Virus record (IMG/VR): IMGVR_UViG_3300029740_000238
Direction: 5' to 3' (one strand)
From: a virus
Lineage: Duplodnaviria; Heunggongvirae; Uroviricota; Caudoviricetes
Length of the DNA: 61,506 nucleotides
Each line of letters begins with the position of its first letter. Within the stretch, counting starts at the first letter, position 1. The notes beneath the pieces were generated by a model, which was not told where the DNA came from, searched no databases, and was given only the letters and a program-made list of their open reading frames with translations. This document shows, piece by piece, positions 1-61,506 of the stretch. Both the position numbers and the translations under genes were made by a program.

Positions 1-424
1 CCTCACAGACCCGAAACAGAAGGCGGCTTACGATATTCTGAAAAACGCAGGATATGGAAAGCGGACACCGACTATCGTAGATGCGCTTTTGAACTCTCTT
101 CAAAGTGTTCCTGAGAGCGTCAGCCTCGAACAACGCCCTTCCTCAACGGAACTCCGAAATGTGATAGAAGAAGCTGTTGAAACTGCATTGCGCAAGTATC
201 AGCTTTCTGGTTCTGCAGTTCAGACTCCCGAACCGCAAGTTTCGGTCCAAGACGTTGTGGCAAGGAAACCTTCTAAGGCACATAAATCCGTGCCTTCTCC
301 ATTGCCAAGACAGCCAAAGCCTCTTGAACGTCCCATGGGCAAGCAGATGCCAGAACCGGATAGACCGGTGGCTTCCGATGGAAATATGGATGTGCTGCTA
401 TCTATGGCGGACGCATTTTATTAA
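1..424 (+). CDS. 5'-truncated protein, possibly a ParR/StbB-like plasmid segregation adaptor
   Basis: The frame of ORF 89..424 is open back to position 2 (LTDPKQKAAYDILKNAGYGKRTPTIVDALL). A short helical N-terminus, Pro-rich linker and acidic/hydrophobic C-terminal tip resemble ParR-type proteins. Confidence 0.4.
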   Translation, partial: LTDPKQKAAYDILKNAGYGKRTPTIVDALLNSLQSVPESVSLEQRPSSTELRNVIEEAVETALRKYQLSGSAVQTPEPQVSVQDVVARKPSKAHKSVPSPLPRQPKPLERPMGKQMPEPDRPVASDGNMDVLLSMADAFY

Positions 425-480
425 AAAACAAGAACCCCGTACACCAGACTTGAACTGGATTGTACAGGGCTCTTTTTGTT
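424..480. terminator. Probable bidirectional intrinsic terminator between convergent genes
   Basis: A-run, imperfect stem aagaacccCgtaca...tgtacagggctctt, then T-run. Confidence 0.65.
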
Positions 481-487
481 TGTCGAA

Positions 488-1018
488 TTACTTGTTTTGC
501 TCTTCTTTGGCTTTTTCCTCGTTCTGAAGATTTTGCGCAAAAGCGGTGAGAACTTGCGAGCAGCGGCGTCTTACCATAGCAGAGGAAGGGCCTTCTTGAT
601 TAAGATTGGCGATATCTGCGGCAGCGTTATAAATGATATGTGGGCCGAGAGCTTCGATGGATGCACCAATTTGCATGTAATCGGCGAATCTCTCTGCTCT
701 GTTTTTTTCACTCTGAATGTTGATGAGTTCTGAAATGTCGTAGTGGAAAACATAGCAGAACGCCAACACCAACTCGAGCGGCATCTGCTTTGTGCCTTCC
801 CGAATGTGCTGGATGGTTTTATAAGAGCATGTAGAGCCTAGAAGCGTGTTGTAGAATGTCGTAACATTTAGCCCTGACGCTATTCTCTGAGCTTCCATTA
901 CAGACAATATCTGTTTCTGAGTTTCTTTGTTCCACGAATCAAGCGGCATCCGAATTTGATTTGCGTATTGAACAACGTTATCCATGGAAATGTCTATATC
1001 TTGATTTGTCAAACTCAT
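488..1018 (-). CDS. Putative XRE-like HTH transcriptional regulator
   Basis: Segment SYKTIQHIREGTKQMPLELVLAFCYVFHYDISELI resembles Cro/C1 helices; RBS (aggagg) upstream; divergent from the 1464 operon. Confidence 0.55.
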   Translation of the reverse strand: MSLTNQDIDISMDNVVQYANQIRMPLDSWNKETQKQILSVMEAQRIASGLNVTTFYNTLLGSTCSYKTIQHIREGTKQMPLELVLAFCYVFHYDISELINIQSEKNRAERFADYMQIGASIEALGPHIIYNAAADIANLNQEGPSSAMVRRRCSQVLTAFAQNLQNEEKAKEEQNK

Positions 1019-1198
1019 GCACCTCCTGACAGTATTTCATGGGAGCATACCCCTATATACAGTATATCACAAAGTTGTATGAAACGCAATTTAATTCAAT
1101 AGTATCAACAGTTTTGCGACCGCTGTCCATCATATTGCAACGTTCAGAATTTTGCTAGACAACAAGTTGTACATATAATGTGCTCAAAATTTGGATGC

Positions 1199-1287
1199 AC
1201 ACTATATATTGTGGTCAGATGTGCATTTTTCTATTGCAAACCACTATATATTGTGGTATGATGCAAATATGATACAAGATATAGTGT
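1199..1287. promoter_or_regulatory. Three NrdR-box-like palindromes (1199-1214, 1241-1256, 1272-1287)
   Basis: acactatatattgtgg, ccactatatattgtgg and atacaagatatagtgt match the NrdR consensus acaCwAtATaTwGtg; start-to-start spacing 42 and 31 bp. Confidence 0.65.
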
Positions 1288-1308
1288 CCGGGACATTAAA
1301 AAGTATTC

Positions 1309-1336
1309 TTGCGCGTCTGTGCGAATTGGCTATCAT
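1309..1336 (+). promoter_or_regulatory. TGCG-class promoter copy 1
   Basis: ttgcgc-gtctgTGCGaattggc-tatcat. Confidence 0.6.
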
Positions 1337-1463
1337 TTGAGGTAGTATCCTGTTAAAGATAGCGAGGAACAATGCTTTGAGCTAAGCCTGAACATCGAAG
1401 ACAAATCATGGCGACAACGAAACCTGAAATAATAACAATCATTTGAGTCGAGGAAGTGCGTTT

Positions 1464-1961
1464 ATGATATCAAGTAAAAGACCTATCGTTGTATACATTG
1501 AACAGGCAAGAATCCCGGACGAGACAACAAGCATCACGAGAAGCGAAGTGCCCATCACCGGCGATATCGTGGTCCACCATCGTATTCAGAACGGAGCCAA
1601 TAACAAAGCTATGGGTGATGGCTTTTTGAAAGAATTGTATGACGTCCTTAATGGAGCGGTCGGCGAGAACCTGAGATTTGAAGATGGGGCTTCTGTTTTT
1701 GTCTATACTTCCTGTGCAAGAAGCATTGAGAATTATGAGAATTTTGAACGAAATATTCGGTTTGGGTCCGATTTACCAGTACATAGTTTCCGAGCGTGCC
1801 AGAAAATCTTCAATCTTTGCAAAGAAAATCATTATGATTTGCACATGTCTGAAAATACAATGCTTGGTGAAACCATCAAAAGCGACGCGAGAGCTGAGCT
1901 TTTGAATGTTTTGAGGAAAACAGGGGAGAGGGGGAAAATGAATGATGGCACTGGAAAATAA
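1464..1961 (+). CDS. Hypothetical protein, possibly a degenerate RNase H-like fold
   Basis: IVVYIE...GANNKA...VFVYTSC echoes the RNase HI motif order, but the catalytic acidic residues are not clearly present. Confidence 0.4.
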   Translation: MISSKRPIVVYIEQARIPDETTSITRSEVPITGDIVVHHRIQNGANNKAMGDGFLKELYDVLNGAVGENLRFEDGASVFVYTSCARSIENYENFERNIRFGSDLPVHSFRACQKIFNLCKENHYDLHMSENTMLGETIKSDARAELLNVLRKTGERGKMNDGTGK

Positions 1962-3039
1962 TCTGGTTGTGGATTCGGATGCTGAACTGAAAGCTTTCTT
2001 GAGTTCCATCCTGTCCTCGGAGGGAATTGTTGTGAACATCAATCGAACTTTTATTGCCTACAACAACGGCACGAACCGCAATAGGGTGTTTGCCCGATGC
2101 GCGAACCGGATGGCGCAAAAAGGAACCGACGAAAAATTCGTTGTCATTGCCTTGATGTGCTATCCGGCATTGAACTGGATTCTCAAAGCACGAGATATCG
2201 ATGCTATGATTGAACAGCTCCATGATATGGATACGGACGGTTCAGTCCGTAACATCTCGGAGATTCAGTCACTGTTGGAAAACAGCACAGGTTACGTAAA
2301 GCCTCGTTTACATCTGGAAATGCGTAAACTTTTCTTTGCGAGATGCCAACAGCTGGTGGATGCAGTTGATGATGCAATGAATCGGGCGGTATTCCGGAGT
2401 GCTCAGCCTTGCAAGCCAGCCCGCATTTCACTGGCAATGGCAATGCTTCGTGGCTCTATTTTGGACAGCGACCCGGTATCTGCCGTTATGATTCGGAATA
2501 ACTTTGATGGAATCATCGAAGATATTGCGAAAGTCGGTGGCGAAGCCATCAAGGAACTGGTTCTCCAGTTGGCTCCCAATGAGGGAGTTGTCCAGGGCGC
2601 TGAAGCTGCTTATCTCTATCACAACACAGAGGTACTGCTTCGTGAATATTCCCGTATCACGCATCCGTCAAGCGTTGACGGAAACAGTACCCTGCGCTTG
2701 ATTGCAACTGCTGGCAATCAGTTGGATGCATCTGACCATAAATCGGATGCACGCTATGCTCAGGCACAGATTCTTTTGCAGTATGCAAAGTTGATTGGCG
2801 GCGCAATCGAACTGCTGAAACAGTTCCCGGACGGTGACTCGAAACTCTACGATGTGCTGATGCTCGTCGTCAATGAGAAGTATGGCCCGAACGGAACCGA
2901 TGAAGCAACTCTCGCCAAACAAGTAGGAATCAACAGTTCTTACTTTTGCGAAAAGAAACATCGCGCATATACCGCACTCTCTGCTCTTTTGTGGGGATGC
3001 GATATTGAGTCTTTGCTATCTTTGCTTAGCAAGGATTAG
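1942..3039 (+). CDS. Protein with C-terminal sigma-region-4/ArpU-like HTH; putative transcription factor
   Basis: C-terminus LYDVL...DEATLAKQVGINSSYFCEKKHRAYTALSALLWG. Confidence 0.5.
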   Translation: MMALENNLVVDSDAELKAFLSSILSSEGIVVNINRTFIAYNNGTNRNRVFARCANRMAQKGTDEKFVVIALMCYPALNWILKARDIDAMIEQLHDMDTDGSVRNISEIQSLLENSTGYVKPRLHLEMRKLFFARCQQLVDAVDDAMNRAVFRSAQPCKPARISLAMAMLRGSILDSDPVSAVMIRNNFDGIIEDIAKVGGEAIKELVLQLAPNEGVVQGAEAAYLYHNTEVLLREYSRITHPSSVDGNSTLRLIATAGNQLDASDHKSDARYAQAQILLQYAKLIGGAIELLKQFPDGDSKLYDVLMLVVNEKYGPNGTDEATLAKQVGINSSYFCEKKHRAYTALSALLWGCDIESLLSLLSKD

Positions 3040-3052
3040 TTTTCTGTTACCC

Positions 3053-3196
3053 AAAATCGAGACTGGAGTTTCGACTAATCGGATTTCAGCTTGGTTTGGT
3101 AGATAACCCATAAGTATGTATTAACCTCGTGTCCCATCATCAGGGATATGGGGTCGATAAAACACACGTAAAATCGAGACTGTAATTTCGACTAAT
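3053..3196 (+). repeat. 27-bp direct repeat pair (3053-3079, 3170-3196) flanking a hairpin
   Basis: aaaatcgagactggagtttcgactaat vs aaaatcgagactgtaatttcgactaat (25/27 identical); internal hairpin at 3124-3154. Confidence 0.85.
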
Positions 3197-3214
3197 GGCA
3201 GGAGGTTAGCGAAA

Positions 3215-3664
3215 ATGGCAAGCAACAATGGTTATCTTACACACTGCCGCATCTGCGGTACACCGATTTTCAGCCTGGGGAACCGTCAATTTTGCTCTGC
3301 GTGCTACGCTCAGAACCGGCGCAATGCAGCATATCGCAGCAATGCGGAAGCCAAAATGAGAAGAGAACAGGCAAAGCGCGAGGAGGAAAAAATGAAAGCA
3401 TCTAATAAAACTGTTACGAGCGCACAGGAATTGGCTATGAGAGCAAAGCTCTCTGAAATGGGTGGTATCTCTTACGGGGAACTGTCCTTGTGGGAAATGT
3501 CTCACGGCCTGGAATTCTCTGCATGGGAACACGAATGGGAAAAGCTCAACGGTGGCACGAATTCTGACGGCACCAAGTTCCCGGACCATCTGCCGGAAGG
3601 GTTCCCGAAGCGCCGTGTTCCGCCGGAGCATCCTTGGGTCCATTCGGCTGCCTGCCATGGCTAA
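3215..3664 (+). CDS. Hypothetical protein with N-terminal zinc ribbon
   Basis: CxxC...CxxC (CRICG, CSAC), coiled coil, good RBS ggagg. Confidence 0.65.
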   Translation: MASNNGYLTHCRICGTPIFSLGNRQFCSACYAQNRRNAAYRSNAEAKMRREQAKREEEKMKASNKTVTSAQELAMRAKLSEMGGISYGELSLWEMSHGLEFSAWEHEWEKLNGGTNSDGTKFPDHLPEGFPKRRVPPEHPWVHSAACHG

Positions 3665-4139
3665 TCACCGGAAAAAGTATAAACGGTCTGAGGATTACCG
3701 AAACCGGTATATCTTGAATCATCCCGGAACTTTTGGAAAGTTCTACATGTGCCCGTATTGTGGACGCATTATGACGCGCAATTCGATGCAGGTTGACCAT
3801 ATCATTTCCATCAATCTGGCTAACGAGCATCGGGCGTACCGAATCCTTGTTCCGAACGATGACATCAACAATATCCGAAATCTAACGGCTTCTTGCCCTG
3901 AATGCAATAACAGGAAATCTGATTCGGGCGGTGGCTGGATATTCCTTGGCCGATTCGGCAAGTACATCTTTATTTTGATTTGGGCAATTCTTCTTTTGTC
4001 TTGCTTAGCTTTTGTCCTATGCTGCATGTCTGGGACTCTTAAACGTGGCTTTTTGATTCCATATGTTGCAGATATTGCAAATGTTTTGCTGCACTGGATT
4101 TCCGACACGATTGCTCAAATGTTTCGATTTAATACATAA
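3657..4139 (+). CDS. HNH endonuclease with C-terminal transmembrane helix
   Basis: CPYCG...QVDHII...NLTASCPECNNRKSD followed by hydrophobic IFILIWAILLLSCLAFVLCC; ATG overlaps the upstream gene end. Confidence 0.8.
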   Translation: MANHRKKYKRSEDYRNRYILNHPGTFGKFYMCPYCGRIMTRNSMQVDHIISINLANEHRAYRILVPNDDINNIRNLTASCPECNNRKSDSGGGWIFLGRFGKYIFILIWAILLLSCLAFVLCCMSGTLKRGFLIPYVADIANVLLHWISDTIAQMFRFNT

Positions 4140-4172
4140 CACCACACAAAAACCGAAAGGAGATATTTGTTC

Positions 4173-5222
4173 ATGGAACCGAATTCGACTCTGGGCGAGC
4201 CTATTGGCGTTGTCCACGTTACTATCAACGGCCAGAAAGTTCCGGCCAATGTCTATGCCGACCGCACCTGCATCATGCCGGATGGCACGATTCGAAAGGT
4301 CAAACAGGAGGTAGTCGATGCACTGCTTGCAAAGAAACGTGCGGCAGAGATTCCGGCTCAGACTCCTGCACAACAGGCCCCCGCTGCTCAGCCTTTTATT
4401 ACCCGCGTTCAGTCTCAGCCTGTTGTTCAGCCCGTGCAGCCTGCCGTACCTCAGCCCGCTGTTCAGACTCCGCAGACCACGATGCAGTATGGCGCTTCTG
4501 CTCATGGCGTCTCTCCTGCACAAGCACCTGGATATCAAGTGCCTGTAACGGGTTCTGTTGAACAGCCTTCCCAAGCGACTGCATCCGTTCCCTATATTCC
4601 TGACCCCAATGAACTTCCGGACCAGATGACGGCCACTCGCCAGACAATGGTGGCTCAGGAATTGATGCAGCAGGAAGCAAACGAAGCGGCCAAGAAGCGT
4701 TTCGGGCTTGGCAAGGGCAAAAAGGAAAAGCCTGCAAGCGGCGTTCACCACGCCGCACCGGCACCGACTCAAGCCACCGCAGAGCCTGCTCGGCCTTCGC
4801 AAAAGAAAAAGAGCAGCAAGGTCATTGCAGCAATTCTGGCAGTTGTCATCGTTGGCGGTGTGGCTGGCTATGCTTTCGTACCGTCCGTCTATGATGGTGT
4901 AAACGGAGTTCTCACTGCTGTAACCGGACATCAGGTTGGCGTACCTCCTGTATCTGAGAACGGCGATAATGATGTCATCACGCCTCAGCCGACCGTCAAT
5001 CAGCCCGCATCCGGCAATACCGACACCACTTCCAATGAAGTAAACAAGGTTCTCGGCGATATCGACATGAGCGGTGATGTCACCATTGAATTTTACGCCA
5101 ACGTTAAGACTGCAGATGGCAGAGAATATAAAGTTCCTCTGTCTACCGCAAACCTCACCGATGGCACTCTGACTGCACTTCTGGATTCCGGCGGCTATCC
5201 GCTGACTCAGAATGCTCAGTGA
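4173..5222 (+). CDS. Single-pass membrane protein with Pro/Gln-rich region
   Basis: KKK followed by TM VIAAILAVVIVGGVAGYAFV; RBS aaggag. Confidence 0.7.
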   Translation: MEPNSTLGEPIGVVHVTINGQKVPANVYADRTCIMPDGTIRKVKQEVVDALLAKKRAAEIPAQTPAQQAPAAQPFITRVQSQPVVQPVQPAVPQPAVQTPQTTMQYGASAHGVSPAQAPGYQVPVTGSVEQPSQATASVPYIPDPNELPDQMTATRQTMVAQELMQQEANEAAKKRFGLGKGKKEKPASGVHHAAPAPTQATAEPARPSQKKKSSKVIAAILAVVIVGGVAGYAFVPSVYDGVNGVLTAVTGHQVGVPPVSENGDNDVITPQPTVNQPASGNTDTTSNEVNKVLGDIDMSGDVTIEFYANVKTADGREYKVPLSTANLTDGTLTALLDSGGYPLTQNAQ

Positions 5223-5311
5223 ATCGGTATCAGCTTACACAAATCAACTTCAAAAAGGAGGATAAGCGGGGCTGATGCCGCTTCTTGCCAACAAGTAAAG
5301 AATGCAGCATT

Positions 5312-5348
5312 AAAAAGCCCAGCCGATTTCGCGTCGGTTGGGCTTTCT
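5312..5348 (+). terminator. Hairpin, possible terminator
   Basis: aaagcccagccga-tttcgcg-tcggttgggcttt. Confidence 0.5.
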
Positions 5349-5362
5349 CGCTTGAATGAAAC

Positions 5363-5968
5363 ATGAACAATATGATTAACTCGCAGAAAATCAAATACGC
5401 TCTCTGTGCTGCTGGCAGTGCAGCTCTTGGCCTTATCTTTGCACTGTATACACGAAGAATTGTGCTCATTGCTGCTGGATTTTTCGTGGCCGGGTATTTT
5501 GTCGTGGAATATCTGGGAGTTGTACAGAGGGCGAAAGACGGGAAATATGTCACGGTAAAGGCTTTGGCCGTCTCGGCTGACCAGCAGCGTGACATGACCG
5601 GCATTAAAGAGACTTGGCGGTTTGTCCCGGTAGATGAAGAGGGAAATCCGCTTCGTGACACAGCTTCCCACGACATCTTCCTCACCGTAAAGCAAAAGGA
5701 CCGTGACTACCATATTGGTGGAACCTACAACATGCTGTTTTGCCTTGAAGACGAAAAGGGAATGAACAACGAAACGCTCGTCAGTATCGAGCAGTGCTTT
5801 CCGGCTTCCTCGACCGCAAAAAAGGCACAGGAACCGGTTCAAGAGCAGACCGCAACGCAAGAAGTTGGCGCAAGCGTGAAGAAAGTGAACTTCCAGAACG
5901 TAACCAACAAACCCAAGCTGATTGTGCTGGATAATCGAAACCGTAAGCAGGACGGTGATACTGAATGA
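5363..5968 (+). CDS. Membrane protein, two N-terminal TM helices
   Basis: Hydrophobic N-terminus; stop overlaps the next ATG. Confidence 0.65.
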   Translation: MNNMINSQKIKYALCAAGSAALGLIFALYTRRIVLIAAGFFVAGYFVVEYLGVVQRAKDGKYVTVKALAVSADQQRDMTGIKETWRFVPVDEEGNPLRDTASHDIFLTVKQKDRDYHIGGTYNMLFCLEDEKGMNNETLVSIEQCFPASSTAKKAQEPVQEQTATQEVGASVKKVNFQNVTNKPKLIVLDNRNRKQDGDTE

Positions 5969-7791
5969 ACTTTCCGATGATTGTTCTTTTGTGCTTCGTG
6001 TGCTGTCTGTTCTCGTGCAGAGTAACGAAAGATAGAAGAACTCTGACGGGAATCGTGGTCATGGGTAGAACCTATAAGCGACGCAGTAAATCGCTGGAAG
6101 CGACGGCACTCGAAATCATTGTGACGGATACAGGAAACACTGCCCTTAAATTGGAAGTTCCGGGGTGCAAGGATTATGTTGCTTTGCGCCTGAACCGCCA
6201 CGAAGTAAAAAAATTCAAGGAAGCCTTGATAGCGTGCGGGAACGAGCCGATGGTCGTGACTCTGTTTCAATATAAAGTCAACGGCAAGCACTGTTATATT
6301 CTTTATCATGAGCCCGGCAAGGAAGACTCGTACCCGAAATTTGACGGCGCAAAAGAAGATGAGCTGAAAACAAAATGCCGCACCGCTCGCAACATTGCCT
6401 TTGTGCTCTATGGCTTCTCTCTTATTCTGTATCCATTAGCGTGGTGGGTATCGGTAATCCTGATAGTAGCTGCTTCCGTCCTGATATACCTGAACATTCC
6501 CTTGCTGGATGATGAACTTTGGTTTGATTCCTGCGAATTCATTAAGCGTCCGAAACAGGTAAAAGGGAAGAACTCGGATTCTGATATAGTTGCTTCTCAG
6601 GCATCAATTATCCTTGAAGAGATTTCTGAAAAATATCAGGACAAAGGGAAATCGGACAAAGACTATGAACAGCATCAGGAAACATCTGCTAAACCGACTG
6701 AAAAAGAACCGACCAAGGATTCTAAGAAACCCGAAACATCCGCCCCGATTAACAACAACGAACCTGTAAACGTCAAGGTGAACATTCACACCGAAATCAA
6801 TCCGGAACCCTCCGAAATCCTTGACGTTCTGGAAGATGAATCTGAACCTATCGTTCCTCCCGCCCCTAAATCTGCATCGACTCCCCAAAATGCAGATGCC
6901 GCTGAGCCTTTTGATTCTGCGGACATCTTTGAGCCAGAGCTGGAGCCTGAACCGAAGCCCGAAAAAGAGTCGGTCTTTGATTTGCCTGTGGATGATGACG
7001 ATACGCAGGACCCCTTCGCCGAAAATTCTGATTCCCACGCTGGTCTTTCATTTGACCCCAGCGGCATTGACATGGATGATGAAAAGGACCCGTTTGCGGA
7101 CGATGATGCTAACGTATTCAATCCTCCCGATGATGTGGATGAGCATGAAGAGGAACCGGATATGGATATGATGGACTTCGATATCCCTGCTTCTTCTGAA
7201 CCCGATACCGTTGACAGCCCCGCGATAGAGCAAAAGCCGCCTATGCCGGATAAAGTTCCTGAAATGCCCGCAAAGAAGACGAACGCGTTCGGCACTCTCA
7301 AAGCAGCAGCGACCGAGCCTAAAATTGAACCTCACGAATCCGCAAAACCCGTTGAGAGCCATCCGACTCAGCCCCGGCCCCAAAAGCCTGATGTTCCTCA
7401 GACACCAAAAGCTGAACCAAAAGCTGAACCGGTAGCACCAGCTCAGCGCCCAAAAGCAGACAGGGAAGCGGCTCTCGCAGGCTTTAACATTACTCGCAAG
7501 GTCGAACCTTCAAAAGAAGTGAAGAAGCCTAAGAAACCCATCACGGATAAGCGGACGAGCACTTCAAAATCAAGTCCCAAGGAGGATTCGGCAAAGGCAC
7601 CTAAACAGAAGCAGCCATCCAAAGAGACTCCTGCAAAATCGCAAAAGAAACCGGCAAATGAAAAGCAGCAGAATTCTGACGAACCCAAAAAGGCCCAGCC
7701 GTTTGACCAGAGCTTCCGAAAGCGTGGCAGAGGCTCTTCCAAAAAGGCCCAGCAGAGCAATGGTCAAATCAGCTTTGAAGAACTTCATTGA
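5965..7791 (+). CDS. Membrane protein with long acidic/Pro/Lys-rich disordered C-terminal tail
   Basis: 608-aa ORF; TM segments near the N-terminus and around aa 145-180; low-complexity tail. Confidence 0.7.
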   Translation: MNFPMIVLLCFVCCLFSCRVTKDRRTLTGIVVMGRTYKRRSKSLEATALEIIVTDTGNTALKLEVPGCKDYVALRLNRHEVKKFKEALIACGNEPMVVTLFQYKVNGKHCYILYHEPGKEDSYPKFDGAKEDELKTKCRTARNIAFVLYGFSLILYPLAWWVSVILIVAASVLIYLNIPLLDDELWFDSCEFIKRPKQVKGKNSDSDIVASQASIILEEISEKYQDKGKSDKDYEQHQETSAKPTEKEPTKDSKKPETSAPINNNEPVNVKVNIHTEINPEPSEILDVLEDESEPIVPPAPKSASTPQNADAAEPFDSADIFEPELEPEPKPEKESVFDLPVDDDDTQDPFAENSDSHAGLSFDPSGIDMDDEKDPFADDDANVFNPPDDVDEHEEEPDMDMMDFDIPASSEPDTVDSPAIEQKPPMPDKVPEMPAKKTNAFGTLKAAATEPKIEPHESAKPVESHPTQPRPQKPDVPQTPKAEPKAEPVAPAQRPKADREAALAGFNITRKVEPSKEVKKPKKPITDKRTSTSKSSPKEDSAKAPKQKQPSKETPAKSQKKPANEKQQNSDEPKKAQPFDQSFRKRGRGSSKKAQQSNGQISFEELH

Positions 7792-7820
7792 GTACAAAAT
7801 TCGCCCAAACGCTCCGAAAC

Positions 7821-7848
7821 TTGCGGAAATGTGCGAATCGCGAATAAT
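7821..7848 (+). promoter_or_regulatory. TGCG-class promoter copy 2
   Basis: ttgcgg-aaatgTGCGaatcgcg-aataat. Confidence 0.6.
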
Positions 7849-7929
7849 GGAAAATGTTGAGCCGGTCTCCCATTTTCCAGCTCAATCGTATTATCCGTAA
7901 AATGGTCGCAAGTCAGAGGCAAGCAAAAA

Positions 7930-8724
7930 ATGAAGACTCTCAAACAAATTGTTGCGCTGCTGCTTAGTATTGCTGCTTTGCTCGCATCTATCTTTTCTCT
8001 GATGGATGTCAAACGAAATGTTGAGCGAAATAAGCAGGCAGCAGATTTCGCAACACAGGCGATTCTTTCGGCTCAGTCATCTACGCTGTTGGAGCCGACA
8101 CTTGATGTGGATGCCAGCCGCCTTGAACTTCTTTCTACTGAGGTTCGGAACACGGAATTAACTCCCGTCAATCAGACTCTTGATGTTCAGGCTTCTATTC
8201 AGAAAATCGATAACAAGCTGAAGAACATCCAGGAAGAAAAGGATTCCGAAAAAGAAAAAGAAGAAGAAACAAAGGCCGAGCAGCAGGCAGAAGCGGCACC
8301 GGCAGGTCCGAACTATAACGACGATAACGATTACCCGAACTTCTGCGGCCGATTGCATATCCCTGCGGCCGGGGTAGACGTTGCGCTTTATAACAACACG
8401 GACCAGGAAACCTGCAACCGTGAAGACAGCGCATGCGTTTTCCCGAAAGCACCGCAAGATGGCGGCAGCAATATCGTCGCGGATAACGAAATGCCTGGTT
8501 TGACATCCGTGACAATCGGTTCGACCGCATATGTCATCACTCCGTCTGGCGAACAAATCAATTATATCTGTGTGGATGCCTGTGACGGCCACAACGATGT
8601 GACTGGTTTTGATGCTTTGCAGAAAAATGACGGAACGGTTGTTTGGGGTTCTGCGGACCTTATCGTATATACCTGCCTGAGCGATGCCTACAATGTTCGC
8701 ATTGTCTGCTTCAACCGGGCTTGA
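7930..8724 (+). CDS. Sortase-like membrane-anchored protein
   Basis: N-terminal anchor; GRLHIPAAGVDVAL, LIVYTC and downstream R (VRIV). The expected catalytic His is not evident. Confidence 0.55.
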   Translation: MKTLKQIVALLLSIAALLASIFSLMDVKRNVERNKQAADFATQAILSAQSSTLLEPTLDVDASRLELLSTEVRNTELTPVNQTLDVQASIQKIDNKLKNIQEEKDSEKEKEEETKAEQQAEAAPAGPNYNDDNDYPNFCGRLHIPAAGVDVALYNNTDQETCNREDSACVFPKAPQDGGSNIVADNEMPGLTSVTIGSTAYVITPSGEQINYICVDACDGHNDVTGFDALQKNDGTVVWGSADLIVYTCLSDAYNVRIVCFNRA

Positions 8725-8736
8725 GGAGGAAATGCA

Positions 8737-10188
8737 ATGAGCAACGAAAAGAACAGCCAGAACAAGTCTGGCGAATTGAAGAAACCGCCCTATGTGACTC
8801 GGACGAATCAGCCCTGGACCACGGTATTTGCGGAGGACCTGAACAAGAAGAAAGAAGAGGATACTCCCGCTGAAACCAAACTCGACCTTTCTCAGTTCGT
8901 GAAAGTTGAAAAGGTCCAGGACGATAAGTCCACTACCATTCCCGCTCCCGTGTCGGAAGCCGAGAAGGACAAGGCAGACACCGTGAATAAAGGGAACGTT
9001 CAGAACGTAACGCCTATCCCCACACCGGAACATAAATTCCGTCCGAAAGGCTCTTCTCAGCAGAGCAAGCCTTCCGATGAGTTTGAAACGAAACCCGTTA
9101 TGGAAGCGGCTCCTGCCGCCACTGAGGAAAAGCCTGTCGCTAAACCCGAAAGCAATCAGCAGGATGATGACAGCGACTCTTTTGTCTCTCCTTCGTTTGG
9201 TGGATTCAAGAATCCGTATGCAGATGAAGAACTGGAAGAGAAACCGGAGAAAAAACCTGAAGCGAAAGATACCGAGAAAAAAACTGTTAAGCCTAAAGTG
9301 GCTGTTAAGTCCCACAAAGGCGGCAATGTCATTCTGGGTGTCAGCTGTGTAGTTCTTGCCGCATCCGTGGTCGTTATGGGCATGACGATTGCTGAAAGCC
9401 GTAAGAGTGATTCTATCGTTTATCCGTCTACTGGAAGTACTCTGAACATCTCGGCTGATGTTGCGACGACCGACACTAATTTTGAAAATCAGGAAGCCTT
9501 GACTCCTGTAGTATCTATGGCTTCGGATGGAAACACCTGGACGCTGAGTTCCTCGACTTTCCTGATTACTGATGGCGAATCCAAGGTAGCGGTCGCTGTA
9601 GACAGTGCAGACAGCATCAAGTACGATGGCGCGGCCTTGCAGTATGAGCGCAATGGAGTAACCTATCTTGTCCGTATGGTGAGCGACAGCTCTTATCTGG
9701 GCAATAGTACAATGACCGAACACGAAGACGGTGCCACTCATATGATTACCGGCATTGAAGGTATCGGGAACGGTAAAGTACTTGTTGTGATTGCTACATA
9801 CGGTGCTACCGGCGATGAGAGCATCAACGATGCAGCAAATGAAGAAGTAACCGCTTTGCTGAGCAGTGCCGCACCTGCCAATGATGGTGCTTCCTTGCTG
9901 CTTGATAATGTGCCTGCCGATTTTGATGGACGCACTTTGAGTCTGACGAATGAGCGCGTTCTGGTCAAAGATGGCGATTCTGAGGTCGTGTTTGCACCTG
10001 CATCCTACAACGCTGATGATATTCAGTTCACGGATACCAAGCAGACACTTTCTGGTTTTACAGTTGCTCGCTCTGATTATGCTGACTCCGACAGCAGCAA
10101 GACCTATCTCGTGGAAGGCACTGACCGCAATTTCCTGGCCGTCACGAACAATGAAGATTTGCTGAACAGCATTCTGCAAGTCCAGTAA
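8737..10188 (+). CDS. Single-pass membrane protein, disordered N-terminus and beta-rich C-terminal domain
   Basis: 483-aa ORF; RBS gaggagg; TM VILGVSCVVLAASVVVMGMTIA. Confidence 0.7.
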   Translation: MSNEKNSQNKSGELKKPPYVTRTNQPWTTVFAEDLNKKKEEDTPAETKLDLSQFVKVEKVQDDKSTTIPAPVSEAEKDKADTVNKGNVQNVTPIPTPEHKFRPKGSSQQSKPSDEFETKPVMEAAPAATEEKPVAKPESNQQDDDSDSFVSPSFGGFKNPYADEELEEKPEKKPEAKDTEKKTVKPKVAVKSHKGGNVILGVSCVVLAASVVVMGMTIAESRKSDSIVYPSTGSTLNISADVATTDTNFENQEALTPVVSMASDGNTWTLSSSTFLITDGESKVAVAVDSADSIKYDGAALQYERNGVTYLVRMVSDSSYLGNSTMTEHEDGATHMITGIEGIGNGKVLVVIATYGATGDESINDAANEEVTALLSSAAPANDGASLLLDNVPADFDGRTLSLTNERVLVKDGDSEVVFAPASYNADDIQFTDTKQTLSGFTVARSDYADSDSSKTYLVEGTDRNFLAVTNNEDLLNSILQVQ

Positions 10189-10219
10189 AAATAACATTTC
10201 AAAAATAGGAGAATACCAA

Positions 10220-11383
10220 ATGAATAAACGTAAAGTTTCTTTTATCCTTGCAACTGCTCTGGCTGCATCCATCATCATGTCTGGCTGTGCATCGACTGCT
10301 GTGTCCGGCAGTGACAGTTCTTCTACTGCCACTGAAGAATCTGCAACCGTCGAGACTGCGCTGAACATTGATTACAGTGCGGGTCTAAAAAAGGACGGTC
10401 ACTATGCTGGTGTCAAGGCCAAGAATATTGTTACTCTTCCGGATGACTATGACCATATGACCTTTAAGACTGAAGACCTGCACATGGAAGACGGCGCTCT
10501 GGATTCTGCTTTGCAGCAGATTAAGCAGACTTACGGTGAACACACCACTGTGGACCGCGCGGCGCAGGAAGGCGATTGCGTGACGGTGGATTATACCGGC
10601 TCCTACAACGGCGATGAATTCCCGAACGGTTCTGCAAAGGATGCCGAAATCGTATTGGGTCAGGGATATTACGTAGATGGCTTTGAGAGCCAGATTGAAG
10701 GACATTTTGCCGGTGAGAAGTTCGATATCACTGTGACTTTCCCCGACAGCTACCCTGACACCACGGATTCCGAGGGCAACACTCTGAGCCTGGCTGGTCA
10801 GGATGTTCAGTTCCGCATCGAACTCAAGGATGTCTCTGAGCTGACCTTGACGGATGACTCTATCGTGAACTGCTTCGGCGATAACAAGTATTACACCGAG
10901 GATGGTACTCTGGTCAATTCCGTGGATACTTTCAAACAGTATTACAATGAGCTTTTGACCAAAGATGCTCTGGGCCTTGCCATCTATAACTATATGATGG
11001 ATAACTCCGTTGTTTCTGAAATTCCTCAGAACCTCATTGATGACCAGCGTGATACTTACCGCAAGGAAATCGAAACAAGCGCTGAAAACATGGGCAAAAC
11101 TATGGACGAATACTTGGAAACCACCGATTATGATACTGAGGATGCCTTGCTCGACAGCTACAATGACCGCATTGAAGAAAGCGTAAAGGCGTATCTGATT
11201 TTCCAGGCTGTGGCTGAAGCAGAGAAAATCAAGGTCACCGATGCCGATGTAAGCGATTATTTTGGTGATGATTCTTTGAGTGTCCAGCAGGCTCAGAAAT
11301 ACTACGGCGAAGAATATGTGAACCAGACGGTTCTGTACAACAAAGTAGGTGACTGGCTCACTGCTCACGCAACGATTGTGTGA
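10220..11383 (+). CDS. Lipoprotein trigger-factor-like chaperone (FKBP PPIase + TF C-domain)
   Basis: Lipobox IMSGC; DRAAQEGDCVTVDYTG...FPNGSA...LGQG..VDGFESQIEG...VTFPDSY; helical TF C-domain; no ribosome-binding N-domain. Confidence 0.85.
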   Translation: MNKRKVSFILATALAASIIMSGCASTAVSGSDSSSTATEESATVETALNIDYSAGLKKDGHYAGVKAKNIVTLPDDYDHMTFKTEDLHMEDGALDSALQQIKQTYGEHTTVDRAAQEGDCVTVDYTGSYNGDEFPNGSAKDAEIVLGQGYYVDGFESQIEGHFAGEKFDITVTFPDSYPDTTDSEGNTLSLAGQDVQFRIELKDVSELTLTDDSIVNCFGDNKYYTEDGTLVNSVDTFKQYYNELLTKDALGLAIYNYMMDNSVVSEIPQNLIDDQRDTYRKEIETSAENMGKTMDEYLETTDYDTEDALLDSYNDRIEESVKAYLIFQAVAEAEKIKVTDADVSDYFGDDSLSVQQAQKYYGEEYVNQTVLYNKVGDWLTAHATIV

Positions 11384-11400
11384 TTTCATCCCAAAAATGC

Positions 11401-11537
11401 TTGACGATATATGCGAACTCGATACAATGAATATTGTACGATAGATACCATCTACTAGGCGATATATGCGCTCGTACAATTCACAATCTCGTCGTAAGGC
11501 AGACTTCTCATTTGTTTGGGGAGCCTGCTTTTTTTTA
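11401..11537 (+). promoter_or_regulatory. TGCG promoter + structured leader/attenuator, copy A (upstream of ssb)
   Basis: ttgacg-N16-tacaat; stem attgtacga/tcgtacaat; atagatacca box; ttcacaat; terminator gcagacttctca/tggggagcctgc + T-run. Confidence 0.8.
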
Positions 11538-11566
11538 TTAACTGTCTTTTGAAAGGAGACAAAATC

Positions 11567-12328
11567 ATGACTAACGTTAACATTTTCACCATCATCGGTC
11601 GTCTTACTGCTGATGCAGAAGAATTCACTATTGGCAACAACACATACGTTGGGTTTCGTGTTGCGGTAGACCGTGGACAGAATAAGGAGACTTCTTTTAT
11701 CCCGGTTCGCGCTCCGAAGAAGTTTATCAGTGACAATCTGCGTGCAAAACTCGTCAAGGGCGCACCAGTGTTGGCCACTGGCCGCTTTGAATCCGGCTCC
11801 TATGATAAGGACGGACAGAAAAAGTACTATTCTTATCTGAGTGCCGCAACGATTCAAGCAGATGTCAGTGGCAACTTTGCCGATGGCATGCTGATGGGTA
11901 ACCTGACCGCAGATGTTACGACCCGTTCTACTCAGAACGGAAATAACATTGCAAACTTTACGGTTGCCAGCAACCGTTCTTACCAGAAGGATGGGCAGTG
12001 GGTTGATGTTCCTTCCTTTGTGGCTGTCGCTGCCTCCGGTAAGCTTGCGGAATTTATTGCAAGTCATTTCCATAAAGGTGACCCTATCATGGTTGCCGGT
12101 ACTTTGTCCAGCTATTCTCACAAGAATAAGGACGGTGAAAATCGTACGTTCTACACCGTATGGGCTGACAAAGCATCTTTTGCAAGTCGCGGCAAAGACA
12201 CTACTCAGAACAGCACTCCTGCTCCTGCAGCAACTCCCGCTTCGGCTCCTGCTCCTTCTGCACCGACTTACGGTGAATATGGGGCAGATGAATTCGATGC
12301 GGTTGAAGAGGACGATTTGCCCTTCTAA
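11567..12328 (+). CDS. ssb: Single-stranded DNA-binding protein with two tandem OB folds
   Basis: IIGRLTADAE... and LMGNLTADV... domains; acidic tail EEDDLPF. Confidence 0.9.
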   Translation: MTNVNIFTIIGRLTADAEEFTIGNNTYVGFRVAVDRGQNKETSFIPVRAPKKFISDNLRAKLVKGAPVLATGRFESGSYDKDGQKKYYSYLSAATIQADVSGNFADGMLMGNLTADVTTRSTQNGNNIANFTVASNRSYQKDGQWVDVPSFVAVAASGKLAEFIASHFHKGDPIMVAGTLSSYSHKNKDGENRTFYTVWADKASFASRGKDTTQNSTPAPAATPASAPAPSAPTYGEYGADEFDAVEEDDLPF

Positions 12329-12391
12329 TCATCGATTCTAAGCCCCGTGAGCTGTGCTAACAGGCTATACGGGCGATTACACACTAATTCA

Positions 12392-12428
12392 AGTCGAGAC
12401 TGGCATTCTTGCTGGTCTCGACTATTTT
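12392..12428 (+). terminator. Hairpin/terminator between ssb and the AAA gene
   Basis: agtcgagactggca-ttct-tgctggtctcgact-atttt. Confidence 0.55.
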
Positions 12429-12451
12429 AATTTAATCGGAGGTAGAAAACT

Positions 12452-14269
12452 ATGAATACGCAAAATATGTGGTGGACCGGCAAGACCAATGACTTGCTTG
12501 ACCCTGCGCTGCCTGACATTTTCCATGATGTTCAGCTAGGCATCGGAACGAGGTTTATTGATGACCCCACCGCTGCCAGTGTAAAGCAGGCCGGGGTATA
12601 CCGAACTAATGGACACTGTGTACCGGGCAAAATAACTGCAGATTTCGCGAAGGCATTGTGCCGCGCTGAGATGATTGAGAATGGACGAAAAGTCGGTGCG
12701 TATTCTTGCAACAAAGATGGTCGTACAATGGCCGAGTGGGTAGATAACAATATCTACAAAGAATGTGAAACTGACCATTTGGGGAACACGCTGTGCCTGA
12801 TTTATGACAGAAGCACCGGCCAGATGTACGCATCTACTGGATTTAATGGTAATATTTTGGATGTTGCAAAGATTGGACTTGCTCCTTTCTTTTTGCTTCT
12901 CTGGGGTGATTTTCGAAATCGTATTGACGGTTTTGAAGATATTTTCCAATCTTATGTTGCAGAAACCGACCCCACAAAGAAGGTCAAATGCGCCTGCGCT
13001 TTGGCCGGTACTGCGATGGACGCTATGCTGGAGCAAAACACAGAGCTCAAGGCCAAATATCCCAACAACGGCAACTTGAAAAATGTTACTCAAACCCTTG
13101 CCAAGAGCAAGAAGTTCCTTCCGGACATGGTTTGGGGCACTTTCCAGTTTATGAGCGACCAAAAAGGCTCCGGAGCCAGCAAGTTCACGTTTAAGTCTGT
13201 TAAAGACTTTATTGGCTATTTTGCTGATAACAATCGTATTCTCTCTGACGAGGAGAAGAGCCTGGTCCCACAGCTTGATGACGGATACATCCTTCCCGAA
13301 GAAGTTGTGACTTCCTGCTATCTCATTTCTAAAACACACGGCACCAAACGCCCTATGACCAACATCATGCTGCGTGGTGACCCGTCTGTTGGTAAGACTG
13401 CTGGTGCTCGTGCGATTGCTGCTGGTCTTGGCCTGCCTTATACGTTCATTACCTGCAATGCTGGTACTGAAATGTATAACCTGATTGGCGACATGATGCC
13501 CATTGATTCTACTGATTCTGACGATAGTATCAATGAGGAACTGTTCAAGGACCTGCCGACCGCAACTGATATCAGTATGGACCCCGTGACAGCATATGAA
13601 GCTATTACTGGCGTTTCTAAGGCTGATGCCACTGAAACCGAATGCATGACCGAGCTGTTCCGCAAGCAAATGAAGCTTTGCTCTGAGGCTTGCGGCCAGG
13701 GCTTCCGCTATGTTGAGAGCCCTCTGGTTCGCGCTATCCGCAATGGTTGGGTCTGTGAGCTGCAGGAGCCTTCTCTGATTACGCGTCCGTCCGTCATGCC
13801 CGGTTTGAATGGCCTGCTGGATGAAACTGGCTGCGTCGTATTGCCGACAGGTGAGATGCTGCATCGGCATCCTGACTGCATCATCATCTCCACGTTGAAT
13901 GTTGACCTGGAAGGCTGCCGTCCGCTGAACCAGTCGTTCATCGACCGCCACCATCTCATCGTTGACATGAAATGTCCGAATGATGCGGTTATCATCAAAC
14001 GTATCAAGGGTATGACCGGCTGTGGAAATGATGTCCCGCTGCAGACGATGGTAGATTGCGTTCACCAAATTGCCAAGAAGTGCCAGACTTGTGGCGCTAC
14101 AGATGGCAATGTAAACTCGATGCGCTCTCTCGCGAACTGGGTTCAGGCCGGTATGCTGATTGGCGATTATGCTAAAGCTGCCGAATGGACCGTTGTGAGC
14201 GGTGCAACATCTGACCCGCAGACTCGTGAAGAGCTCATGGGAGTTGTTGCAAACTACAGCTTTGCCTAA
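12452..14269 (+). CDS. MoxR/CbbQ-like AAA+ ATPase
   Basis: Walker A GDPSVGKT; SPLVRAIRNGWVCELQEP; LNGLLD; RPLNQSFIDR; SMRSL. Confidence 0.8.
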   Translation: MNTQNMWWTGKTNDLLDPALPDIFHDVQLGIGTRFIDDPTAASVKQAGVYRTNGHCVPGKITADFAKALCRAEMIENGRKVGAYSCNKDGRTMAEWVDNNIYKECETDHLGNTLCLIYDRSTGQMYASTGFNGNILDVAKIGLAPFFLLLWGDFRNRIDGFEDIFQSYVAETDPTKKVKCACALAGTAMDAMLEQNTELKAKYPNNGNLKNVTQTLAKSKKFLPDMVWGTFQFMSDQKGSGASKFTFKSVKDFIGYFADNNRILSDEEKSLVPQLDDGYILPEEVVTSCYLISKTHGTKRPMTNIMLRGDPSVGKTAGARAIAAGLGLPYTFITCNAGTEMYNLIGDMMPIDSTDSDDSINEELFKDLPTATDISMDPVTAYEAITGVSKADATETECMTELFRKQMKLCSEACGQGFRYVESPLVRAIRNGWVCELQEPSLITRPSVMPGLNGLLDETGCVVLPTGEMLHRHPDCIIISTLNVDLEGCRPLNQSFIDRHHLIVDMKCPNDAVIIKRIKGMTGCGNDVPLQTMVDCVHQIAKKCQTCGATDGNVNSMRSLANWVQAGMLIGDYAKAAEWTVVSGATSDPQTREELMGVVANYSFA

Positions 14270-14277
14270 TAATATTG

Positions 14278-14312
14278 AAGCCCCGACCTTTCTGGTTGGG
14301 GCTTTTTCTTTT
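14278..14312 (+). terminator. Intrinsic terminator
   Basis: aagccccgacc-tttct-ggttggggctt + T-rich tail. Confidence 0.8.
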
Positions 14313-14475
14313 GCATTTTTTTGTTTAGTTTCAAAAATAACGAAAAGGGGACTATTTTGCGTTCGATTCGCAACTTCGCTAAATCTCAGTTTAGCGAAAT
14401 ATAGGGAAGCCTTTTAACTTTTGGAATCTTTACAGGCATCCTGCGATGCAACTTGCCGCAAGCCATACAATTCAT

Positions 14476-14512
14476 CCAGAACTCGCATACCTGTTGGTGT
14501 AAATTCATTTCT
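14476..14512. repeat. par-flanking repeat, downstream copy
   Basis: ccagaactcgcatacctgttggtgtaaattcatttct; the 23-bp core is identical to 17637-17659. Confidence 0.8.
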
Positions 14513-14576
14513 TACAAAATAGCAAACAGCGAATGCTCATTCCAAGCGTTTTCTTGGTAGTGCATCCGCTGCATGT

Positions 14577-15059
14577 TTAGAAATCCTTGTGAATCTGCTT
14601 TTTCAGAAGTTCAGTATTTAGGAGCAGCCCATGGATTGCGTAACGATACGATAGAATCTTTTCGCTGTCATAGGTTCCGAATACATCCTGTGCATAAACA
14701 ACTCTATTCAGCTGGCTTACTTCATCCTCGGTCAAGTACAACGAGACCTGTTTGTTTTTCGTTAACTTTGTTCCTCGTCTACCTTCGTTGGTCGGCATGA
14801 AGGATATGATTTCATCAATCTCTGGTAAGAGATAGTACGATTCATCCAGACCTCCGGTAGCTACCAGCTCGTCGTATTCAGCAGAACCTTTAGAGATGAT
14901 GTACTTGTCCCCTACTCTGCTGACCTTTTGAAGTTCACTTCTAACCAATCGGTTTGTCAGTGTTCCCAAGCGACTTCCTTCGTACCACGCCCGAACTTCG
15001 AGTATTTCCGCAAAGTCTGAACGGAACCGCACTGAAATCGTGCTTTTTTCACTATTCAT
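14577..15059 (-). CDS. Putative tandem ribbon-helix-helix DNA-binding protein, third gene of the par operon
   Basis: STISVRFRSDFAEILEVRA...LTNRLVR and KQVSLYLTEDEVSQL both show an RHH strand-helix pattern. Confidence 0.55.
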   Translation of the reverse strand: MNSEKSTISVRFRSDFAEILEVRAWYEGSRLGTLTNRLVRSELQKVSRVGDKYIISKGSAEYDELVATGGLDESYYLLPEIDEIISFMPTNEGRRGTKLTKNKQVSLYLTEDEVSQLNRVVYAQDVFGTYDSEKILSYRYAIHGLLLNTELLKKQIHKDF

Positions 15060-15074
15060 TTAGGTTTCCCTTAA

Positions 15075-16337
15075 TCAATCCACGGCTTTGATTTTTTCTT
15101 TCAGCTTTGTAGCCATCTCAATCACTTCTTCAAGTGCTGCAATGTCGGAATCTCTCGATTCCTGTGAAACATGGCGCAATGCTTTTTCATAGCTCTTGTT
15201 TGAATAGACTCGCTGCAACTTCTTGATGATTGTCGGAGTGGTTTTTAATACGGCACTTACACTGATATCTGCCGCTTCCCTCTCCTTCTTGGCAACGTCC
15301 TTGGTAGCATCCTTTTGGGCATCATACTCAAAATCTGCTACTTCTTCCGGGGTGTTGCACTCTTTGATAATCCCGAACTCTTCGGCTTTCTTTTTGAGCT
15401 CCTGTAATTCACTGTCAAAATACTCGATGGATTTCTTATAGGTTTCTTCGTGCTCTGCTCTGGTACGCTGCTGCAAGGCACTGAACAGGTATTCCCGGAA
15501 CGTATCGTGAAGCGTATCGCGCATCACTTCGATGTGGTTCTTCCCTGCTTCTTCCCCGGTATCGCCGTGACAATCCACTGCATTGAGCTCTTGATACTTT
15601 TGACCAATCTCTTCCTGCTTCTCATCATCGAATCGCAGATAGCTTTCACACTCGCTTCGGCTCAGGAATTTAGCGTCGAGAAGCTCTTTCAGGCTCCCCT
15701 TCAGTTTATCTTCGAGCCGTGCATCTCTGTCGATGGTTTTCGGGTTTACAGAACTCACGCTCTTGATTGCTTTCAGAGCGTCTACCCTATTCATATTATA
15801 GGGTTCTTTCTGGAGACATTCGATAAAATCTGATACAGCCTTTCTGCGAACTGCCTCATCATTTAGGCCACCACGCACCTGCAGGTTTGCGCTGTAAAGC
15901 AATACCTTCTTTTCGTTATCGGAAAGCTCTGTCGTAATGACATTGCAGTTCCGAACAATCTGCCAGGACGTATCCCCTTCTTCAACAAGCAGCTTGATAG
16001 CTCGATATCTTCTTTCACCGGAAAGAAGAACATAGACCTCTCTCCCCTCTTCTGTGGATGGGAACATGACCAGGTTATGCAACAGGCCGTTGCGCTTGAT
16101 GTCATCCGCAAGAATCCGAATATCTTCATCGTCATCTATTTCACGGAATATTTCATTATCAGGGTTTGTTCGGATATTAAAGAGGGATATGTCGCGGCTC
16201 TCGTATTCTATCTTGTGCTTTGCATTGAGTAAGTCGTTATAAAATGCACCGGCGTTATTGTTATTTACTTTCTTCAAAGCTTCAATATTAGGCAACTTGG
16301 GTGTGGTTACAGGCCCCTTCTTCTTTGTCAATGCCAT
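15075..16337 (-). CDS. parB: ParB-family partition protein
   Basis: IRTNPDN...LADDIKRNGLLHNL...LLSGERRYRA (ParB arginine patch); directly downstream of parA. Confidence 0.88.
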   Translation of the reverse strand: MALTKKKGPVTTPKLPNIEALKKVNNNNAGAFYNDLLNAKHKIEYESRDISLFNIRTNPDNEIFREIDDDEDIRILADDIKRNGLLHNLVMFPSTEEGREVYVLLSGERRYRAIKLLVEEGDTSWQIVRNCNVITTELSDNEKKVLLYSANLQVRGGLNDEAVRRKAVSDFIECLQKEPYNMNRVDALKAIKSVSSVNPKTIDRDARLEDKLKGSLKELLDAKFLSRSECESYLRFDDEKQEEIGQKYQELNAVDCHGDTGEEAGKNHIEVMRDTLHDTFREYLFSALQQRTRAEHEETYKKSIEYFDSELQELKKKAEEFGIIKECNTPEEVADFEYDAQKDATKDVAKKEREAADISVSAVLKTTPTIIKKLQRVYSNKSYEKALRHVSQESRDSDIAALEEVIEMATKLKEKIKAVD

Positions 16338-16338
16338 T

Positions 16339-17199
16339 TTACTTCACCTCCAGCTTTGCCAAACGCTTCATCAATTCTTTATAAACCTGCTGATATGCAA
16401 TTGAAACAGGCTGCTTTGCTGCATAGAAACACACTGGCTGATAATTAGTAACAGACATACCGACACTGATGCTGTTCGGGATTTCATGCTCAAACAGAGC
16501 AGGGCCCAAAACATCCTGACACTGTGTGCGAATCAGCCTTGCAGCTTTCGCCTTTTTATTCACCGCTGTCAAGAGAACACCCACGCCTTTGATTCGGCTC
16601 CCTGGTGCATTGCACAGCTCATTGCACAGTGCGAACGTTCTGAAAGCAGACCCACGGGAGTTTGCATCACACATCATGGGAATCAGAATATAATCGGCTG
16701 CACTAATTGCATTGGTAAGCAGCAATGAGTCACGGGTCGGCTGCGTATCGATAATTATGTAGTCATAATCGTCCAACACCTGCTCCAAGAAATAAAACAG
16801 GAAGTCCGACATCTTATCAATGCGTTTCATGGCTCCACTTTTGGCCAGGATATTCGCATCATCAAACAAGTCAGCTAATCTCTGATTGATTTTCGGCGTT
16901 TGAGCACTTCCGGGAATCATATCCACATTATCACCATACTCGGTCGGGACAATGAAATCGCGGGTTTTCGTATACCGGAAGCCGCTGAACATATCATAGA
17001 GTGCGTGTCCTTCATACAGACCCTCTGTGATTTCACCTTTCCCATCACTGAGAGCACTGGTCAAATTGCCTTGGGGGTCTGTGTCAATGCACAGCACTTT
17101 CTTTCCATCTTCCCCCATCAGATATGCTAGGTTCGAAGCGGTAACGGTCTTCCCTGTTCCGCCCTTTTCAATCGCGACTGTGATGACTTTCGCTGGCAT
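16339..17199 (-). CDS. parA: ParA/Soj-family partition ATPase
   Basis: KGGTGKT, VLCIDTDPQGNLT, YDYIIIDTQP; start at MPAKVI with RBS gaggtg. Confidence 0.93.
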   Translation of the reverse strand: MPAKVITVAIEKGGTGKTVTASNLAYLMGEDGKKVLCIDTDPQGNLTSALSDGKGEITEGLYEGHALYDMFSGFRYTKTRDFIVPTEYGDNVDMIPGSAQTPKINQRLADLFDDANILAKSGAMKRIDKMSDFLFYFLEQVLDDYDYIIIDTQPTRDSLLLTNAISAADYILIPMMCDANSRGSAFRTFALCNELCNAPGSRIKGVGVLLTAVNKKAKAARLIRTQCQDVLGPALFEHEIPNSISVGMSVTNYQPVCFYAAKQPVSIAYQQVYKELMKRLAKLEVK

Positions 17200-17450
17200 G
17201 TTACGCACCTCATTACTCAAGAGTTGAGTTACTCGAGTACCTGTTATTGTAATTTTAGTCTTAACGTGGTGTTTGACCTGACAGCGTGATTTTTGTCTTG
17301 CAAGGCCCAATTACGAACTCTGCTTGCATATACAAATCGCACAAAATGTCAACACCCACAATCTCAATGATTCAATTATAACATGCTTTAGCTAAATGTC
17401 AACGCGAACTTTGGAGACTGCTTCTTTTTGATATTCTATACAAGCCGTCA

Positions 17451-17659
17451 TGAACTCACATCCCTGTTGGTATAAATCCAATCTTAATTGTTAGAGCCTT
17501 GTTACCGCTGCTTTTGGCAGTGGACAGAGTACTATTCATCCCCTGTCTGAAACGCACGTTCCTGTTGGTGTACGACCTGGGTTGGCATCTCATAACATTG
17601 CAAATGAAAGTTTCTCTCTGGTCCAGAACTTAAATTCCTGTTGGTGTAAATTCATTTCT
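17451..17659. repeat. Three copies of the CCTGTTGGTRTA repeat upstream of parA (candidate parS/operator)
   Basis: Cores at 17463, 17561 and 17637. Confidence 0.75.
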
Positions 17660-17673
17660 GATGTTTGGCAAAC

Positions 17674-17701
17674 AAAAAAAGCCCACCAAATGGTGGGCCC
17701 T
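17674..17701 (-). terminator. Terminator of rep
   Basis: aaaaaaa-gcccacca-aa-tggtgggc immediately after the rep stop (T-run on the minus strand). Confidence 0.75.
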
Positions 17702-17704
17702 ATT

Positions 17705-19273
17705 TCATTCGTTTGTGTCCTCATCGAACACTGTAGTAAAATCAATCAGCTTGTTCAGGCCATTCTCATGAGCATTGATTGCCCGTTCACCCAACGCGAT
17801 TGTGGTTGCCGAGCTTTCAATCAAATCATTGAAGATGACTTTGCGGTAATAGTTGGCGGTCTTTGTTCCGCCGTCTGCTTCCAGCAAGGATTTGTACCTC
17901 GTGGCAATGCCGAACGTCCAGGTCTTTAACCCGTTGTTATCCTTAATGATTCGGTTCAGAGCGTTAAAAGCTTCTTTGTTATGTTCAGGATTTCGAGTGC
18001 TGGTTAAGATTTTGCCGACAATGGTAAACACATCGGTAAAAATATTGCGTTCTTCCGGCGTCAGCTTTTCTTCATAGTCCTGGTATTGAGCTTTGGCTTT
18101 CACTTCGTTTCGCGCCATATTATAGCTCATGCTCATTACAGCTTCGGAAAGCGGCAGGTTGTATTGCTCAAGAGTTTCAAGACTCACTACGCGGCGGGAT
18201 TTACGCTTTCGGCCAACTTCGGTTTCAAGGTTCTGCCGCTCTTCATGAAAGGCACGAACCTTTTTCATCTCTTCCTTGGTCTTGTACTTGATGAATATAT
18301 AAAGGAACTCGTACTTTCTGACACCTTTGCGGCGAACCGGTTCGTAGTCGAACCAGAGGTCCGTCATTTCATTGATTTCGGCTTTGACAGGTGCAAGAAT
18401 GTTCTTTTCAAAATCAGAAAAGACCTTATATTTTTCAGAAACAGTTTTTTCTCTACTGAATTTGGGCTCAGAGCTGCTTTCCGTCTTTCTGCTCTTTTTA
18501 CTGCGCAGTATTTCATCTTTGGACGGCATGGAAAGCATTCCTTTGAATTCTTCCATGTCAAAGACTTTGTATTTGTAACCCTTCAGCTCATTTTGCTTGT
18601 CTGGGAATTTACGAAGCACAGCTTCCGTGACTGGTTCGAATATCACGCCGTTCGTGTAGTTGTATTCTCTGGTTCCGTTATCATAGGACAACACAATCTC
18701 ATAGATGCGCATCGAATAGGTGCTTTGCATCGTGAGCAAATACTCAATACTATAAGAAGTATAATTGCTTGTCAGCTGTGCGATGTCTTTCCAGATATCT
18801 GGGTTAAAGCGCATTTGAATGGTTTTGTCTTTGAAATTAACGCGAGAGCCCTTGCTAATCCAAGAAATGGTTTTTAACTGGTCCGGCCCGTCGGGAACCC
18901 AGAAGGTACGGTTTTCCAGGTTTTCTACAATCTGCTGTAGATGCGGTTTATAACCGCTGCGCATGATGTCTACGCCTGTAAGCTTTGAAAACTCCTGGAA
19001 TGTAATGGTGTAATATTTCGATGCATCTCTATCATTACGCTGGTCGATTTTGGATAGCATAATCAGCAAAATCTTTTGCTCATTTCGAGGCAATGAATAT
19101 TTTGTCTTTTGAATCAAGTCATTGCTTTTCGTGATGATAGACTTATTGAGCGCTTTAACCTCGGGTAGTTGAGCCAATGCCATCTGTTCTTGAACTTCCT
19201 CATTACTGAGAACTTCACCAACAACTGACTCAACATTATCATTAGCTTTTGCGTTGCTGTCTTTCTTTTTCAT
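17705..19273 (-). CDS. Plasmid replication initiator, Rep_3 (RepB) family; start uncertain (frame open to 19336)
   Basis: ITKSNDLIQKTKYSLPRNEQKILLIMLSKI...STYSMRIYE...FSDFEKNILAPVKAEINEMTDL; adjacent to iterons and parAB. Confidence 0.88.
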   Translation of the reverse strand: MKKKDSNAKANDNVESVVGEVLSNEEVQEQMALAQLPEVKALNKSIITKSNDLIQKTKYSLPRNEQKILLIMLSKIDQRNDRDASKYYTITFQEFSKLTGVDIMRSGYKPHLQQIVENLENRTFWVPDGPDQLKTISWISKGSRVNFKDKTIQMRFNPDIWKDIAQLTSNYTSYSIEYLLTMQSTYSMRIYEIVLSYDNGTREYNYTNGVIFEPVTEAVLRKFPDKQNELKGYKYKVFDMEEFKGMLSMPSKDEILRSKKSRKTESSSEPKFSREKTVSEKYKVFSDFEKNILAPVKAEINEMTDLWFDYEPVRRKGVRKYEFLYIFIKYKTKEEMKKVRAFHEERQNLETEVGRKRKSRRVVSLETLEQYNLPLSEAVMSMSYNMARNEVKAKAQYQDYEEKLTPEERNIFTDVFTIVGKILTSTRNPEHNKEAFNALNRIIKDNNGLKTWTFGIATRYKSLLEADGGTKTANYYRKVIFNDLIESSATTIALGERAINAHENGLNKLIDFTTVFDEDTNE

Positions 19274-19429
19274 CGTCGATTTGAGACAAGCCAGATGGCT
19301 GCTCAGCCTTTCTTTTAATATGCAGCAAACCATCAAAGAAAGCTTTTCCTAAAAATGGTTACACTAAGAACATTATAATTTAGTTTACAACAATTGTCAC
19401 ATAATGTCAAGGTTCTATTGATTAGAATT

Positions 19430-19500
19430 ACGATTCTTTTATTTCTTTTTAGATGCAATTTATATTTTATTCTTTTATTATTTATTCTTTATTATATATA
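19430..19500. other. AT-rich tract, candidate DNA unwinding element
   Basis: Nearly pure A/T with repeated ttcttttatt, next to the first iteron. Confidence 0.55.
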
Positions 19501-19504
19501 GAAG

Positions 19505-21557
19505 AAACGGAGGTTATTTTGCTTGTAAAAAGAGTTTGTTTTGCTCTTCACGGGAGCTTGTTTTGTGTTTCGGAGTAGATTGTTTGCTTTGGGAACAGAG
19601 CTTTATTTCGGTTAACTTGCGAAAAGAACCTCTGTTTGACTCGAAAAGAACCTCTGCTTTTGATTGTGAGTACGAGCTCATCCTGAATATAATTATTTCA
19701 AAGCTATTTCTTCGCATAAATGGCGGGGAAAAAATGCAACGTAAATAATCTCCGTTATGCAATGTCGGGTTCTTTGACTAGCAGGGGAGGGGAGAACTGG
19801 TACGACTCGGAACAAAAATGATGGGTCAGACTATAGTAGCATTCCAGCTGCGGTCTTACATTGAAGAAAGTATTGACAAAAGCGAACGTAAATAATCTCT
19901 GCTTTAGTCGTAGCACTCGGTCAAGTATCATTACCCAAAAATGCAACGTAAATAACCTCAGTTTTGCAGTGCATCACGCTTGAGACTTTATATGCTTCTG
20001 GAAAAGTTCTTTAACCACGCCAGAGACAAAAACGTAACGTAAATTATCTCCGTTTAAGAAAGTGTGAAACTTCCAAATTTGTGGTGGTCGGTCTGACTTA
20101 CGCTAATTTCTCATGAAAAAACAACGAACGTAAAGAACCTCCGTTTGAAATGACTGATGCTTTGCTCGTTCAACCTCAAAATCTAATAAAAAGAATCTCT
20201 GGTAAATGCTTACAGCAATTCCTAACAGAACAGCTACCGTACCATGCTCACACAGGGCTGCTTATAATATAATAGTTTGTTTTATGGCAAATGTCATTAT
20301 TCTATGGGTCAAAAAAACATCCAAAATGGACAATGATAAGCATATTATACAAATAGTAGACGCAACTCACAAAAAAAGGTAATGTATCAAAGGAATCGGA
20401 GATTATTTACGTTGCAAATTTGGTTCAGCTTCGCTGAAATAAAAGCACGATAACACGATAATAATGTTGATGTGGAAACAAGAATGACGAAGCTATATAA
20501 GAGAAAATTAACGTAGCAGTTTTGAATTTGCACTTACAGATGAATACTGATGAAAACAGCTAAAAATGCATGGGAACTATGCGGTATAAATTACAACCTG
20601 TTAAATATTGTGTAATTCTACGTTCAGGAAATGCCATGAAGCGTTTGGGTAATTTGTAAGTTCAGAAAGTTGAACGTAAATAACCTCGTTTTACAATACA
20701 GCGAAAAATTAACGTAAATAACTTCTGCTTTAGAAAAAACGAGTCGAGAGTAGAGGAATGCCCAAAATCAATGTAAATAACCTCCGCCAAGCCGCTCTCA
20801 AAGTGACACTCCCGAAAACGAACGTAAAAAACCTCAGGTTGACGATACGCCTGTGAAAGAGTGAAGGCTGCCATCATATCCAGAACGGAAAGAAAACAAT
20901 CTCCGGTTGGTACGACTCACAAAGTCAAGCTCACTTGATAGTAGGGGAGAGAAGGAGAGAATTGAATAATGACTGAGCTGGAAAGTAAAATTGAACGAAA
21001 ATAACCTCTGTTTTATGGGGACTCTACAATACTTGGTTTGCCTCATCCAGATAACCCGACTGTTGTAAAACCGAAATTAAAACGTAGATAACCTCGGGGT
21101 AATATATCGGTATTTCATTCTCAAACTATATTACTGAGTGAATTGGAACGAAAATAATCTCCGGTTTAATTGCTCAGACACAAAAACACTGCAAACTAAA
21201 AACTGCACGTAAAGAACCTCCGTTTGCTTATGGAAAGGTTTATGAACAAAAGAAGAAGCTAAATACGAAAATAACCTCCGTTAAAGCTGGACCTGGATAG
21301 CACTGAAATTGTGAATTGCTAAACTGTGGGTAAGTATAAAGATGAGTGAAAACAATCTCTGTTATAGTCTCAACAGAAAAAGTGGAATGTAAATAATCTC
21401 TGTTTAGTTGAGCTGAATGGATTGGTTTGGAAAGAAAAAAAGTAACAGTGAGAACCTCAGAATACCACAAAGGCCAAGGATAATGTATTTATTCAAGTTT
21501 TTCTGAATGCCCACTTCGCCTGAGAGCAGCAAGAAAAGTCGATGTAAATAATCTCCG
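19505..21557. repeat. Iteron array / replication origin (~20 copies of AACGTAAATAAYCTCYG)
   Basis: Direct copies at about 19738, 19885, 19945, 20036, 20127, 20673, 20711, 20770, 20821, 20889, 20994, 21081, 21147, 21206, 21264, 21345, 21386 and 21541; inverted copies at about 19508 and 20397. Confidence 0.85.
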
Positions 21558-21737
21558 TTATGTTTATCCAAAGCAATTTTGAATTTACAACAACAGGAAC
21601 GCAATAACATGGACATAAAATAGACGAAATACAATAACAGGTACGCAAGTGATTTACACATTGAAAGAAACTGTAATTGTGAAATGATAATTAACAAAAC
21701 AACAATTTGTTGTGACCAAAGTGCAGGAATGGTATAA

Positions 21738-22310
21738 TTGAAGTATAAGAGTTTTCTTTTCGCACCATCATCCGAGGCATCCGAAATGCAGTTGACACAG
21801 AAATGGCTTAACGAAACATTGGCAAAGAACCCTGCGCTGAGTATTCAGGTGCAGTGTGGAAAAGACTGTGCTAAAGCCAGCAAAGCAAAAGAAGTCAAAG
21901 TGACGTATCCCAAATACGGGAATCACAAGGTTTATGCGTACGAGGACGGATTTGTGGCAGGGAACAAGGATGCAAAAGAGCATGGCAATATCGTGGATGT
22001 GTTTGACTCTACTAAAGAATATTGTCGGTGGTTAGATTTGCAGATACTTGAAAAGGGCGGAAGTATCACGGAGCTGAAACGGCAGGTCCCGTTGACAATT
22101 CAGGAAGCGTTTCAGTATGAAGGAAAAAGAATTCAGAAAATCGACTACCGAGCAGATTTCTATTATCGAGATAAAAATGGCACGGTCGTGGTAGAGGATG
22201 TAAAGGGATATGACCAGAAGAACGGGAAGTACATTCAAACCGAAGCTTTTCGCCTAAAGTGGAAACTACTTAAATCAATGTATCCGGATTATCATTTCGT
22301 GTTGTATTAA
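21738..22310 (+). CDS. DUF1064-family (PD-(D/E)xK-type) nuclease-like protein
   Basis: FDSTKE...LKRQV...YRADFYY...VVEDVKG...TEAFRLKWKLL. Confidence 0.8.
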   Translation: MKYKSFLFAPSSEASEMQLTQKWLNETLAKNPALSIQVQCGKDCAKASKAKEVKVTYPKYGNHKVYAYEDGFVAGNKDAKEHGNIVDVFDSTKEYCRWLDLQILEKGGSITELKRQVPLTIQEAFQYEGKRIQKIDYRADFYYRDKNGTVVVEDVKGYDQKNGKYIQTEAFRLKWKLLKSMYPDYHFVLY

Positions 22311-22320
22311 GGAGTATCAA

Positions 22321-24768
22321 ATGGTTGGCAGCTATCAGACAATAACATATAACAGATATGCAGTACAAAGTGCGACAAAATACAAGGCTAAAATCGTTGA
22401 TATTCCATTCTGTGACCCTGAAAGCGGCTTTTCAATTCTGGTTGCATCTCGGATTGAAGACGGTAAGAGCATTGTCCTCAAAGGCATTATTCCGAACCCT
22501 GTTGAGAATGCTTATATTACCTATCAAGGGCACTGGGAACAAGATGCACGGCGGGGAACACAGTATGTTAAGGTCGAAAGTTGCAAGATTGATTATGAAG
22601 CTGGCGGCACAGATTCTATCTATGAGCTGTTGACCAGCGGATATGTACCGGGAGTCGGACCCGTAACGGCAAAGAAAATCATCAAAGCATTTGGTGCCGA
22701 TTCCCTCAAAATAATCGAGAAAAGCCCGGAAAAGCTGACGGAACTGGCCGGAATCAAAGAAAAGGCAGCAAAGAAAATCCACGATGCCTATATTCATATC
22801 GCAAAAGACCAGGAATTGATTTCTTTTCTACTTCCCTTCATCTCAATGCAGAAAATCAATGCCGTTCTGAAAGAGTACGGGGACAGCAAGCAGGCATTAG
22901 CCGCCATCAAGGAGAATCCGTATTGCCTATATCAAGATGTCAGTGGCATCGGGTTTGCTGCATCTGACCGCATTGCGTTGGTCGGGCTGGGAATGGACAG
23001 GAAAGACCAGCGCAGGGTGGAAGCTATCGTGCTACATTCGCTTGAGGTGCAGGCACAGATGGAAGGCCATTCTTTCGTTTGGCTGAATCAGTTGATGGCC
23101 TGCGTGGCAACGACCGTTGAAAAGGAACTGCACGAATCACGAATTCCTGAACAGTCAATACGAGATGCTGTGAATGGCGCGAGACGAAAAGGACTGCTGG
23201 TGGCAGAAAAGTCTAGTGGGAACGCAAGCGGAAAACCTCTCTTCTGCGTTTATCTGCGCCGATACTGGGCACTTGAATGCGACATCACGTTCCTTTGCCA
23301 TACGTTGCACCACTGCATGAATGCAGCGTGCGGCATGGTCTCGAAAGCCGATGTGGATAGAGCTATCCAGAACGTGCAGATGAAAGATGGCTTTCTGCTG
23401 GACGACACTCAAAAGCAAGCAGCATACACGGTGTATGGCAGTGACAGCCAGAACGTGACGGTAATCACTGGCGGCCCCGGCAGCGGTAAGACGACTATCA
23501 TCAAAACCATCATTGAAGCGTTTATGGTTGCTAAAGGCAGCTACTATAAAGAAGAAGACATTCTGCTCTGTGCTCCTACTGGTCGAGCATCGGCAAGAAT
23601 GCGGGAAGCAACAGGACACGCAGCATCCACGATTCAGTCAGCGTATTTTGGCTGCTTTGATAATGAAGCGAGTGTGATTGTGGTTGACGAATTCTCGATG
23701 TGTAACCTTGAAACGGCGCATATGGTATTCTCACTTGCTTCCCATGGCTGCAAACTGGTCATCGTGGGAGACCCTGACCAGCTTCCTGCAATCGGAGCGG
23801 GTAACGTTCTTCGGGACTTGATTGACAGTGGAGAAGTGAATGTATGTAAGCTCTCCTCCTGCCATAGAAATATGGGCGCGATTGTAGAGAATGCAATACA
23901 CATCAATGCTGGTGAGCAGACGAGTACTTTCAGACAAGACGAATCGTTCTTGCTGATTCCGGCCACCAAAGGTATGGAAATCAGAACAACAGCGCTGTTC
24001 AATTACTTTCATTTCGTTCGAAAATATGGCGAAGTGAATGACCTGGACAATAGACATGCGGAGGATGGAATTCGTAAAGGTGTTCAGAATATATGCCTGC
24101 TTACACCGGTCCGTAAAAAGGGAAGTGGGTATATTTCTGCAACAGACCTGAATCTTTTGATTCGGGATAAGCTTAATCCGGCAACATATGAAAACAGCGG
24201 ATTCATTGAATCCTTGAAAGGCGTACCGGAACAGGGATTCGATTACCGAATCGGTGACCGCGTGATGCTGTGCAAGAACCATAGAGGCAGCTTTGTAAAC
24301 GGTGATATGGGTTTCATCACGAGCTTTGAACCGAAAGCCCTGGACCAGGATGGCGCGATGATTTGCAACGCCTATACAGTAAGGTTCGATAACCCTTGCG
24401 ATGTGGATGGCGAATGCTTTGAGATGATTGTCAGCAGAAAGACGATGCAATCTGAATTTGCGTTGGCATATGCGATGACGGTTCACAAGTCACAGGGTTC
24501 TGAGTTCAAAGCAGTCGTGGTGGCGTTTGATACCGGCTGGAAACAGCTGCAGCAGCGAAATCTTCTGTATACCGCAGTGACTCGTTCGAAGAATGAGTGC
24601 AGAATTGTAGGCAATATGGACGCGGTCGATGTGGCAATCGATACGAACGACATTGAAAACCGCAACTCATTGCTCAAAAATAGGTTACAGCACTATAACA
24701 ACGAAAAATACCTTGACATTCACATGACGAATTTTGGGACTTCCGGAACAGATTGTTTTGCGGAATGA
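22321..24768 (+). CDS. recD2: RecD2-like SF1B helicase
   Basis: HhH GVGPVTA, ENPY, TGGPGSGKTT, APTGRA, VDEFSM, VGDPDQL, LAYAMTVHKSQGSEF, LYTAVTRS. Confidence 0.92.
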   Translation: MVGSYQTITYNRYAVQSATKYKAKIVDIPFCDPESGFSILVASRIEDGKSIVLKGIIPNPVENAYITYQGHWEQDARRGTQYVKVESCKIDYEAGGTDSIYELLTSGYVPGVGPVTAKKIIKAFGADSLKIIEKSPEKLTELAGIKEKAAKKIHDAYIHIAKDQELISFLLPFISMQKINAVLKEYGDSKQALAAIKENPYCLYQDVSGIGFAASDRIALVGLGMDRKDQRRVEAIVLHSLEVQAQMEGHSFVWLNQLMACVATTVEKELHESRIPEQSIRDAVNGARRKGLLVAEKSSGNASGKPLFCVYLRRYWALECDITFLCHTLHHCMNAACGMVSKADVDRAIQNVQMKDGFLLDDTQKQAAYTVYGSDSQNVTVITGGPGSGKTTIIKTIIEAFMVAKGSYYKEEDILLCAPTGRASARMREATGHAASTIQSAYFGCFDNEASVIVVDEFSMCNLETAHMVFSLASHGCKLVIVGDPDQLPAIGAGNVLRDLIDSGEVNVCKLSSCHRNMGAIVENAIHINAGEQTSTFRQDESFLLIPATKGMEIRTTALFNYFHFVRKYGEVNDLDNRHAEDGIRKGVQNICLLTPVRKKGSGYISATDLNLLIRDKLNPATYENSGFIESLKGVPEQGFDYRIGDRVMLCKNHRGSFVNGDMGFITSFEPKALDQDGAMICNAYTVRFDNPCDVDGECFEMIVSRKTMQSEFALAYAMTVHKSQGSEFKAVVVAFDTGWKQLQQRNLLYTAVTRSKNECRIVGNMDAVDVAIDTNDIENRNSLLKNRLQHYNNEKYLDIHMTNFGTSGTDCFAE

Positions 24769-24784
24769 CAGAGGAGTAAACGAT

Positions 24785-26758
24785 ATGGCTAACATGCCGT
24801 TGACTGACATTGGTATTACGCCGCGAAAAGCAAGTCAATTTGCTAGTAAGGGAATTGAAACGGTGACAGACTTGCTCGGGTATTATCCGACCAAATACTT
24901 GGATTTCAGGAATCCTATCTCGTTTGCGGAAGGAAAATATCATCAAGGAGAGCATGTTGCCATCAAGGGTAAGGTCGTGAGTGGCCGAGTGATTGATGGC
25001 AAGCATTACATGCTGCGCCTTACGGACGGGAACACTTTTTGTACGGTATTCTGGTTCAATCAACCGTTCCGCACACGGCAGTTTTCAGTCGGCGACGTCA
25101 TTGCGCTTGGCGGAGTCGTTTCCTGGAACGAGCAGTACAACAACATGACAATGGCAACGCCTGACTTTGTCACGACGGATATCGCGTCAGCTTTCTCTAT
25201 CCAGCCGGTTTATCGGAAAATTAAAGGAATGTCGGTGGAATACCTGGAAGATGCCATTAAATTGGCGATGCCTTATACCAGAGAATGCTCGACCGAAACC
25301 TTGAGCCTGGCTCAGATGCGGGCGCTGCGAGTTCCGCCGATTGCTGAAGCCATTCACATGGCACATCAGCCGACCGATGAAAAGGAAATCAGGCTTTCCC
25401 GAAAACGCAGAGCGGTCGATGTGTTGTATCCGTTCTGCTATGAGCTGGAAGCAAAGAAAGCAGAAGCCGCAAAGGTGTCGTTCTGTCGAATTAAGAGTAC
25501 GCGGGACGTTCTGAACAAGATGCGGGGAGTCTTACCGTTCAAGCTGACAGAGGACCAAAAGAACGCTGCTGAACATATGCTCACCGAGATGGAACACGGA
25601 GAACGTGTGGATACCCTGGTTCAGGGTGATGTAGGCTGCGGTAAAACGGTCGTTGCTGAGATTTGTGCATTAGCTATGGCAATGAATGGGTTTCAGTGTG
25701 CCGTTATGGCTCCGACCGTGGTTCTTGCCACGCAGCACTATGAGGAGTTCTCGAAAATCCTCGGCTCGTTCGGGTACAAGACGGTTTTCCTGCGCAGTGG
25801 CATGAAAGCAAAAGAAGAGAAATCGGTTCTCGAAGAGATTGAGAGCGGCAAGGCTCAAATCATTGTTGGAACGCATTCTGTGATTTCCGGGAAGGTCAAG
25901 TATCATAAGCTGGGTTTAACGATTGTAGACGAGGAACATCGGTTCGGCGTTGAGCAGCGTGAAGCACTCAAGCAGAAAGCAAAAGACGGCGTTCACAATG
26001 TCAGCATGAGCGCTACGCCAATCCCGCGCTCGTTGGCGAACACTTTGTATGGGGAAGGCACCGAAATCGTTAATATCCATACGATGCCTGCCGGGCGCAA
26101 GCCTGTAAAGACCATTATCTGGTCCAATGAAAACAGCTGCTACAAATCCGTGTATAACCAAATCAAAGAAGGACATCAATGCTATGTCGTATGTCCATTG
26201 ATTGAAGATTCGGATTCCGAGTCTCTTGAAGGTGTTGATTCGGTTGAAACCACCTACAAAAAACTTACAGAATGGTTTAAGCCGTATCCGGAAGTGAAAA
26301 TCAAGGCAATATCGGGTGACATGAAAGCTAAAGAAGTACAGGAAGGAATTGAAGCGTTTGCTCAAAAGCAGGCTGATATCCTTATCTCTACTACGATTGT
26401 TGAGGTTGGTGTGAATGTTCCGAACGCTACGGTCATTGTTATAAAGAACGCGGAGCGCTTCGGGTTAGCACAGCTGCATCAGCTCAGAGGGCGTGTTGGA
26501 CGCAGCAGCTTGCAGAGCTATTGCGTGCTTCTTTCTAAGGACAAGGAGAATGAGCGCTTAAAGACTATGGCGGCGACCAATGACGGTTTCAAGATTGCTG
26601 AAAAGGACTTGGAACTGCGTGGGACCGGTCAGATTTTGGGCGTTAAGCAGAGTGGCAAAGACGCGGTGATGGAGATGGCTCTAAACTATCCGCAGCTTTA
26701 TCAAGCAGTAAGAAAGCAGGCGGAAATCCAGTATAAAATCGACCATCCGATGGGTTGA
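24785..26758 (+). CDS. recG: ATP-dependent DNA helicase RecG
   Basis: LPFKLTEDQ, QGDVGCGKT, VDEEHRFG, MSATPIPRS, AERFGLAQLHQLRGRVGR, DLELRG. Confidence 0.95.
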   Translation: MANMPLTDIGITPRKASQFASKGIETVTDLLGYYPTKYLDFRNPISFAEGKYHQGEHVAIKGKVVSGRVIDGKHYMLRLTDGNTFCTVFWFNQPFRTRQFSVGDVIALGGVVSWNEQYNNMTMATPDFVTTDIASAFSIQPVYRKIKGMSVEYLEDAIKLAMPYTRECSTETLSLAQMRALRVPPIAEAIHMAHQPTDEKEIRLSRKRRAVDVLYPFCYELEAKKAEAAKVSFCRIKSTRDVLNKMRGVLPFKLTEDQKNAAEHMLTEMEHGERVDTLVQGDVGCGKTVVAEICALAMAMNGFQCAVMAPTVVLATQHYEEFSKILGSFGYKTVFLRSGMKAKEEKSVLEEIESGKAQIIVGTHSVISGKVKYHKLGLTIVDEEHRFGVEQREALKQKAKDGVHNVSMSATPIPRSLANTLYGEGTEIVNIHTMPAGRKPVKTIIWSNENSCYKSVYNQIKEGHQCYVVCPLIEDSDSESLEGVDSVETTYKKLTEWFKPYPEVKIKAISGDMKAKEVQEGIEAFAQKQADILISTTIVEVGVNVPNATVIVIKNAERFGLAQLHQLRGRVGRSSLQSYCVLLSKDKENERLKTMAATNDGFKIAEKDLELRGTGQILGVKQSGKDAVMEMALNYPQLYQAVRKQAEIQYKIDHPMG

Positions 26759-26782
26759 CCCTGCTTGCGAGTCGCAGATAAT
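26755..26782 (+). promoter_or_regulatory. TGCG-class promoter of the bactofilin-sec operon
   Basis: ttgacc-ctgctTGCGagtcgca-gataat; the -35 overlaps the recG stop codon. Confidence 0.65.
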
Positions 26783-26840
26783 AAAAATGTGGATATACCA
26801 CATATTTGCTATTCGTGATTCGTTAGGAGGTAATATACAG

Positions 26841-27500
26841 TTGTTTGGAACAAAGAAATCACAAACTCAGCCGGAACCGGTTGAGACTATCGCAGCTCAG
26901 GAACATAAGCAGAGTATTGGGAATCAGGTGATGGAAGCATTGGGCGTTGGCGAGAACGGAACCGGGCTCGATGAAGAATCTGAAATCCTGATGCCGAAAC
27001 AGAATCAGCGGCAACTGGAAGCGGAGGGTGTTGTGAAGGAAAGCGTATGTGTCATTTCCAAAGATGCAGTTATCGGCGGAGGCATCGATGTTAAAGGTGA
27101 TTTGATGGTTGCCGGAAAGGTAATGGGTCATATCTCTGCATCGACTGTGACTTGCGTTGGGGAAACCAGCTACATCGAAGGGAATGTGACTTGCAACAAG
27201 CTTCGGATGCACGGCGGTAAAATCAAAGGTCATGTCACGGTGCGTGAGAAGGCTGACATCAATGGTGAAATCAACGGCGACATTGAATGTCTTTCTGAAC
27301 AGACTGCGGCTTTTGGCGAACATGCGGTCGTGGCAGGGACTTATATCCGGTGCAGCATGTTGAAAGTCGAACCTGGCGCTCAGATTGCAGCAAAGATTGA
27401 AATGAAGAAACCGAATGCACTTCCGGCATCCACTGGCAGCAGTGAGACGCGGCAGAGAAGTATCCGGATTCCAAACCAGACTCAAGCCATTAGCTCCTGA
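26841..27500 (+). CDS. Bactofilin (polymer-forming cytoskeletal) protein
   Basis: VISKDAVIGGGIDVKGDLMVAGKVMGHI...IEGNV...IKGHV...INGDI beta-helix repeats; RBS aggagg before the TTG. Confidence 0.8.
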   Translation: MFGTKKSQTQPEPVETIAAQEHKQSIGNQVMEALGVGENGTGLDEESEILMPKQNQRQLEAEGVVKESVCVISKDAVIGGGIDVKGDLMVAGKVMGHISASTVTCVGETSYIEGNVTCNKLRMHGGKIKGHVTVREKADINGEINGDIECLSEQTAAFGEHAVVAGTYIRCSMLKVEPGAQIAAKIEMKKPNALPASTGSSETRQRSIRIPNQTQAISS

Positions 27501-27535
27501 GTAAATCAAATCACAATCACTTGGAGGAAATAACA

Positions 27536-28813
27536 GTGAATAAACTGAAATCCATCTGGCAGATTGAGGATTTGCGAAAAAAGATTCTCTTTACACTCCT
27601 TCTCATTCTGGTATTCCGCCTTGGATGCAGCATTCCGGTTCCGTTTGTATCCAATACCGCATTGGATTCGATGTTTTCCAATGACAGTATCTTCGGATAC
27701 ATGAACATGCTGTCTGGCGGTGCTCTTTCTCGATGCGCGTTCTTTGCGTTGGGTGTGAGTCCTTACATTAACTCGTCCATCATCACTCAGCTTTTGTGCG
27801 TGGCACTCCCAAGCTGGGAAGCACTGCAAAAAGAAACAACTGGAAAAGACAAACTAGACGAGTACACCAAACGAATTGCTCTGGCAATGGCTGCAATCAT
27901 GAGCATCGGCTATTACTTCGTGCTCCGCAATTACGGAGCTCTTGAGTATACGGCAGGGAAAAGTGGGTTCTTCGCGGCGGTTGTTATTATGGCAACTTTC
28001 CTTGCAGGGTCTCAGCTTTCTGTCTGGATTGGCGGCCGAATTGATGAGTTTGGAATTGGCAACGGCGTTTCAATTCTGATTTTTGCCGGTATCGTGTCTC
28101 GCTGGACCGACATCAACACGATTGCCCATAACATTGCCGTTCAGGTCGAGAGCGGCAACTGGCTGTACTCTCTCGTGGGTATCGGGATGGTAGTTGCAAT
28201 GCTCTTCGCTGTGTGGTTCGTATCCTACAGTGATGGGGCAGAACGTCGTATCCCCGTTCAATACGCAGCACGTAAATACAATGCAAGAGGCCAGGCTTCT
28301 TATATCCCCGTAAAGCTCTTGATGAGTGGTGTGATGCCGATTATCTTTGCTGGCGTTATTATGAGTATCCCGGCAACGGTAGATATGTTCGTAGACGCCA
28401 CGAAGCACGTAAGACTTCATTCGGCCCTTTCTGTATTCTCTTCCGGCAGCTGGATTTACTATGCCGTATACGTTATCCTGATTGCTCTTTTCAATTTCTT
28501 CTATATCGAGATTCAGTTTGATGCTGTTTCGATTTCCAGCAACCTGCGCAATCAAGGCGGCGCAGTGCCCGGATATCGGCCCGGTCCTCAGACAACCGAG
28601 ATGCTGAACAAAGCATTACACAAAATGGCACAGACTGGTTCCTTTTATCTGGCCATCATTGCTCTGATGCCGATGGTGTTTAGTTTAATCAGTGGAACTC
28701 AGATTTCTTTTGGTGGTACAAGCTTGATGATTATGTCCAGCGTGGCGCTTGAGGTTGTGCGCAGCATGGAAGGATATCTGACTGTGCGTCATCATAAAGG
28801 ATTCTTGGGATAA
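27536..28813 (+). CDS. secY: Preprotein translocase subunit SecY
   Basis: LRKKILFTL...RLGCSIPVP, FALGVSPYINSSII, GIGNGVSILIFAGI, RRIPVQYA, GVMPIIFA, PGYRPG, FGGTSL. Confidence 0.95.
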   Translation: MNKLKSIWQIEDLRKKILFTLLLILVFRLGCSIPVPFVSNTALDSMFSNDSIFGYMNMLSGGALSRCAFFALGVSPYINSSIITQLLCVALPSWEALQKETTGKDKLDEYTKRIALAMAAIMSIGYYFVLRNYGALEYTAGKSGFFAAVVIMATFLAGSQLSVWIGGRIDEFGIGNGVSILIFAGIVSRWTDINTIAHNIAVQVESGNWLYSLVGIGMVVAMLFAVWFVSYSDGAERRIPVQYAARKYNARGQASYIPVKLLMSGVMPIIFAGVIMSIPATVDMFVDATKHVRLHSALSVFSSGSWIYYAVYVILIALFNFFYIEIQFDAVSISSNLRNQGGAVPGYRPGPQTTEMLNKALHKMAQTGSFYLAIIALMPMVFSLISGTQISFGGTSLMIMSSVALEVVRSMEGYLTVRHHKGFLG

Positions 28814-28827
28814 AGGGGGAAAGGCAA

Positions 28828-29070
28828 ATGAGCATTATCGAATTTTTCTTGGGCCTTGTGGTATTGGCAGCCAGTCTTGTCGTGAGCTGTGCATGTTATA
28901 TTGTCAAAAACGAAAAGGGTGGCTTGAACGCGGCTCTTGGCGGTGCAAGTGACTTTATGACGACTCGCCGGAATGACAACAACCTGAAAGTAAACAAGTT
29001 TGTTATGAAGGTTGGCGTTGTGCTCACTATTGCGATTCTGGCTCTAACAATTATCGGTGCCCACTTTTAA
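28828..29070 (+). CDS. secG: Preprotein translocase subunit SecG
   Basis: 80 aa; two TMs joined by KGGLNAALGGASD; directly follows secY. Confidence 0.75.
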   Translation: MSIIEFFLGLVVLAASLVVSCACYIVKNEKGGLNAALGGASDFMTTRRNDNNLKVNKFVMKVGVVLTIAILALTIIGAHF

Positions 29071-29081
29071 GGAGAAACGCT

Positions 29082-29273
29082 GTGAAAAAGAATGAAATTC
29101 GCTCGATTCCGGCCAAGGTAGCCGATACGCTGCATCCGTCAAATGTGACTTGGCTTAGCGCTAAGGAAACTACAAAGCGTACGGGTGTGATTCTTTGTGT
29201 GGTTGCTGCGTCAGCTGCTTTTATGATGTTGGCGGATACGCTGTTTGGCGCAATGCTGAGATTTGCAATTTAA
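29082..29273 (+). CDS. secE: Preprotein translocase subunit SecE
   Basis: 63 aa; VTWLSAKETTKRTGVIL...LADTLF matches the SecE V.W(P)...E...T..V...D pattern. Confidence 0.7.
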   Translation: MKKNEIRSIPAKVADTLHPSNVTWLSAKETTKRTGVILCVVAASAAFMMLADTLFGAMLRFAI

Positions 29274-29288
29274 GGGGGCACAAGGTAT

Positions 29289-29654
29289 ATGAAGAAACTG
29301 ATAGCTGCTATGCTGTCGTTTGTTATGGCTATGATGCTGTTGGCGGGGTGTGCGTCCGCTAGTACGGATAATACGTTCTCGGACCCGATGCAGCAGGTTT
29401 CACTGTCCAATGATGAGATGCTTACGTCTCTGAATAATGCGACCGCAGCACTGCAGGAAAATATCAATAAGACGGATGATTCCGCAAAAGTTGAGCTGGT
29501 GGTTGCGGATGACGGAAGCTGTTCTGTCTATGCGTCCGGCAGCAACACGGAAAGACAGGAGCTGTGCAAAGCCGATTCCGTTAAAGCGATGTTTGAAATT
29601 TACTATGAAAACAACTGGATTGATAAAGATGGCAATGTCAGTTCGGCAGGGTGA
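29289..29654 (+). CDS. Lipoprotein
   Basis: MKK + hydrophobic stretch + LAGC lipobox. Confidence 0.75.
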   Translation: MKKLIAAMLSFVMAMMLLAGCASASTDNTFSDPMQQVSLSNDEMLTSLNNATAALQENINKTDDSAKVELVVADDGSCSVYASGSNTERQELCKADSVKAMFEIYYENNWIDKDGNVSSAG

Positions 29655-29676
29655 TTTGCCACAGGAGGAGAATACA

Positions 29677-30870
29677 ATGAAACGTTTGTTTGCGGGAACA
29701 CTCGCGCTTGTAATGACATGCGGGCTGCTGTTTTCTGGGTGTGGGAAACAGATGACCCCCGAGGAAGAGGCAGCGTCTCAGGAAGCCGCCATTTCTCAGC
29801 AGCTGCAGGATGAAGAGAACAAGACTGGCTTGAAACGGCTTATCAGCAACAATTTAACTGAGTATGAGCAGCCGGTTCATGATTTTATCGAAGGTTTGCA
29901 GGATGGGGATGCTGAGAAGACGGCAACGGCACTCGGCGTTCCGAACACTTTCGGGGAAAAGCTTCAGGATTGGGTCGTTGTCAATGACTTTGAGACGTTC
30001 CAGAAAACGGATATGACCAATATTTGTCTGAACTCTGCCAAGGAAGGCTCGAAAGCTGCTATCAATGTCTTTATGAAAACTCCGGAAGAAGTCACGGCGG
30101 ATACCTCTCCGGATTATACATTGACAGCGGAATATACAAACGGTGCCTGGGTTTTGAATCCACCAACCGGAATTCTCACCGATTATTCCTTCACAGTTCC
30201 GAACAACAAGGTGAGCTTCCAGGGAACAGACCTTTCAAGCTACACGGCAAAGAATGCTGAAACCGGCGTATGGACCGTAACACTTCCCCGTGCTCTGGAC
30301 CTCGATAGTGACGCTGCCTATGTAATTTCTACAGATATGGGCGACTTTAATGGCCGTGTCTATCAGGTCGCTGCTGATGGAAATAAGAAGCAGATGCTGC
30401 TTGCGGATATCGATTCCGATACAAGAGACGCTTATCAGAGCAAGCTCTCTGCTGTCATGAAGGAAGTCTATCGTCTCCTTTCCATTGGGGCAGGGGAGAG
30501 CGACTTCTCAAACGTTCTGCTGGATTCCAATGAAATCTCGAACTGTGTTCCGGAACCAGTTGACAGCGATGATGATGTGGAAGCAATTCAGGCTAACGCT
30601 GACAAGAAAGCCCTCGGCGCATCTGTTACGTCAATTACGGTAACGCCCGATGATACGATTGAAGGATACCCGGATGCGTATACCTATCGGCTTGACGGGA
30701 ACGACGGCGTGAAGATGAACGTAAAGCTGAAAGTATCTACAACAAACGGCGATGCACATATGAAGGCAACGATTGGTATGCGCATCATCAATGGTGCTTG
30801 GAAAATCGTGTCGATTGATTCGAAGCGCGATATCTTTACAGGATTGTCTGTGCTTGACCCTGAATGGTGA
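29677..30870 (+). CDS. Lipoprotein
   Basis: RBS aggagg; MKRLF...FSGC lipobox. Confidence 0.75.
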   Translation: MKRLFAGTLALVMTCGLLFSGCGKQMTPEEEAASQEAAISQQLQDEENKTGLKRLISNNLTEYEQPVHDFIEGLQDGDAEKTATALGVPNTFGEKLQDWVVVNDFETFQKTDMTNICLNSAKEGSKAAINVFMKTPEEVTADTSPDYTLTAEYTNGAWVLNPPTGILTDYSFTVPNNKVSFQGTDLSSYTAKNAETGVWTVTLPRALDLDSDAAYVISTDMGDFNGRVYQVAADGNKKQMLLADIDSDTRDAYQSKLSAVMKEVYRLLSIGAGESDFSNVLLDSNEISNCVPEPVDSDDDVEAIQANADKKALGASVTSITVTPDDTIEGYPDAYTYRLDGNDGVKMNVKLKVSTTNGDAHMKATIGMRIINGAWKIVSIDSKRDIFTGLSVLDPEW

Positions 30871-30876
30871 TTTTGT

Positions 30877-31347
30877 ATGAGATATGCGATTCGACAGGAT
30901 AGAAAGGTTCGGAAACCGCTGCCTGGATGCCAGCTGACGGAAACCGAGTGGTTGGCGTGTTGGGATACGCTGAACAAGGGCATTGAATCCCAGGATGACG
31001 AGACAATCCAAAAATCTAAAATGCTGGTTCGGAGCGCAATCAAGAAAATCTACACAGAACGGTATCCAAAATCCAAGAAATGTGTTGTTTGTGGAGAGAC
31101 TTGCGGAACATCAGGACTTTGCAGAAAATGCTGGCGAGCTCTTTCAAACAATGCAGTTCTGAGGTCAGAGGGGCACACGCAAAAAGACCGTGTTGCAAAT
31201 CAACAGGGGCCTTGTATCGTATGCGGTCGAACACCGGTTCTTTGCCGGAAAGTGTGCAATCGCTGCTACGCCAAGATGCGTGCCCATAAATTTACCACGA
31301 CAGAACAGCTGATGGAATACATCAGGGATAAGAAGCAAAAGAAGTAA
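30877..31347 (+). CDS. Basic protein with two CxxC-CxxC zinc fingers
   Basis: CVVCG...LCRKC and CIVCG...VCNRC. Confidence 0.7.
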   Translation: MRYAIRQDRKVRKPLPGCQLTETEWLACWDTLNKGIESQDDETIQKSKMLVRSAIKKIYTERYPKSKKCVVCGETCGTSGLCRKCWRALSNNAVLRSEGHTQKDRVANQQGPCIVCGRTPVLCRKVCNRCYAKMRAHKFTTTEQLMEYIRDKKQKK

Positions 31348-31378
31348 GGCAATCAAAGCAAATTGAAGGTGAACGAAG

Positions 31379-31861
31379 ATGATTGACTGTAATTTGGGCC
31401 CGGATTTCAAATCCTGTTTTCTGGGACATAAACAAAGTGAATATGGCAAAACGTTCACCGTGAGATTAGCAAAACATATGTGTTATGAGGATGCACGGCT
31501 TGTTCAACATTTTGTGAATCAGAAAGCAATGCGGCAGTGGATTGATGCTGTCACGGATTTCTGCGAAGGGAATAATGTGCTGCGGGACTGCCTTATCGGG
31601 ATGACGGCATGTTATGTCGATTACTTCACCAAAGAGCGTGGAACGAAATCTGCCAAGGCAATTATGCAGCAGCAGACCAAAAAGCTGGAAAGCATCCTGA
31701 ACGGAACCTATGTTCCTGAAAAAGCCGAAGCTGAACCGTTTGCTTCCAACCCAAACCTCAAGTCTGATATCAGCCTCACTTCTCTGATTGTTGATGTGGA
31801 TGCAGAAAACATGAAGTTTGTTCCACCGCCAGTCCCGGCCTTGTCAAAGTGTGCGAATTGA
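31379..31861 (+). CDS. Hypothetical protein
   Basis: 160-aa ORF with RBS gaaggtg. Confidence 0.65.
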   Translation: MIDCNLGPDFKSCFLGHKQSEYGKTFTVRLAKHMCYEDARLVQHFVNQKAMRQWIDAVTDFCEGNNVLRDCLIGMTACYVDYFTKERGTKSAKAIMQQQTKKLESILNGTYVPEKAEAEPFASNPNLKSDISLTSLIVDVDAENMKFVPPPVPALSKCAN

Positions 31862-31967
31862 ATAGGATGAATATTGTAAGATAGATAACAATAGTTTTCT
31901 ACCAAAAATAATATTCACAACCCGTAAGCGGATTCTCTATGTATGTAGAGAGTCCGCTATTTTATTT
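31841..31967 (+). promoter_or_regulatory. TGCG promoter + leader/attenuator, copy B
   Basis: ttgtca-N16-taggat; stem gaatattg/taatattc; atagataaca; ttcacaa; terminator agcggattctcta/tagagagtccgct. Confidence 0.75.
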
Positions 31968-31995
31968 GTTTACACAAAGAAAGGACGGACAAATT

Positions 31996-32952
31996 ATGCA
32001 ATTCTCAGAGAACCAGAAATACTATCTTAAACGCTTCGCAGCTCTTCATATGCCGGAGATAGACCGTAAGGCTGCCTATGTGCGCCAGGAACTCAAAACC
32101 ACCTGGATGGCGGTTGACGCTACATCCGTTCCGGATGGCGTGGTTTATGTCTATCACAATAAGGAGTACAAGCATATCGAGGATATTGTGGCTGATGTCC
32201 TGAATATTCACGGTGATTCAGCCAAAATCATGCAAATCAACAATTCTCGGCTTGCGTGCGAATTACCGACATTCGTAACGTGGGAAAAGGCTGAAACCCT
32301 CTATACGATTCCGGGAGACAAAGAAAAGCGCGAAATCGTGACATGCATGGACTATCTTTCTGTATATGGCATCAACCCGGATGAGGTCTATGCAATGCAG
32401 GTAAAGAAATCCTGGATGACAACGGGAGTTTCGTTTGACCCCGAAGCTTCGATGGAAAGCGGAGACAGAACCGTTGCACTACCGTTTGACGACAACAGTG
32501 ACATGGGCGCTTATTATGACGTTCTGCAAAGTCTTGGAAATGCGCTGCTCGTAGAAGACCGGAGAAACATCCATTGCAGCATCACGTATTCTATTCATAA
32601 CATCGATACGCTGTTCGCTATCTGGCGCGATAAGCCCGGGCTCGAAATGAGTGTCGGATATGCCGAATACCATGTTGACGGAACATACTTCCCTGGCGAC
32701 TATCTGCTGACTGTGAAAGCCAGCGGCGCAATCAATGAATTCGGTAAAGAGCAGTATAAGGCAAAAGCCACGCTGTTCTATGAAAATATGATTGTTGACA
32801 GCGTTGATTATCCGTTTGGAAATGACCGGCTGACGAGCGTTACTACCTCGCCGAACGCGGTTGACAACTGGGCCAAACTCTTCGACTATGCCCGGTATTC
32901 GCTAATGCAGAAAATGCAGTCCAGCAATGCTGCGGTGCGCAGAAACGCTTGA
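31996..32952 (+). CDS. Hypothetical protein
   Basis: Long ORF with RBS after the leader terminator. Confidence 0.7.
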   Translation: MQFSENQKYYLKRFAALHMPEIDRKAAYVRQELKTTWMAVDATSVPDGVVYVYHNKEYKHIEDIVADVLNIHGDSAKIMQINNSRLACELPTFVTWEKAETLYTIPGDKEKREIVTCMDYLSVYGINPDEVYAMQVKKSWMTTGVSFDPEASMESGDRTVALPFDDNSDMGAYYDVLQSLGNALLVEDRRNIHCSITYSIHNIDTLFAIWRDKPGLEMSVGYAEYHVDGTYFPGDYLLTVKASGAINEFGKEQYKAKATLFYENMIVDSVDYPFGNDRLTSVTTSPNAVDNWAKLFDYARYSLMQKMQSSNAAVRRNA

Positions 32953-33081
32953 CGCTGCGTGCGATATCCATACAATGAAAAATGTACGATAGATAACATC
33001 TACTTGGCACACTTGTGCTCGTACGATTCACAATTCGCTTAAAGGGGCGGACTTCCCATCTCGGGAGGCCCGCCTCTTTTT
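32949..33081 (+). promoter_or_regulatory. TGCG promoter + leader/attenuator, copy C
   Basis: ttgacg-N16-tacaat; tgtacgatagataac...tcgtacgattcacaattcgcttaaaggggcggacttccc...gggaggcccgcctcttttt. Confidence 0.85.
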
Positions 33082-33107
33082 GCATTATAAGAAAGGGAGC
33101 TTTTATT

Positions 33108-33677
33108 ATGACAACGAAAGAACAATTCATTGAAATGGCAAAAGGCATCACCCGCCCTGGTATCGACCAAATGATGGCATGGCTGGAAACAACCGATTTC
33201 TACACTGCACCTGCAAGTACCAGGTTTCATGGGGCTGAGGAAGGCGGCCTGTGTGCGCATTCCATCACCGTTGCAAAGCGGCTTTTGGATATTGCGGACC
33301 TGTGGGCACCCAATCAGTATTCCCGTGATGCGCTGCTTACCGTTGCGCTCTTCCACGACCTGTGCAAGATTTCCACCTATACGGTGAGCACGCGCAATGT
33401 GAAGGATGATACTACTGGCCAGTGGACCAAAGTCCCGTTTTACAAGTTTGAACCGAAAGATTCTGTCGGCTGTGATAGTCACGGAAGTCTTTCCTGTTAC
33501 CGCATTATGGCAACCGGAATGCAGTTGTCCATGGAAGAATTCGCTGCGGTGAATAATCATATGGGCGTTTCGAATGCGGCAAATGCAAATACTGTCTGGA
33601 CCTGCTATGAGATGCACCCGCTGTCTTGGCTGCTGCATGTGGCGGATGAGGCGGCTACCGCACTTGACAAAATCTAA
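33108..33677 (+). CDS. HD-domain phosphohydrolase
   Basis: FYTAPASTRFHG...GGLCAHS...LFHDLCK...HG...HMG...LHVAD. Confidence 0.85.
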   Translation: MTTKEQFIEMAKGITRPGIDQMMAWLETTDFYTAPASTRFHGAEEGGLCAHSITVAKRLLDIADLWAPNQYSRDALLTVALFHDLCKISTYTVSTRNVKDDTTGQWTKVPFYKFEPKDSVGCDSHGSLSCYRIMATGMQLSMEEFAAVNNHMGVSNAANANTVWTCYEMHPLSWLLHVADEAATALDKI

Positions 33678-33737
33678 CAGAACATCACAATGCTGCTCTT
33701 GGCAACAAGGGCAGCAACTTTTTTAGGAGTGAAAACA

Positions 33738-34436
33738 ATGAGCCGAATTGTGTATTTTGAATGTAGGGAAGACAATCATGATAAGTTCTATCTGATGACC
33801 GAAGACCCTACCGGGACAACTTTTGTAGCACGGTGGGGGCGTATCGGTACGGAAGGTAGCTTTTGCATGTACTCAATTTCTAATTGGGATAAGAAGCTTC
33901 ATGAACGTCTTAGTCACGGCTACGTGGATAGGACACAGGATTATCTCGATGGAAAAATCAAAGACTCGGCCGTATGGACGGGAGTAGGTGAAGCCAAGTA
34001 CAAAATGTCTGGCACTCGCAAAAATTGGCTGGGGCATGAGCTCTATAAGATTGTTGCAGCCAAAACATTTGAGACCGTTGAAGGCTATGAAGTTCAGGCC
34101 GGAGAAACTGGCGGATGGATTGAAAAGCCTGAAAATCTCGACCAGGACGGCCAGTGCTGGGTTGCTGACGAAGCCATTGTCTTTGGCGGCTCTGCCTGCG
34201 TGAAAGATAATGCACTCGTTGCAGATAAAGCTGTTTGTGAAGGCTCGGTTTGTGAAGATGCCGTTGTACGCGGTGAGGTTTCGATTAAGAGCAAAGCAAT
34301 TTGCATGGGACATTCCCTTATCTGCGATTCTGCTATCGTTAATGGAATCGTAAGAGGATATGCAACGGTTGCAGAAAAGGCAAACGTTAAAGAAGGCACC
34401 CTCGTTGAAGGCGATACTTATTACATTCAAAGTTAA
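33738..34436 (+). CDS. WGR-domain protein fused to a hexapeptide-repeat (beta-helix) domain
   Basis: HDKFY...ARWGRIG; GGWIEKPENL...CWVADEAIV followed by A-x-V repeats. Confidence 0.75.
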   Translation: MSRIVYFECREDNHDKFYLMTEDPTGTTFVARWGRIGTEGSFCMYSISNWDKKLHERLSHGYVDRTQDYLDGKIKDSAVWTGVGEAKYKMSGTRKNWLGHELYKIVAAKTFETVEGYEVQAGETGGWIEKPENLDQDGQCWVADEAIVFGGSACVKDNALVADKAVCEGSVCEDAVVRGEVSIKSKAICMGHSLICDSAIVNGIVRGYATVAEKANVKEGTLVEGDTYYIQS

Positions 34437-34448
34437 GGAGAAAATATT

Positions 34449-34604
34449 ATGAAAAAGAATAAGAAAGAAAATATCATCGTCAATGTGGAGAATGTCAAGA
34501 CACGGTCTGGCTGGAACGGTGTAAAGCCGTATACCCGGATTCACACGCCGAAAGTCGTGTATACCCGGAAAGGCCGTCGTAACGGGAAGGAGGCTCTCGT
34601 ATGA
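34449..34604 (+). CDS. 51-aa basic protein not in the ORF track; possibly ArfA-like
   Basis: RBS aaggag; MKKNKKENIIVNVENVKTRSGWNGVKPYTRIHTPKVVYTRKGRRNGKEALV; TGA overlaps the ATG of the next gene. Confidence 0.65.
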   Translation: MKKNKKENIIVNVENVKTRSGWNGVKPYTRIHTPKVVYTRKGRRNGKEALV

Positions 34605-36907
34605 GCAAAACTTATTGGAGCCAGCGTATCGAAGAACTGGCAAATTCCGAAAAAGCTGTACCGGATGCTGTATTCTTCACTTCGGAAGCATACCGCAACT
34701 ACACAGAAACCGCAGCAAAGGACATGATTACCGGTGTCTGCGGATATCTGAGAAGATATGGATACAGCATCTCCGAAATGGAAGAAGACAGGCGTGTCAA
34801 TGCATTGACAGTTGAAATGCTCCGGAATCCGGAGATAACCGCATACACAGACGGCTACAACATCTGTATTGGTACGAATAACAGTTTGGTGACTCTGCTG
34901 GATTCGAGAGAACTTCGGCACTACGCAATCCAGGGCTTTCGTGTTCATGAAGTCGCCCATGTCCTGTTTACGGATTTTCCAACCTTGAAAAACTGGGCTG
35001 GGCATTTGAGCCAGGGTATCTGGTGGCCAAAAATCCCGGACCGTGCATCGGAAAAAGATGGAGCAGAATTGACAAAACGACTGAAAAAGCCGGGATTCTG
35101 CAAGCCATTCGTTTCTATTGCACACAGCATTGAAAACGCCCTGGAGGACGGGTTTATCGAACGTGAAATTCAGGAAATGTACGGGGGCCTGGCAACCACT
35201 GAGCTGGCAACTTTGGACGAAGTACAAATTTCTGAGAGCGTTAGCTTTGGCGAAATGCTCAAGAAAAAATGCTCTCGGTTTGAAGCTATGCTCAACCAGA
35301 TTCTGCTGTACGCCAAATATGACATTACGATGGATGACGGTATCCCAGATGAATACGTTCAGACGTTGGAAGACTGCGTCTTCGTGATTGACGATGTCAA
35401 GTACGAGCGCAATCCCAAGAAACGTCTCGAAGGTGTCAACGAGATTTGTTGTATCCTGTATCCTCTTGTGGCTGATTTGATTAAAGAACTGTCGAAAAAG
35501 CCGAAGCAAAAGAAAAGCTCCGGCCCAAAAAGCAGTAAGAGCGGGTCTGGTATTTGTATGCCCGGTCAAGCACAGGGCAGTGGCAATGACCAGTCTCAGT
35601 CTCAGCAGGGAAACGGTAATTCCCAGTCTCAGCCCCAGGCCCAAAACCAGCAGGGAAGTAGCAATTCTCAATCTCAGCAGGGAAATGCAACGTCCGATGG
35701 CGGTGCTGATTCCAATTCTGGTGCAGGTGGAACTGAAAACAATGCGGATTCTGATAAGGAAGCGAGAGAAAGGCTTCAAAAGGCTCTGGAAAAGATTGAG
35801 CAAATTGCAAAGGATGCTGCTAAAAGAGCTGGCTTGACGGAAGGAAAGAACCAGAACTCGGAGAGCATCACGCATAGCTCGGCTCGGTCCCAGGAAGCTA
35901 AGGACCGCAATAACGGGAAACAGAACGCTAAAGCTGCTCAGGCGTCTGACAAGAGTAATTCTAGTGTTCAGTCGTCTGGTAAAGGCGGTTCTTCCGGTAC
36001 ACCTGACTTGTCTGCTGCAAAACGGGACATCAATTCGATTGAAAATGCCCGCAAGAAAGACGCGGCAACGGAAAAGGCAAATCGGGAAAAGAACAATGAA
36101 CTGAACGAGGAAGCTCGACACATCAGTTCTGAAATCGGGACCAAAGTTACGGTTGACCGTGCGCAGGAAGTGAGTAAATCGAATGTCGCTGTTTACAACG
36201 AACTTTCGAATGACTTGCTTGTTGTGACGAAGAATCTGGAACGGCGGCTCAAAACCATGATTCGCGATGAGGAAAATGACGATACTGTTTCCGGTCTTCC
36301 CATGGGAAGCCGGGTGGAAGCTCGTCTGGCTTATCATCGGGATGGCAAGATTTTCAGCCGCAAGAACTTTCCTCGTGACAATCCGCGTCTTGCTGTCGGT
36401 TATCTGTGCGATGAATCCGGTTCCATGCGCGATGATGCGATTGAAGCTTCGATTCGTACTGGTATTATCATTCAGGACTTCTGTTACCGAATGGAATTGC
36501 CTTGTTATGTGTGCGGATTTACAACGTCTGGTTTTGGTCTGCAGATTATCAATTATGTGGACCAGGATATAGACGGGAAGGATAAGTACCGCATTACCGG
36601 TATGCAGTCTCGCTCTGGCACTCCGACTGGACCCGCAATGAAGTATATGGCCGAGAAACTCAAAAAGGAAACTGCTGAAAAGCGGCTTCTGATTGTGAGT
36701 ACTGACGGGTGTTCCGCTTCCGGCCGTGACGGCATCCAGAAAACCATCAAAGAACTTTCCCGTTACGGAATTTTGGTTGTTGGTGCTGGTATTGGCTCTG
36801 CCCGTGCTCAGGTAGAAAATGAATTCGGCAAAAACTTTATTGATATTGGGAATCTTGAAGCGATGCCTCAGATTTTGTGCAATATCGTAAAGCGTAATCT
36901 CGCATAA
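34601..36907 (+). CDS. VWA-domain protein (CobT/NorD-like) with N-terminal HExxH
   Basis: HEVAH; NALED; Gln/Ser/Gly-rich linker; MIDAS DESGSM, GTPT, VSTDG. Confidence 0.82.
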   Translation: MSKTYWSQRIEELANSEKAVPDAVFFTSEAYRNYTETAAKDMITGVCGYLRRYGYSISEMEEDRRVNALTVEMLRNPEITAYTDGYNICIGTNNSLVTLLDSRELRHYAIQGFRVHEVAHVLFTDFPTLKNWAGHLSQGIWWPKIPDRASEKDGAELTKRLKKPGFCKPFVSIAHSIENALEDGFIEREIQEMYGGLATTELATLDEVQISESVSFGEMLKKKCSRFEAMLNQILLYAKYDITMDDGIPDEYVQTLEDCVFVIDDVKYERNPKKRLEGVNEICCILYPLVADLIKELSKKPKQKKSSGPKSSKSGSGICMPGQAQGSGNDQSQSQQGNGNSQSQPQAQNQQGSSNSQSQQGNATSDGGADSNSGAGGTENNADSDKEARERLQKALEKIEQIAKDAAKRAGLTEGKNQNSESITHSSARSQEAKDRNNGKQNAKAAQASDKSNSSVQSSGKGGSSGTPDLSAAKRDINSIENARKKDAATEKANREKNNELNEEARHISSEIGTKVTVDRAQEVSKSNVAVYNELSNDLLVVTKNLERRLKTMIRDEENDDTVSGLPMGSRVEARLAYHRDGKIFSRKNFPRDNPRLAVGYLCDESGSMRDDAIEASIRTGIIIQDFCYRMELPCYVCGFTTSGFGLQIINYVDQDIDGKDKYRITGMQSRSGTPTGPAMKYMAEKLKKETAEKRLLIVSTDGCSASGRDGIQKTIKELSRYGILVVGAGIGSARAQVENEFGKNFIDIGNLEAMPQILCNIVKRNLA

Positions 36908-36991
36908 CAATTTTCGCACGGTGTTTGTATCTCTAAGGGATATGAATATCGTGCGATTTGTCGTATTATAAAGCAAAAGGAGAAACAAGTC

Positions 36992-37669
36992 ATGAAAAAT
37001 GTTTATTTCATTAAATGCACGCAGCTCAACCCAACTCACGAAGAAAAAACGATTGGATATGAAGATACGCTCGAAAAGTTTGAGTCTGTAACTTCGGAAG
37101 AATACATCAAAGCACACAAGAACTTTGCCGATGGAATTTGCAGCGCGACACTTGCCGATAGACTCCCGTACAACTACTGCATCGAGCGCTGCGGCAAAGA
37201 GCAGAAAGGTATGGTATACCTTACAGATTCCTTTGCTACAAAGTTGGCGGCACTGGCATATGGGGTGTCTGAGTGGTTGCTCGAATACTATACCGGTACA
37301 AGATGCTTTGCACATCTCAGCTTCGATGACTGTGATACCATGACAGATGTGCAGGTTCTGCCTATCGCCAATTGCGTCCTGAACAAAGAGGAAGGCGGCC
37401 TGTATGACACAACATGGAAACGCTATATTGAGACAGCAGCAAAAGACCTCGTGCCGAAAGAAGGACTGAGCAATGATAAGTATGCTGCGGTATGCCGTTG
37501 TGTCGAGGAAAAGCTGTATATCATCATCTACCGTACGGCTGTGTTGCTAAAAAATCACCCAGAGAAGCTGAGCATGACATGCAACATCAAAATCGATATC
37601 TACAATTTCGGCAAAATCATGTTTAACGAGATGCTTGCTGCCGGTATTCCGTTAGTTTGTGGCGCTTAA
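36992..37669 (+). CDS. Hypothetical protein
   Basis: 225-aa ORF with RBS aaggag. Confidence 0.65.
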   Translation: MKNVYFIKCTQLNPTHEEKTIGYEDTLEKFESVTSEEYIKAHKNFADGICSATLADRLPYNYCIERCGKEQKGMVYLTDSFATKLAALAYGVSEWLLEYYTGTRCFAHLSFDDCDTMTDVQVLPIANCVLNKEEGGLYDTTWKRYIETAAKDLVPKEGLSNDKYAAVCRCVEEKLYIIIYRTAVLLKNHPEKLSMTCNIKIDIYNFGKIMFNEMLAAGIPLVCGA

Positions 37670-37689
37670 AAGTTTTATGTTTTGCGTGC

Positions 37690-37830
37690 TTGCACATTCG
37701 TGCGAAGTCAATAGAATAATAGCTGTACGATAGATAACAAACATCGAACGGACGTAATGCCTTTCGTACAATTCACAATTCGCTTAAAGAGGCGGACTTC
37801 TTGAGAAATCGAGAGGCCCGCCTCTTTTTG
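37690..37830 (+). promoter_or_regulatory. TGCG promoter + leader/attenuator, copy D
   Basis: ttgcac-N16-tagaat; leader nearly identical to copy E. Confidence 0.85.
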
Positions 37831-37854
37831 CATTATTAAAAAGGAGTGCAAATT

Positions 37855-38715
37855 ATGGAAACAAAAATCACACGCGAACAGGTTTTAGAGACTATGGCGA
37901 ACGCAAATCAGGTGGAAGGCTTTGACCCTCGCCTGGTAACGACTTGCTACAAGGACGCAGAAGGCAATGGTCGGATGTATTTGCAGGCCGAACCCGCCAT
38001 GATGTGGTTCCGCCTGAAGCATCCCGGTGGACGCCTGGAACAGATTGTCTATCGGGCGAACGACATGGCAGCAACGGTCGAAGGCCGCGTCATCGATGAA
38101 AACGGAAACCTGTTGGCGAATGCTTTTGCCACACGCTATCACGCCGATGACCAGTTCGGAAAGGATTACATCCAGAACGCTGGAACCGCTGCAATTCGCA
38201 AGGCTCTCGGTAACTGTGGATTTGGAACTCCCGCCAATGCAGAATACATCGAAGGAGTTACGGTTTGCCATGAGGCAGCCGAACTTACCGATGCTCCTGT
38301 TGACGACGGTGTAGAAGCCAAGATTCCTGTCCCGCCTATCCCGAAAGAAGTTGTTGAAGCTGAAAAGAAGACTGCAACGCGAACTCGGAAGACTGCCAAA
38401 AAGCAGGAACAGCCGAAAGAAGCTGCACCGATTGAAACCAATCCGCAGACTGAACCTGAACCGAAGCCTGAACCAGCATATACGCCGATTCCGGTTCCGC
38501 CTGTTCCCCGTGAGCAGGAAATTGCGAAAGAGCCTAAAACGTTGGAAGAAGCCTTGAGTTTCAAGGTTCCTTGTGGGCGCTATGGCGGTCAGACCATGAA
38601 ACAGTTATTGGACAGTGGCAACACTGCAGCCATCACTTATTTTCTGCGGCCTTTGTATACGGGGAAACCTGTTCAGGCTGCTGCTCGTATTCTTGCAGGT
38701 CAATATAACCTGTAA
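37855..38715 (+). CDS. Putative single-strand annealing protein (Rad52/Sak-like N-domain)
   Basis: MYL...WFRLKHPGG...ATVEGRV...NAGTAAIRKALGNCGFG; Pro-rich linker. Confidence 0.5.
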   Translation: METKITREQVLETMANANQVEGFDPRLVTTCYKDAEGNGRMYLQAEPAMMWFRLKHPGGRLEQIVYRANDMAATVEGRVIDENGNLLANAFATRYHADDQFGKDYIQNAGTAAIRKALGNCGFGTPANAEYIEGVTVCHEAAELTDAPVDDGVEAKIPVPPIPKEVVEAEKKTATRTRKTAKKQEQPKEAAPIETNPQTEPEPKPEPAYTPIPVPPVPREQEIAKEPKTLEEALSFKVPCGRYGGQTMKQLLDSGNTAAITYFLRPLYTGKPVQAAARILAGQYNL

Positions 38716-38767
38716 AGAACTATGGGTCAGAAAGGGGATGGTAAAAAAGAGAAAGGATGAATAACAA

Positions 38768-39940
38768 ATGCTAAGCATGGAAGCAGTTCTTAGCGTCGTT
38801 GGAGCTAAGACACGAGGAGGAGTATCACGCACCGGCGAAATAGAAGTCCAATGTCCTATGGGAGTATGTGGCCATAAAAAGAAACCGGTGTATTTCTCTG
38901 TAAACTTAGAAAGAGGTCAGTATAACTGCTTCCATTGCTGCAGCGGATGTCCGTACAGTGGTGGAATAGTTGACCTATTTTGTCTGTTCAATGGACTTGA
39001 CCCTAAGAAGCGGCAGGAAGCAAACAAAGCGTTGGCAAATGCTTTGGATGGCAAACCTACCGAATCGAGGATTACGTTCAAGTATCAGCCAGAACCAACA
39101 GCTGATATCAAGTCAGATGAAGAACTCGATAAGGTGTACAGAGAGGTTTTGAATGAACTGACACTGAAATCTGAACACCGGAACAATCTTCTCAAACGGG
39201 GCCTTACCAATGAGGCGATTGACAAATGCTTATATCGTTCCGTACCGGAACGCTGGGTAAGTGTCTTTGCTAAACTCAAAAAGCGAGGTATTTCTTTTGA
39301 GGGAGTTCCGGGATTCTATGAGAAGAATGGAAAGACTTTTTCCGCCTGCTCAAAATCAGGATTCTTCATCCCGTATTTCAATCCGAAAGGCCAGATTGCG
39401 GGGATGCAGATTCGATTTGACAAGGGTGACAAGCGATATCTCTGGTTCTCGTCTGCCGGATTTCAAGGCGGATGCAGTGCCAGAAACATTGCGAGTTACG
39501 GTATTCCTGGTGTTATGCCGGAATGCAAAAAAGGTCAAATCGTGTATGTTACGGAAGGGGCACTCAAAGCTCACATTGCTTGTGAGCTAAGCGAGAGTCA
39601 TGAACCGTACATAGCCCTTGCGGGAGTCAACTGCTTTAACCAATGGGAAATGACCTGTGAGTATCTGAAATCTCAAGGAATTACCCGCGTGGTGGATGCG
39701 TTCGACTCTGACCGAGAGAGTAATGAGCATGTTAAAAATGCACTTGCAAAACTTTATGAAATCGCGTCCCGATATGGTATCACGATGACTCGTTTTAACT
39801 GGGGCACGACATATAAAGGCGTGGATGACTATTACCTTGCATTTAAGCAGGGGAAAGTATTCCGGCCTTTTGTTCCGAATACCACAAACGAGACAAACAG
39901 CATAAAGTTCGTGCCGTTTGTCCCGGTGAAAACAGCATAA
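38768..39940 (+). CDS. Zinc-finger + Toprim primase-like protein
   Basis: Cys/His Zn ligands; LLKRGL; GMQIR; VTEGALKA; DAFDSD; KGVDDY. Confidence 0.8.
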   Translation: MLSMEAVLSVVGAKTRGGVSRTGEIEVQCPMGVCGHKKKPVYFSVNLERGQYNCFHCCSGCPYSGGIVDLFCLFNGLDPKKRQEANKALANALDGKPTESRITFKYQPEPTADIKSDEELDKVYREVLNELTLKSEHRNNLLKRGLTNEAIDKCLYRSVPERWVSVFAKLKKRGISFEGVPGFYEKNGKTFSACSKSGFFIPYFNPKGQIAGMQIRFDKGDKRYLWFSSAGFQGGCSARNIASYGIPGVMPECKKGQIVYVTEGALKAHIACELSESHEPYIALAGVNCFNQWEMTCEYLKSQGITRVVDAFDSDRESNEHVKNALAKLYEIASRYGITMTRFNWGTTYKGVDDYYLAFKQGKVFRPFVPNTTNETNSIKFVPFVPVKTA

Positions 39941-39956
39941 GAAAAGGAAAATTATT

Positions 39957-40919
39957 ATGGCTTACAATCAAAAAAATCAGAACACAAACAAGGAAGACGA
40001 TTTCGTCATCTACCAGCTTCAGGGACAGAAAAGCTTTCTAAAGTTCAAGATGGACTGGGCAAATATCGGCAAGCTGCATTTATCGTTTGTTGCCCATACT
40101 GGACGGCAAAATGGATGCAAGCAGACGGATTTTATCGAAGCGGCTCTCGATGTTGAGGGCAGTAGCGGTGCAATCTATCTTGCGGAAGCCGTCTTGAACG
40201 GCATGATGGGCCAAAAGCGTATCCAGGCAATCAAGAAAGCCAAGGAGACGCAGGCAAAGTATCCCGAGGAGCTCTTTGTGTACAACGGCGGAAGCCCGGC
40301 ACGCAACGACCGTCCTGTGATGTGGCGGCAAATTTCGCTCATTCCTGGTACGAAATCGGCTTATGTGTTCCAGGCAGTGGAAGCAGAAGGTATTCAGAAT
40401 CAGATGGGTGGATACCAGAAAAAGCCAGATGCGGAAGTCAAGCGCATTCTTGTCAGCTGCTCTAAGGAAGACCTGATTGGCCTTGCAGGGGCATTCAAGA
40501 TGCACTGGACCGCATATCTGTCCAACGCAGAACGGTATACTCAGCACATGACGAATCATCGGGAAGCTCCGGCTGCAGCAAGTGACGCACCTGTTCAAGC
40601 TCCGGCACCCGCTGTAACACAGGCACCTCCTGCACCGGTTCAGAACGTCAACATCCCCGACACGGCCTACACCATCTACGATTCTATCGGTAACTGGATG
40701 CGGGTCGCAGGAACCCCTGAACGGGCTCTTGAAATGCTGCAGAATGCTATTACCACGATGAAGACCAAGGATGGTTATGTTCGTCGTGATAATAAGGAAT
40801 ATGAAGCGGCGAAGGAGATGATTCTCTCTGGAGCAAAGAAGGGATTCAATACCATTACTCTGTACAACGGCGATAAGGCTGTCCAGCTGTACGTGACGGT
40901 TTGCCCGTACGTCCTCTAA
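39957..40919 (+). CDS. Hypothetical protein
   Basis: 320-aa ORF with RBS, followed by a terminator. Confidence 0.7.
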   Translation: MAYNQKNQNTNKEDDFVIYQLQGQKSFLKFKMDWANIGKLHLSFVAHTGRQNGCKQTDFIEAALDVEGSSGAIYLAEAVLNGMMGQKRIQAIKKAKETQAKYPEELFVYNGGSPARNDRPVMWRQISLIPGTKSAYVFQAVEAEGIQNQMGGYQKKPDAEVKRILVSCSKEDLIGLAGAFKMHWTAYLSNAERYTQHMTNHREAPAAASDAPVQAPAPAVTQAPPAPVQNVNIPDTAYTIYDSIGNWMRVAGTPERALEMLQNAITTMKTKDGYVRRDNKEYEAAKEMILSGAKKGFNTITLYNGDKAVQLYVTVCPYVL

Positions 40920-40927
40920 TCACAGCA

Positions 40928-40963
40928 GCAGTGGTATCTTTTAACAGATGCCACTGTTTTTTT
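40928..40963 (+). terminator. Intrinsic terminator
   Basis: cagtggtatct-tttaac-agatgccactg + T-run. Confidence 0.8.
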
Positions 40964-40968
40964 GTTTG

Positions 40969-40996
40969 TTGCTGAAACGTGCGAATTGTAGAAAAT
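40969..40996 (+). promoter_or_regulatory. TGCG-class promoter
   Basis: ttgctg-aaacgTGCGaattgta-gaaaat. Confidence 0.6.
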
Positions 40997-41036
40997 TAAA
41001 ATAGGTGGCCAGACGAACGCAAAGGAGGCGATTATT

Positions 41037-41321
41037 ATGTCGGCTATCAGTGATGTTGTGAACTATTTTCAATCTCTTTATCAATCTGGTGATATCAAGC
41101 TGGCTGTTGATATTGCATTGATTGTGATGCTGATTTGGTTTATCATGCGCGGCGTAAGTCGTTTGTTTGAGACTCTAGTTCTTGGAGCCATCACGATTTA
41201 TGGCGTAAACATGTTTCTTAATTATATTGGCGTTACGGTTGACTATCAAGGACTGTTGAGCCAGATTGGATTCTATCTGAATCAATTTCTAACCTTCATC
41301 AATAACAATTTACCGAGGTGA
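41037..41321 (+). CDS. Small membrane protein
   Basis: Two hydrophobic segments; RBS aaggagg. Confidence 0.7.
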   Translation: MSAISDVVNYFQSLYQSGDIKLAVDIALIVMLIWFIMRGVSRLFETLVLGAITIYGVNMFLNYIGVTVDYQGLLSQIGFYLNQFLTFINNNLPR

Positions 41322-41908
41322 CATTTTTGGAAGAGAATAACATTGTGCTTTCCCGCACACAACGAATGAAAGATTTTGTGAAAAGTTGGGCACTGCCGGT
41401 CATTTGCTTTGTGGTGTTCTGGCTGATTTTTAAATTTGTCCTTATGACTTCCATTATCCCAACACAGTCAATGTATCCGACTCTTTCGGCACCGTGTTTC
41501 ACAGTTGGGGTGAGAACGAACGTTCTGAGTAAGCCCTACGAGCGCGGTGACATTGTTCTGTTTCAACGCGGTGATGGCAACGAACGCTTTTATGCCAAAC
41601 GAATCGTTGGTATGCCTGGAGATGTGCTGGAAATCAAGCACGGGCAGACATATATTAACGGTGTCGAATACGAAGAATCTTATTTGAACGAAACACCGGA
41701 AGACCTTGACTTTGGACCGTTTCAGGTTCCGGAAGACCATTATTTTATGATGGGCGACAACCGAAACAATTCGTATGATTCTCGGTATTGGGATGAACAT
41801 TTCGTTCCGGCCAACAAGGTTATGTCTAAGGTGTATCTGCATTTTCATCTGGGACTTTCAGACAAAGACTCACAAGATGATATGGCTGTTCAGAAAGGAG
41901 AAAACTGA
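41318..41908 (+). CDS. lepB: Signal peptidase I
   Basis: TM + SMYPTL, RGDIV, KRIVGMPGD, YFMMGDNRNNSYDSRYW. Confidence 0.92.
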   Translation: MTFLEENNIVLSRTQRMKDFVKSWALPVICFVVFWLIFKFVLMTSIIPTQSMYPTLSAPCFTVGVRTNVLSKPYERGDIVLFQRGDGNERFYAKRIVGMPGDVLEIKHGQTYINGVEYEESYLNETPEDLDFGPFQVPEDHYFMMGDNRNNSYDSRYWDEHFVPANKVMSKVYLHFHLGLSDKDSQDDMAVQKGEN

Positions 41909-42369
41909 TGGGTAACAACAAAAAGCGGGCAAAGAGCGCTGCTGAAAATCCGATTATTATCATTGCCGTTTTCTTGGTACTGGTTGCAATCACGCTGATT
42001 GCGAGCTTTGCTGTTGCGAAAGCCAACAAGATTGATATTACCGAGCTTGTTTTGAACGGTGATATTGAGCTTCAGGTTGGTGAAGAGGAAGCAGTTGGCT
42101 TCAACGTTGCCACCGCAAAAACCGAGGACAACGACAAGGTAGTTGCCGCTGTAAATCGGCTGAAACTGGTCTGGACCGTGGAAAATGAATCTGTTGCGGT
42201 TTACGATGACAGTGAAGGCGTATTGCGAGGCGTGTCTGAGGGTTCTACCGTCTTAACTTTGGCTACCGAAGACGGTAAATTCTCTGATTCCTGCACTGTA
42301 ACTGTTGTTCCGGCAGAAGCCGGGCAGACACCGGAATCAGCCGCAACAACAGCAGAAACGGCAAATTGA
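41908..42369 (+). CDS. Membrane-anchored Ig-like (Big_2) domain protein
   Basis: TM, then LVWTVENESVA...GVLRGVSEGSTVLTLATEDGKFSDSCTVTV. Confidence 0.75.
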   Translation: MGNNKKRAKSAAENPIIIIAVFLVLVAITLIASFAVAKANKIDITELVLNGDIELQVGEEEAVGFNVATAKTEDNDKVVAAVNRLKLVWTVENESVAVYDDSEGVLRGVSEGSTVLTLATEDGKFSDSCTVTVVPAEAGQTPESAATTAETAN

Positions 42370-42459
42370 GAAATCGCGGCAAGGGTTCTTTGGTGAGCGG
42401 CTTTTTTGCGCTTCCTTTTATCTGGCAGCAGGGAAAATCTAGTTTTGCACTATTTTCAC

Positions 42460-42598
42460 TTGCCCATTTATGCGAACTGAATACAATAAAAATTGTACGA
42501 TAGATAACAAACATCGATACGGGCATAATGCCTTTCGTACAATTCACAATTCGCTTAAAGAGGCGGACTTCCCACATCGGGAGGCCCGCCTCTTTTTG
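42460..42598 (+). promoter_or_regulatory. TGCG promoter + leader/attenuator, copy E
   Basis: ttgccc-N16-tacaat; aattgtacga/tcgtacaatt stem; terminator aaagaggcggacttccc/gggaggcccgcctcttt. Confidence 0.85.
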
Positions 42599-42624
42599 CA
42601 TTATAAAAAAGGAGCGTAAGAATT

Positions 42625-43887
42625 ATGACCACTACTATCAACAACACCACCACTACCAACAACAATGTAACCATGAACGCACCTGCCTCAGCAACTAGCG
42701 CGGTCGTCAACACAACCATCAACACAGCTGCCGTGACACCCAACTTAAAGGACCCCGACCTTGTGGATTTCACACTGGATGGGGCAGAAGCACAGTACAA
42801 GGCTGGCGAGTACGACAAGCTGCTTGCACAGTGCAAGCAGGACGCAGCAAATACTAAATGGCTTGAGGAGGGGATTCGTGACATTCGTTTTGAAGCGAGT
42901 CATGATGAACCTCTTTGTGCGGATGAATACGCCAAGCAGATGAAAGTGAGCGAGGAAGCGGTCCTTGATACGCAGCAGAACGCAGGGCTGAATCTGACCA
43001 CCTGTATCGGCAAGAAGCCAGTAGGTGACAGTGCAGTCCGCAGCATTTGTGACAGAGGCATGATTGGCATGAACTGCTACGAACTGCTTCGCAAAGAACG
43101 CCGCGAGAGCTTGAAAGAGGTCTTGAACCTTATCCTGGCAGAACGGAAAGGTGCGGTACAGGTTAAGTACAGTTACGACAAGGTTCGTGCTGTGCATTCT
43201 GCCCGCTATGCAGCTATCGGAAACGATAAGCTCCTGAAAATCATGGACGATTATATGGACCAGAACTGGCCTGACCGTGAATTCGAAGGCGGCTATTTGT
43301 CTCACGAACTTATGAAAGTGGTCATCGACCTTGGAGCCTACAAGCAGCAGTTCTTCCGCAAACTTCCTTCTGGATTTTCTGCGGGGTATACTCCGGCAGT
43401 TATGATGATTAGCTCGGATGTTGCTGCATCTGCTGTACGCCTGATTCCGTGCTTGAATATGGGCAGCGGCATTGTGGCACCCATGGCTAAAGATGTGGCA
43501 ATTCCGCATATCGGTGAAGACATTGCAGCACGAGTTACGAATGCTTTTGTGGCTTTGCTTGCGTATTTTGACGATGCAGCTACCGACCTGGATAAGCTGC
43601 GTAATGTTCCAATTCGCAACAGTAAAGCAGCGCTTGTTCGCGTTTTGAAAAGCGGTGGTATGCCGAAGCAGGAAGCACTGGAAGCTCTCGAAGGTTTTGA
43701 CGCTTTGTATGGCGATATGCCTGTAACTGCTTTGGATATCTACTTGGCAGTATGCGATGCATACGCTGGTGTGGTTCGCAATCACACTCAGGATGCTAAG
43801 AAGATTTTCGCTGCCGCTGACTGCGTTGCACGCTGCGCTCGTACTCGCTGGAGCGATGTGGATATGCCTGGTAAGGAGGAGCTGTAA
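42625..43887 (+). CDS. DUF932-like protein
   Basis: VRAVHSARY..I.N and ISSDVAASAV resemble DUF932 motifs; upstream of YqaJ. Confidence 0.5.
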   Translation: MTTTINNTTTTNNNVTMNAPASATSAVVNTTINTAAVTPNLKDPDLVDFTLDGAEAQYKAGEYDKLLAQCKQDAANTKWLEEGIRDIRFEASHDEPLCADEYAKQMKVSEEAVLDTQQNAGLNLTTCIGKKPVGDSAVRSICDRGMIGMNCYELLRKERRESLKEVLNLILAERKGAVQVKYSYDKVRAVHSARYAAIGNDKLLKIMDDYMDQNWPDREFEGGYLSHELMKVVIDLGAYKQQFFRKLPSGFSAGYTPAVMMISSDVAASAVRLIPCLNMGSGIVAPMAKDVAIPHIGEDIAARVTNAFVALLAYFDDAATDLDKLRNVPIRNSKAALVRVLKSGGMPKQEALEALEGFDALYGDMPVTALDIYLAVCDAYAGVVRNHTQDAKKIFAAADCVARCARTRWSDVDMPGKEEL

Positions 43888-43976
43888 TGGTAAAACCTAA
43901 AAATGTATTTATCCTGCTGGTTATAGCCGTACTTGTGTATGGCTTGTGCCGCTGACTTTGAAAGGAGAAACAACCA

Positions 43977-45158
43977 ATGGCAAGCTATGATGGCACCAAC
44001 AAATCCAGTGCGGGATGTGCGCAACATCTCCCGTACTGGGAAATCAATACTCCCTACACCAGGGAACTCTACAATGAGGCAATGGCCGAGGCAAGCCCGG
44101 AAGCAGTTAAATTCTGTAACCCGGACGGCTATAATGGCCCTGAAATCGAGGTCGATGCAAGCACCTTGACGGAGGACCAGTGGCAGGCACGGCGTGCAGA
44201 CCATTTGGGCGGTTCTGACATTTCTGCTATCTTTGGCGCAAACAAATTCAAGACGAATCTTGATTTGTTCTACGCCAAGACTGGAAAGCAGCCGATTGTC
44301 CCGGAAGAAGAAACTTCTCAATCCCGGTTGAATAAGCTGTGGGGTCATATCTCGGAGGAGTATGTAGACGCTTGGCTGTCGGAACGGTATCCGTACAACG
44401 ATATCATCACCGATACCAACATCTATTCCATGCCGGGAAAGCCTTATATCACGGCCAACATTGACCGTATGATGCGCAAGCCGGACGGCTCGTATTGCTT
44501 GGTGGAAATCAAAACTACGAGCTCGTTCAACAAGGCTGAGTGGGAGAATGGCAATATTCCTATTCCGTACATCTATCAGGTTCGCACTTATATGGCGATT
44601 CTTGGCGTTTGGGAATGCGTTGTGGTCTGCATGTTTGACCGCGATACGCTTATCGCAAATACCATCAAACGTGACCTTGATGAGGAGATGCGCATTATCC
44701 AGGGATGTGACGACTTCTGGCAAAACCATGTTGTCCCGCGTATCCCGCCCGAACCTCTTGGTGATACCAAAGCCCTCATGGATACCCTGCATCGTTATAC
44801 CGGCGATGCCAACAAGTCTGCGCCCGGCATTTTGTTGGGCTCTGAATACGCAGAACTCTGTAAAGAGTATACGGACGCTTATGCTAAGTATAAGGCTGCC
44901 AGCGATGTAGCTAAAGGGTACGAAGCCCAGTACAAAAAGCTGGCAGTGCCTTTTGCGATGGCTATGGGCGTTAGTACCCAAGGGACTGTCATTGGTCCAG
45001 ATGGACTCAAATGGCTTGTTAAGCTCACCCCCAAGATGAGCAACGCATCCGTTGACCGGCAGAAACTCGAAGCATTGTACCCCGATGCTTTCAAAGCCTG
45101 TGACGTTCCCAGACGTGAAACGAGCCGGACATTAACGATAAAGGTGGTAAAGAAATGA
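43977..45158 (+). CDS. YqaJ-like viral recombinase / lambda-type exonuclease
   Basis: WQARR..LGGSD, ANIDR, LVEIKT, YIYQVRTYMA. Confidence 0.9.
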   Translation: MASYDGTNKSSAGCAQHLPYWEINTPYTRELYNEAMAEASPEAVKFCNPDGYNGPEIEVDASTLTEDQWQARRADHLGGSDISAIFGANKFKTNLDLFYAKTGKQPIVPEEETSQSRLNKLWGHISEEYVDAWLSERYPYNDIITDTNIYSMPGKPYITANIDRMMRKPDGSYCLVEIKTTSSFNKAEWENGNIPIPYIYQVRTYMAILGVWECVVVCMFDRDTLIANTIKRDLDEEMRIIQGCDDFWQNHVVPRIPPEPLGDTKALMDTLHRYTGDANKSAPGILLGSEYAELCKEYTDAYAKYKAASDVAKGYEAQYKKLAVPFAMAMGVSTQGTVIGPDGLKWLVKLTPKMSNASVDRQKLEALYPDAFKACDVPRRETSRTLTIKVVKK

Positions 45159-45385
45159 CATTACGAGAACATACTGGACGTACGGTCGAGTTCAAGCTGG
45201 TTGACCGTAATACCAACATCGATTTTGCAGAGGATTGGCTGAATGCCGGGGTTCTGCAGCGTGACACTGATGGAGCGTATCTTGTTGACGACATTGATTA
45301 TATTCTCGATTATGTGAAAGATGCAATCAAGGGATGCAATCCAGATGTAGAAGGCAAGTTGAATGCAAATTTATTTTGCTTTTAA
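45155..45385 (+). CDS. Hypothetical protein
   Basis: 76-aa ORF translationally coupled to YqaJ (ATGA overlap). Confidence 0.6.
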   Translation: MTLREHTGRTVEFKLVDRNTNIDFAEDWLNAGVLQRDTDGAYLVDDIDYILDYVKDAIKGCNPDVEGKLNANLFCF

Positions 45386-45397
45386 TTCGCTTTTTGC

Positions 45398-45570
45398 TTG
45401 ACAGTGTATGCGGCCGGAGTAAAATGTTAATTAGTTAATAGATATCATCTTACTTCCACAGCGGCAGCTTGAAAAGTTGTCCTCCGGAACCAAATCCGGT
45501 CGTGGTTCATTTTTCATAATTCGCTTAGAAGCGGACTTCCTGTTTTCAGGGAGCCCGCTTTTTTGTTTTG
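45398..45570 (+). promoter_or_regulatory. TGCG promoter + leader/attenuator, copy F (expanded)
   Basis: ttgaca-N16-taaaat; atagatatca; ttcataattcgcttagaagcggacttcc...ggagcccgctttttt. Confidence 0.75.
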
Positions 45571-45670
45571 AATTCCCAGTGCATTGCACTGTTTTTAATA
45601 GATGTCCGAACAGCTACACATATGTGTTAGTCTGTACAACAAATCACAACCCAAACAAGAAAGGACAATC

Positions 45671-45955
45671 ATGAAAATGAAAAACTTCAAAATCAACTCC
45701 GAAAACATAACCAACATCGCTGCACGAATTGTCGTTGCAGTCGGTATCGTCGTCCTGGCTTTTGTCGCGTTCAAACTCGCAGCATTTCTCCTGACCAAAA
45801 TTTTGTTCCCTTTGCTGGGCGGTCTGGTTCAGATACTCTTCGAGGCAACTAGCTGGATTATCCCGCTGTTCCTCATCAGCCGCACCAAGACTTTCCAGAA
45901 GGCTTATAACGCAGTTCGTGGAAAGCACGAGGAGAAGGAGAACAAAAACAAATAA
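45671..45955 (+). CDS. Small membrane protein
   Basis: RBS gaaagga; long hydrophobic segments; terminator-like hairpin at about 45975-46012. Confidence 0.65.
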   Translation: MKMKNFKINSENITNIAARIVVAVGIVVLAFVAFKLAAFLLTKILFPLLGGLVQILFEATSWIIPLFLISRTKTFQKAYNAVRGKHEEKENKNK

Positions 45956-46195
45956 CAGCACAGCCTTTGTCCGGCACGGCTCATCTGCTTAAAGCGGGTG
46001 GGCCGTTTTTTTGTTGCAAAATATGAGGATGGCAAAAAATGAATGTGTACAAAAGTATAGGCTTGAAAGAGGCAATCGAATACGCGAATGGAAATCTCTC
46101 GAATGCTAAGGTCGCACAGGTGACATCGGAACAGGAACCCCATGTGCAGAAAGACCCAAATGGAGAACAGCGGTGATTCATATGCTTTTTGCTGC

Positions 46196-46303
46196 TTGCA
46201 CATCTGTGCGGGTTGGGTACAATTATAAATGTAGCATGGATACCATCTCATTTAACTTATCATTAACACTCATGCGTTCGGTTGCTACACCGGGCGCTTT
46301 TTT
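46196..46303 (+). promoter_or_regulatory. TGCG promoter + leader/attenuator, copy G (variant)
   Basis: ttgcac-N16-tacaat; tgtagcatggatacca; terminator gcgttcggt/accgggcgc + T-run. Confidence 0.7.
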
Positions 46304-46329
46304 GATATACAAAGGAGGATTTTTTGATT

Positions 46330-47976
46330 ATGTCATTTTATTATAAACCAGAATGGTGCTTATATGCTGCCAGCGAAGTGGAACGAAATCAGGCTGCAAA
46401 AAAGCGCTTTGTTGATGAATATGAAAGCAATGTTTGCTACCGTAAGGAAGCCAAAAACCTACTCAATGATAAAATAATGGGCTTAACGGAAGTCGTACCT
46501 TCTCGTCGTGCCGATACGGTGAAGGTGGCTGCCGTTATGAGTTATTTACTATTCAATGAAAACAAGCCAAAATGGACAAAACTTGTACAGCTGCTGGGAC
46601 GCGATTTTTCCTATATGCCTCGAATGGTAAGTGCAATGTACGCAGGTACGAAGGCAGCATACGATTTCACAGATGAAATCAACAAACCGGAGAACGTGGC
46701 AAAGAGATATCTGTTTTTCTTGTACGGATATGCCAGCCCGGAAAGCCAGCTTCCCCAAAACAAAGATGTCTATGATATCTGGACCCGAAATTTGGCAAAT
46801 TCAGAAGGCGAAGACAGCGCCATCCAAAGAGAATTCTTTGCGAAACTTGGCACAGGCGTACAGAAAACAATTAGTGACCTTCAGAACAAAGTGATTGCCG
46901 ATATGAACAAAGCAACTATTGATGTGAAAGTAAACGATAACTTAACAATCCAAAAGACAGAATTCAGTGATTCGAATTACTCCATCATGTGTGATGGCTA
47001 TGCTATCTGTGAAGATGCTATGTGTCAGGCAGGCGTTGGCTTCAAACCAGTAGCAAACAGACCTCTAACAAAACAAGAGTTCCGTAATATGCAGGCGAAT
47101 CTCGCGGAGGATGTTCAGTTTGTCTGCAAAGAGGACGATGACAGCTTTTGCTTTGGCATGCTGGAGGCCCTTGTCATGGATGGACTTATCACCGTTGATG
47201 ATAAGAACAACATGCTGATTTCCCAGAAAGTATCGCAGCAGACGCTTAATCTTATCAATCTTTATAACTTTATGCTTCCTGTTTACGCGTCAGTCTACAA
47301 CTTGGCGAATGCTTACGCCGATGAAATTCGTAGAGCTGTTTCGCGTGAGCTGTTTGGACAGGATGAGGGTACTTCGGATGAAATGTTCGTTAAGCAGATT
47401 GACGCTCTGAACAAAAAGCTGGTAGACGCAGAGGCTTGTGTAGAGCGAGCTGAAAACAAGGCAGCTGATGCAGACAAGCTGCTGCAGCAGAGTAAGAAGC
47501 GCGAAAACGCTCTGACATCCAAGCTGGAAACGGCGTATGCGGAGATTGACGAACTGATGCAGCTGGTTCCGGAAGAGACAGAGGATGATTTGTCAGATGA
47601 GCAGGAGGCTCTTGAGGAAGAAACCTTGCAGCCTGACGATGAACCCGATGTCGATTATGGAAAAAAGCTGGATGAACTACTTCAGAAATATTCGGTTGCT
47701 GTCGTTGGCGGCAATCAAAACCTGATGAAGCGATTCCAAGTTCTTCATCCCGATGCCATCTATGTGAGCAAAGATATGGTGGCGGCCTGTGACCAGATGA
47801 TTCACGCTGCAGACCTTGTGCTCTGCAAGGTGGATTCCATGTCTCATGCACTTTACAATAAATGCAAAGTGACATGCCATCGTTATGATATTCAGATGAA
47901 CTATCTGCCGAATGTCACATCCTGCACGCGCCTTGAAAAATGTATGTGCGAGATGATTGAGGCACTCTCTGCTTGA
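46330..47976 (+). CDS. Coiled-coil protein with C-terminal DUF2325-like domain
   Basis: Coiled coil, then VAVVGG...ADLVLCKVDSMSH. Confidence 0.65.
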   Translation: MSFYYKPEWCLYAASEVERNQAAKKRFVDEYESNVCYRKEAKNLLNDKIMGLTEVVPSRRADTVKVAAVMSYLLFNENKPKWTKLVQLLGRDFSYMPRMVSAMYAGTKAAYDFTDEINKPENVAKRYLFFLYGYASPESQLPQNKDVYDIWTRNLANSEGEDSAIQREFFAKLGTGVQKTISDLQNKVIADMNKATIDVKVNDNLTIQKTEFSDSNYSIMCDGYAICEDAMCQAGVGFKPVANRPLTKQEFRNMQANLAEDVQFVCKEDDDSFCFGMLEALVMDGLITVDDKNNMLISQKVSQQTLNLINLYNFMLPVYASVYNLANAYADEIRRAVSRELFGQDEGTSDEMFVKQIDALNKKLVDAEACVERAENKAADADKLLQQSKKRENALTSKLETAYAEIDELMQLVPEETEDDLSDEQEALEEETLQPDDEPDVDYGKKLDELLQKYSVAVVGGNQNLMKRFQVLHPDAIYVSKDMVAACDQMIHAADLVLCKVDSMSHALYNKCKVTCHRYDIQMNYLPNVTSCTRLEKCMCEMIEALSA

Positions 47977-48112
47977 CGGATTGTGCGGCACGGATAAAAT
48001 AATAAATGTACGATGGATAACATTGAACGGTTTCATACGTTTGGGACCCGTCGCACAATTTACATTCTGCTGATATAGGCAGCCATCCTTTACCGGGTGG
48101 CTGCCTATTTTT
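47973..48112 (+). promoter_or_regulatory. TGCG promoter + leader/attenuator, copy H
   Basis: ttgacg-N16-taaaat; tgtacgatggataaca; terminator ataggcagccatcc/gggtggctgcctat + T-run. Confidence 0.8.
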
Positions 48113-48143
48113 ATCGGCATATCAAATAGAAAGGAGTTTATCA

Positions 48144-48584
48144 ATGAGTAAAAACAAGAACCAAAACAAAAATCAGACAAGTTACGAAGAGCAAAACCGA
48201 CAGCTTGTCGATGCTCTCTATGAGCAAAAACTTGTAAAGCCAACATGCAGCGACTGCGATGACTATTTTGGTGCGATGGTTTCCATCTTGGCAAAACGCG
48301 GATTCGAGCAGGAAGCTTTCGAGCGAGAGCTTCACAAATGCGAAGGGAAAATGAAGAAAAGCCTTGAGGATAGTGGCAACCCATATTTCTTGTGGCTTGT
48401 GCATAATTGTCAGGCGTGTTGGCTATCTACGCCGGTTGATGTTGCAACGCCCGGAAGCGAGGATTACGATACATGGTCTTACTATATGTACAGTAATGAC
48501 GTAAAGGCGTATCTTATCACGGTAAACGAAAAAGTCGAAAAAGTGGCATATCCGAAATGTTTGGAGGTGCTGCGAGAAAAATAA
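48144..48584 (+). CDS. Hypothetical protein
   Basis: 146-aa ORF, RBS aaggag. Confidence 0.65.
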   Translation: MSKNKNQNKNQTSYEEQNRQLVDALYEQKLVKPTCSDCDDYFGAMVSILAKRGFEQEAFERELHKCEGKMKKSLEDSGNPYFLWLVHNCQACWLSTPVDVATPGSEDYDTWSYYMYSNDVKAYLITVNEKVEKVAYPKCLEVLREK

Positions 48585-48598
48585 AGGGGTAAGTAAAA

Positions 48599-50881
48599 TT
48601 GGATAACACTACTATCACGCTAAACAAGTGCAACGTAAAGCGTGTACTGAAGGCCGTACCAACAAGCACAAATTACGCCTGCTGTATTTTTACAACTTGT
48701 GTAAAAGGGCAAGAGGATATGTTTCCTCCTGAGGTGCGCAGATACGGCGGGATGACGGCAGAATTCAAAGCCACATCTCAGCATATTCCCGTTGAGCTGT
48801 TGAAGAAAATTTCATTTCGCCTGGAAGGACATTGGGCACCGGATTCTAAAGAGGAAAACGAGAAAATCTTCGTTGCAGAAAAAGCAACCGAGATTTTGCC
48901 TGAAACCGAAAGCGAGGTTTGCAAGTTCCTGATGCGGAATTGCAGCAGTTTAGGAAAGACGATGGCAAACCATATTGTTGAACGTTTTGGGATGAACACA
49001 TTGGACGTTTGCGCTCATCACTGCAAACAGCTGCTTGACATTCCAAGAATCGATGACAAGGTCATTGCCAAACTCAACGATGCCTGCTTGTCCGCTCTGG
49101 TCCGCGCAGATGTTCTTAAACTTCTGCAAGGCGTAGACGTTTCACCATCCGCTATCAACACATTGGTTGAGACGTACGGAAATGAAACGATTCACGTTCT
49201 GGAAAACAATCCCTATAAGCCCGTCCCGATTTTGGGCTTTACGGTGATGGACCAGATTGCGCTGGCAATGGGCGAGCCGGTAGATTCCGAGCGCCGCATG
49301 ACCTGCGCGACAATCGAAGCATTACATATCACCTGCCAAAAGACAGGAAGTATGTGTGCGGAAGAGAGCGCTATCTTAGCTCGGATGGCCGCGCTCACTC
49401 CACAGGTGAGTGCAGAACGTCAAAAAGAATCGCTTGATGATGTTGCCAAGGTATATGCGATTGTCAAGCAGGGCAAATACTACTACGATAAAGACGATTT
49501 CCTGGCAGAGCGTAAAATGTCAGCTAAAATCGTTGAACTTGCCAGTGCTGAGCCGATAAAAGAGCGAGAAATCGAGGACGCTTTCATCAAATGGCAGAAA
49601 GAGAATGCAATCATTCTCTCTCCACGACAGGCTGAAGCCGTTCGAAACCTAAAGTACCGTATCTCTATCGTCACTGGTGGCCCCGGTACAGGCAAGACCA
49701 CTTGTCTGCGGGCTATCATGGATGTGTACCATATGGTATGGCCGGAGGAACATATTCTATTGATGGCTCCAACGGGCTTGGCCGCCAAGCGTATGGCGGA
49801 AAGCACCGGTATGAACTCATCCACGATTCATAAGGCTTGTGGCTTGGTTCCGGCAAATAATCCGAGCGGATTCACAGCGCAAGGAGACTGCACCATCTGC
49901 GGTTTCATTGGCATTGATGAAATGAGTATGGTCGGTGAACACCTATTCGCTTATGCAATCGACTCTGTTTTGAGCAGCCCATCCACCAGAATTGTGCTGC
50001 TTGGCGATACGGACCAGTTGGCTCCTGTAGCTCGTGGTGACGTTTTGCGTGATTTAATCAAGTGCGGCGTTATTAAAACCGTTCGCCTTGATGTCAACTA
50101 TCGGCAGGGGAGTACCTCGACGATTACAGATGCTTCCATCAAGATTCGTGAGAATCGCGCTTATACCGGAAATACCCGGAATCTTATGTTTGATGATGAA
50201 TTTCGCTTTGTTCCGGTTGCTGAAAAGGATAAGGAAAAAGAAGCGAATGAAATCATGAATCATATCGTTGAGGAGTATCTGAATGGCGTATCCAAATACG
50301 GTATGGAAGGGACGATTGTTCTGACTCCTACGCATTATGATAAAGGCACGCCGAGCGGATATCTTTGCAAGAACCGTGTCAACGCTGCAATTCAGGCGAT
50401 TGTGAACCCTAAAACGGATGATAAGCTCTGTGTTGAAATCGGCAAGCAACTGTTTATGGTTGGCGACCGAATCATTCAGCGAAAGAACACCGAGCAGGTC
50501 ATTAACGGTGACTTGGGAACGATTCAATCAATTGCCCAGCTGGAAAGCGATGTTGCCGTTGAAATCTATTTTGATTCGAAAGGAGAAACCTTAGTTTATA
50601 ATAATGAAGATATGAAAGATATTGAGCTTGCGTATGCCATTACCGTGCATAGCTCTCAGGGATGCGAATTTCCTTGCTGCATTATTCCGGTGAGTATGAC
50701 ATACGGAGTGATGTTGACAAAGCCTTTGTACTATACCGGTATTACGCGAGCTAAAAAGAAGCTTGTGATGATTGGCGATGAGGAAGCATTGAAATATGCG
50801 CTTCAGAATTTCCGTAAACAAACCCGCAAATCCTTGCTCGGTCCGCGCATCATCACGAAACTAAAAAAAGCCAAAACATAA
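48599..50881 (+). CDS. recD2: Second RecD2-like SF1B helicase
   Basis: NNPY, TGGPGTGKTT, APTGLAA, IDEMSMV, LGDTDQL, LAYAITVHSSQGCEF, YTGITRAK. Confidence 0.92.
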   Translation: MDNTTITLNKCNVKRVLKAVPTSTNYACCIFTTCVKGQEDMFPPEVRRYGGMTAEFKATSQHIPVELLKKISFRLEGHWAPDSKEENEKIFVAEKATEILPETESEVCKFLMRNCSSLGKTMANHIVERFGMNTLDVCAHHCKQLLDIPRIDDKVIAKLNDACLSALVRADVLKLLQGVDVSPSAINTLVETYGNETIHVLENNPYKPVPILGFTVMDQIALAMGEPVDSERRMTCATIEALHITCQKTGSMCAEESAILARMAALTPQVSAERQKESLDDVAKVYAIVKQGKYYYDKDDFLAERKMSAKIVELASAEPIKEREIEDAFIKWQKENAIILSPRQAEAVRNLKYRISIVTGGPGTGKTTCLRAIMDVYHMVWPEEHILLMAPTGLAAKRMAESTGMNSSTIHKACGLVPANNPSGFTAQGDCTICGFIGIDEMSMVGEHLFAYAIDSVLSSPSTRIVLLGDTDQLAPVARGDVLRDLIKCGVIKTVRLDVNYRQGSTSTITDASIKIRENRAYTGNTRNLMFDDEFRFVPVAEKDKEKEANEIMNHIVEEYLNGVSKYGMEGTIVLTPTHYDKGTPSGYLCKNRVNAAIQAIVNPKTDDKLCVEIGKQLFMVGDRIIQRKNTEQVINGDLGTIQSIAQLESDVAVEIYFDSKGETLVYNNEDMKDIELAYAITVHSSQGCEFPCCIIPVSMTYGVMLTKPLYYTGITRAKKKLVMIGDEEALKYALQNFRKQTRKSLLGPRIITKLKKAKT

Positions 50882-50891
50882 AATTAGTTAT

Positions 50892-50928
50892 AGCGGGAGT
50901 TCCTCATGACAGGAGCTCCCGCTTTTTC
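50892..50928 (+). terminator. Intrinsic terminator
   Basis: agcgggagttcct-catgac-aggagctcccgct-tttt. Confidence 0.85.
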
Positions 50929-50970
50929 GTTTTGTGTGAATAATGCTTCAAATAAACGAATGTATGATTG

Positions 50971-50998
50971 TTGCACGCCTTTGCGAGGTGCAGATAAT
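50971..50998 (+). promoter_or_regulatory. TGCG-class promoter of the transfer operon
   Basis: ttgcac-gccttTGCGaggtgca-gataat. Confidence 0.65.
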
Positions 50999-51081
50999 AG
51001 ATATTGTAGAGTTAAAGGGTTGAACAATCAGTTCACGAAGGCTCTACTACGATGATAATCGAAGGAAGGAGGTAGTTCGAA

Positions 51082-51492
51082 ATGAATATGAAAAACAGCT
51101 TGCAGAAACGCACCCCGGTGCAGAACCTCCAGATGGCTGTAGGTACTGCTTGTGCAATGGGCACTGCGGCCATGATGAGCACGGTTATGGCTTATGCAGA
51201 TGTTAGCACTGCTATTGACAAAGTGTTCAACGTAGGCAACCAGGTTAGCAACTCTATTGCTAAAGGCTTGACCAACGTCGTTGTTCCTATCGGCATCGCA
51301 GTATTCCTGTATCTGCTGGTGCGTATGCTGCTGGCCAGTGACCCGAAAGACGTTCAGACTTATAAGAAACGTCTTATCGTGGTTGCCATCATCGTCGTGG
51401 CTGCTGTTGCAGTGCCCGGCCTGATGAAGGTTGCTAATGAACTCGGTGGCCAGATTAACGGCGAGCTCGGCGGCAATAACATTGGCGGCTAA
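51082..51492 (+). CDS. TrbC/VirB2-like pilin
   Basis: Signal peptide ending AYA; two TMs separated by a short basic loop; first gene of the T4SS cluster. Confidence 0.65.
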   Translation: MNMKNSLQKRTPVQNLQMAVGTACAMGTAAMMSTVMAYADVSTAIDKVFNVGNQVSNSIAKGLTNVVVPIGIAVFLYLLVRMLLASDPKDVQTYKKRLIVVAIIVVAAVAVPGLMKVANELGGQINGELGGNNIGG

Positions 51493-51556
51493 TATTCGCT
51501 TTGCGGCTAAAAGGCTCGTCCGAGTAATCGGGCGGGTCTTTTTTTATTGAAAGAAG

Positions 51557-54500
51557 GTGAGCAACATTAACTCTCTTATAAAATGTAAACCCGTAAAAGG
51601 AAAGAAAGCCGTTAAGCGTTCCATGGCCGCTGTTATTCTTGCATTTGCAATGACCGGATGCATTGCGCTTTCTGCGGTTTCTGACCTTGTCAGTAACTTC
51701 CTCAGTCTGGTTGTCATGGTCATCGCACGTATTATCTTGCAGTTTTGTGACCTTATTATGAATCCGCTGCTCGAAATTACGCAGATGACGACAGAAGAAG
51801 TCGCCCATTATATTCCTGGCTTTGCAATGAGTGGGAACGGCATTGGGGGCTATTTTTCACAAGCCATAATGGTAATTTCGACAACAATCGCCGGAGCACT
51901 GATTGCCGTTCGTATCATCTCGTATTTGATGGAAACTGCAGACGGCGCAAGGACCGAAAGCGTACCAAAACTGATTTGGAACGCTGTCTTTGGCATGGTT
52001 CTTACTCTTACAGGCAGTCACTTCCTTCAGTTGATGTTCGATGAAATCATTTCGCCTCTGACAACGGCGTTAAGTGAAGGCGTTACAGGTGGCGGATTGG
52101 GGGAGTTTTCGTTTGAAGACTCTGGCATGAAAATTATTGGCCAGACTGAATCTGGCGATGCGGCTGGAACAATAGTTGCATGGATGGGAGGTTTCTCGAT
52201 TGTCGAAGGTGCTTCTCTGGTTGTCAGCGTTGTGTTTCTGTTTTTGATTTGGTGGAACCTGATTAAGTTGGTACTTGAATGTGCGGAACGATACATCATT
52301 TGCGTCTTCACTATTTTGCTTTCGCCTCTGGCGTTTGCCACGGCAACTAACGAAAGAACAAAAGATACGGCAGTCAACTGGATGCAGATGTTCTGGTCAC
52401 AATGTGTTTTGCTAATTCTGAACATTTGGGTCGTTGGTATTGCACGAACGGCATTGAACATCGGATTGGTCGGCGCATCTGTTGAAAGCGTCGTGAAATG
52501 GGGCCTTGTCACATACGCATACCTCAAAATCGCACAAAAGCTGGACGATATGCTTGCAAAAGCCGGATTCCGCATCACAAGCACAACAGGTCTTGACCCG
52601 ATGAGTGAAGCGGCTGGCGCTTTCCGAATTATTGCGGGTGCCGCGCATGATGCTCTTGATTTGGCAGGCAGCGTTGCTGGCCACGGCCGTGCAGCTGCTG
52701 ATGCCATTGGAAATGTTGTAGGCGGCGCGGGCAGTAATAGCAAGCCAATTGCTGCAGGCGTGGCAGCAGCTGCAGGTGCCAATGGCGCAGCAACTGGAGC
52801 TGCAAGCAGTTTGGACAAATACGGCAAGGTCAGCTTTGGTGACAAAGAAAAGGCCGACCGCTTTGTACGTGGGACAAACGCTGAGCGTAGCGACATGTAC
52901 AAAAACCCTGGCGAGACCTTCAACTCCAATTCGAATCGTCAGGCCATGGCAAACGCTCTGGATGAGCTTGGGTTTGATGGTGGCAAGGTGTCTCAGGGTA
53001 CGGTTGAAGACCTGGCTCCCGATAACGCCATTAAAGGCGCTGTCAATGGTAGGGTCACTTACCGCGATGAGAATGGCAAAATTACAGGCGTTTCCGGATT
53101 CCGTTATTCGAGTGATGAATCTGGCACGATTGCAACCAAGACTTCCGACCTGGCTATCAGTCCGGATGGGCAGAGTGCAATCCTTACTACGGATAAAGGT
53201 AAGTTCCGTCTTGAAAACACCGGACGCACTGCGGCAAATGGCTCTCAGGAATGGACAGCTACCCGCATGACGGACGGGAAGGGGAGAAGCCTTGGCGACG
53301 TTATCCCAAATACAAAGAATTCTACATCTTTCAGCGTTCCCGCTGGTCAGCTGAACAAGTATGGCGCAGATGGCGCGGCTGCAATTGCCGCAAGGTCTGC
53401 AATGGAAAGCAAGAATCTGGATTACCTTACTCGTATTACCGATTCTGCGCTTAGCAAACACGACCAGGAACAGGCGGCTGCTGTTACCCGAGATGCCAAA
53501 CAGGCTGAAGCACAAAAGCAATTTGATACTGCCAAAGGAAACTATTCCGGTCGGTTCCAGATGTCCAACGAGCAGCGTGCCGCAGAAATGCGCAACCCGG
53601 ATTCTGCTGTTGATTACAATTCTTCGGAATCTTTGGCCGCAATGCAAGATACGCTTGCAAACGCTGACCCTGAGCTGGCAGAGCAGTTTGCTAAAGGTGC
53701 GAAAGTCACCGGTATTGACATGGCCATGGGCCGTGACGATATGCCTGATGGTGCTTTGACTGTTACGGTCAGCGATGGCAACACTACCGATACTTACATG
53801 GTATCGAACCCGAAGGGCAGCCTGACAGACGAAGAAGCTGCCCAGGTTATTGCATCTGGACGGTTGCCGAAGGGTACTGCTGAAGGCACTGGTGCCTCTG
53901 AAAACGTTACTGGCGATGCCGGTAACGCGACCATGGTTGATGGTGATGCAACCGCTAAGGAAACTGATGCAACCGCACCCGACGAAAATGGCCAGATTGC
54001 ATACAACTCTTTGGCTGACGATGATTCCGGACAGGAAGTTACTGGTGCCGAGGTCGGCGATACGGTTGGCATGACACCGGAGGCTTTCGAGGCCACACAT
54101 ACGCCCGTGGCCGCAATGGATGAACCAGAACCTGAAGCCACTTCTTTCTGGGGACGTGTTGCATCGGTGTTCTCTGGCCACCATGGCAACAGCGAAAGTT
54201 CTGAACCTGGCGTTGTGAATCCCGATACCGTAGCACAGGGTGGAACTACAGACGCTGTGCCTACTGGCAGTGGCGTACCGACACCGCAGACGGCTACGGC
54301 AACTACTACTGCTACAGGAGCAACTGGCTCTGCAAATGCTGCTAATACTGCACATGGTACGACAATCAATACCAATGGTGTTGATAATGCGGCTGCTGGC
54401 AATGCGGAATCTCGCACTCCTGGCGCAAACAACGTGAATGTGGTTAATCCTGACGCTGTTACCAATGGCTCTGGTTCTGTTAAACCTGCATCTACACCTG

Positions 54501-57500
54501 CGGGCGCACCTGTCGCAAATGGTACGGCTACAAGCAAACCGATTAACGCTGCAAATGTAACTGTTACGGGAGCATCTGCATCTGGCAACGCATCTGGTAC
54601 AAGTACGAACGTGCCGCAAGCAAAGTCTGGCAATGGCACGCCTACAAACGCAACCGTTGAGGATTCCGCAACGCCTCTGGTACACGATGGCAATACACCT
54701 ATCAGCGGTGGTGGTACTGCCACAAACAAGGGCGCTGGTCCTGCTATTACGCCCACGCCTGAAGCCACATCTGGCGGCAGTAGTGGTATGACGGAAGGAA
54801 AAGGCACTGAACCCACGGTTGCTCCTACACCTGAAACTACATCTATTGTTGGCAGCCCTGCGGGCAAGAATGGCGCTGCTCCTGAACAGGGAATTAGCAC
54901 CGTTCCTGCTGGCGGCAATGGAGCTGCTCCCGCGACTACACCCACGCCTGAAACTGCACCTACAGCAAAGGGTCAGGGCAATGTCCCGTCTGCAAATGTC
55001 AATACTGTTGGTGAAGACAATACTGCTCCTGCTGGCACTGCCGGTACTACAGCAACGAAGGCAACCGCACCTGTACTCAGCAATGCTGGTACATTGCCCA
55101 CTGAACCTACCACTTCTGGCAGTGAAACTGCTGTCGCTCCTGGCACTCAGGCACAGAATGTATCCGCTAAACCAGCTCCGGGTTCTGAGCCTCAGAGCGA
55201 GAGCGAAATCTCTGCTGGTGGCAACGGCGCGACTGGAGAAGGTAATACAGTCGTTATTGCTTCTCCCGCTCAGGGTGGTAATGTACCTCAGACTAAGGAT
55301 GCAGCTCCTTCTGGACATGTCGAAATGGAAACCTCTGCTGACAGCAGCGTAACTTCTACCGTTACTCAGTCTGCTGGTGAAGACAGCGTTACCAATAGCA
55401 GCGCGGCTCAAACCGAGACTGTTGTGGATGGCACTGGTACTTTCAGTGAAAGCTCCGTTGGGTCTGCGATGCAGTCTGCTACCGACAAGACCGTCACCGA
55501 AGAAGGCCCTGCACCTACAACTACACCGGTAAGCCCCGACAGCAGCGATTTCGCAGCAAATGATTCTACCGTTTCCGTCGAGTCTCCCACTGGTAGTGCT
55601 CCCAGCGAAGAATTTGCTGGTCCTGCAGAGCAGACTACGAGTTACGGTTCTGCTGATGCGGAATTCGGCGGCTCGAATACGCCTTCCGACATCGGCGTCG
55701 TCAATGAAAACGCTGGGTCTACTGATTCCGAGACTCAGTTCGCGAATGACAGCTCTGCTGCGGTTCAGACTCATACACCCGCTAGTCAGGCTGACAATGC
55801 TGCTACAAATGACAATGTGTCTGATGACGCTTCTGTCGATTACGCTGAACCTCCTGCTAACGCAGATAACGCTTCTGGCGGCAGTGCTGCGCCTGTTGTA
55901 CAACATACGGACAATGAACCGGCTGTCGGAGAATCCGATGATTCGGATACATCTTCTGGCTATGTCGGCGGCACTGAGGATGTTGGCTCTGCTGATGTGG
56001 ATGCTTCGCCCATGGATGGTGACTCTGCTACAGTGGAAACTCAGGCACCTGCAAGTTACGCTGATAGAACGGTCGATACTGATGACGAAGCGGCAGGCAA
56101 TGCTGGCCCTGACTATGCTGAACCTCCTGCTGACGCTGGCGGCGCTTCCAATGATGTTGCTGCACCCTCTGCACAACGCACTGACAGCGACGATGTTTCC
56201 GGTGAAGGCAATACGGGCTTCGCTGGAGGTAATGGCGGTGGCGACAATTACAGCTCCGATGAAGAAACTGCACCCACTGCCCAAGGCGTAAAGGCTCCCG
56301 CCGATGAAGATGATTCTGGTATCGGTGAACCCCCTGCAAAGGGAGAAAGCTCTTCCAACGTTGGTGCTGTTGCTGGTCATGCGGCACCTTCTGCTGACGG
56401 TGATGGCGATGATTTCGACGATAACGATGTCGGCTCTGCCTCGTTTGGCGGCAGCAACGGTAGCTCTCACGACGAGAATCCCGGCTCCGATGCTTCTTCG
56501 GGCAGCGGAGAGGAAACTTCCAATGACGATGCTACTGCTCCCACAGTTCAGCATCAGAATGTTGGCAATAATTCTCACAACGATGGCAGTTCGTCCGACG
56601 ATAACGGCGGTACTACCGTAAGCGCACCTTCCACACCTGCGCCTGAAATTCAAGGTGGTGATGCAGTGAGCTCCGAAAGTGCTGGCTCCGACAATGATGG
56701 CTCTGCTGGTCAGACCGCGCCAGCCGCCTCTGTTACTGAAAATACTGCTCCTGCAAAGGCAACTTCCAAGGCGACGGCAGAAGCATCCAGAGCGGAAGAT
56801 AATCCCGCCCCTGCCGCACAAAACTTCAATCATGGCGGTGTTGGCGAAGATACTGGTGACTCTGGTGATGCCGATGGCTCCGCAGCTCGTAAACAGCCTG
56901 CCGAAAAACCTCCTGTGGATGGAACTCAGTTCTATGCTGATACATCTCGCAGTAATTCCTTTACCGAAGCCGGTACATTCAGCGATAATGCCGGTGTATC
57001 CAGTGCCGAACCCAATACATCTGGAGCTTCTAATGGACCTGAAATCAGGCCCTTGAGTCATTTGTCTATCAAAGCATTCAATGATACGAATGGCTTTGTT
57101 GAGAGTGATGGCATTGGCCGTATTCAGGTCACCCGCGTTAGTGTAGACCCCGATACGGGCATTACACAGTGGCGTATCATGCAAAAGCTCGATGCTGATG
57201 GCAACGTTCCTGAGACCCCGGATGTGATGAATATCGAACGGAGTGCTAAGTACAACAAGCAGACCCGCCGGTATGAGCCCGAAACGTTTGAAAGCATTGC
57301 CCGCCAGCTTGGCAAGGTGGATGACTACGAGAGTGTTGGACCTGACACGGATGAGTCTTACAAACGGCGTAATCGAAACTCCAGTCAGGATAGAACCCAA
57401 TCTGCTGCTCGTTCTAATTCCCAGCCTCAGCAGAAAAACGCTTATGAAGGAAAATCGTTCCGTGAAAGCAACTTTCGAAATGAGCGGAACAACAGGTTCC

Positions 57501-57568
57501 AGCAAATGATGCAAGGGAATAAGAATCGCAACGGTTCGAAAAACAAAAAGGATAAGCCGTCCAAGTAA
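51557..57568 (+). CDS. VirB6/TrbL-like membrane protein with very long low-complexity C-terminal extension
   Basis: About 330-aa multi-TM N-domain (AERYII...LSPLAFAT...W..MFWSQ), then >1600 aa rich in Ala/Gly/Ser/Thr/Asp. Confidence 0.75.
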   Translation: MSNINSLIKCKPVKGKKAVKRSMAAVILAFAMTGCIALSAVSDLVSNFLSLVVMVIARIILQFCDLIMNPLLEITQMTTEEVAHYIPGFAMSGNGIGGYFSQAIMVISTTIAGALIAVRIISYLMETADGARTESVPKLIWNAVFGMVLTLTGSHFLQLMFDEIISPLTTALSEGVTGGGLGEFSFEDSGMKIIGQTESGDAAGTIVAWMGGFSIVEGASLVVSVVFLFLIWWNLIKLVLECAERYIICVFTILLSPLAFATATNERTKDTAVNWMQMFWSQCVLLILNIWVVGIARTALNIGLVGASVESVVKWGLVTYAYLKIAQKLDDMLAKAGFRITSTTGLDPMSEAAGAFRIIAGAAHDALDLAGSVAGHGRAAADAIGNVVGGAGSNSKPIAAGVAAAAGANGAATGAASSLDKYGKVSFGDKEKADRFVRGTNAERSDMYKNPGETFNSNSNRQAMANALDELGFDGGKVSQGTVEDLAPDNAIKGAVNGRVTYRDENGKITGVSGFRYSSDESGTIATKTSDLAISPDGQSAILTTDKGKFRLENTGRTAANGSQEWTATRMTDGKGRSLGDVIPNTKNSTSFSVPAGQLNKYGADGAAAIAARSAMESKNLDYLTRITDSALSKHDQEQAAAVTRDAKQAEAQKQFDTAKGNYSGRFQMSNEQRAAEMRNPDSAVDYNSSESLAAMQDTLANADPELAEQFAKGAKVTGIDMAMGRDDMPDGALTVTVSDGNTTDTYMVSNPKGSLTDEEAAQVIASGRLPKGTAEGTGASENVTGDAGNATMVDGDATAKETDATAPDENGQIAYNSLADDDSGQEVTGAEVGDTVGMTPEAFEATHTPVAAMDEPEPEATSFWGRVASVFSGHHGNSESSEPGVVNPDTVAQGGTTDAVPTGSGVPTPQTATATTTATGATGSANAANTAHGTTINTNGVDNAAAGNAESRTPGANNVNVVNPDAVTNGSGSVKPASTPAGAPVANGTATSKPINAANVTVTGASASGNASGTSTNVPQAKSGNGTPTNATVEDSATPLVHDGNTPISGGGTATNKGAGPAITPTPEATSGGSSGMTEGKGTEPTVAPTPETTSIVGSPAGKNGAAPEQGISTVPAGGNGAAPATTPTPETAPTAKGQGNVPSANVNTVGEDNTAPAGTAGTTATKATAPVLSNAGTLPTEPTTSGSETAVAPGTQAQNVSAKPAPGSEPQSESEISAGGNGATGEGNTVVIASPAQGGNVPQTKDAAPSGHVEMETSADSSVTSTVTQSAGEDSVTNSSAAQTETVVDGTGTFSESSVGSAMQSATDKTVTEEGPAPTTTPVSPDSSDFAANDSTVSVESPTGSAPSEEFAGPAEQTTSYGSADAEFGGSNTPSDIGVVNENAGSTDSETQFANDSSAAVQTHTPASQADNAATNDNVSDDASVDYAEPPANADNASGGSAAPVVQHTDNEPAVGESDDSDTSSGYVGGTEDVGSADVDASPMDGDSATVETQAPASYADRTVDTDDEAAGNAGPDYAEPPADAGGASNDVAAPSAQRTDSDDVSGEGNTGFAGGNGGGDNYSSDEETAPTAQGVKAPADEDDSGIGEPPAKGESSSNVGAVAGHAAPSADGDGDDFDDNDVGSASFGGSNGSSHDENPGSDASSGSGEETSNDDATAPTVQHQNVGNNSHNDGSSSDDNGGTTVSAPSTPAPEIQGGDAVSSESAGSDNDGSAGQTAPAASVTENTAPAKATSKATAEASRAEDNPAPAAQNFNHGGVGEDTGDSGDADGSAARKQPAEKPPVDGTQFYADTSRSNSFTEAGTFSDNAGVSSAEPNTSGASNGPEIRPLSHLSIKAFNDTNGFVESDGIGRIQVTRVSVDPDTGITQWRIMQKLDADGNVPETPDVMNIERSAKYNKQTRRYEPETFESIARQLGKVDDYESVGPDTDESYKRRNRNSSQDRTQSAARSNSQPQQKNAYEGKSFRESNFRNERNNRFQQMMQGNKNRNGSKNKKDKPSK

Positions 57569-57714
57569 TTCTTGGACGATACCCTTTTCCCGACTTTCGA
57601 AAGAAAGCCGGGTGTCTCACGAAAAAGCCAGCACCTCCACGGGGTGTGAGATGGAAATGTGCAGAATCTTCTACACAGCTGAGACTGGCTTGATTAAGGA
57701 AGGAGTGGTGTAAA

Positions 57715-59445
57715 TTGAGTAATTTAACCGATGAAGCGGTCAATGACGCAAAACAGGGAGCTAAAGCAGTTTCCTCAACAGTACATGCTGTAAAACAAGG
57801 CGTTAAGGATGCTAAGGTCATTGGTAAAGCGGCGGGACAAGCAGCAGCAGGCAATTTTGCCGGTGCTGCTGCCACCATGGTTTCGCATCCAGAGACGCTG
57901 ATTAAAGTTATCGCGGCGACTATCGTCATTGCACTCATACCAGTACTTTTATTGCTTTTCGGATTTATGTTTCTTACTCAGATTCCGGGAACGATTGCAG
58001 AAACGACAATGAGTGCGTTGGGAGAAACCGTTGACGAAGTTGTGCTTGGCTGGGAAGGCTTCAAGGCTCAGTTATCTAATGGTATTGATGATTTTTTGAC
58101 CTGGATTACAACAGGTGAAAAAGGTGATGCGTCGCAGGCATATCAGGATGATATTGCGATTGCTTCAGACGATATATTTCAATCTTATATTGGAACGTCA
58201 AATGTGATTGTTGCGGTTCTGAACAATTATTTTAGGGACGCCTATACCGATTATCTGGAAAGCGTAAAGAAAACGGCTCAAGACGAAGTCGAAAAAGCTA
58301 AAAAAGCGGCGATGAGTGACCCTAACAACGTTACCATAGACAATATTACCTGTACCATAGATAAAGATTTGTACGATGGCAAGAATTACCTTAACTGGAC
58401 GTTCTATATCATGGCTGGAGACAGCTATGCGGCTCGTACTGATGAAGGACTTTCTTTCCGCGTTCCCAAAATGGTAGAAGCAGCCAAAAAACTTGTTAAG
58501 AGTAAAGTTTGGAAAACCGAAGTAACAACAACAACAACATATGGTAAAAAAACTGTCACCACAATGGAACCTAAGATGGACGAGGACGGAAATCCGGTCT
58601 TTGATGAAGATGGAACGATTGTGATGGAACGTGTAAGTAAGGTGGTAAAAACAGCAAATATTAAATGCCTTTACTCGATTAAGCCGTCTCAAGCTTCGAA
58701 AAAAGTTATTATGGAATACTTCAATGTTCCACAAGATGAAGATACGGTTGAAAGTGATACTTCCGAAGCCGACCTTTTTGATGAAGAAGCTGCGACAATG
58801 CGGCAGCTGTATAATGCCGCTGAAGCAGATTTCGAAGGGGATTCTTCGTTGGATGTCGGGGCTGGTGATAGCACTGGTGGCGCTGGTACTGGCACAGTTA
58901 TCAGCGGTTCTATTAAGCAAATGATTGAGCAGTTTTATGCAAACCATTCCGATGAGCTGTTTGAATGTCCGGCTACGGGCCTTCTCCCTGGACCGTGGAG
59001 CGGTTGGAAGGCTAAGGTAACTTCCAGCTGGCAATCGCCTCGTGGCGATACGAAGCACAATGGCACTGATATTGTTCCCCCTCATTCGATATATCCAATG
59101 AGTGCGCCGTTTAAGGGTATCATTGTTGGTAAACAGGATGGTTATTCAAACGGTGTGCTTGTTACAAAAGGGAATGGTCAACGCGGTAACATGCTGATGA
59201 TTTATTACGGGGAACGCGGTGGCATAGTTCCGGGCGAAAAGAATGGCGTTTTCATTCTGTATCAGCATTTGAGCCCGGGCCTTTCGTACAATGTTGATGA
59301 TACAATTTCTGCTGGCGCAACAATCGCTACTACCGGCTACAGTGGCTATTGTCTTAGTAGTCATGGTGGAACGGGTGAACACTTGCACCTTGAACTTTAT
59401 TACGGCGAAACCCAAAAAGACCCTGAAATTGAAATGAGCAACTAA
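57715..59445 (+). CDS. Membrane-anchored M23 peptidase (conjugation cell-wall hydrolase)
   Basis: HNGTDI, YQHL, TGYSG, GEHLHLE; N-terminal TM. Confidence 0.8.
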   Translation: MSNLTDEAVNDAKQGAKAVSSTVHAVKQGVKDAKVIGKAAGQAAAGNFAGAAATMVSHPETLIKVIAATIVIALIPVLLLLFGFMFLTQIPGTIAETTMSALGETVDEVVLGWEGFKAQLSNGIDDFLTWITTGEKGDASQAYQDDIAIASDDIFQSYIGTSNVIVAVLNNYFRDAYTDYLESVKKTAQDEVEKAKKAAMSDPNNVTIDNITCTIDKDLYDGKNYLNWTFYIMAGDSYAARTDEGLSFRVPKMVEAAKKLVKSKVWKTEVTTTTTYGKKTVTTMEPKMDEDGNPVFDEDGTIVMERVSKVVKTANIKCLYSIKPSQASKKVIMEYFNVPQDEDTVESDTSEADLFDEEAATMRQLYNAAEADFEGDSSLDVGAGDSTGGAGTGTVISGSIKQMIEQFYANHSDELFECPATGLLPGPWSGWKAKVTSSWQSPRGDTKHNGTDIVPPHSIYPMSAPFKGIIVGKQDGYSNGVLVTKGNGQRGNMLMIYYGERGGIVPGEKNGVFILYQHLSPGLSYNVDDTISAGATIATTGYSGYCLSSHGGTGEHLHLELYYGETQKDPEIEMSN

Positions 59446-59497
59446 CCAAAGAAAGGAGTAAGGCCCCACCTGAGATAAAAGTGGGGCCGCTTTTATT

Positions 59498-60904
59498 ATG
59501 GACAACTTTATGAAAAGCGCCGCCATTTTGGGCGCTTGCCTTTGCTGTCTGACTGCTTGTAAAGGCAGCAGCGGAAACGGCAGCACAAATGCTACCAGTT
59601 CCACTGCGCCGACCCCGTCCATTCAAAGCACGCCTGAACCGTCTTCGAATCCCGATATTGGCGGTGATGTGGATACATCGGGCGGCACCCAAATGAAGGA
59701 TGGCGAAATCGTTCTGACCAAGTTGAATGTTAAGAGTCCAAACAATCTTGATTGCAACGGATACAAGGAAGTGAAAATGGGTGATGGCTCTCCTTTATAT
59801 AAGGAGAAGGCTCAGGTAATTGAAAGCATGGGCTTGATTCCGTATACGGATGATAACGGAAACGGCCTTGAGATTTTCAGCGGCCATACCGTGTATCTGC
59901 GTCCGAACCCGGAACACATGGAGCCGGAAGAGACTCCCGTTCCTGACGATGAAGCCTCGGAAAGTGAGACTGTGGATGAGACGGAGACTTCCTCCGATGA
60001 CTCTGCGTCAAGTGAAGAATCCGATGGCACGGTTTTGGGCGTTGATGAGAAGGATATCGTTTCGGAATCCGGACACTTTGATGCTGATGGGAACTATGTT
60101 GTCGATAGAGTGAGCACGACTGGATATGACGATTCGAACGGCTATAGCGTTGACGATGAATATTTGAAGTGCATTGTTTCCGGCGAGGAAGTCTATGAGC
60201 TTGACAAGGATTCGCTTGCCATCGATTATCCGACAGATTTCTCACAGCTTCGAAAAGAAGGTTCTTGCGAGCGGCTTTACATCTTCAATTCTCAGGAAGA
60301 ATACGACCAGGCAATCAAGAATCGAGAAGATGGTCAGGCTATCCTGAAAGGCGAAAAGACCGCTCCCACGAAATGCGTTATCTTGAACGGCTCTTTGGTT
60401 CCGGGCATGCACTTCTCCATCAACAGCGATGGCCGCCTGTGCGTTTCGGTTCGAGCATTGGCCGAGGCTTACGACAGCAATACGCAATATGCAGAGGACG
60501 CGGGTCTTCTCTATGTGCCCATCACTTATGGGCATTGGGAATATGTGCCGTCCGCAAGAGCTTTGACCAAAGCAAGCGAGTATTTTGAAATCCACGGTGA
60601 CAGGAAAACCTTCAAATATACGTCGCGCAATACATCGGATGCCTGGACCGATACGATGACGCTGGCCCAAGATAATACGTTCACAATGCCGATTGAAGAC
60701 GTTTCGAGAATCTTTGGCTGGGAATTCTGGTACAACGATAATATTTTGAAGGTCGTCACGGATTCTCTTGACGATACAAACCCTAACAACTTTATCTTGC
60801 AGGAAGTGGATACGACCGTTACAGAAGGAGAAGTTGAGGATTTGGATACTTCCGACAGCGAAGAAGAAACCGAAAACACTGACAGTGAGGTGGACAACCA
60901 GTGA
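59498..60904 (+). CDS. Acidic lipoprotein
   Basis: LTAC lipobox; Ser/Thr linker. Confidence 0.7.
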   Translation: MDNFMKSAAILGACLCCLTACKGSSGNGSTNATSSTAPTPSIQSTPEPSSNPDIGGDVDTSGGTQMKDGEIVLTKLNVKSPNNLDCNGYKEVKMGDGSPLYKEKAQVIESMGLIPYTDDNGNGLEIFSGHTVYLRPNPEHMEPEETPVPDDEASESETVDETETSSDDSASSEESDGTVLGVDEKDIVSESGHFDADGNYVVDRVSTTGYDDSNGYSVDDEYLKCIVSGEEVYELDKDSLAIDYPTDFSQLRKEGSCERLYIFNSQEEYDQAIKNREDGQAILKGEKTAPTKCVILNGSLVPGMHFSINSDGRLCVSVRALAEAYDSNTQYAEDAGLLYVPITYGHWEYVPSARALTKASEYFEIHGDRKTFKYTSRNTSDAWTDTMTLAQDNTFTMPIEDVSRIFGWEFWYNDNILKVVTDSLDDTNPNNFILQEVDTTVTEGEVEDLDTSDSEEETENTDSEVDNQ

Positions 60905-61506
60905 CCAAATGGAACGAATTCAAAACGAAAATTTTGATGCTGTCAAAGGGTGAAAAGCTCGTACTTTTGTTCTGCTTTTCCTTCCTTGTCAGCCTTTTCC
61001 CAGCAGGATGTATTGCAAAAGTCTTTGTCGGGGAATGGGATGCGGGGGTTTTGCGGGGCTTTGTGCTTGCCTTGACGACAGGCTACGGCATCGTGACGGC
61101 ACTTGTCTTTGCGTGTGCCATTACATTCATTATTATCCGGTTTTCCGTCAATAACACAGACCTCAACGCAACCAAAGAAGTTGATGACCGTGGCGTTGCA
61201 ACGTCTATGGCAGGCACATACGGCACAGCTCGCTGGATGAATGAAACGGAAGCCAAAAAGGTCTATGAGGTCGGCCCGGTTGAAAACGTGACGGGCACGA
61301 TTCTTGGACAGTTCACGCAAGACGGTGAGGAGGTTATCGCGCTTCCTTTTGAACCTACTGGTAACCGGAACCTTATCCTTATCGGACCTCCGGGTTCAGG
61401 TAAGTCTTTTGGCTATGTCAGAACGGCGGTATTCCAATCTATTGTGCGTGGCGAATCGGTTGTAGTCACTGACCCGAAAGGCGAAATTCACAACGATATG
61501 CGTAAA
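60901..61506 (+). CDS. virD4: VirD4/TraG-type coupling protein, 3'-truncated by the window
   Basis: Open frame from GTG at 60901: two TMs, TYGTARW, NLILIGPPGSGKSFGYV, SVVVTDPKGE. Confidence 0.88.
   Translation, partial: MTKWNEFKTKILMLSKGEKLVLLFCFSFLVSLFPAGCIAKVFVGEWDAGVLRGFVLALTTGYGIVTALVFACAITFIIIRFSVNNTDLNATKEVDDRGVATSMAGTYGTARWMNETEAKKVYEVGPVENVTGTILGQFTQDGEEVIALPFEPTGNRNLILIGPPGSGKSFGYVRTAVFQSIVRGESVVVTDPKGEIHNDMRK

Follow-up and report, generated by a model that had tools for sequence, protein, structure and literature searches.

Repeated promoter-leader-terminator cassettes in a family of gut conjugative megaplasmids: a candidate plasmid-wide transcription attenuator

Several described systems resemble the cassettes reported here. 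In BglG/LicT-type antitermination, a hairpin in a short leader overlaps the 5' arm of a terminator, termination is the default, and more than one operon is controlled. The lambda pR'/Q system shares with the cassettes an element in the promoter spacer, a -10-like hexamer just past +1 and a terminator giving a short default RNA; it consists of one promoter, with neither an RNA antiterminator hairpin nor a second box. ANTAR targets, as far as they are described in PMC3369931, also combine a short leader, a small hairpin overlapping the terminator 5' arm and default termination in several operons. Control at the level of termination in Gram-positive conjugative elements is described for conAn and for the zipper-type cATT of pLS20, where the conjugation operon is headed by a single long leader of 456 nt or by a single large RNA (PMC8191782, PMC13401043). 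Upstream sequences that are repeated before several operons of conjugative plasmids and block read-through are described for the pLS20 family as EGeRS1, which is 420-750 bp long, GC-rich, with numerous inverted repeats, without a sigma-A promoter and present in 5 copies on pLS20 (PMC8708921). On the conjugative plasmid p576, EGeRS2/Reg576 comprises four strong promoters that repeat a common motif, with a dual TTATCCC operator bound by an RHH repressor; no leader terminator is described in the sections of PMC6294495 drawn on here.

The cassettes and their source plasmid

The window, the whole stretch of 61,506 nt that was analysed (IMG/VR virus record IMGVR_UViG_3300029740_000238), comes from a conjugative megaplasmid that is near kin of Hodor G1. 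Rep_3, ParAB, ParM, SecYEG, trigger factor, VirB4 and VirD4 were all present in the window together with G001, a circular near relative of 222 kb; these are common to G001 and Hodor G1 (PMC12934698), which are syntenic, and the Rep identity between the two is 76%. The giant protein of >7300 aa that is typical of Hodor G1 is missing from G001, whose longest protein has 2073 aa, against 7699 and 2625 aa in G004 (Hodor01). No sortases, several of which are a Hodor G1 trait, were found in G001, by a search that missed those of G004 too. PLSDB held no DNA match to the element and a Rep match of only about 25%. Hodor G1-type megaplasmids are a common and barely studied group in the human gut, and the words 'promoter' and 'terminator' are absent from the preprint's main text (PMC12934698).

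The sequence-only reading had described eight intergenic regions, each with a promoter, an ATRGATAHCA box and a GC hairpin with a U-tract ahead of the RBS. All eight were confirmed with these parts, on the plus strand (Table 1); they are about 135 bp long with a GC content of 0.31-0.48. The box regex matched eight times on both strands of the window, always within a cassette (0.45 expected from 100 Markov-resampled windows), and the promoter regex nine times (0.1 expected). A covariance model, one of the checks that had been proposed, recovered the eight cassettes and no ninth. Its training set held seven of the eight window copies; cassette F, which was left out, scored E=4e-6. One extra match, on the minus strand at E=0.05, overlaps the terminator of cassette E.

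Table 1. Cassettes and leaderless promoters of the TGCGA type in the window (+1 positions are predicted)
Feature	Position	Strand	Promoter	+1	Boxes	Terminator	Remarks	Downstream
Leaderless promoter	1309..1336	+						
Leaderless promoter	7821..7848	+					variant -10	
Cassette A	11401..11537	+	11401-11428	11436	box1 11436-11450; box2 from 11480	11499-11528 plus U-tract	alternative hairpin weak (bulged)	tandem-domain ssb, ATG 11567
Leaderless promoter	26755..26782	+					variant -10; perfect TGCGA-N-TCGCA palindrome	bactofilin-secY region
Cassette B	31841..31967	+	31841-31868	31876	box2 from 31914	31927-31959	RNA without P1	318-aa gene of no assigned function, 31996-32952
Cassette C	32949..33081	+	32949-32976	32984	box2 from 33027	33044-33076	promoter overlaps upstream stop	189-aa HD gene
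Cassette D	37690..37830	+	37690-37717	37725	box2 from 37772	37789-37824		gene of no assigned function, primase
Leaderless promoter	40969..40996	+					variant -10	
Cassette E	42460..42598	+	42460-42487	42495	box2 from 42543	42560-42592		DUF932-like gene, YqaJ exonuclease
Cassette F	45398..45570	+	45398-45425	45433	box2 from 45513	45531-45558	divergent subtype, long structured insert; also in G004, L015	94-aa membrane protein, 45671-45955
Cassette G	46196..46303	+	46196-46223	46231	box2 TTAACA from 46263	46274-46297	short subtype; without P1; alternative hairpin not found	DUF2325-domain gene
Cassette H	47973..48112	+	47973-48000	48008	box2 from 48059	48076-48107		146-aa gene, RecD2
Leaderless promoter	50971..50998	+					variant -10	T4SS pilin gene

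In G001 the model gave 35 matches at E<1e-4, all on the plus strand, which makes the multi-copy system larger than had been claimed. Leaders numbered 34 in G001, 39 in G004, 22 in G005 and 28 in G006, each set on one strand, and the cassettes span more than half of the plasmid, with no compact leading region. The cassette precedes roughly 20-40 operons per plasmid of this gut conjugative family and is plasmid-bound; a GTDB scan for the motif returned three MAGs. The 35-copy scale in G001, the TGCGA promoter class and the alternative hairpin had all been absent from the sequence-only reading. Among the downstream functions that it named, ssb, WGR, primase, YqaJ and RecD2 were supported, whereas HD and VWA were supported weakly, DUF932 solely via a published table for the ortholog, and SSAP not at all by Pfam, NCBIfam or PHROGs.

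Promoter class and leader RNA

All eight window cassettes carry the predicted promoter consensus TTG-N8-TGCG(A)-N7-TAnnAT, with a spacer of 16 bp, and the same promoter class also occurs without a leader. In 401 Clostridia genomes it was not seen as a class, with at most four pattern matches in any genome and no leader behind any of the 16 matches inspected; a host-generic promoter was rejected. The TGCGA-N-YYGCA element (-23 to -13) forms an imperfect palindrome that abuts the -10 element, with at least three of five second-half matches in 136/193.

We infer that transcription starts at the G of GUACG (GTACG in DNA). The leaders are 71-167 nt long (median 99) and share one order: box1 (GUACGAUAGAUAHCA) at the 5' end, a hairpin (P1) or short linker, box2 (UUYAYA), then a small alternative hairpin and the terminator that it overlaps, and finally the RBS. 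ATRGATAHCA sits exactly 12 nt past the -10 hexamer in each window cassette, and across the leaders the distance from box1 to this hexamer is constant within 1 nt. The distance between the boxes varies from 13 to 56 nt, with P1 present in 80 of the 84 linkers of at least 24 nt and in 4 of the 23 linkers of at most 23 nt; box2 is unpaired in folding. The 5' stem noted earlier is conserved in sequence, but it shows no covariation and is lacking in 23/107 homologs. A MAFFT alignment, which loses register within the hairpin, was used for pair counts: 68.6% were paired, against 66.6% after shuffling, and the covariation score was not significant (60/500). The 'gaatattg' arm described for cassette B (31869-31876) and the 'extended' pairing of H would both fall outside the transcript of their own promoter, as they lie upstream of the predicted +1.

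The terminator stem does keep its pairing despite sequence change, as had been stated, with two-sided changes in 10 of 12 pairs. The U-tract lies at most 40 nt from the RBS in 106/135 leaders, leaving little room for a second promoter. The segment past box2 complements the base of the terminator 5' arm (1:2) and also sequence beyond the U-tract (1:4). An alternative hairpin of at least 4 bp was found in 124 of 135 leader types, with a mean of -4.39 kcal/mol against -3.44 +/- 0.13 kcal/mol for swapped partners (0/200 swaps as low), and its central pair changes between leaders (n=116: U-A 52, C-G 42, U-G 15, C-A 5, other 2). For 96 leader terminators, the 1:2 pairing was -3.54 vs -2.38 +/- 0.17 and the 1:4 pairing -5.5 vs -4.1 +/- 0.19 in controls, while 220 other terminators of the same plasmids showed no excess of either (1:2, -0.80 vs -0.89; 1:4, -4.12 vs -4.11). 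No excess over controls was seen in 44 leaders with atypical arms (25/44; -3.0 vs -2.9). Phylogeny-aware covariation had no power, with only two independent pairs on supported branches, and recombination of modules could produce the pairing correlation. The terminator fold is favoured by a median of 11 kcal/mol.

Proposed mechanism and alternatives

We consider it probable, judging from sequence and predicted folding, that the cassettes are a plasmid-wide leader family acting in cis as a factor-dependent transcription attenuator. A promoter followed by an intrinsic terminator is found upstream of the first gene, and the attenuation proposed earlier gains from the leader-specific hairpin that would compete with the terminator, the limited space for a second promoter and the absence of an Rfam match. 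RNA polymerase would stop by default about 99 nt after its start, as suggested by the advantage of the terminator fold. With the terminator winning by default, a positive factor would be needed, rather than the mere loss of a repressor. This factor, acting in trans and most likely a protein encoded by the plasmid, would bind both single-stranded boxes, brought together by P1 or the short linker, and hold the small 1:2 hairpin as an antiterminator, so that the terminator is blocked. The 1:4 pairing may represent the refolded read-through mRNA and may keep the RBS free. There is probably a second layer at the promoter through TGCGA-N-YYGCA. One factor would switch on all cassette operons together, off by default.

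No NusG (PF02357), sigma-70 region 2 or ANTAR domain was found in a six-frame search of four plasmid records, although an ANTAR protein could be supplied by the host. Scans of 181 ORFs of G001 and 48 of the window with Pfam, and of 93 proteins with PHROGs, gave no regulator, and the G001 proteins covered included no Q-like or RNA-binding family. In G001 an excisionase-like gene of 67 aa follows F; it was rejected, not being conserved in G004-G006. For an antisense RNA acting in trans, exact and wobble patterns were sought in the four records, and none of the conserved intergenic sequences could pair with both boxes; short or split pairing would escape such a scan.

Processive antitermination as in lambda seems unlikely. 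A protein would bind the TGCGA spacer, load on a polymerase that pauses at TACGAT, a -10-like hexamer at +2 to +7, and take it past this and later terminators, the boxes acting as DNA. This would suit the fixed distance of box1 from the -10 hexamer, the position of TGCG between -35 and -10, and the box-less TGCG promoters, of which 34/82 are followed within 230 nt by a called terminator, often ahead of the gene, which the attenuator model does not explain. However, box2, the relation of P1 to linker length and the leader-specific 1:2 hairpin would be left unexplained, and conservation reaches only 89% at the last T of TACGAT, against invariant positions +9 to +12 (partly by selection on the box). 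The PHROGs scan gave no Q-like match, and the Zn-ribbon, sigma-labelled protein of Hodor G1 was rejected as a candidate, as it lacks a homolog in G001 and matches no sigma family in Pfam. A repressor regulon resembling Reg576 is quite unlikely as the whole explanation, although it may hold as a promoter layer alongside the attenuator. The palindrome and box1 would be DNA operators keeping promoters off in established hosts, with terminators damping leak and ending the upstream operon; XRE and Mor-like HTH genes were found, and 50/116 leader cassettes begin at most 40 nt from the upstream gene without a separate terminator. Yet a derepressed promoter would still face a terminator of about -18 kcal/mol, and the variable distance between the boxes is bridged by RNA pairing.

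We give little credence to a small-RNA family in which the terminated leaders (about 100 nt) are the product, sponging a host or plasmid protein, and the genes are made by leaky read-through. Strong conservation at the extreme 5' end, many copies and strong terminators would fit, but each copy lies immediately ahead of an operon and leaves no space for another promoter, and the 1:2 and 1:4 pairings make sense only in cis, which counts against this reading. An element working as ssDNA (a Frpo-like single-strand promoter, a priming signal or an oriT) is very improbable. All copies lie on one strand, hairpins extended by 1:4 could form in ssDNA, and the Hodor preprint labels one copy, the ortholog of cassette C in Hodor01, as a putative oriT (PMC12934698). 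On folding of the template strand, pairing was 0.39 vs 0.40 in controls for -35 and 0.48 vs 0.42 for -10, with both above 0.7 in 3/107, and a ssDNA promoter was rejected; in duplex DNA the promoters match the consensus as they stand. The oriT label leans on proximity to the 189-aa HD protein, whose MobH match, at E=0.019, falls far below the cut-off. There are 39 cassettes in G004, against the single nick site beside a relaxase expected of an oriT, and the attenuator reading, if true, would cast doubt on the oriT that was published for Hodor G1 plasmids.

If the attenuator reading is true, this would be an attenuator regulon unusually large for one replicon, built on an RNA motif and an antitermination factor yet to be described; sequence alone would tell which of several hundred plasmid genes of no assigned function are co-regulated, and Firmicutes would gain a further orthogonal promoter together with an RNA switch. 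More tentatively, and we hold this to be possible but doubtful, the plasmids run a private two-tier programme, with their own promoter class and some 35 leaders and without a recognisable sigma factor or antiterminator. A new factor would read the RNA 5' end and the second box, and a single signal would switch most of a 220-400 kb plasmid on and off in the manner of phage early genes. The signal could be entry into a new cell, and the short RNAs, as they accumulate, might later titrate the factor.

Comparison with known systems

The Rfam search proposed earlier was run on the window and G001 and matched no family: Rfam 15 gave no cassette match at E<=1 in the window, and in the 140 kb of G001 that were scanned, with 31 of the 35 copies, no match reached the gathering score. 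A metabolite riboswitch or T-box was rejected, as there is no Rfam match and little conserved structure. Our literature search found no description of the cassette motif, and its strings do not occur in those supplements of PMC10690425 and PMC8040213 that can be searched; the large alignment files lay outside this search, and the motif may sit there unnamed.

The two precedents named in the sequence-only reading do not fit, the template strand giving no Frpo-like fold and EGeRS1 being longer and promoterless. The cassettes have their own predicted promoter and about 35 copies, with leaders well short of EGeRS1 in length and a GC content that is not rich. The TTATCCC motif of Reg576 is absent from the eight aligned cassettes. 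The dual hairpin with conserved six-base loops described for ANTAR targets (PMC3369931) is not seen in the cassettes, whose hairpin loops vary in length and sequence. Compared with ANTAR and BglG-type systems, the conserved bases are single-stranded boxes, one of them at the 5' end, and there are 22-39 copies on one replicon. In contrast to the single leader or RNA of conAn and cATT, the cassettes provide numerous short leaders scattered over the plasmid, most of them ahead of genes without a transfer role.

Cassette anatomy and spread

The eight intergenic regions picked out by the sequence-only reading were confirmed, all on the plus strand (table). Each begins with a TTG-N8-TGCG-N7-TAnnAT promoter with a 16 bp spacer (8/8), and ATRGATAHCA lies exactly 12 nt 3' of the -10 hexamer in every one. 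The box pattern matched eight times in the window, always inside a cassette, against 0.45 expected, and the promoter pattern nine times against 0.1. A covariance model trained on 35 diverse leaders, including seven of the eight window cassettes, recovered all eight and no ninth. The motif matched no Rfam family.

For the wider leader set, 671 matches gave 143 clusters, of which 135 were parsed and 8 left out (no terminator call or no box2). As a pyrimidine-purine step lies 7-8 nt 3' of the -10 hexamer in box-bearing and box-less promoters alike, the start is inferred to be the G of GUACG, at the 5' end of box1. From the start to the U-tract, leaders measure 71-167 nt (median 99). Their terminators have a median predicted folding energy of -18 kcal/mol, and 106/135 have an RBS no more than 40 nt further on. 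Box2 is UUCACA in 73, UUCAUA in 26, UUAACA in 18, UUUACA in 14 and another variant in 4. Searching with box1 only returned 180 matches, 130 of them with all parts at canonical spacing; the remaining complete leaders were mostly 1-nt or single-base promoter variants, one had a replaced promoter, and about 20 matches were due to chance.

In a set of 107 leaders, the P1 hairpin folds back box1-box2 linkers of at least 24 nt in 80/84 cases and shorter ones in 4/23, and box2 remains unpaired in predicted folds, which argues that both boxes are read jointly, in single strand. P1 is conserved in sequence without covariation, and the stems drawn for B and H in the earlier reading fall outside the leader RNA because pairing does not reliably extend upstream of -1.

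At least 197 loci were found in IMG/VR (from 9/64 parts), at least 172 in metagenomes (7/64 parts) and 18 in GTDB, over 3 MAGs. Leaders number 34 on G001, the nearest relative record (35 by the covariance model at E<1e-4), 39 on Hodor01 (G004), and 22 and 28 on the further relatives G005 and G006, all on the coding strand. Most of those on G001 fall between 154 kb and 55 kb, a stretch that spans the numbering origin. They precede small genes of unknown function, ligase, Lar, Bro/ANT and methylase-like genes and the DNA-processing genes of the window.

Coordinates of the cassettes and of other features of these plasmids
Feature	Coordinates	Remarks
Cassette A	window 11401-11537	weak alternative hairpin
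Cassette B	window 31841-31967	
Cassette C	window 32949-33081	
Cassette D	window 37690-37830	
Cassette E	window 42460-42598	
Cassette F	window 45398-45570	
Cassette G	window 46196-46303	no alternative hairpin
Cassette H	window 47973-48112	
F-type cassettes	window 45433-45660; G004; L015	extra conserved insert GTCCwCCGGAACCAA..CCGG; conserved stems 3' of terminator; possibly a larger structured RNA
High-depth contigs	window 45507-46072	pig-gut run X1 (labelled metatranscriptomic, flagged 'probably DNA'): two contigs at depth 1420 and 1943, one spanning the F terminator, flanking contigs 5-17; run X2 flat, depth 2-4
67-aa excisionase-like wHTH gene	G001 52017-52220 (L257:12017-12220)	between cassette F and a 94-aa membrane gene; also in X1 and X2
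Cut lacking the wHTH gene	window 45640-45653	between short direct repeats
Lone divergent cassette	L620:18234-18373 (G003 contig 19)	contig end of Faecalibacterium MAG, 3' of recombinase-like gene
Box-less TGCGA promoters	G001 108799, 117101, 118475, 130519	terminator within about 30-70 nt, neither box; may be weak terminators or leaders of a second type
secY, secG-like gene, secE (G001), trigger factor	window 27521-29070 and 10220-11383	on the plasmid; the giant surface protein that goes with them in Hodors is missing here
HDV-like ribozyme candidate	window 57614-57692	RF02682, 31.9 bits (cut-off 44); between 2000-aa gene and M23 peptidase gene
tRNA arrays	L262:1628-10128 (G001); L243 (G004)	17 calls, and two RF02682 copies above cut-off in the cluster (G001); 19 calls incl. 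tmRNA (G004)
Ser/Tyr/Glu/Phe codon-rich short ORF	L262:9120-10128 (G001 149120-150128)	conventional promoter, ORF, terminator, then XRE gene and tRNA-Glu, Phe, Tyr, Glu, Ser, Ser; conserved in G004, G006
Small membrane-type ORF	L263:8711-9076 (G001 168711)	two in-frame TAG codons, positions matching in three plasmids (orthologs G004, G006); behind variant cassette and repeated CACG-ATA-CGG hairpins

As contigs cannot reveal level or ends, those of X1 give no more than a hint that transcription of the F operon may be high. The codon-rich ORF unit resembles a leader-peptide attenuator for the tRNA genes that match its codons, and read-through or recoding is possible for the TAG-bearing ORF.

The plasmids and their promoters

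The window encodes Rep3, ParAB, SecY, trigger factor, RecD2, RecG, SSB, YqaJ and a T4SS pilin. G001 (222,366 bp, direct terminal repeats) also encodes VirB4, VirD4 and a ParM-like actin, carries 215/230 called genes on one strand, and is syntenic with Hodor01, assigned to group G1 in the supplement of PMC12934698 (identities: Rep 76%, VirB4 78%, VirD4 86%). G001 has no copy of the Hodor giant protein, for which reason the window is taken as closely related to Hodor G1 rather than part of that group. Its host probably belongs to the Clostridia.

Across the four plasmid records, TGCG-type promoters number 194 on the coding strand against 4 on the opposite one; of the 194, 112 carry the box and 82 lack it, and the promoter consensus is identical in both groups. 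This is the dominant intergenic type in G001 (28/41 plus-strand matches, all with a 16 bp spacer) and also precedes the T4SS pilin gene. In none of 401 Clostridia genomes did the pattern match more than 4 times. Of 16 matches inspected, none had a leader behind it; many matches lie inside reading frames. The promoter spacer, TGCGA-N-YYGCA, forms an imperfect palindrome between -23 and -13, which naturally suggests a plasmid DNA-binding protein, although none was identified.

Predicted competing hairpins and explanations weighed

The stretch 3' of box2 is complementary to the base of the terminator 5' arm (1:2 pairing): the two pair over at least 4 bp in 124/135 leaders, at -4.39 kcal/mol against -3.44 +/- 0.13 with swapped partners (135 leaders). 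Its central pair, in 116 anchored rows, is U-A in 52, C-G in 42, U-G in 15 and C-A in 5. The same stretch pairs with sequence after the U-tract (1:4 pairing) at -5.29 against -3.97 +/- 0.14 for swaps, with complements that differ from cassette to cassette, one of them a 13-bp match in a G004 copy. A control on the same plasmids showed both excesses at 96 leader terminators but neither at 220 non-leader ones. Against a switch, 1:2 pairing was not above controls in 44 atypical leaders, the hairpin is missing from window cassette G and weak in A, and a tree-based covariation test, with 2 independent pairs, had no power. The predicted terminator fold is favoured over the alternative by a median of 11 kcal/mol, therefore read-through would need help.

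On this anatomy, the cassettes are probably cis attenuators controlled by a trans-acting factor, itself probably a plasmid protein. By default, transcription would end at the leader terminator. Read-through would come about when the factor occupies both boxes and keeps the small hairpin in place, after which the longer RNA may refold into a long stem that leaves the RBS open. As 50/116 leader cassettes begin within 40 nt of the upstream gene with no other terminator between, the switch would likewise control transcription that runs on from operons upstream. The search for the factor found no NusG, sigma-70 r2 or ANTAR domain in the four records, and exact and wobble patterns gave no conserved antisense RNA to the boxes there. 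Host entry, the trigger suggested earlier, is possible, but the anatomy does not imply it: a plasmid that has just entered a cell would not yet have its own activator.

Loading of a Q-like factor at the promoter is improbable; the fixed distance of the box from the -10 hexamer would fit it, but no Q-like protein was found among the G001 proteins scanned (Pfam, PHROGs). Slightly less probable is that the promoters carry repressor operators. An equally small chance is given to the terminated leaders being sponge RNAs.

Least probable is an ssDNA element or oriT. A G1 oriT of 171-172 bp and 63.2% AT, 5' of an HD gene, was predicted in the Hodor preprint by proximity alone (PMC12934698), and the matching G004 intergenic region (171 bp, 63.2% AT) is the ortholog of cassette C. 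As one among 39 copies of the promoter-leader-terminator unit, it is unlikely to be an oriT. The words promoter and terminator are absent from the main text of the preprint, and that text is also silent on tRNA (PMC12934698).

Comparison with known systems

Neither precedent named in the sequence-only reading fits. EGeRS1 is described as 420-750 bp without a promoter (PMC8708921) and EGeRS2 as dual TTATCCC operators acted on by a repressor (PMC6294495), and Frpo-type folding was not seen in the cassettes. ANTAR target RNAs have two six-base loops (PMC3369931), which the leaders do not, and the conAn and zipper attenuators are reported as single long leaders (PMC8191782, PMC13401043), whereas the cassettes are many and dispersed. 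The literature searched, with two large candidate-RNA collections covered in part, yielded no account of the motif. Lambda Q, for loading at the promoter, and BglG/LicT, for protein-dependent attenuation, serve as comparators. The motif is a real, undescribed family of regulatory RNA and promoter, unusual in its scale, that, judged by sequence, most likely works like the protein-dependent attenuators.

Follow-up and report, generated by a model that had tools for sequence, protein, structure and literature searches.

A plasmid-borne secY-secG-secE operon in a distant relative of the Hodor gut megaplasmids encodes a candidate second SecYEG channel

The 61,506-nt stretch of DNA analysed here (the window; IMG/VR record IMGVR_UViG_3300029740_000238) contains a plasmid replicon and a compact plus-strand row of genes for a bactofilin, SecY, a SecG-like protein and SecE, followed by two lipoprotein genes. 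The features discussed below are:

10220..11383, plus strand: 'trigger factor'-like lipoprotein with a lipobox and FKBP and Trigger_C domains, without Trigger_N
15075..21737, no single strand: plasmid replicon with parB, parA, Rep_3 (minus strand) and an iteron-rich origin
17705-19336, minus strand: Rep_3 gene, adjoining an AT-rich gap, with ParA and ParB
26755..26782, plus strand: sigma-70-like promoter TTGACC-16-GATAAT, the likely operon start, by consensus match only
26841..27500, plus strand: bactofilin, 219 aa, PF04519; a backbone gene 3′ of recG
27536..28813, plus strand: SecY, 425 aa, of the plasmid clade, with an intact pore ring and R357 but an eroded C4 tip
28828..29070, plus strand: SecG-like protein, 80 aa, two hydrophobic segments
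29082..29273, plus strand: SecE, 63 aa, one hydrophobic segment
29289..29654, plus strand: lipoprotein 1, 121 aa, not assigned to any family
29677..30870, plus strand: lipoprotein 2, 397 aa, predicted NTF2-like and possibly VirB8-like; a backbone gene
31927..31958, plus strand: terminator-like hairpin of 14 pairs, a possible transcript end, by consensus match only
41318..41908, plus strand: signal peptidase I (S26), PF10502 130 bits

The first-pass annotation had placed this bactofilin-secY-secG-secE row, with two lipoproteins 3′ of it, about 5 kb from a plasmid origin and outside the housekeeping and SecY2 contexts, and open reading frames and profiles bear out each of these points. The four genes are consecutive, with gaps of 11-35 nt and Shine-Dalgarno-like sites; the iteron-rich gap ends ~5 kb before the bactofilin gene; and the 50 window ORFs scanned include no rplO or adk, nusG, SecA2/Asp or serine-rich adhesin gene. 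SecY, read from a GTG start at 27536 in a longest ORF beginning at 27521, scores 333 bits against TIGR00967 (cut-off 253.6) and falls below both SecY2 models (152 against 353 and 140 against 249.6). The profile check proposed in that annotation also succeeds for the bactofilin (PF04519, 60 bits against 27.9) and for SecE (TIGR00964, 30 against 27.55; PF00584, 30.9 against 22.7), for which all 12 orthologues match and the orthologue profile retrieves solved SecE chains in the PDB. The SecG-like protein lies below both cut-offs (PF03840, 18.9 bits, E 0.0017, against 29.2; TIGR00810, 14.6 against 30.85); PF03840 matches 11 of the 12 syntenic SecG-like orthologues (best E 3.4e-7), and a profile built from these 12 found no SecG in the PDB. 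Wherever a secG or secE match occurs (37 loci, 12 lineages), all three subunits are encoded together. Rfam and ARAGORN gave no match on the window. Two RNA runs of one study yielded a few contigs of 150-260 nt at depth 2-5, too sparse a signal and possibly including DNA carry-over, which fall on recG, bactofilin, secG, rep and par genes, with none over most of the origin.

The surrounding DNA is that of a large plasmid. A 15-mer is present in 18 copies in the AT-rich 2.4-kb gap and in one copy in the other 59 kb. The closest full-length relative, IMG/VR record G002 (222,366 bp), spans 97.8% of the window at 92.4% and was used in place of the complete element from which the window comes. G002 encodes VirD4, VirB4 and a ParM-like protein; SecA, YidC, SecDF, a sortase (PF04203) and a giant protein were not found in it, the longest ORF being 2095 aa. 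Its circularity is suggested by its IMG/VR class (direct terminal repeats) and by topA and parM, neighbours in the related record G007, flanking the join; an exact end-repeat check at eight lengths showed no repeat. No PLSDB match to the Rep covers 80% of the query. Hodor plasmids, described below, have a MOBH-like HD relaxase and an oriT; the window's HD protein at 33015-33677 is 76% identical to its G007 counterpart and scores 13 bits against a MobH cut-off of 200. By inspection, the N-termini of all four plasmid 'trigger factor' proteins scanned carry a lipobox, and none of the four has a Trigger_N domain. Unlike a cytosolic trigger factor, which would carry Trigger_N and no signal peptide, the 10220-11383 product is predicted to be an outer-face foldase.

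G007 belongs to group G1 of the 'Hodor' conjugative gut megaplasmids, whose groups G1 and G2 carry secY-secG-secE, co-transcribed in a G2 Hodor (Yuan et al., bioRxiv, February 2026; PMC12934698). As defined there, a Hodor resembles a curated member at ≥90% across at least 10 kb, and Hodor traits are >300 kb, sortases, and giant proteins of >7300 aa and >2600 aa; a distant relative has ≥50% identity in Rep_3, ParA, ParB or ParM (PMC12934698). Compared with one G1 and one G2 record out of 38 curated, G002 reaches ≥90% over 2.8% (~6 kb) of its own length against G1 record G007 and over 0.3% against the G2 record, and at 222 kb with a longest ORF of 2095 aa this stand-in lacks the size, sortase and giant-protein traits. 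Identities to G007 of 76% (Rep), 79% (ParA), 69% (ParB) and 81% (ParM, taken from G002) instead make the element a distant relative.

We next examined SecY, which had been described as keeping canonical motifs. The description stands for the pore ring, which is hydrophobic throughout (V79, I83, V183, I187, I275 and I404), and in all 30 plasmid-clade rows pore-ring positions are hydrophobic and R357 is invariant. It also stands for the C5 arginine itself, R357 in E. coli (PMC3575545) and R353 in the window, a motif present in 37 of 37 secG/E-linked loci. It does not hold for the C4 tip (E. coli K250/R255/R256), where residue mapping reveals a 3-residue deletion and motif loss, with three basic residues retained in the loop versus four. 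The C4 tip motif occurs in none of the 37 secG/E-linked loci versus 37 of 38 spc-linked loci, and TM2, TM7, C5 and the pore ring are conserved to the same degree as in host copies. Among Bacilli, housekeeping SecYs (B. subtilis, S. agalactiae and L. fermentum) have no C4 motif either, so the motif is not universal in housekeeping SecY and its loss is no proof of lost ribosome binding. The 38 spc-linked controls were caught by a degenerate SecY motif intended to be plasmid-specific; 36 of the 116 motif-search loci held ≤636 nt and were excluded from counts. The E. coli N270 position was rejected as a plasmid-SecY diagnostic, as these 38 spc-linked SecYs matched too. secY is under purifying selection, with a dN/dS of 0.05 against G002 (34 synonymous and 6 non-synonymous changes) and the same value against the sister lineage, a comparison in which synonymous changes are almost saturated.

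Phylogenetic analysis, proposed in the first-pass annotation as a comparison with host SecY, places the window protein in a plasmid clade inside Faecalibacterium/Gemmiger/Subdoligranulum SecY. Partial and near-duplicate matches were left out of the trees. The 12 lineages with a context-proven secG/secE-linked SecY form a single clade (SH-aLRT 100) that nests inside SecYs named Faecalibacterium/Gemmiger (98) and a Subdoligranulum spc copy (99), and a careful 58-row tree gives the same placement (100/99). The clade is fast-evolving, with mean SecY identity of 52% versus 73% in host-like copies, so its exact position could suffer from long branches; distant metagenome lineages were taken as plasmid because their sec context is non-spc. 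The nearest chromosomal SecY copies are 46-50% identical. A GTDB scan gave a best SecY of 41% among the matches listed, none of them close, and all 10 checked were rplO/adk-linked. The best PLSDB SecY matches inspected proved to be spc fragments of chromosomes listed there as plasmids (C. difficile, Vescimonas and Subdoligranulum), and these SecYs served as tree outgroups. We infer that the operon descends from one capture from a Faecalibacterium/Gemmiger/Subdoligranulum-like chromosome, that its three genes, scattered there, were brought together in one operon, and that spread and module swapping among gut plasmids followed. The host is predicted to belong to the Faecalibacterium/Gemmiger/Subdoligranulum group and to have its own spc secY. 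Hodor G1 likely replaced its native sec module with that of G2, the two groups sharing 90% identity in SecY, 85-86% in the giants and 74% in the foldase.

The two lipoproteins, both with a lipobox, differ in how they relate to the sec genes. Lipoprotein 1 follows secE in the three lineages that have bactofilin next to secY and is missing from the corresponding G007 site, and is thus present or absent together with secYGE at this position; only close relatives and no fold match were found for it. Lipoprotein 2 is 68% identical to its G007 and 35% to its G008 counterpart. Its model (pLDDT 66) retrieves 7sjy, 3ub1 (E 7e-5) and 7pkw in Foldseek at low TM (~0.2); the top match is RsgI9, and VirB8-type conjugation proteins are among the top ones. 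The NTF2 fold is widespread. The proposed link between the operon and a conjugation envelope gains one lead, an NTF2-like lipoprotein 2 that may be VirB8-like and is encoded in the same putative operon.

On balance we lean towards a second SecYEG channel that is driven by host SecA and exports or inserts the plasmid's own envelope proteins. In the proposed mechanism, secY-secG-secE on a large Rep_3/ParAB plasmid likely supplies the channel, host SecA would drive it, and the cargo would be the plasmid lipoproteins and the predicted conjugation machinery. The plasmid signal peptidase would cleave substrates, the lipid-anchored FKBP/Trigger_C protein would fold them on the outer face, and, more speculatively, the eroded C4 loop may bias the channel from the ribosome/FtsY route towards SecA. 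Giant surface proteins are the proposed substrates of the Hodor channel (PMC12934698); persistence of the channel in G002 without a giant protein or sortase argues against that substrate here. A far-reaching version of the proposal, which we regard as unlikely when taken whole, holds that gut Ruminococcaceae megaplasmids run an insulated export line from a single ancient capture. Such a line would have shed the ribosome/FtsY docking loop and work only post-translationally, with host SecA and plasmid cargo; it would have a dedicated small lipoprotein subunit, the plasmid signal peptidase and a trigger-factor-derived foldase on the outer membrane face; and the module would be swapped between plasmids with its cargo, which here would be the conjugation channel and not giant adhesins.

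The main competitor to the host-SecA-driven export channel is a general capacity booster without substrate preference, which would add capacity or mix with host subunits and offset a 200-400 kb plasmid load. We consider this a serious idea on the unlikely side: the window SecY scores as housekeeping with its core intact, no fixed substrate gene adjoins secYGE across the 12 lineages (adjoining genes encode, among others, trigger factor/sortase, RecG, an HD protein and proteins of no known kind), and unrelated large plasmids such as pWW1 and a B. longum plasmid bear Sec genes, but the three subunits always travel together and the clade has diverged far more than host-like copies. Moreover, G1 apparently took G2's channel with its giants and foldase, which suggests that channel and cargo are matched. 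Quite improbable, in our view, is a non-export role in which the plasmid subunits would act on the host translocon, by remodelling it or competing with it, as in entry exclusion or a change in what phages or rival plasmids meet on the cell surface. The rapid divergence of the clade and the replacement of modules among plasmid lineages would suit such conflict and an eroded C4 loop could weaken ribosome docking, yet the pore ring, TM2, TM7 and C5 are conserved like those of host copies, and a signal peptidase and a foldase-like lipoprotein are encoded on the same plasmids.

The first-pass annotation had further suggested that the bactofilin leads the operon and possibly localises the translocon, and bactofilin filaments could in principle hold a private translocon at the mating site, where the conjugation apparatus would then be assembled. 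In three lineages, whose SecYs share 79-82% identity with that of the window, 17 loci retain the adjacency; a conserved promoter-like site precedes the genes, and its hexamers recur 5′ of bactofilin in G007 and G003. Both Hodor records examined encode a bactofilin, so action in trans is conceivable. However, these 3 of 12 lineages all belong to one clade, adjacency is found in none of the eight other lineages having ≥900 nt of upstream DNA, and in the two Hodor records the bactofilin gene lies ~230 kb and 28 kb from secY. In G007 the bactofilin, 52% identical to that of the window, lies behind the same promoter-like site directly next to lipoprotein 2 with no secY there, and in G009 and G010 (possibly fragments) secYGE is present and no bactofilin match was found. 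The positioning idea is therefore weak and looks improbable, and the bactofilin is most likely an operon neighbour and not a channel component. That the whole arrangement is an artefact of contig chimerism, or else belongs to a reduced chromosome with no other secY, is largely refuted and scarcely credible. Chimeric SecY assemblies do occur in the family, and P0019, P0021, P0024, P0025 and P0028 were dropped as apparent chimeras, as was locus L220 (rplO upstream, secG/secE downstream). Against this, gene order is the same in six of six IMG/VR loci, although in one of them secY is preceded by an insert of 1.6 kb, and it recurs in 11 metagenome loci (SecY ~97-100% identity; one 100% locus is possibly not independent). 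Over its full length the window SecY matches protein clusters with many members at 99%, and no ribosomal protein occurs among 150 G002 and 50 window ORFs scanned. Protein clusters of the operon comprise hundreds to thousands of member sequences, and the element seems common. What stands of the dedicated-translocon claim is a real, plasmid-borne and selected secYGE that is neither an spc copy nor SecY2 and recurs in many independent assemblies; what is not supported is the role given to the bactofilin.

Plasmids are generally assumed to depend on the host Sec system. A plasmid-owned SecYEG was described only recently (PMC12934698), and the present lineage parts the channel from giant adhesins and sortases, so carriage must have a broader reason. 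With a likely module replacement and a clade-wide docking-loop change, the lineages of this single origin, at least 12 in number, form a natural series that lets one ask how a translocon turns substrate- or pathway-selective.

Among known Sec systems, the housekeeping set has secE by nusG and secG elsewhere. The window proteins share with housekeeping SecYEG the TIGR00967/TIGR00964 matches above cut-off, the pore ring and R357; housekeeping secY sits in an rplO-secY-adk context, whereas the window genes lie in one plasmid operon and the C4 tip motif is lost. The SecA2/SecY2 system comprises SecY2, SecA2, Asp1-5 and a serine-rich repeat adhesin. It shares the idea of an additional translocon devoted to special cargo, but the window has true SecE and SecG-like genes in place of Asp4/5, SecY2 models fail, and G002 has no SecA. 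Among Lactobacillaceae megaplasmids, pWW1 (NC_015598 annotation) encodes secG-secE-secA-secY, and the L. reuteri LL7 megaplasmid has, according to PMC7446861, a third SecY-SecA. These Sec sets are likewise extra non-SecY2 translocons on large plasmids, with their own SecA and another gene order, and probably a separate capture because their SecY is ~32% identical. The closest system is Hodor, which shares the secY-secG-secE order, Rep_3/ParA/ParB/ParM and VirB4/VirD4 (ParM, VirB4 and VirD4 seen in G002), an FKBP+Trigger_C protein and a SecY in the same plasmid clade, with a backbone collinear to G1 record G007 (VirB4 77%, VirD4 87% and TopA 82%). The window SecY is only 47% identical to Hodor SecY, whereas G1 and G2 share 90%. 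Hodor sec genes lie beside trigger factor, sortase B and giants; those of the window lie between bactofilin, which the main text and the supplementary tables examined of the Hodor preprint do not mention (PMC12934698), and lipoprotein 2; the trigger-factor-like gene, 30-32% identical to that of Hodor, lies 16 kb further upstream, and there is no sortase. Together, plasmid secY-secG-secE operons are already known (PMC12934698) and the window's element is a variant with a Hodor-G1-type backbone and a different SecY; new are the single-origin 12-lineage clade, the likely G1 module replacement, the clade-wide loss of the C4 motif and the lipoprotein-type 'trigger factor'.

We examined the row of four genes at 26841..29273 (+) and found the order that the first-pass annotation had described: bactofilin, secY, secG-like and secE open reading frames (ORFs) lie consecutively on one strand with gaps of 11-35 nt, each with a Shine-Dalgarno-like site, and two lipobox proteins follow 3′ of secE. 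The features referred to here are as follows.

10220-11383: 'trigger factor' gene
26841-27500, + strand: bactofilin, passing PF04519
27536, + strand: most likely start (GTG) of SecY, giving 425 aa as in its database matches
29289-29654: lipoprotein 1
29677-30870: lipoprotein 2
31927-31958: 14-pair hairpin
41318: signal peptidase

SecY scores 333 against the housekeeping model TIGR00967 (cut-off 253.6) and stays below the cut-offs of both SecY2 models, in agreement with the earlier view that this is not an accessory SecY2. SecE exceeds the cut-off in both SecE profiles. The SecG-like protein scores below both SecG cut-offs (E 0.0017), but PF03840 is hit by all but one of 12 syntenic orthologues (11 of 12; best E 3.4e-7). 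A profile of these orthologues matched none of the solved SecG structures. SecY, SecE and the SecG-like protein may assemble as a trimer. A promoter-like site 5′ of the bactofilin gene is a weak signal as a single match because the window holds 25 such sites against 15.7 expected; this one, however, is conserved in two relatives (G007 and G003), and the gene row would form one operon. Between the window and its longer IMG/VR relative G002, secY has 34 synonymous and 6 non-synonymous differences (dN/dS 0.05) and is under purifying selection. Rep_3, ParA, ParB and an iteron-rich gap lie 5 kb upstream of the gene row, with 18 copies of a 15-mer in the gap vs 1 in the remaining 59 kb, bearing out the plasmid origin first placed at about that distance. 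The AT-rich 2.4-kb origin spans 19337-21737, with its ~18 dispersed iteron copies mostly in one orientation, and the stretch separating parA from rep holds three repeats of 34 nt (17447-17654; inverted match at 21580-21601), which are candidate parS or Rep-control sites.

The same gene order occurs in six IMG/VR loci whose SecY is 98-99% or 79% identical to that of the window. G002 is 222,366 bp long, and IMG/VR places it in the class 'direct terminal repeats'. It spans 97.8% of the window at 92.4% and stands in here for the remainder of the element. An exact end-repeat check found no exact repeat, and topA and parM, which are neighbours in G007 (the record taken as Hodor G1), lie on either side of the join. 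Outside the shared part, 155 ORFs reach 110 aa, and among the 150 of them that we scanned there were no ribosomal or capsid proteins. G002 encodes VirD4, VirB4, a ParM-like protein, TopA and LigA, and its longest ORF is 2,095 aa. Sortase, YidC and SecDF gave no match in family searches of G002, and the SecA search yielded just a sub-threshold cross-hit on RecG. G002 also holds 17 tRNA genes in an array (141628-150128), with 13-28 each in the Hodor and Hodor-like records G007-G010. The window itself holds a large set of genes for DNA metabolism (22321-26758 and 48599-50881) that is collinear with Hodor G1: two RecD2-like helicases, RecG, SSB, an exonuclease of YqaJ-like type and a primase-like gene. 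At 51082-60904 lie a PF18895 pilin, an M23 peptidase and a 2,003-aa membrane protein, followed in G002 by VirD4 and VirB4; the membrane protein has no Pfam match, differs in its middle among strains and is a VirB6-like candidate.

A motif scan of 31 of 64 metagenome parts gave at least 116 secY loci, 80 with flanks; among the matches listed, 38 of these are linked to rplO/adk (spc-linked), 37 to secG/secE, 4 to neither and 1 to both. The 37 represent at least 12 lineages at 92% identity, all ordered secY-secG-secE, and the distant ones are putatively plasmid-borne. In the phylogeny that the first-pass annotation had proposed, one SecY from each lineage forms a single clade (SH-aLRT 100, quick tree) that is nested (98) among SecYs labelled Faecalibacterium sp. 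or Gemmiger sp. and one unnamed protein, a Subdoligranulum spc copy being next (99); a careful 58-row tree agrees (30-row clade, 100/99). Mean SecY identity is 52% within the clade vs 73% among host-like copies, so long-branch effects on the placement are possible, and host and donor would come from the Faecalibacterium/Gemmiger/Subdoligranulum side. Further secY-secG-secE lineages (L277, on a contig of 490,895 bp, L242, L215, L224 and L237) have other neighbours, including RecJ-like and HD proteins, NrdD and RecG. Plasmid/chromosomal secY hybrids in public assemblies (L220, P0019, P0021, P0024, P0025, P0028) are probably assembly chimeras, the five proteins switching at or before the conserved TM7 start. 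Several PLSDB 'plasmid' records (behind L007-L009 and L319-L321) are chromosomal pieces with the spc ribosomal operon.

Mapped on E. coli SecY, all 30 clade rows have hydrophobic residues at the six ring positions and an invariant R357. K250, R255 and K256 are invariant in 28/28 non-clade rows and variable in the clade, and mean conservation of the C4 tip, a cytoplasmic loop, is 0.36 in the clade vs 0.90 outside. The window SecY lacks three residues at this tip; the 'canonical motifs' first ascribed to it thus survive in the pore ring and at R357 but not at the C4 tip. Among independent loci in the matches listed, the C4 motif occurs in 37 of 38 spc-linked copies (the single miss is truncated) vs 0/37 secG/secE-linked copies. 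R255/R256 and R357 are described as binding sites for ribosome, FtsY and SecA (PMC3575545), and the plasmid channel may hypothetically have shifted to SecA-only export. Over-reading is unwarranted because the motif is also absent from the housekeeping SecY of three Bacilli, the window loop retains three basic residues and the residues concerned also serve SecA.

We interpret the feature, with somewhat better than even confidence, as a second SecYEG that host SecA would drive and whose cargo would be plasmid envelope and mating proteins. That it is instead a general capacity booster has perhaps a one-in-four claim, and an insulated, post-translational export line is a slightly more doubtful extension. 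The idea that bactofilin localises the translocon fared poorly: by a four-sequence profile, bactofilin lies 5′ of secY in 17 loci from 3 of 12 lineages, all in one clade; of the other lineages, the eight with 900 nt or more of upstream sequence lack it there and the remaining one has too little DNA; it is far from secY in G007 and in G008 (taken as Hodor G2), and gave no match in the Hodor-like records G009 and G010. Bactofilin-positioned export is accordingly improbable, interference with the host channel slightly more so, and artefact very remote.

Lipoprotein 1 varies more closely with the sec genes than bactofilin, since it follows secE in those three lineages and is absent with secY, secG and secE from the corresponding G007 site, where lipoprotein 2 begins 14 nt after bactofilin. 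Sequence search of lipoprotein 1 found only close relatives, and its fold had no match. Lipoprotein 2 belongs to the plasmid backbone. Its predicted structure (pLDDT 66) is similar to NTF2-like domains, with RsgI9 on top, then the conjugation protein 3ub1 (E 7e-5) and VirB8-like OrfG, all at TM ~0.2; this is no more than a lead to possible kinship with conjugation proteins. The 'trigger factor' carries a lipobox but lacks the ribosome-binding domain (Trigger_N), and three homologues, Hodor ones included (L230:7078-8241; L213:2123-3295; L240:2329-3492), share both traits. Its predicted role is therefore folding of exported proteins at the outer face, and the plasmid proteins are probably membrane-anchored foldases. 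The main-text parts of PMC12934698 covered here call trigger factor a chaperone without remark on either trait.

Hodors are conjugative gut megaplasmids in which SecY, SecG, SecE, trigger factor and sortase B adjoin two giant proteins, the proposed cargo of the channel, with secY-secG-secE co-transcribed in one G2 genome (PMC12934698). Our comparison covers two of 38 genomes, approximated by G007 and G008 and reached by profile scan. Gene for gene, window and G007 are collinear (Rep 76%, ParA 79%; G002 VirB4 77%, VirD4 87%), and a backbone tree unites window, sister-lineage record G003 and G007 (100/100; inner order 66/73), with G008 and G009 in the other clade. SecY departs from this backbone: window-G007 identity is 47%, while G007-G008 is 90%, and an AU test rejects joining window-type SecYs with that of G1 (p 2.3e-6). 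In G007 the sec genes are at 251 kb, next to the giants. Two of three G1-backbone lineages have the bactofilin-sec arrangement, and the SecY of G007 falls among sequences of the G2 side; read most simply, G1 would thus have exchanged its native module for that of G2. G1 (L149-L151) and G2 also share giants at 85-86% and a 4.2-kaa protein at 94% on backbones only ~40-60% alike, and G009/G010 have a G2 replicon (Rep 97%) with a 70% SecY, which argues for module swapping between lineages. The sister lineage (SecY 79% to the window) encodes both a sortase and a secreted protein of 2,980 aa with 33-34% identity to the Hodor giant (G003:36234-45176; G004:49991-58921), unlike G002, which has neither. 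Closely similar 420-aa ORFs (L004:8688-9950, 12059-13321; L229:7282-8544), which by eye resemble RRXRR/HNH IscB-type elements, have inserted to either side of the sister lineage's secYGE and left the sec genes intact.

About 6 kb of G002 matches G007 at 90%, vs 0.3% for G008; judged against these two records by the rules of PMC12934698, the element ranks as a 'distant relative' and falls outside the Hodors proper. None of the six loci is named among the entries listed in its supplementary spreadsheet, and bactofilin is mentioned neither there among those entries nor in the main text. Other plasmid sec genes include secG-secE-secA-secY on pWW1, secY on a B. longum plasmid and a third SecY-SecA on an L. 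reuteri megaplasmid (PMC7446861). The window feature is real and of a kind described in 2026 (PMC12934698); to that picture it adds the presence of the channel in a lineage where the nearest full-length relative lacks giants and sortases, a single origin with likely module swapping, an eroded docking loop and a probable exported foldase.
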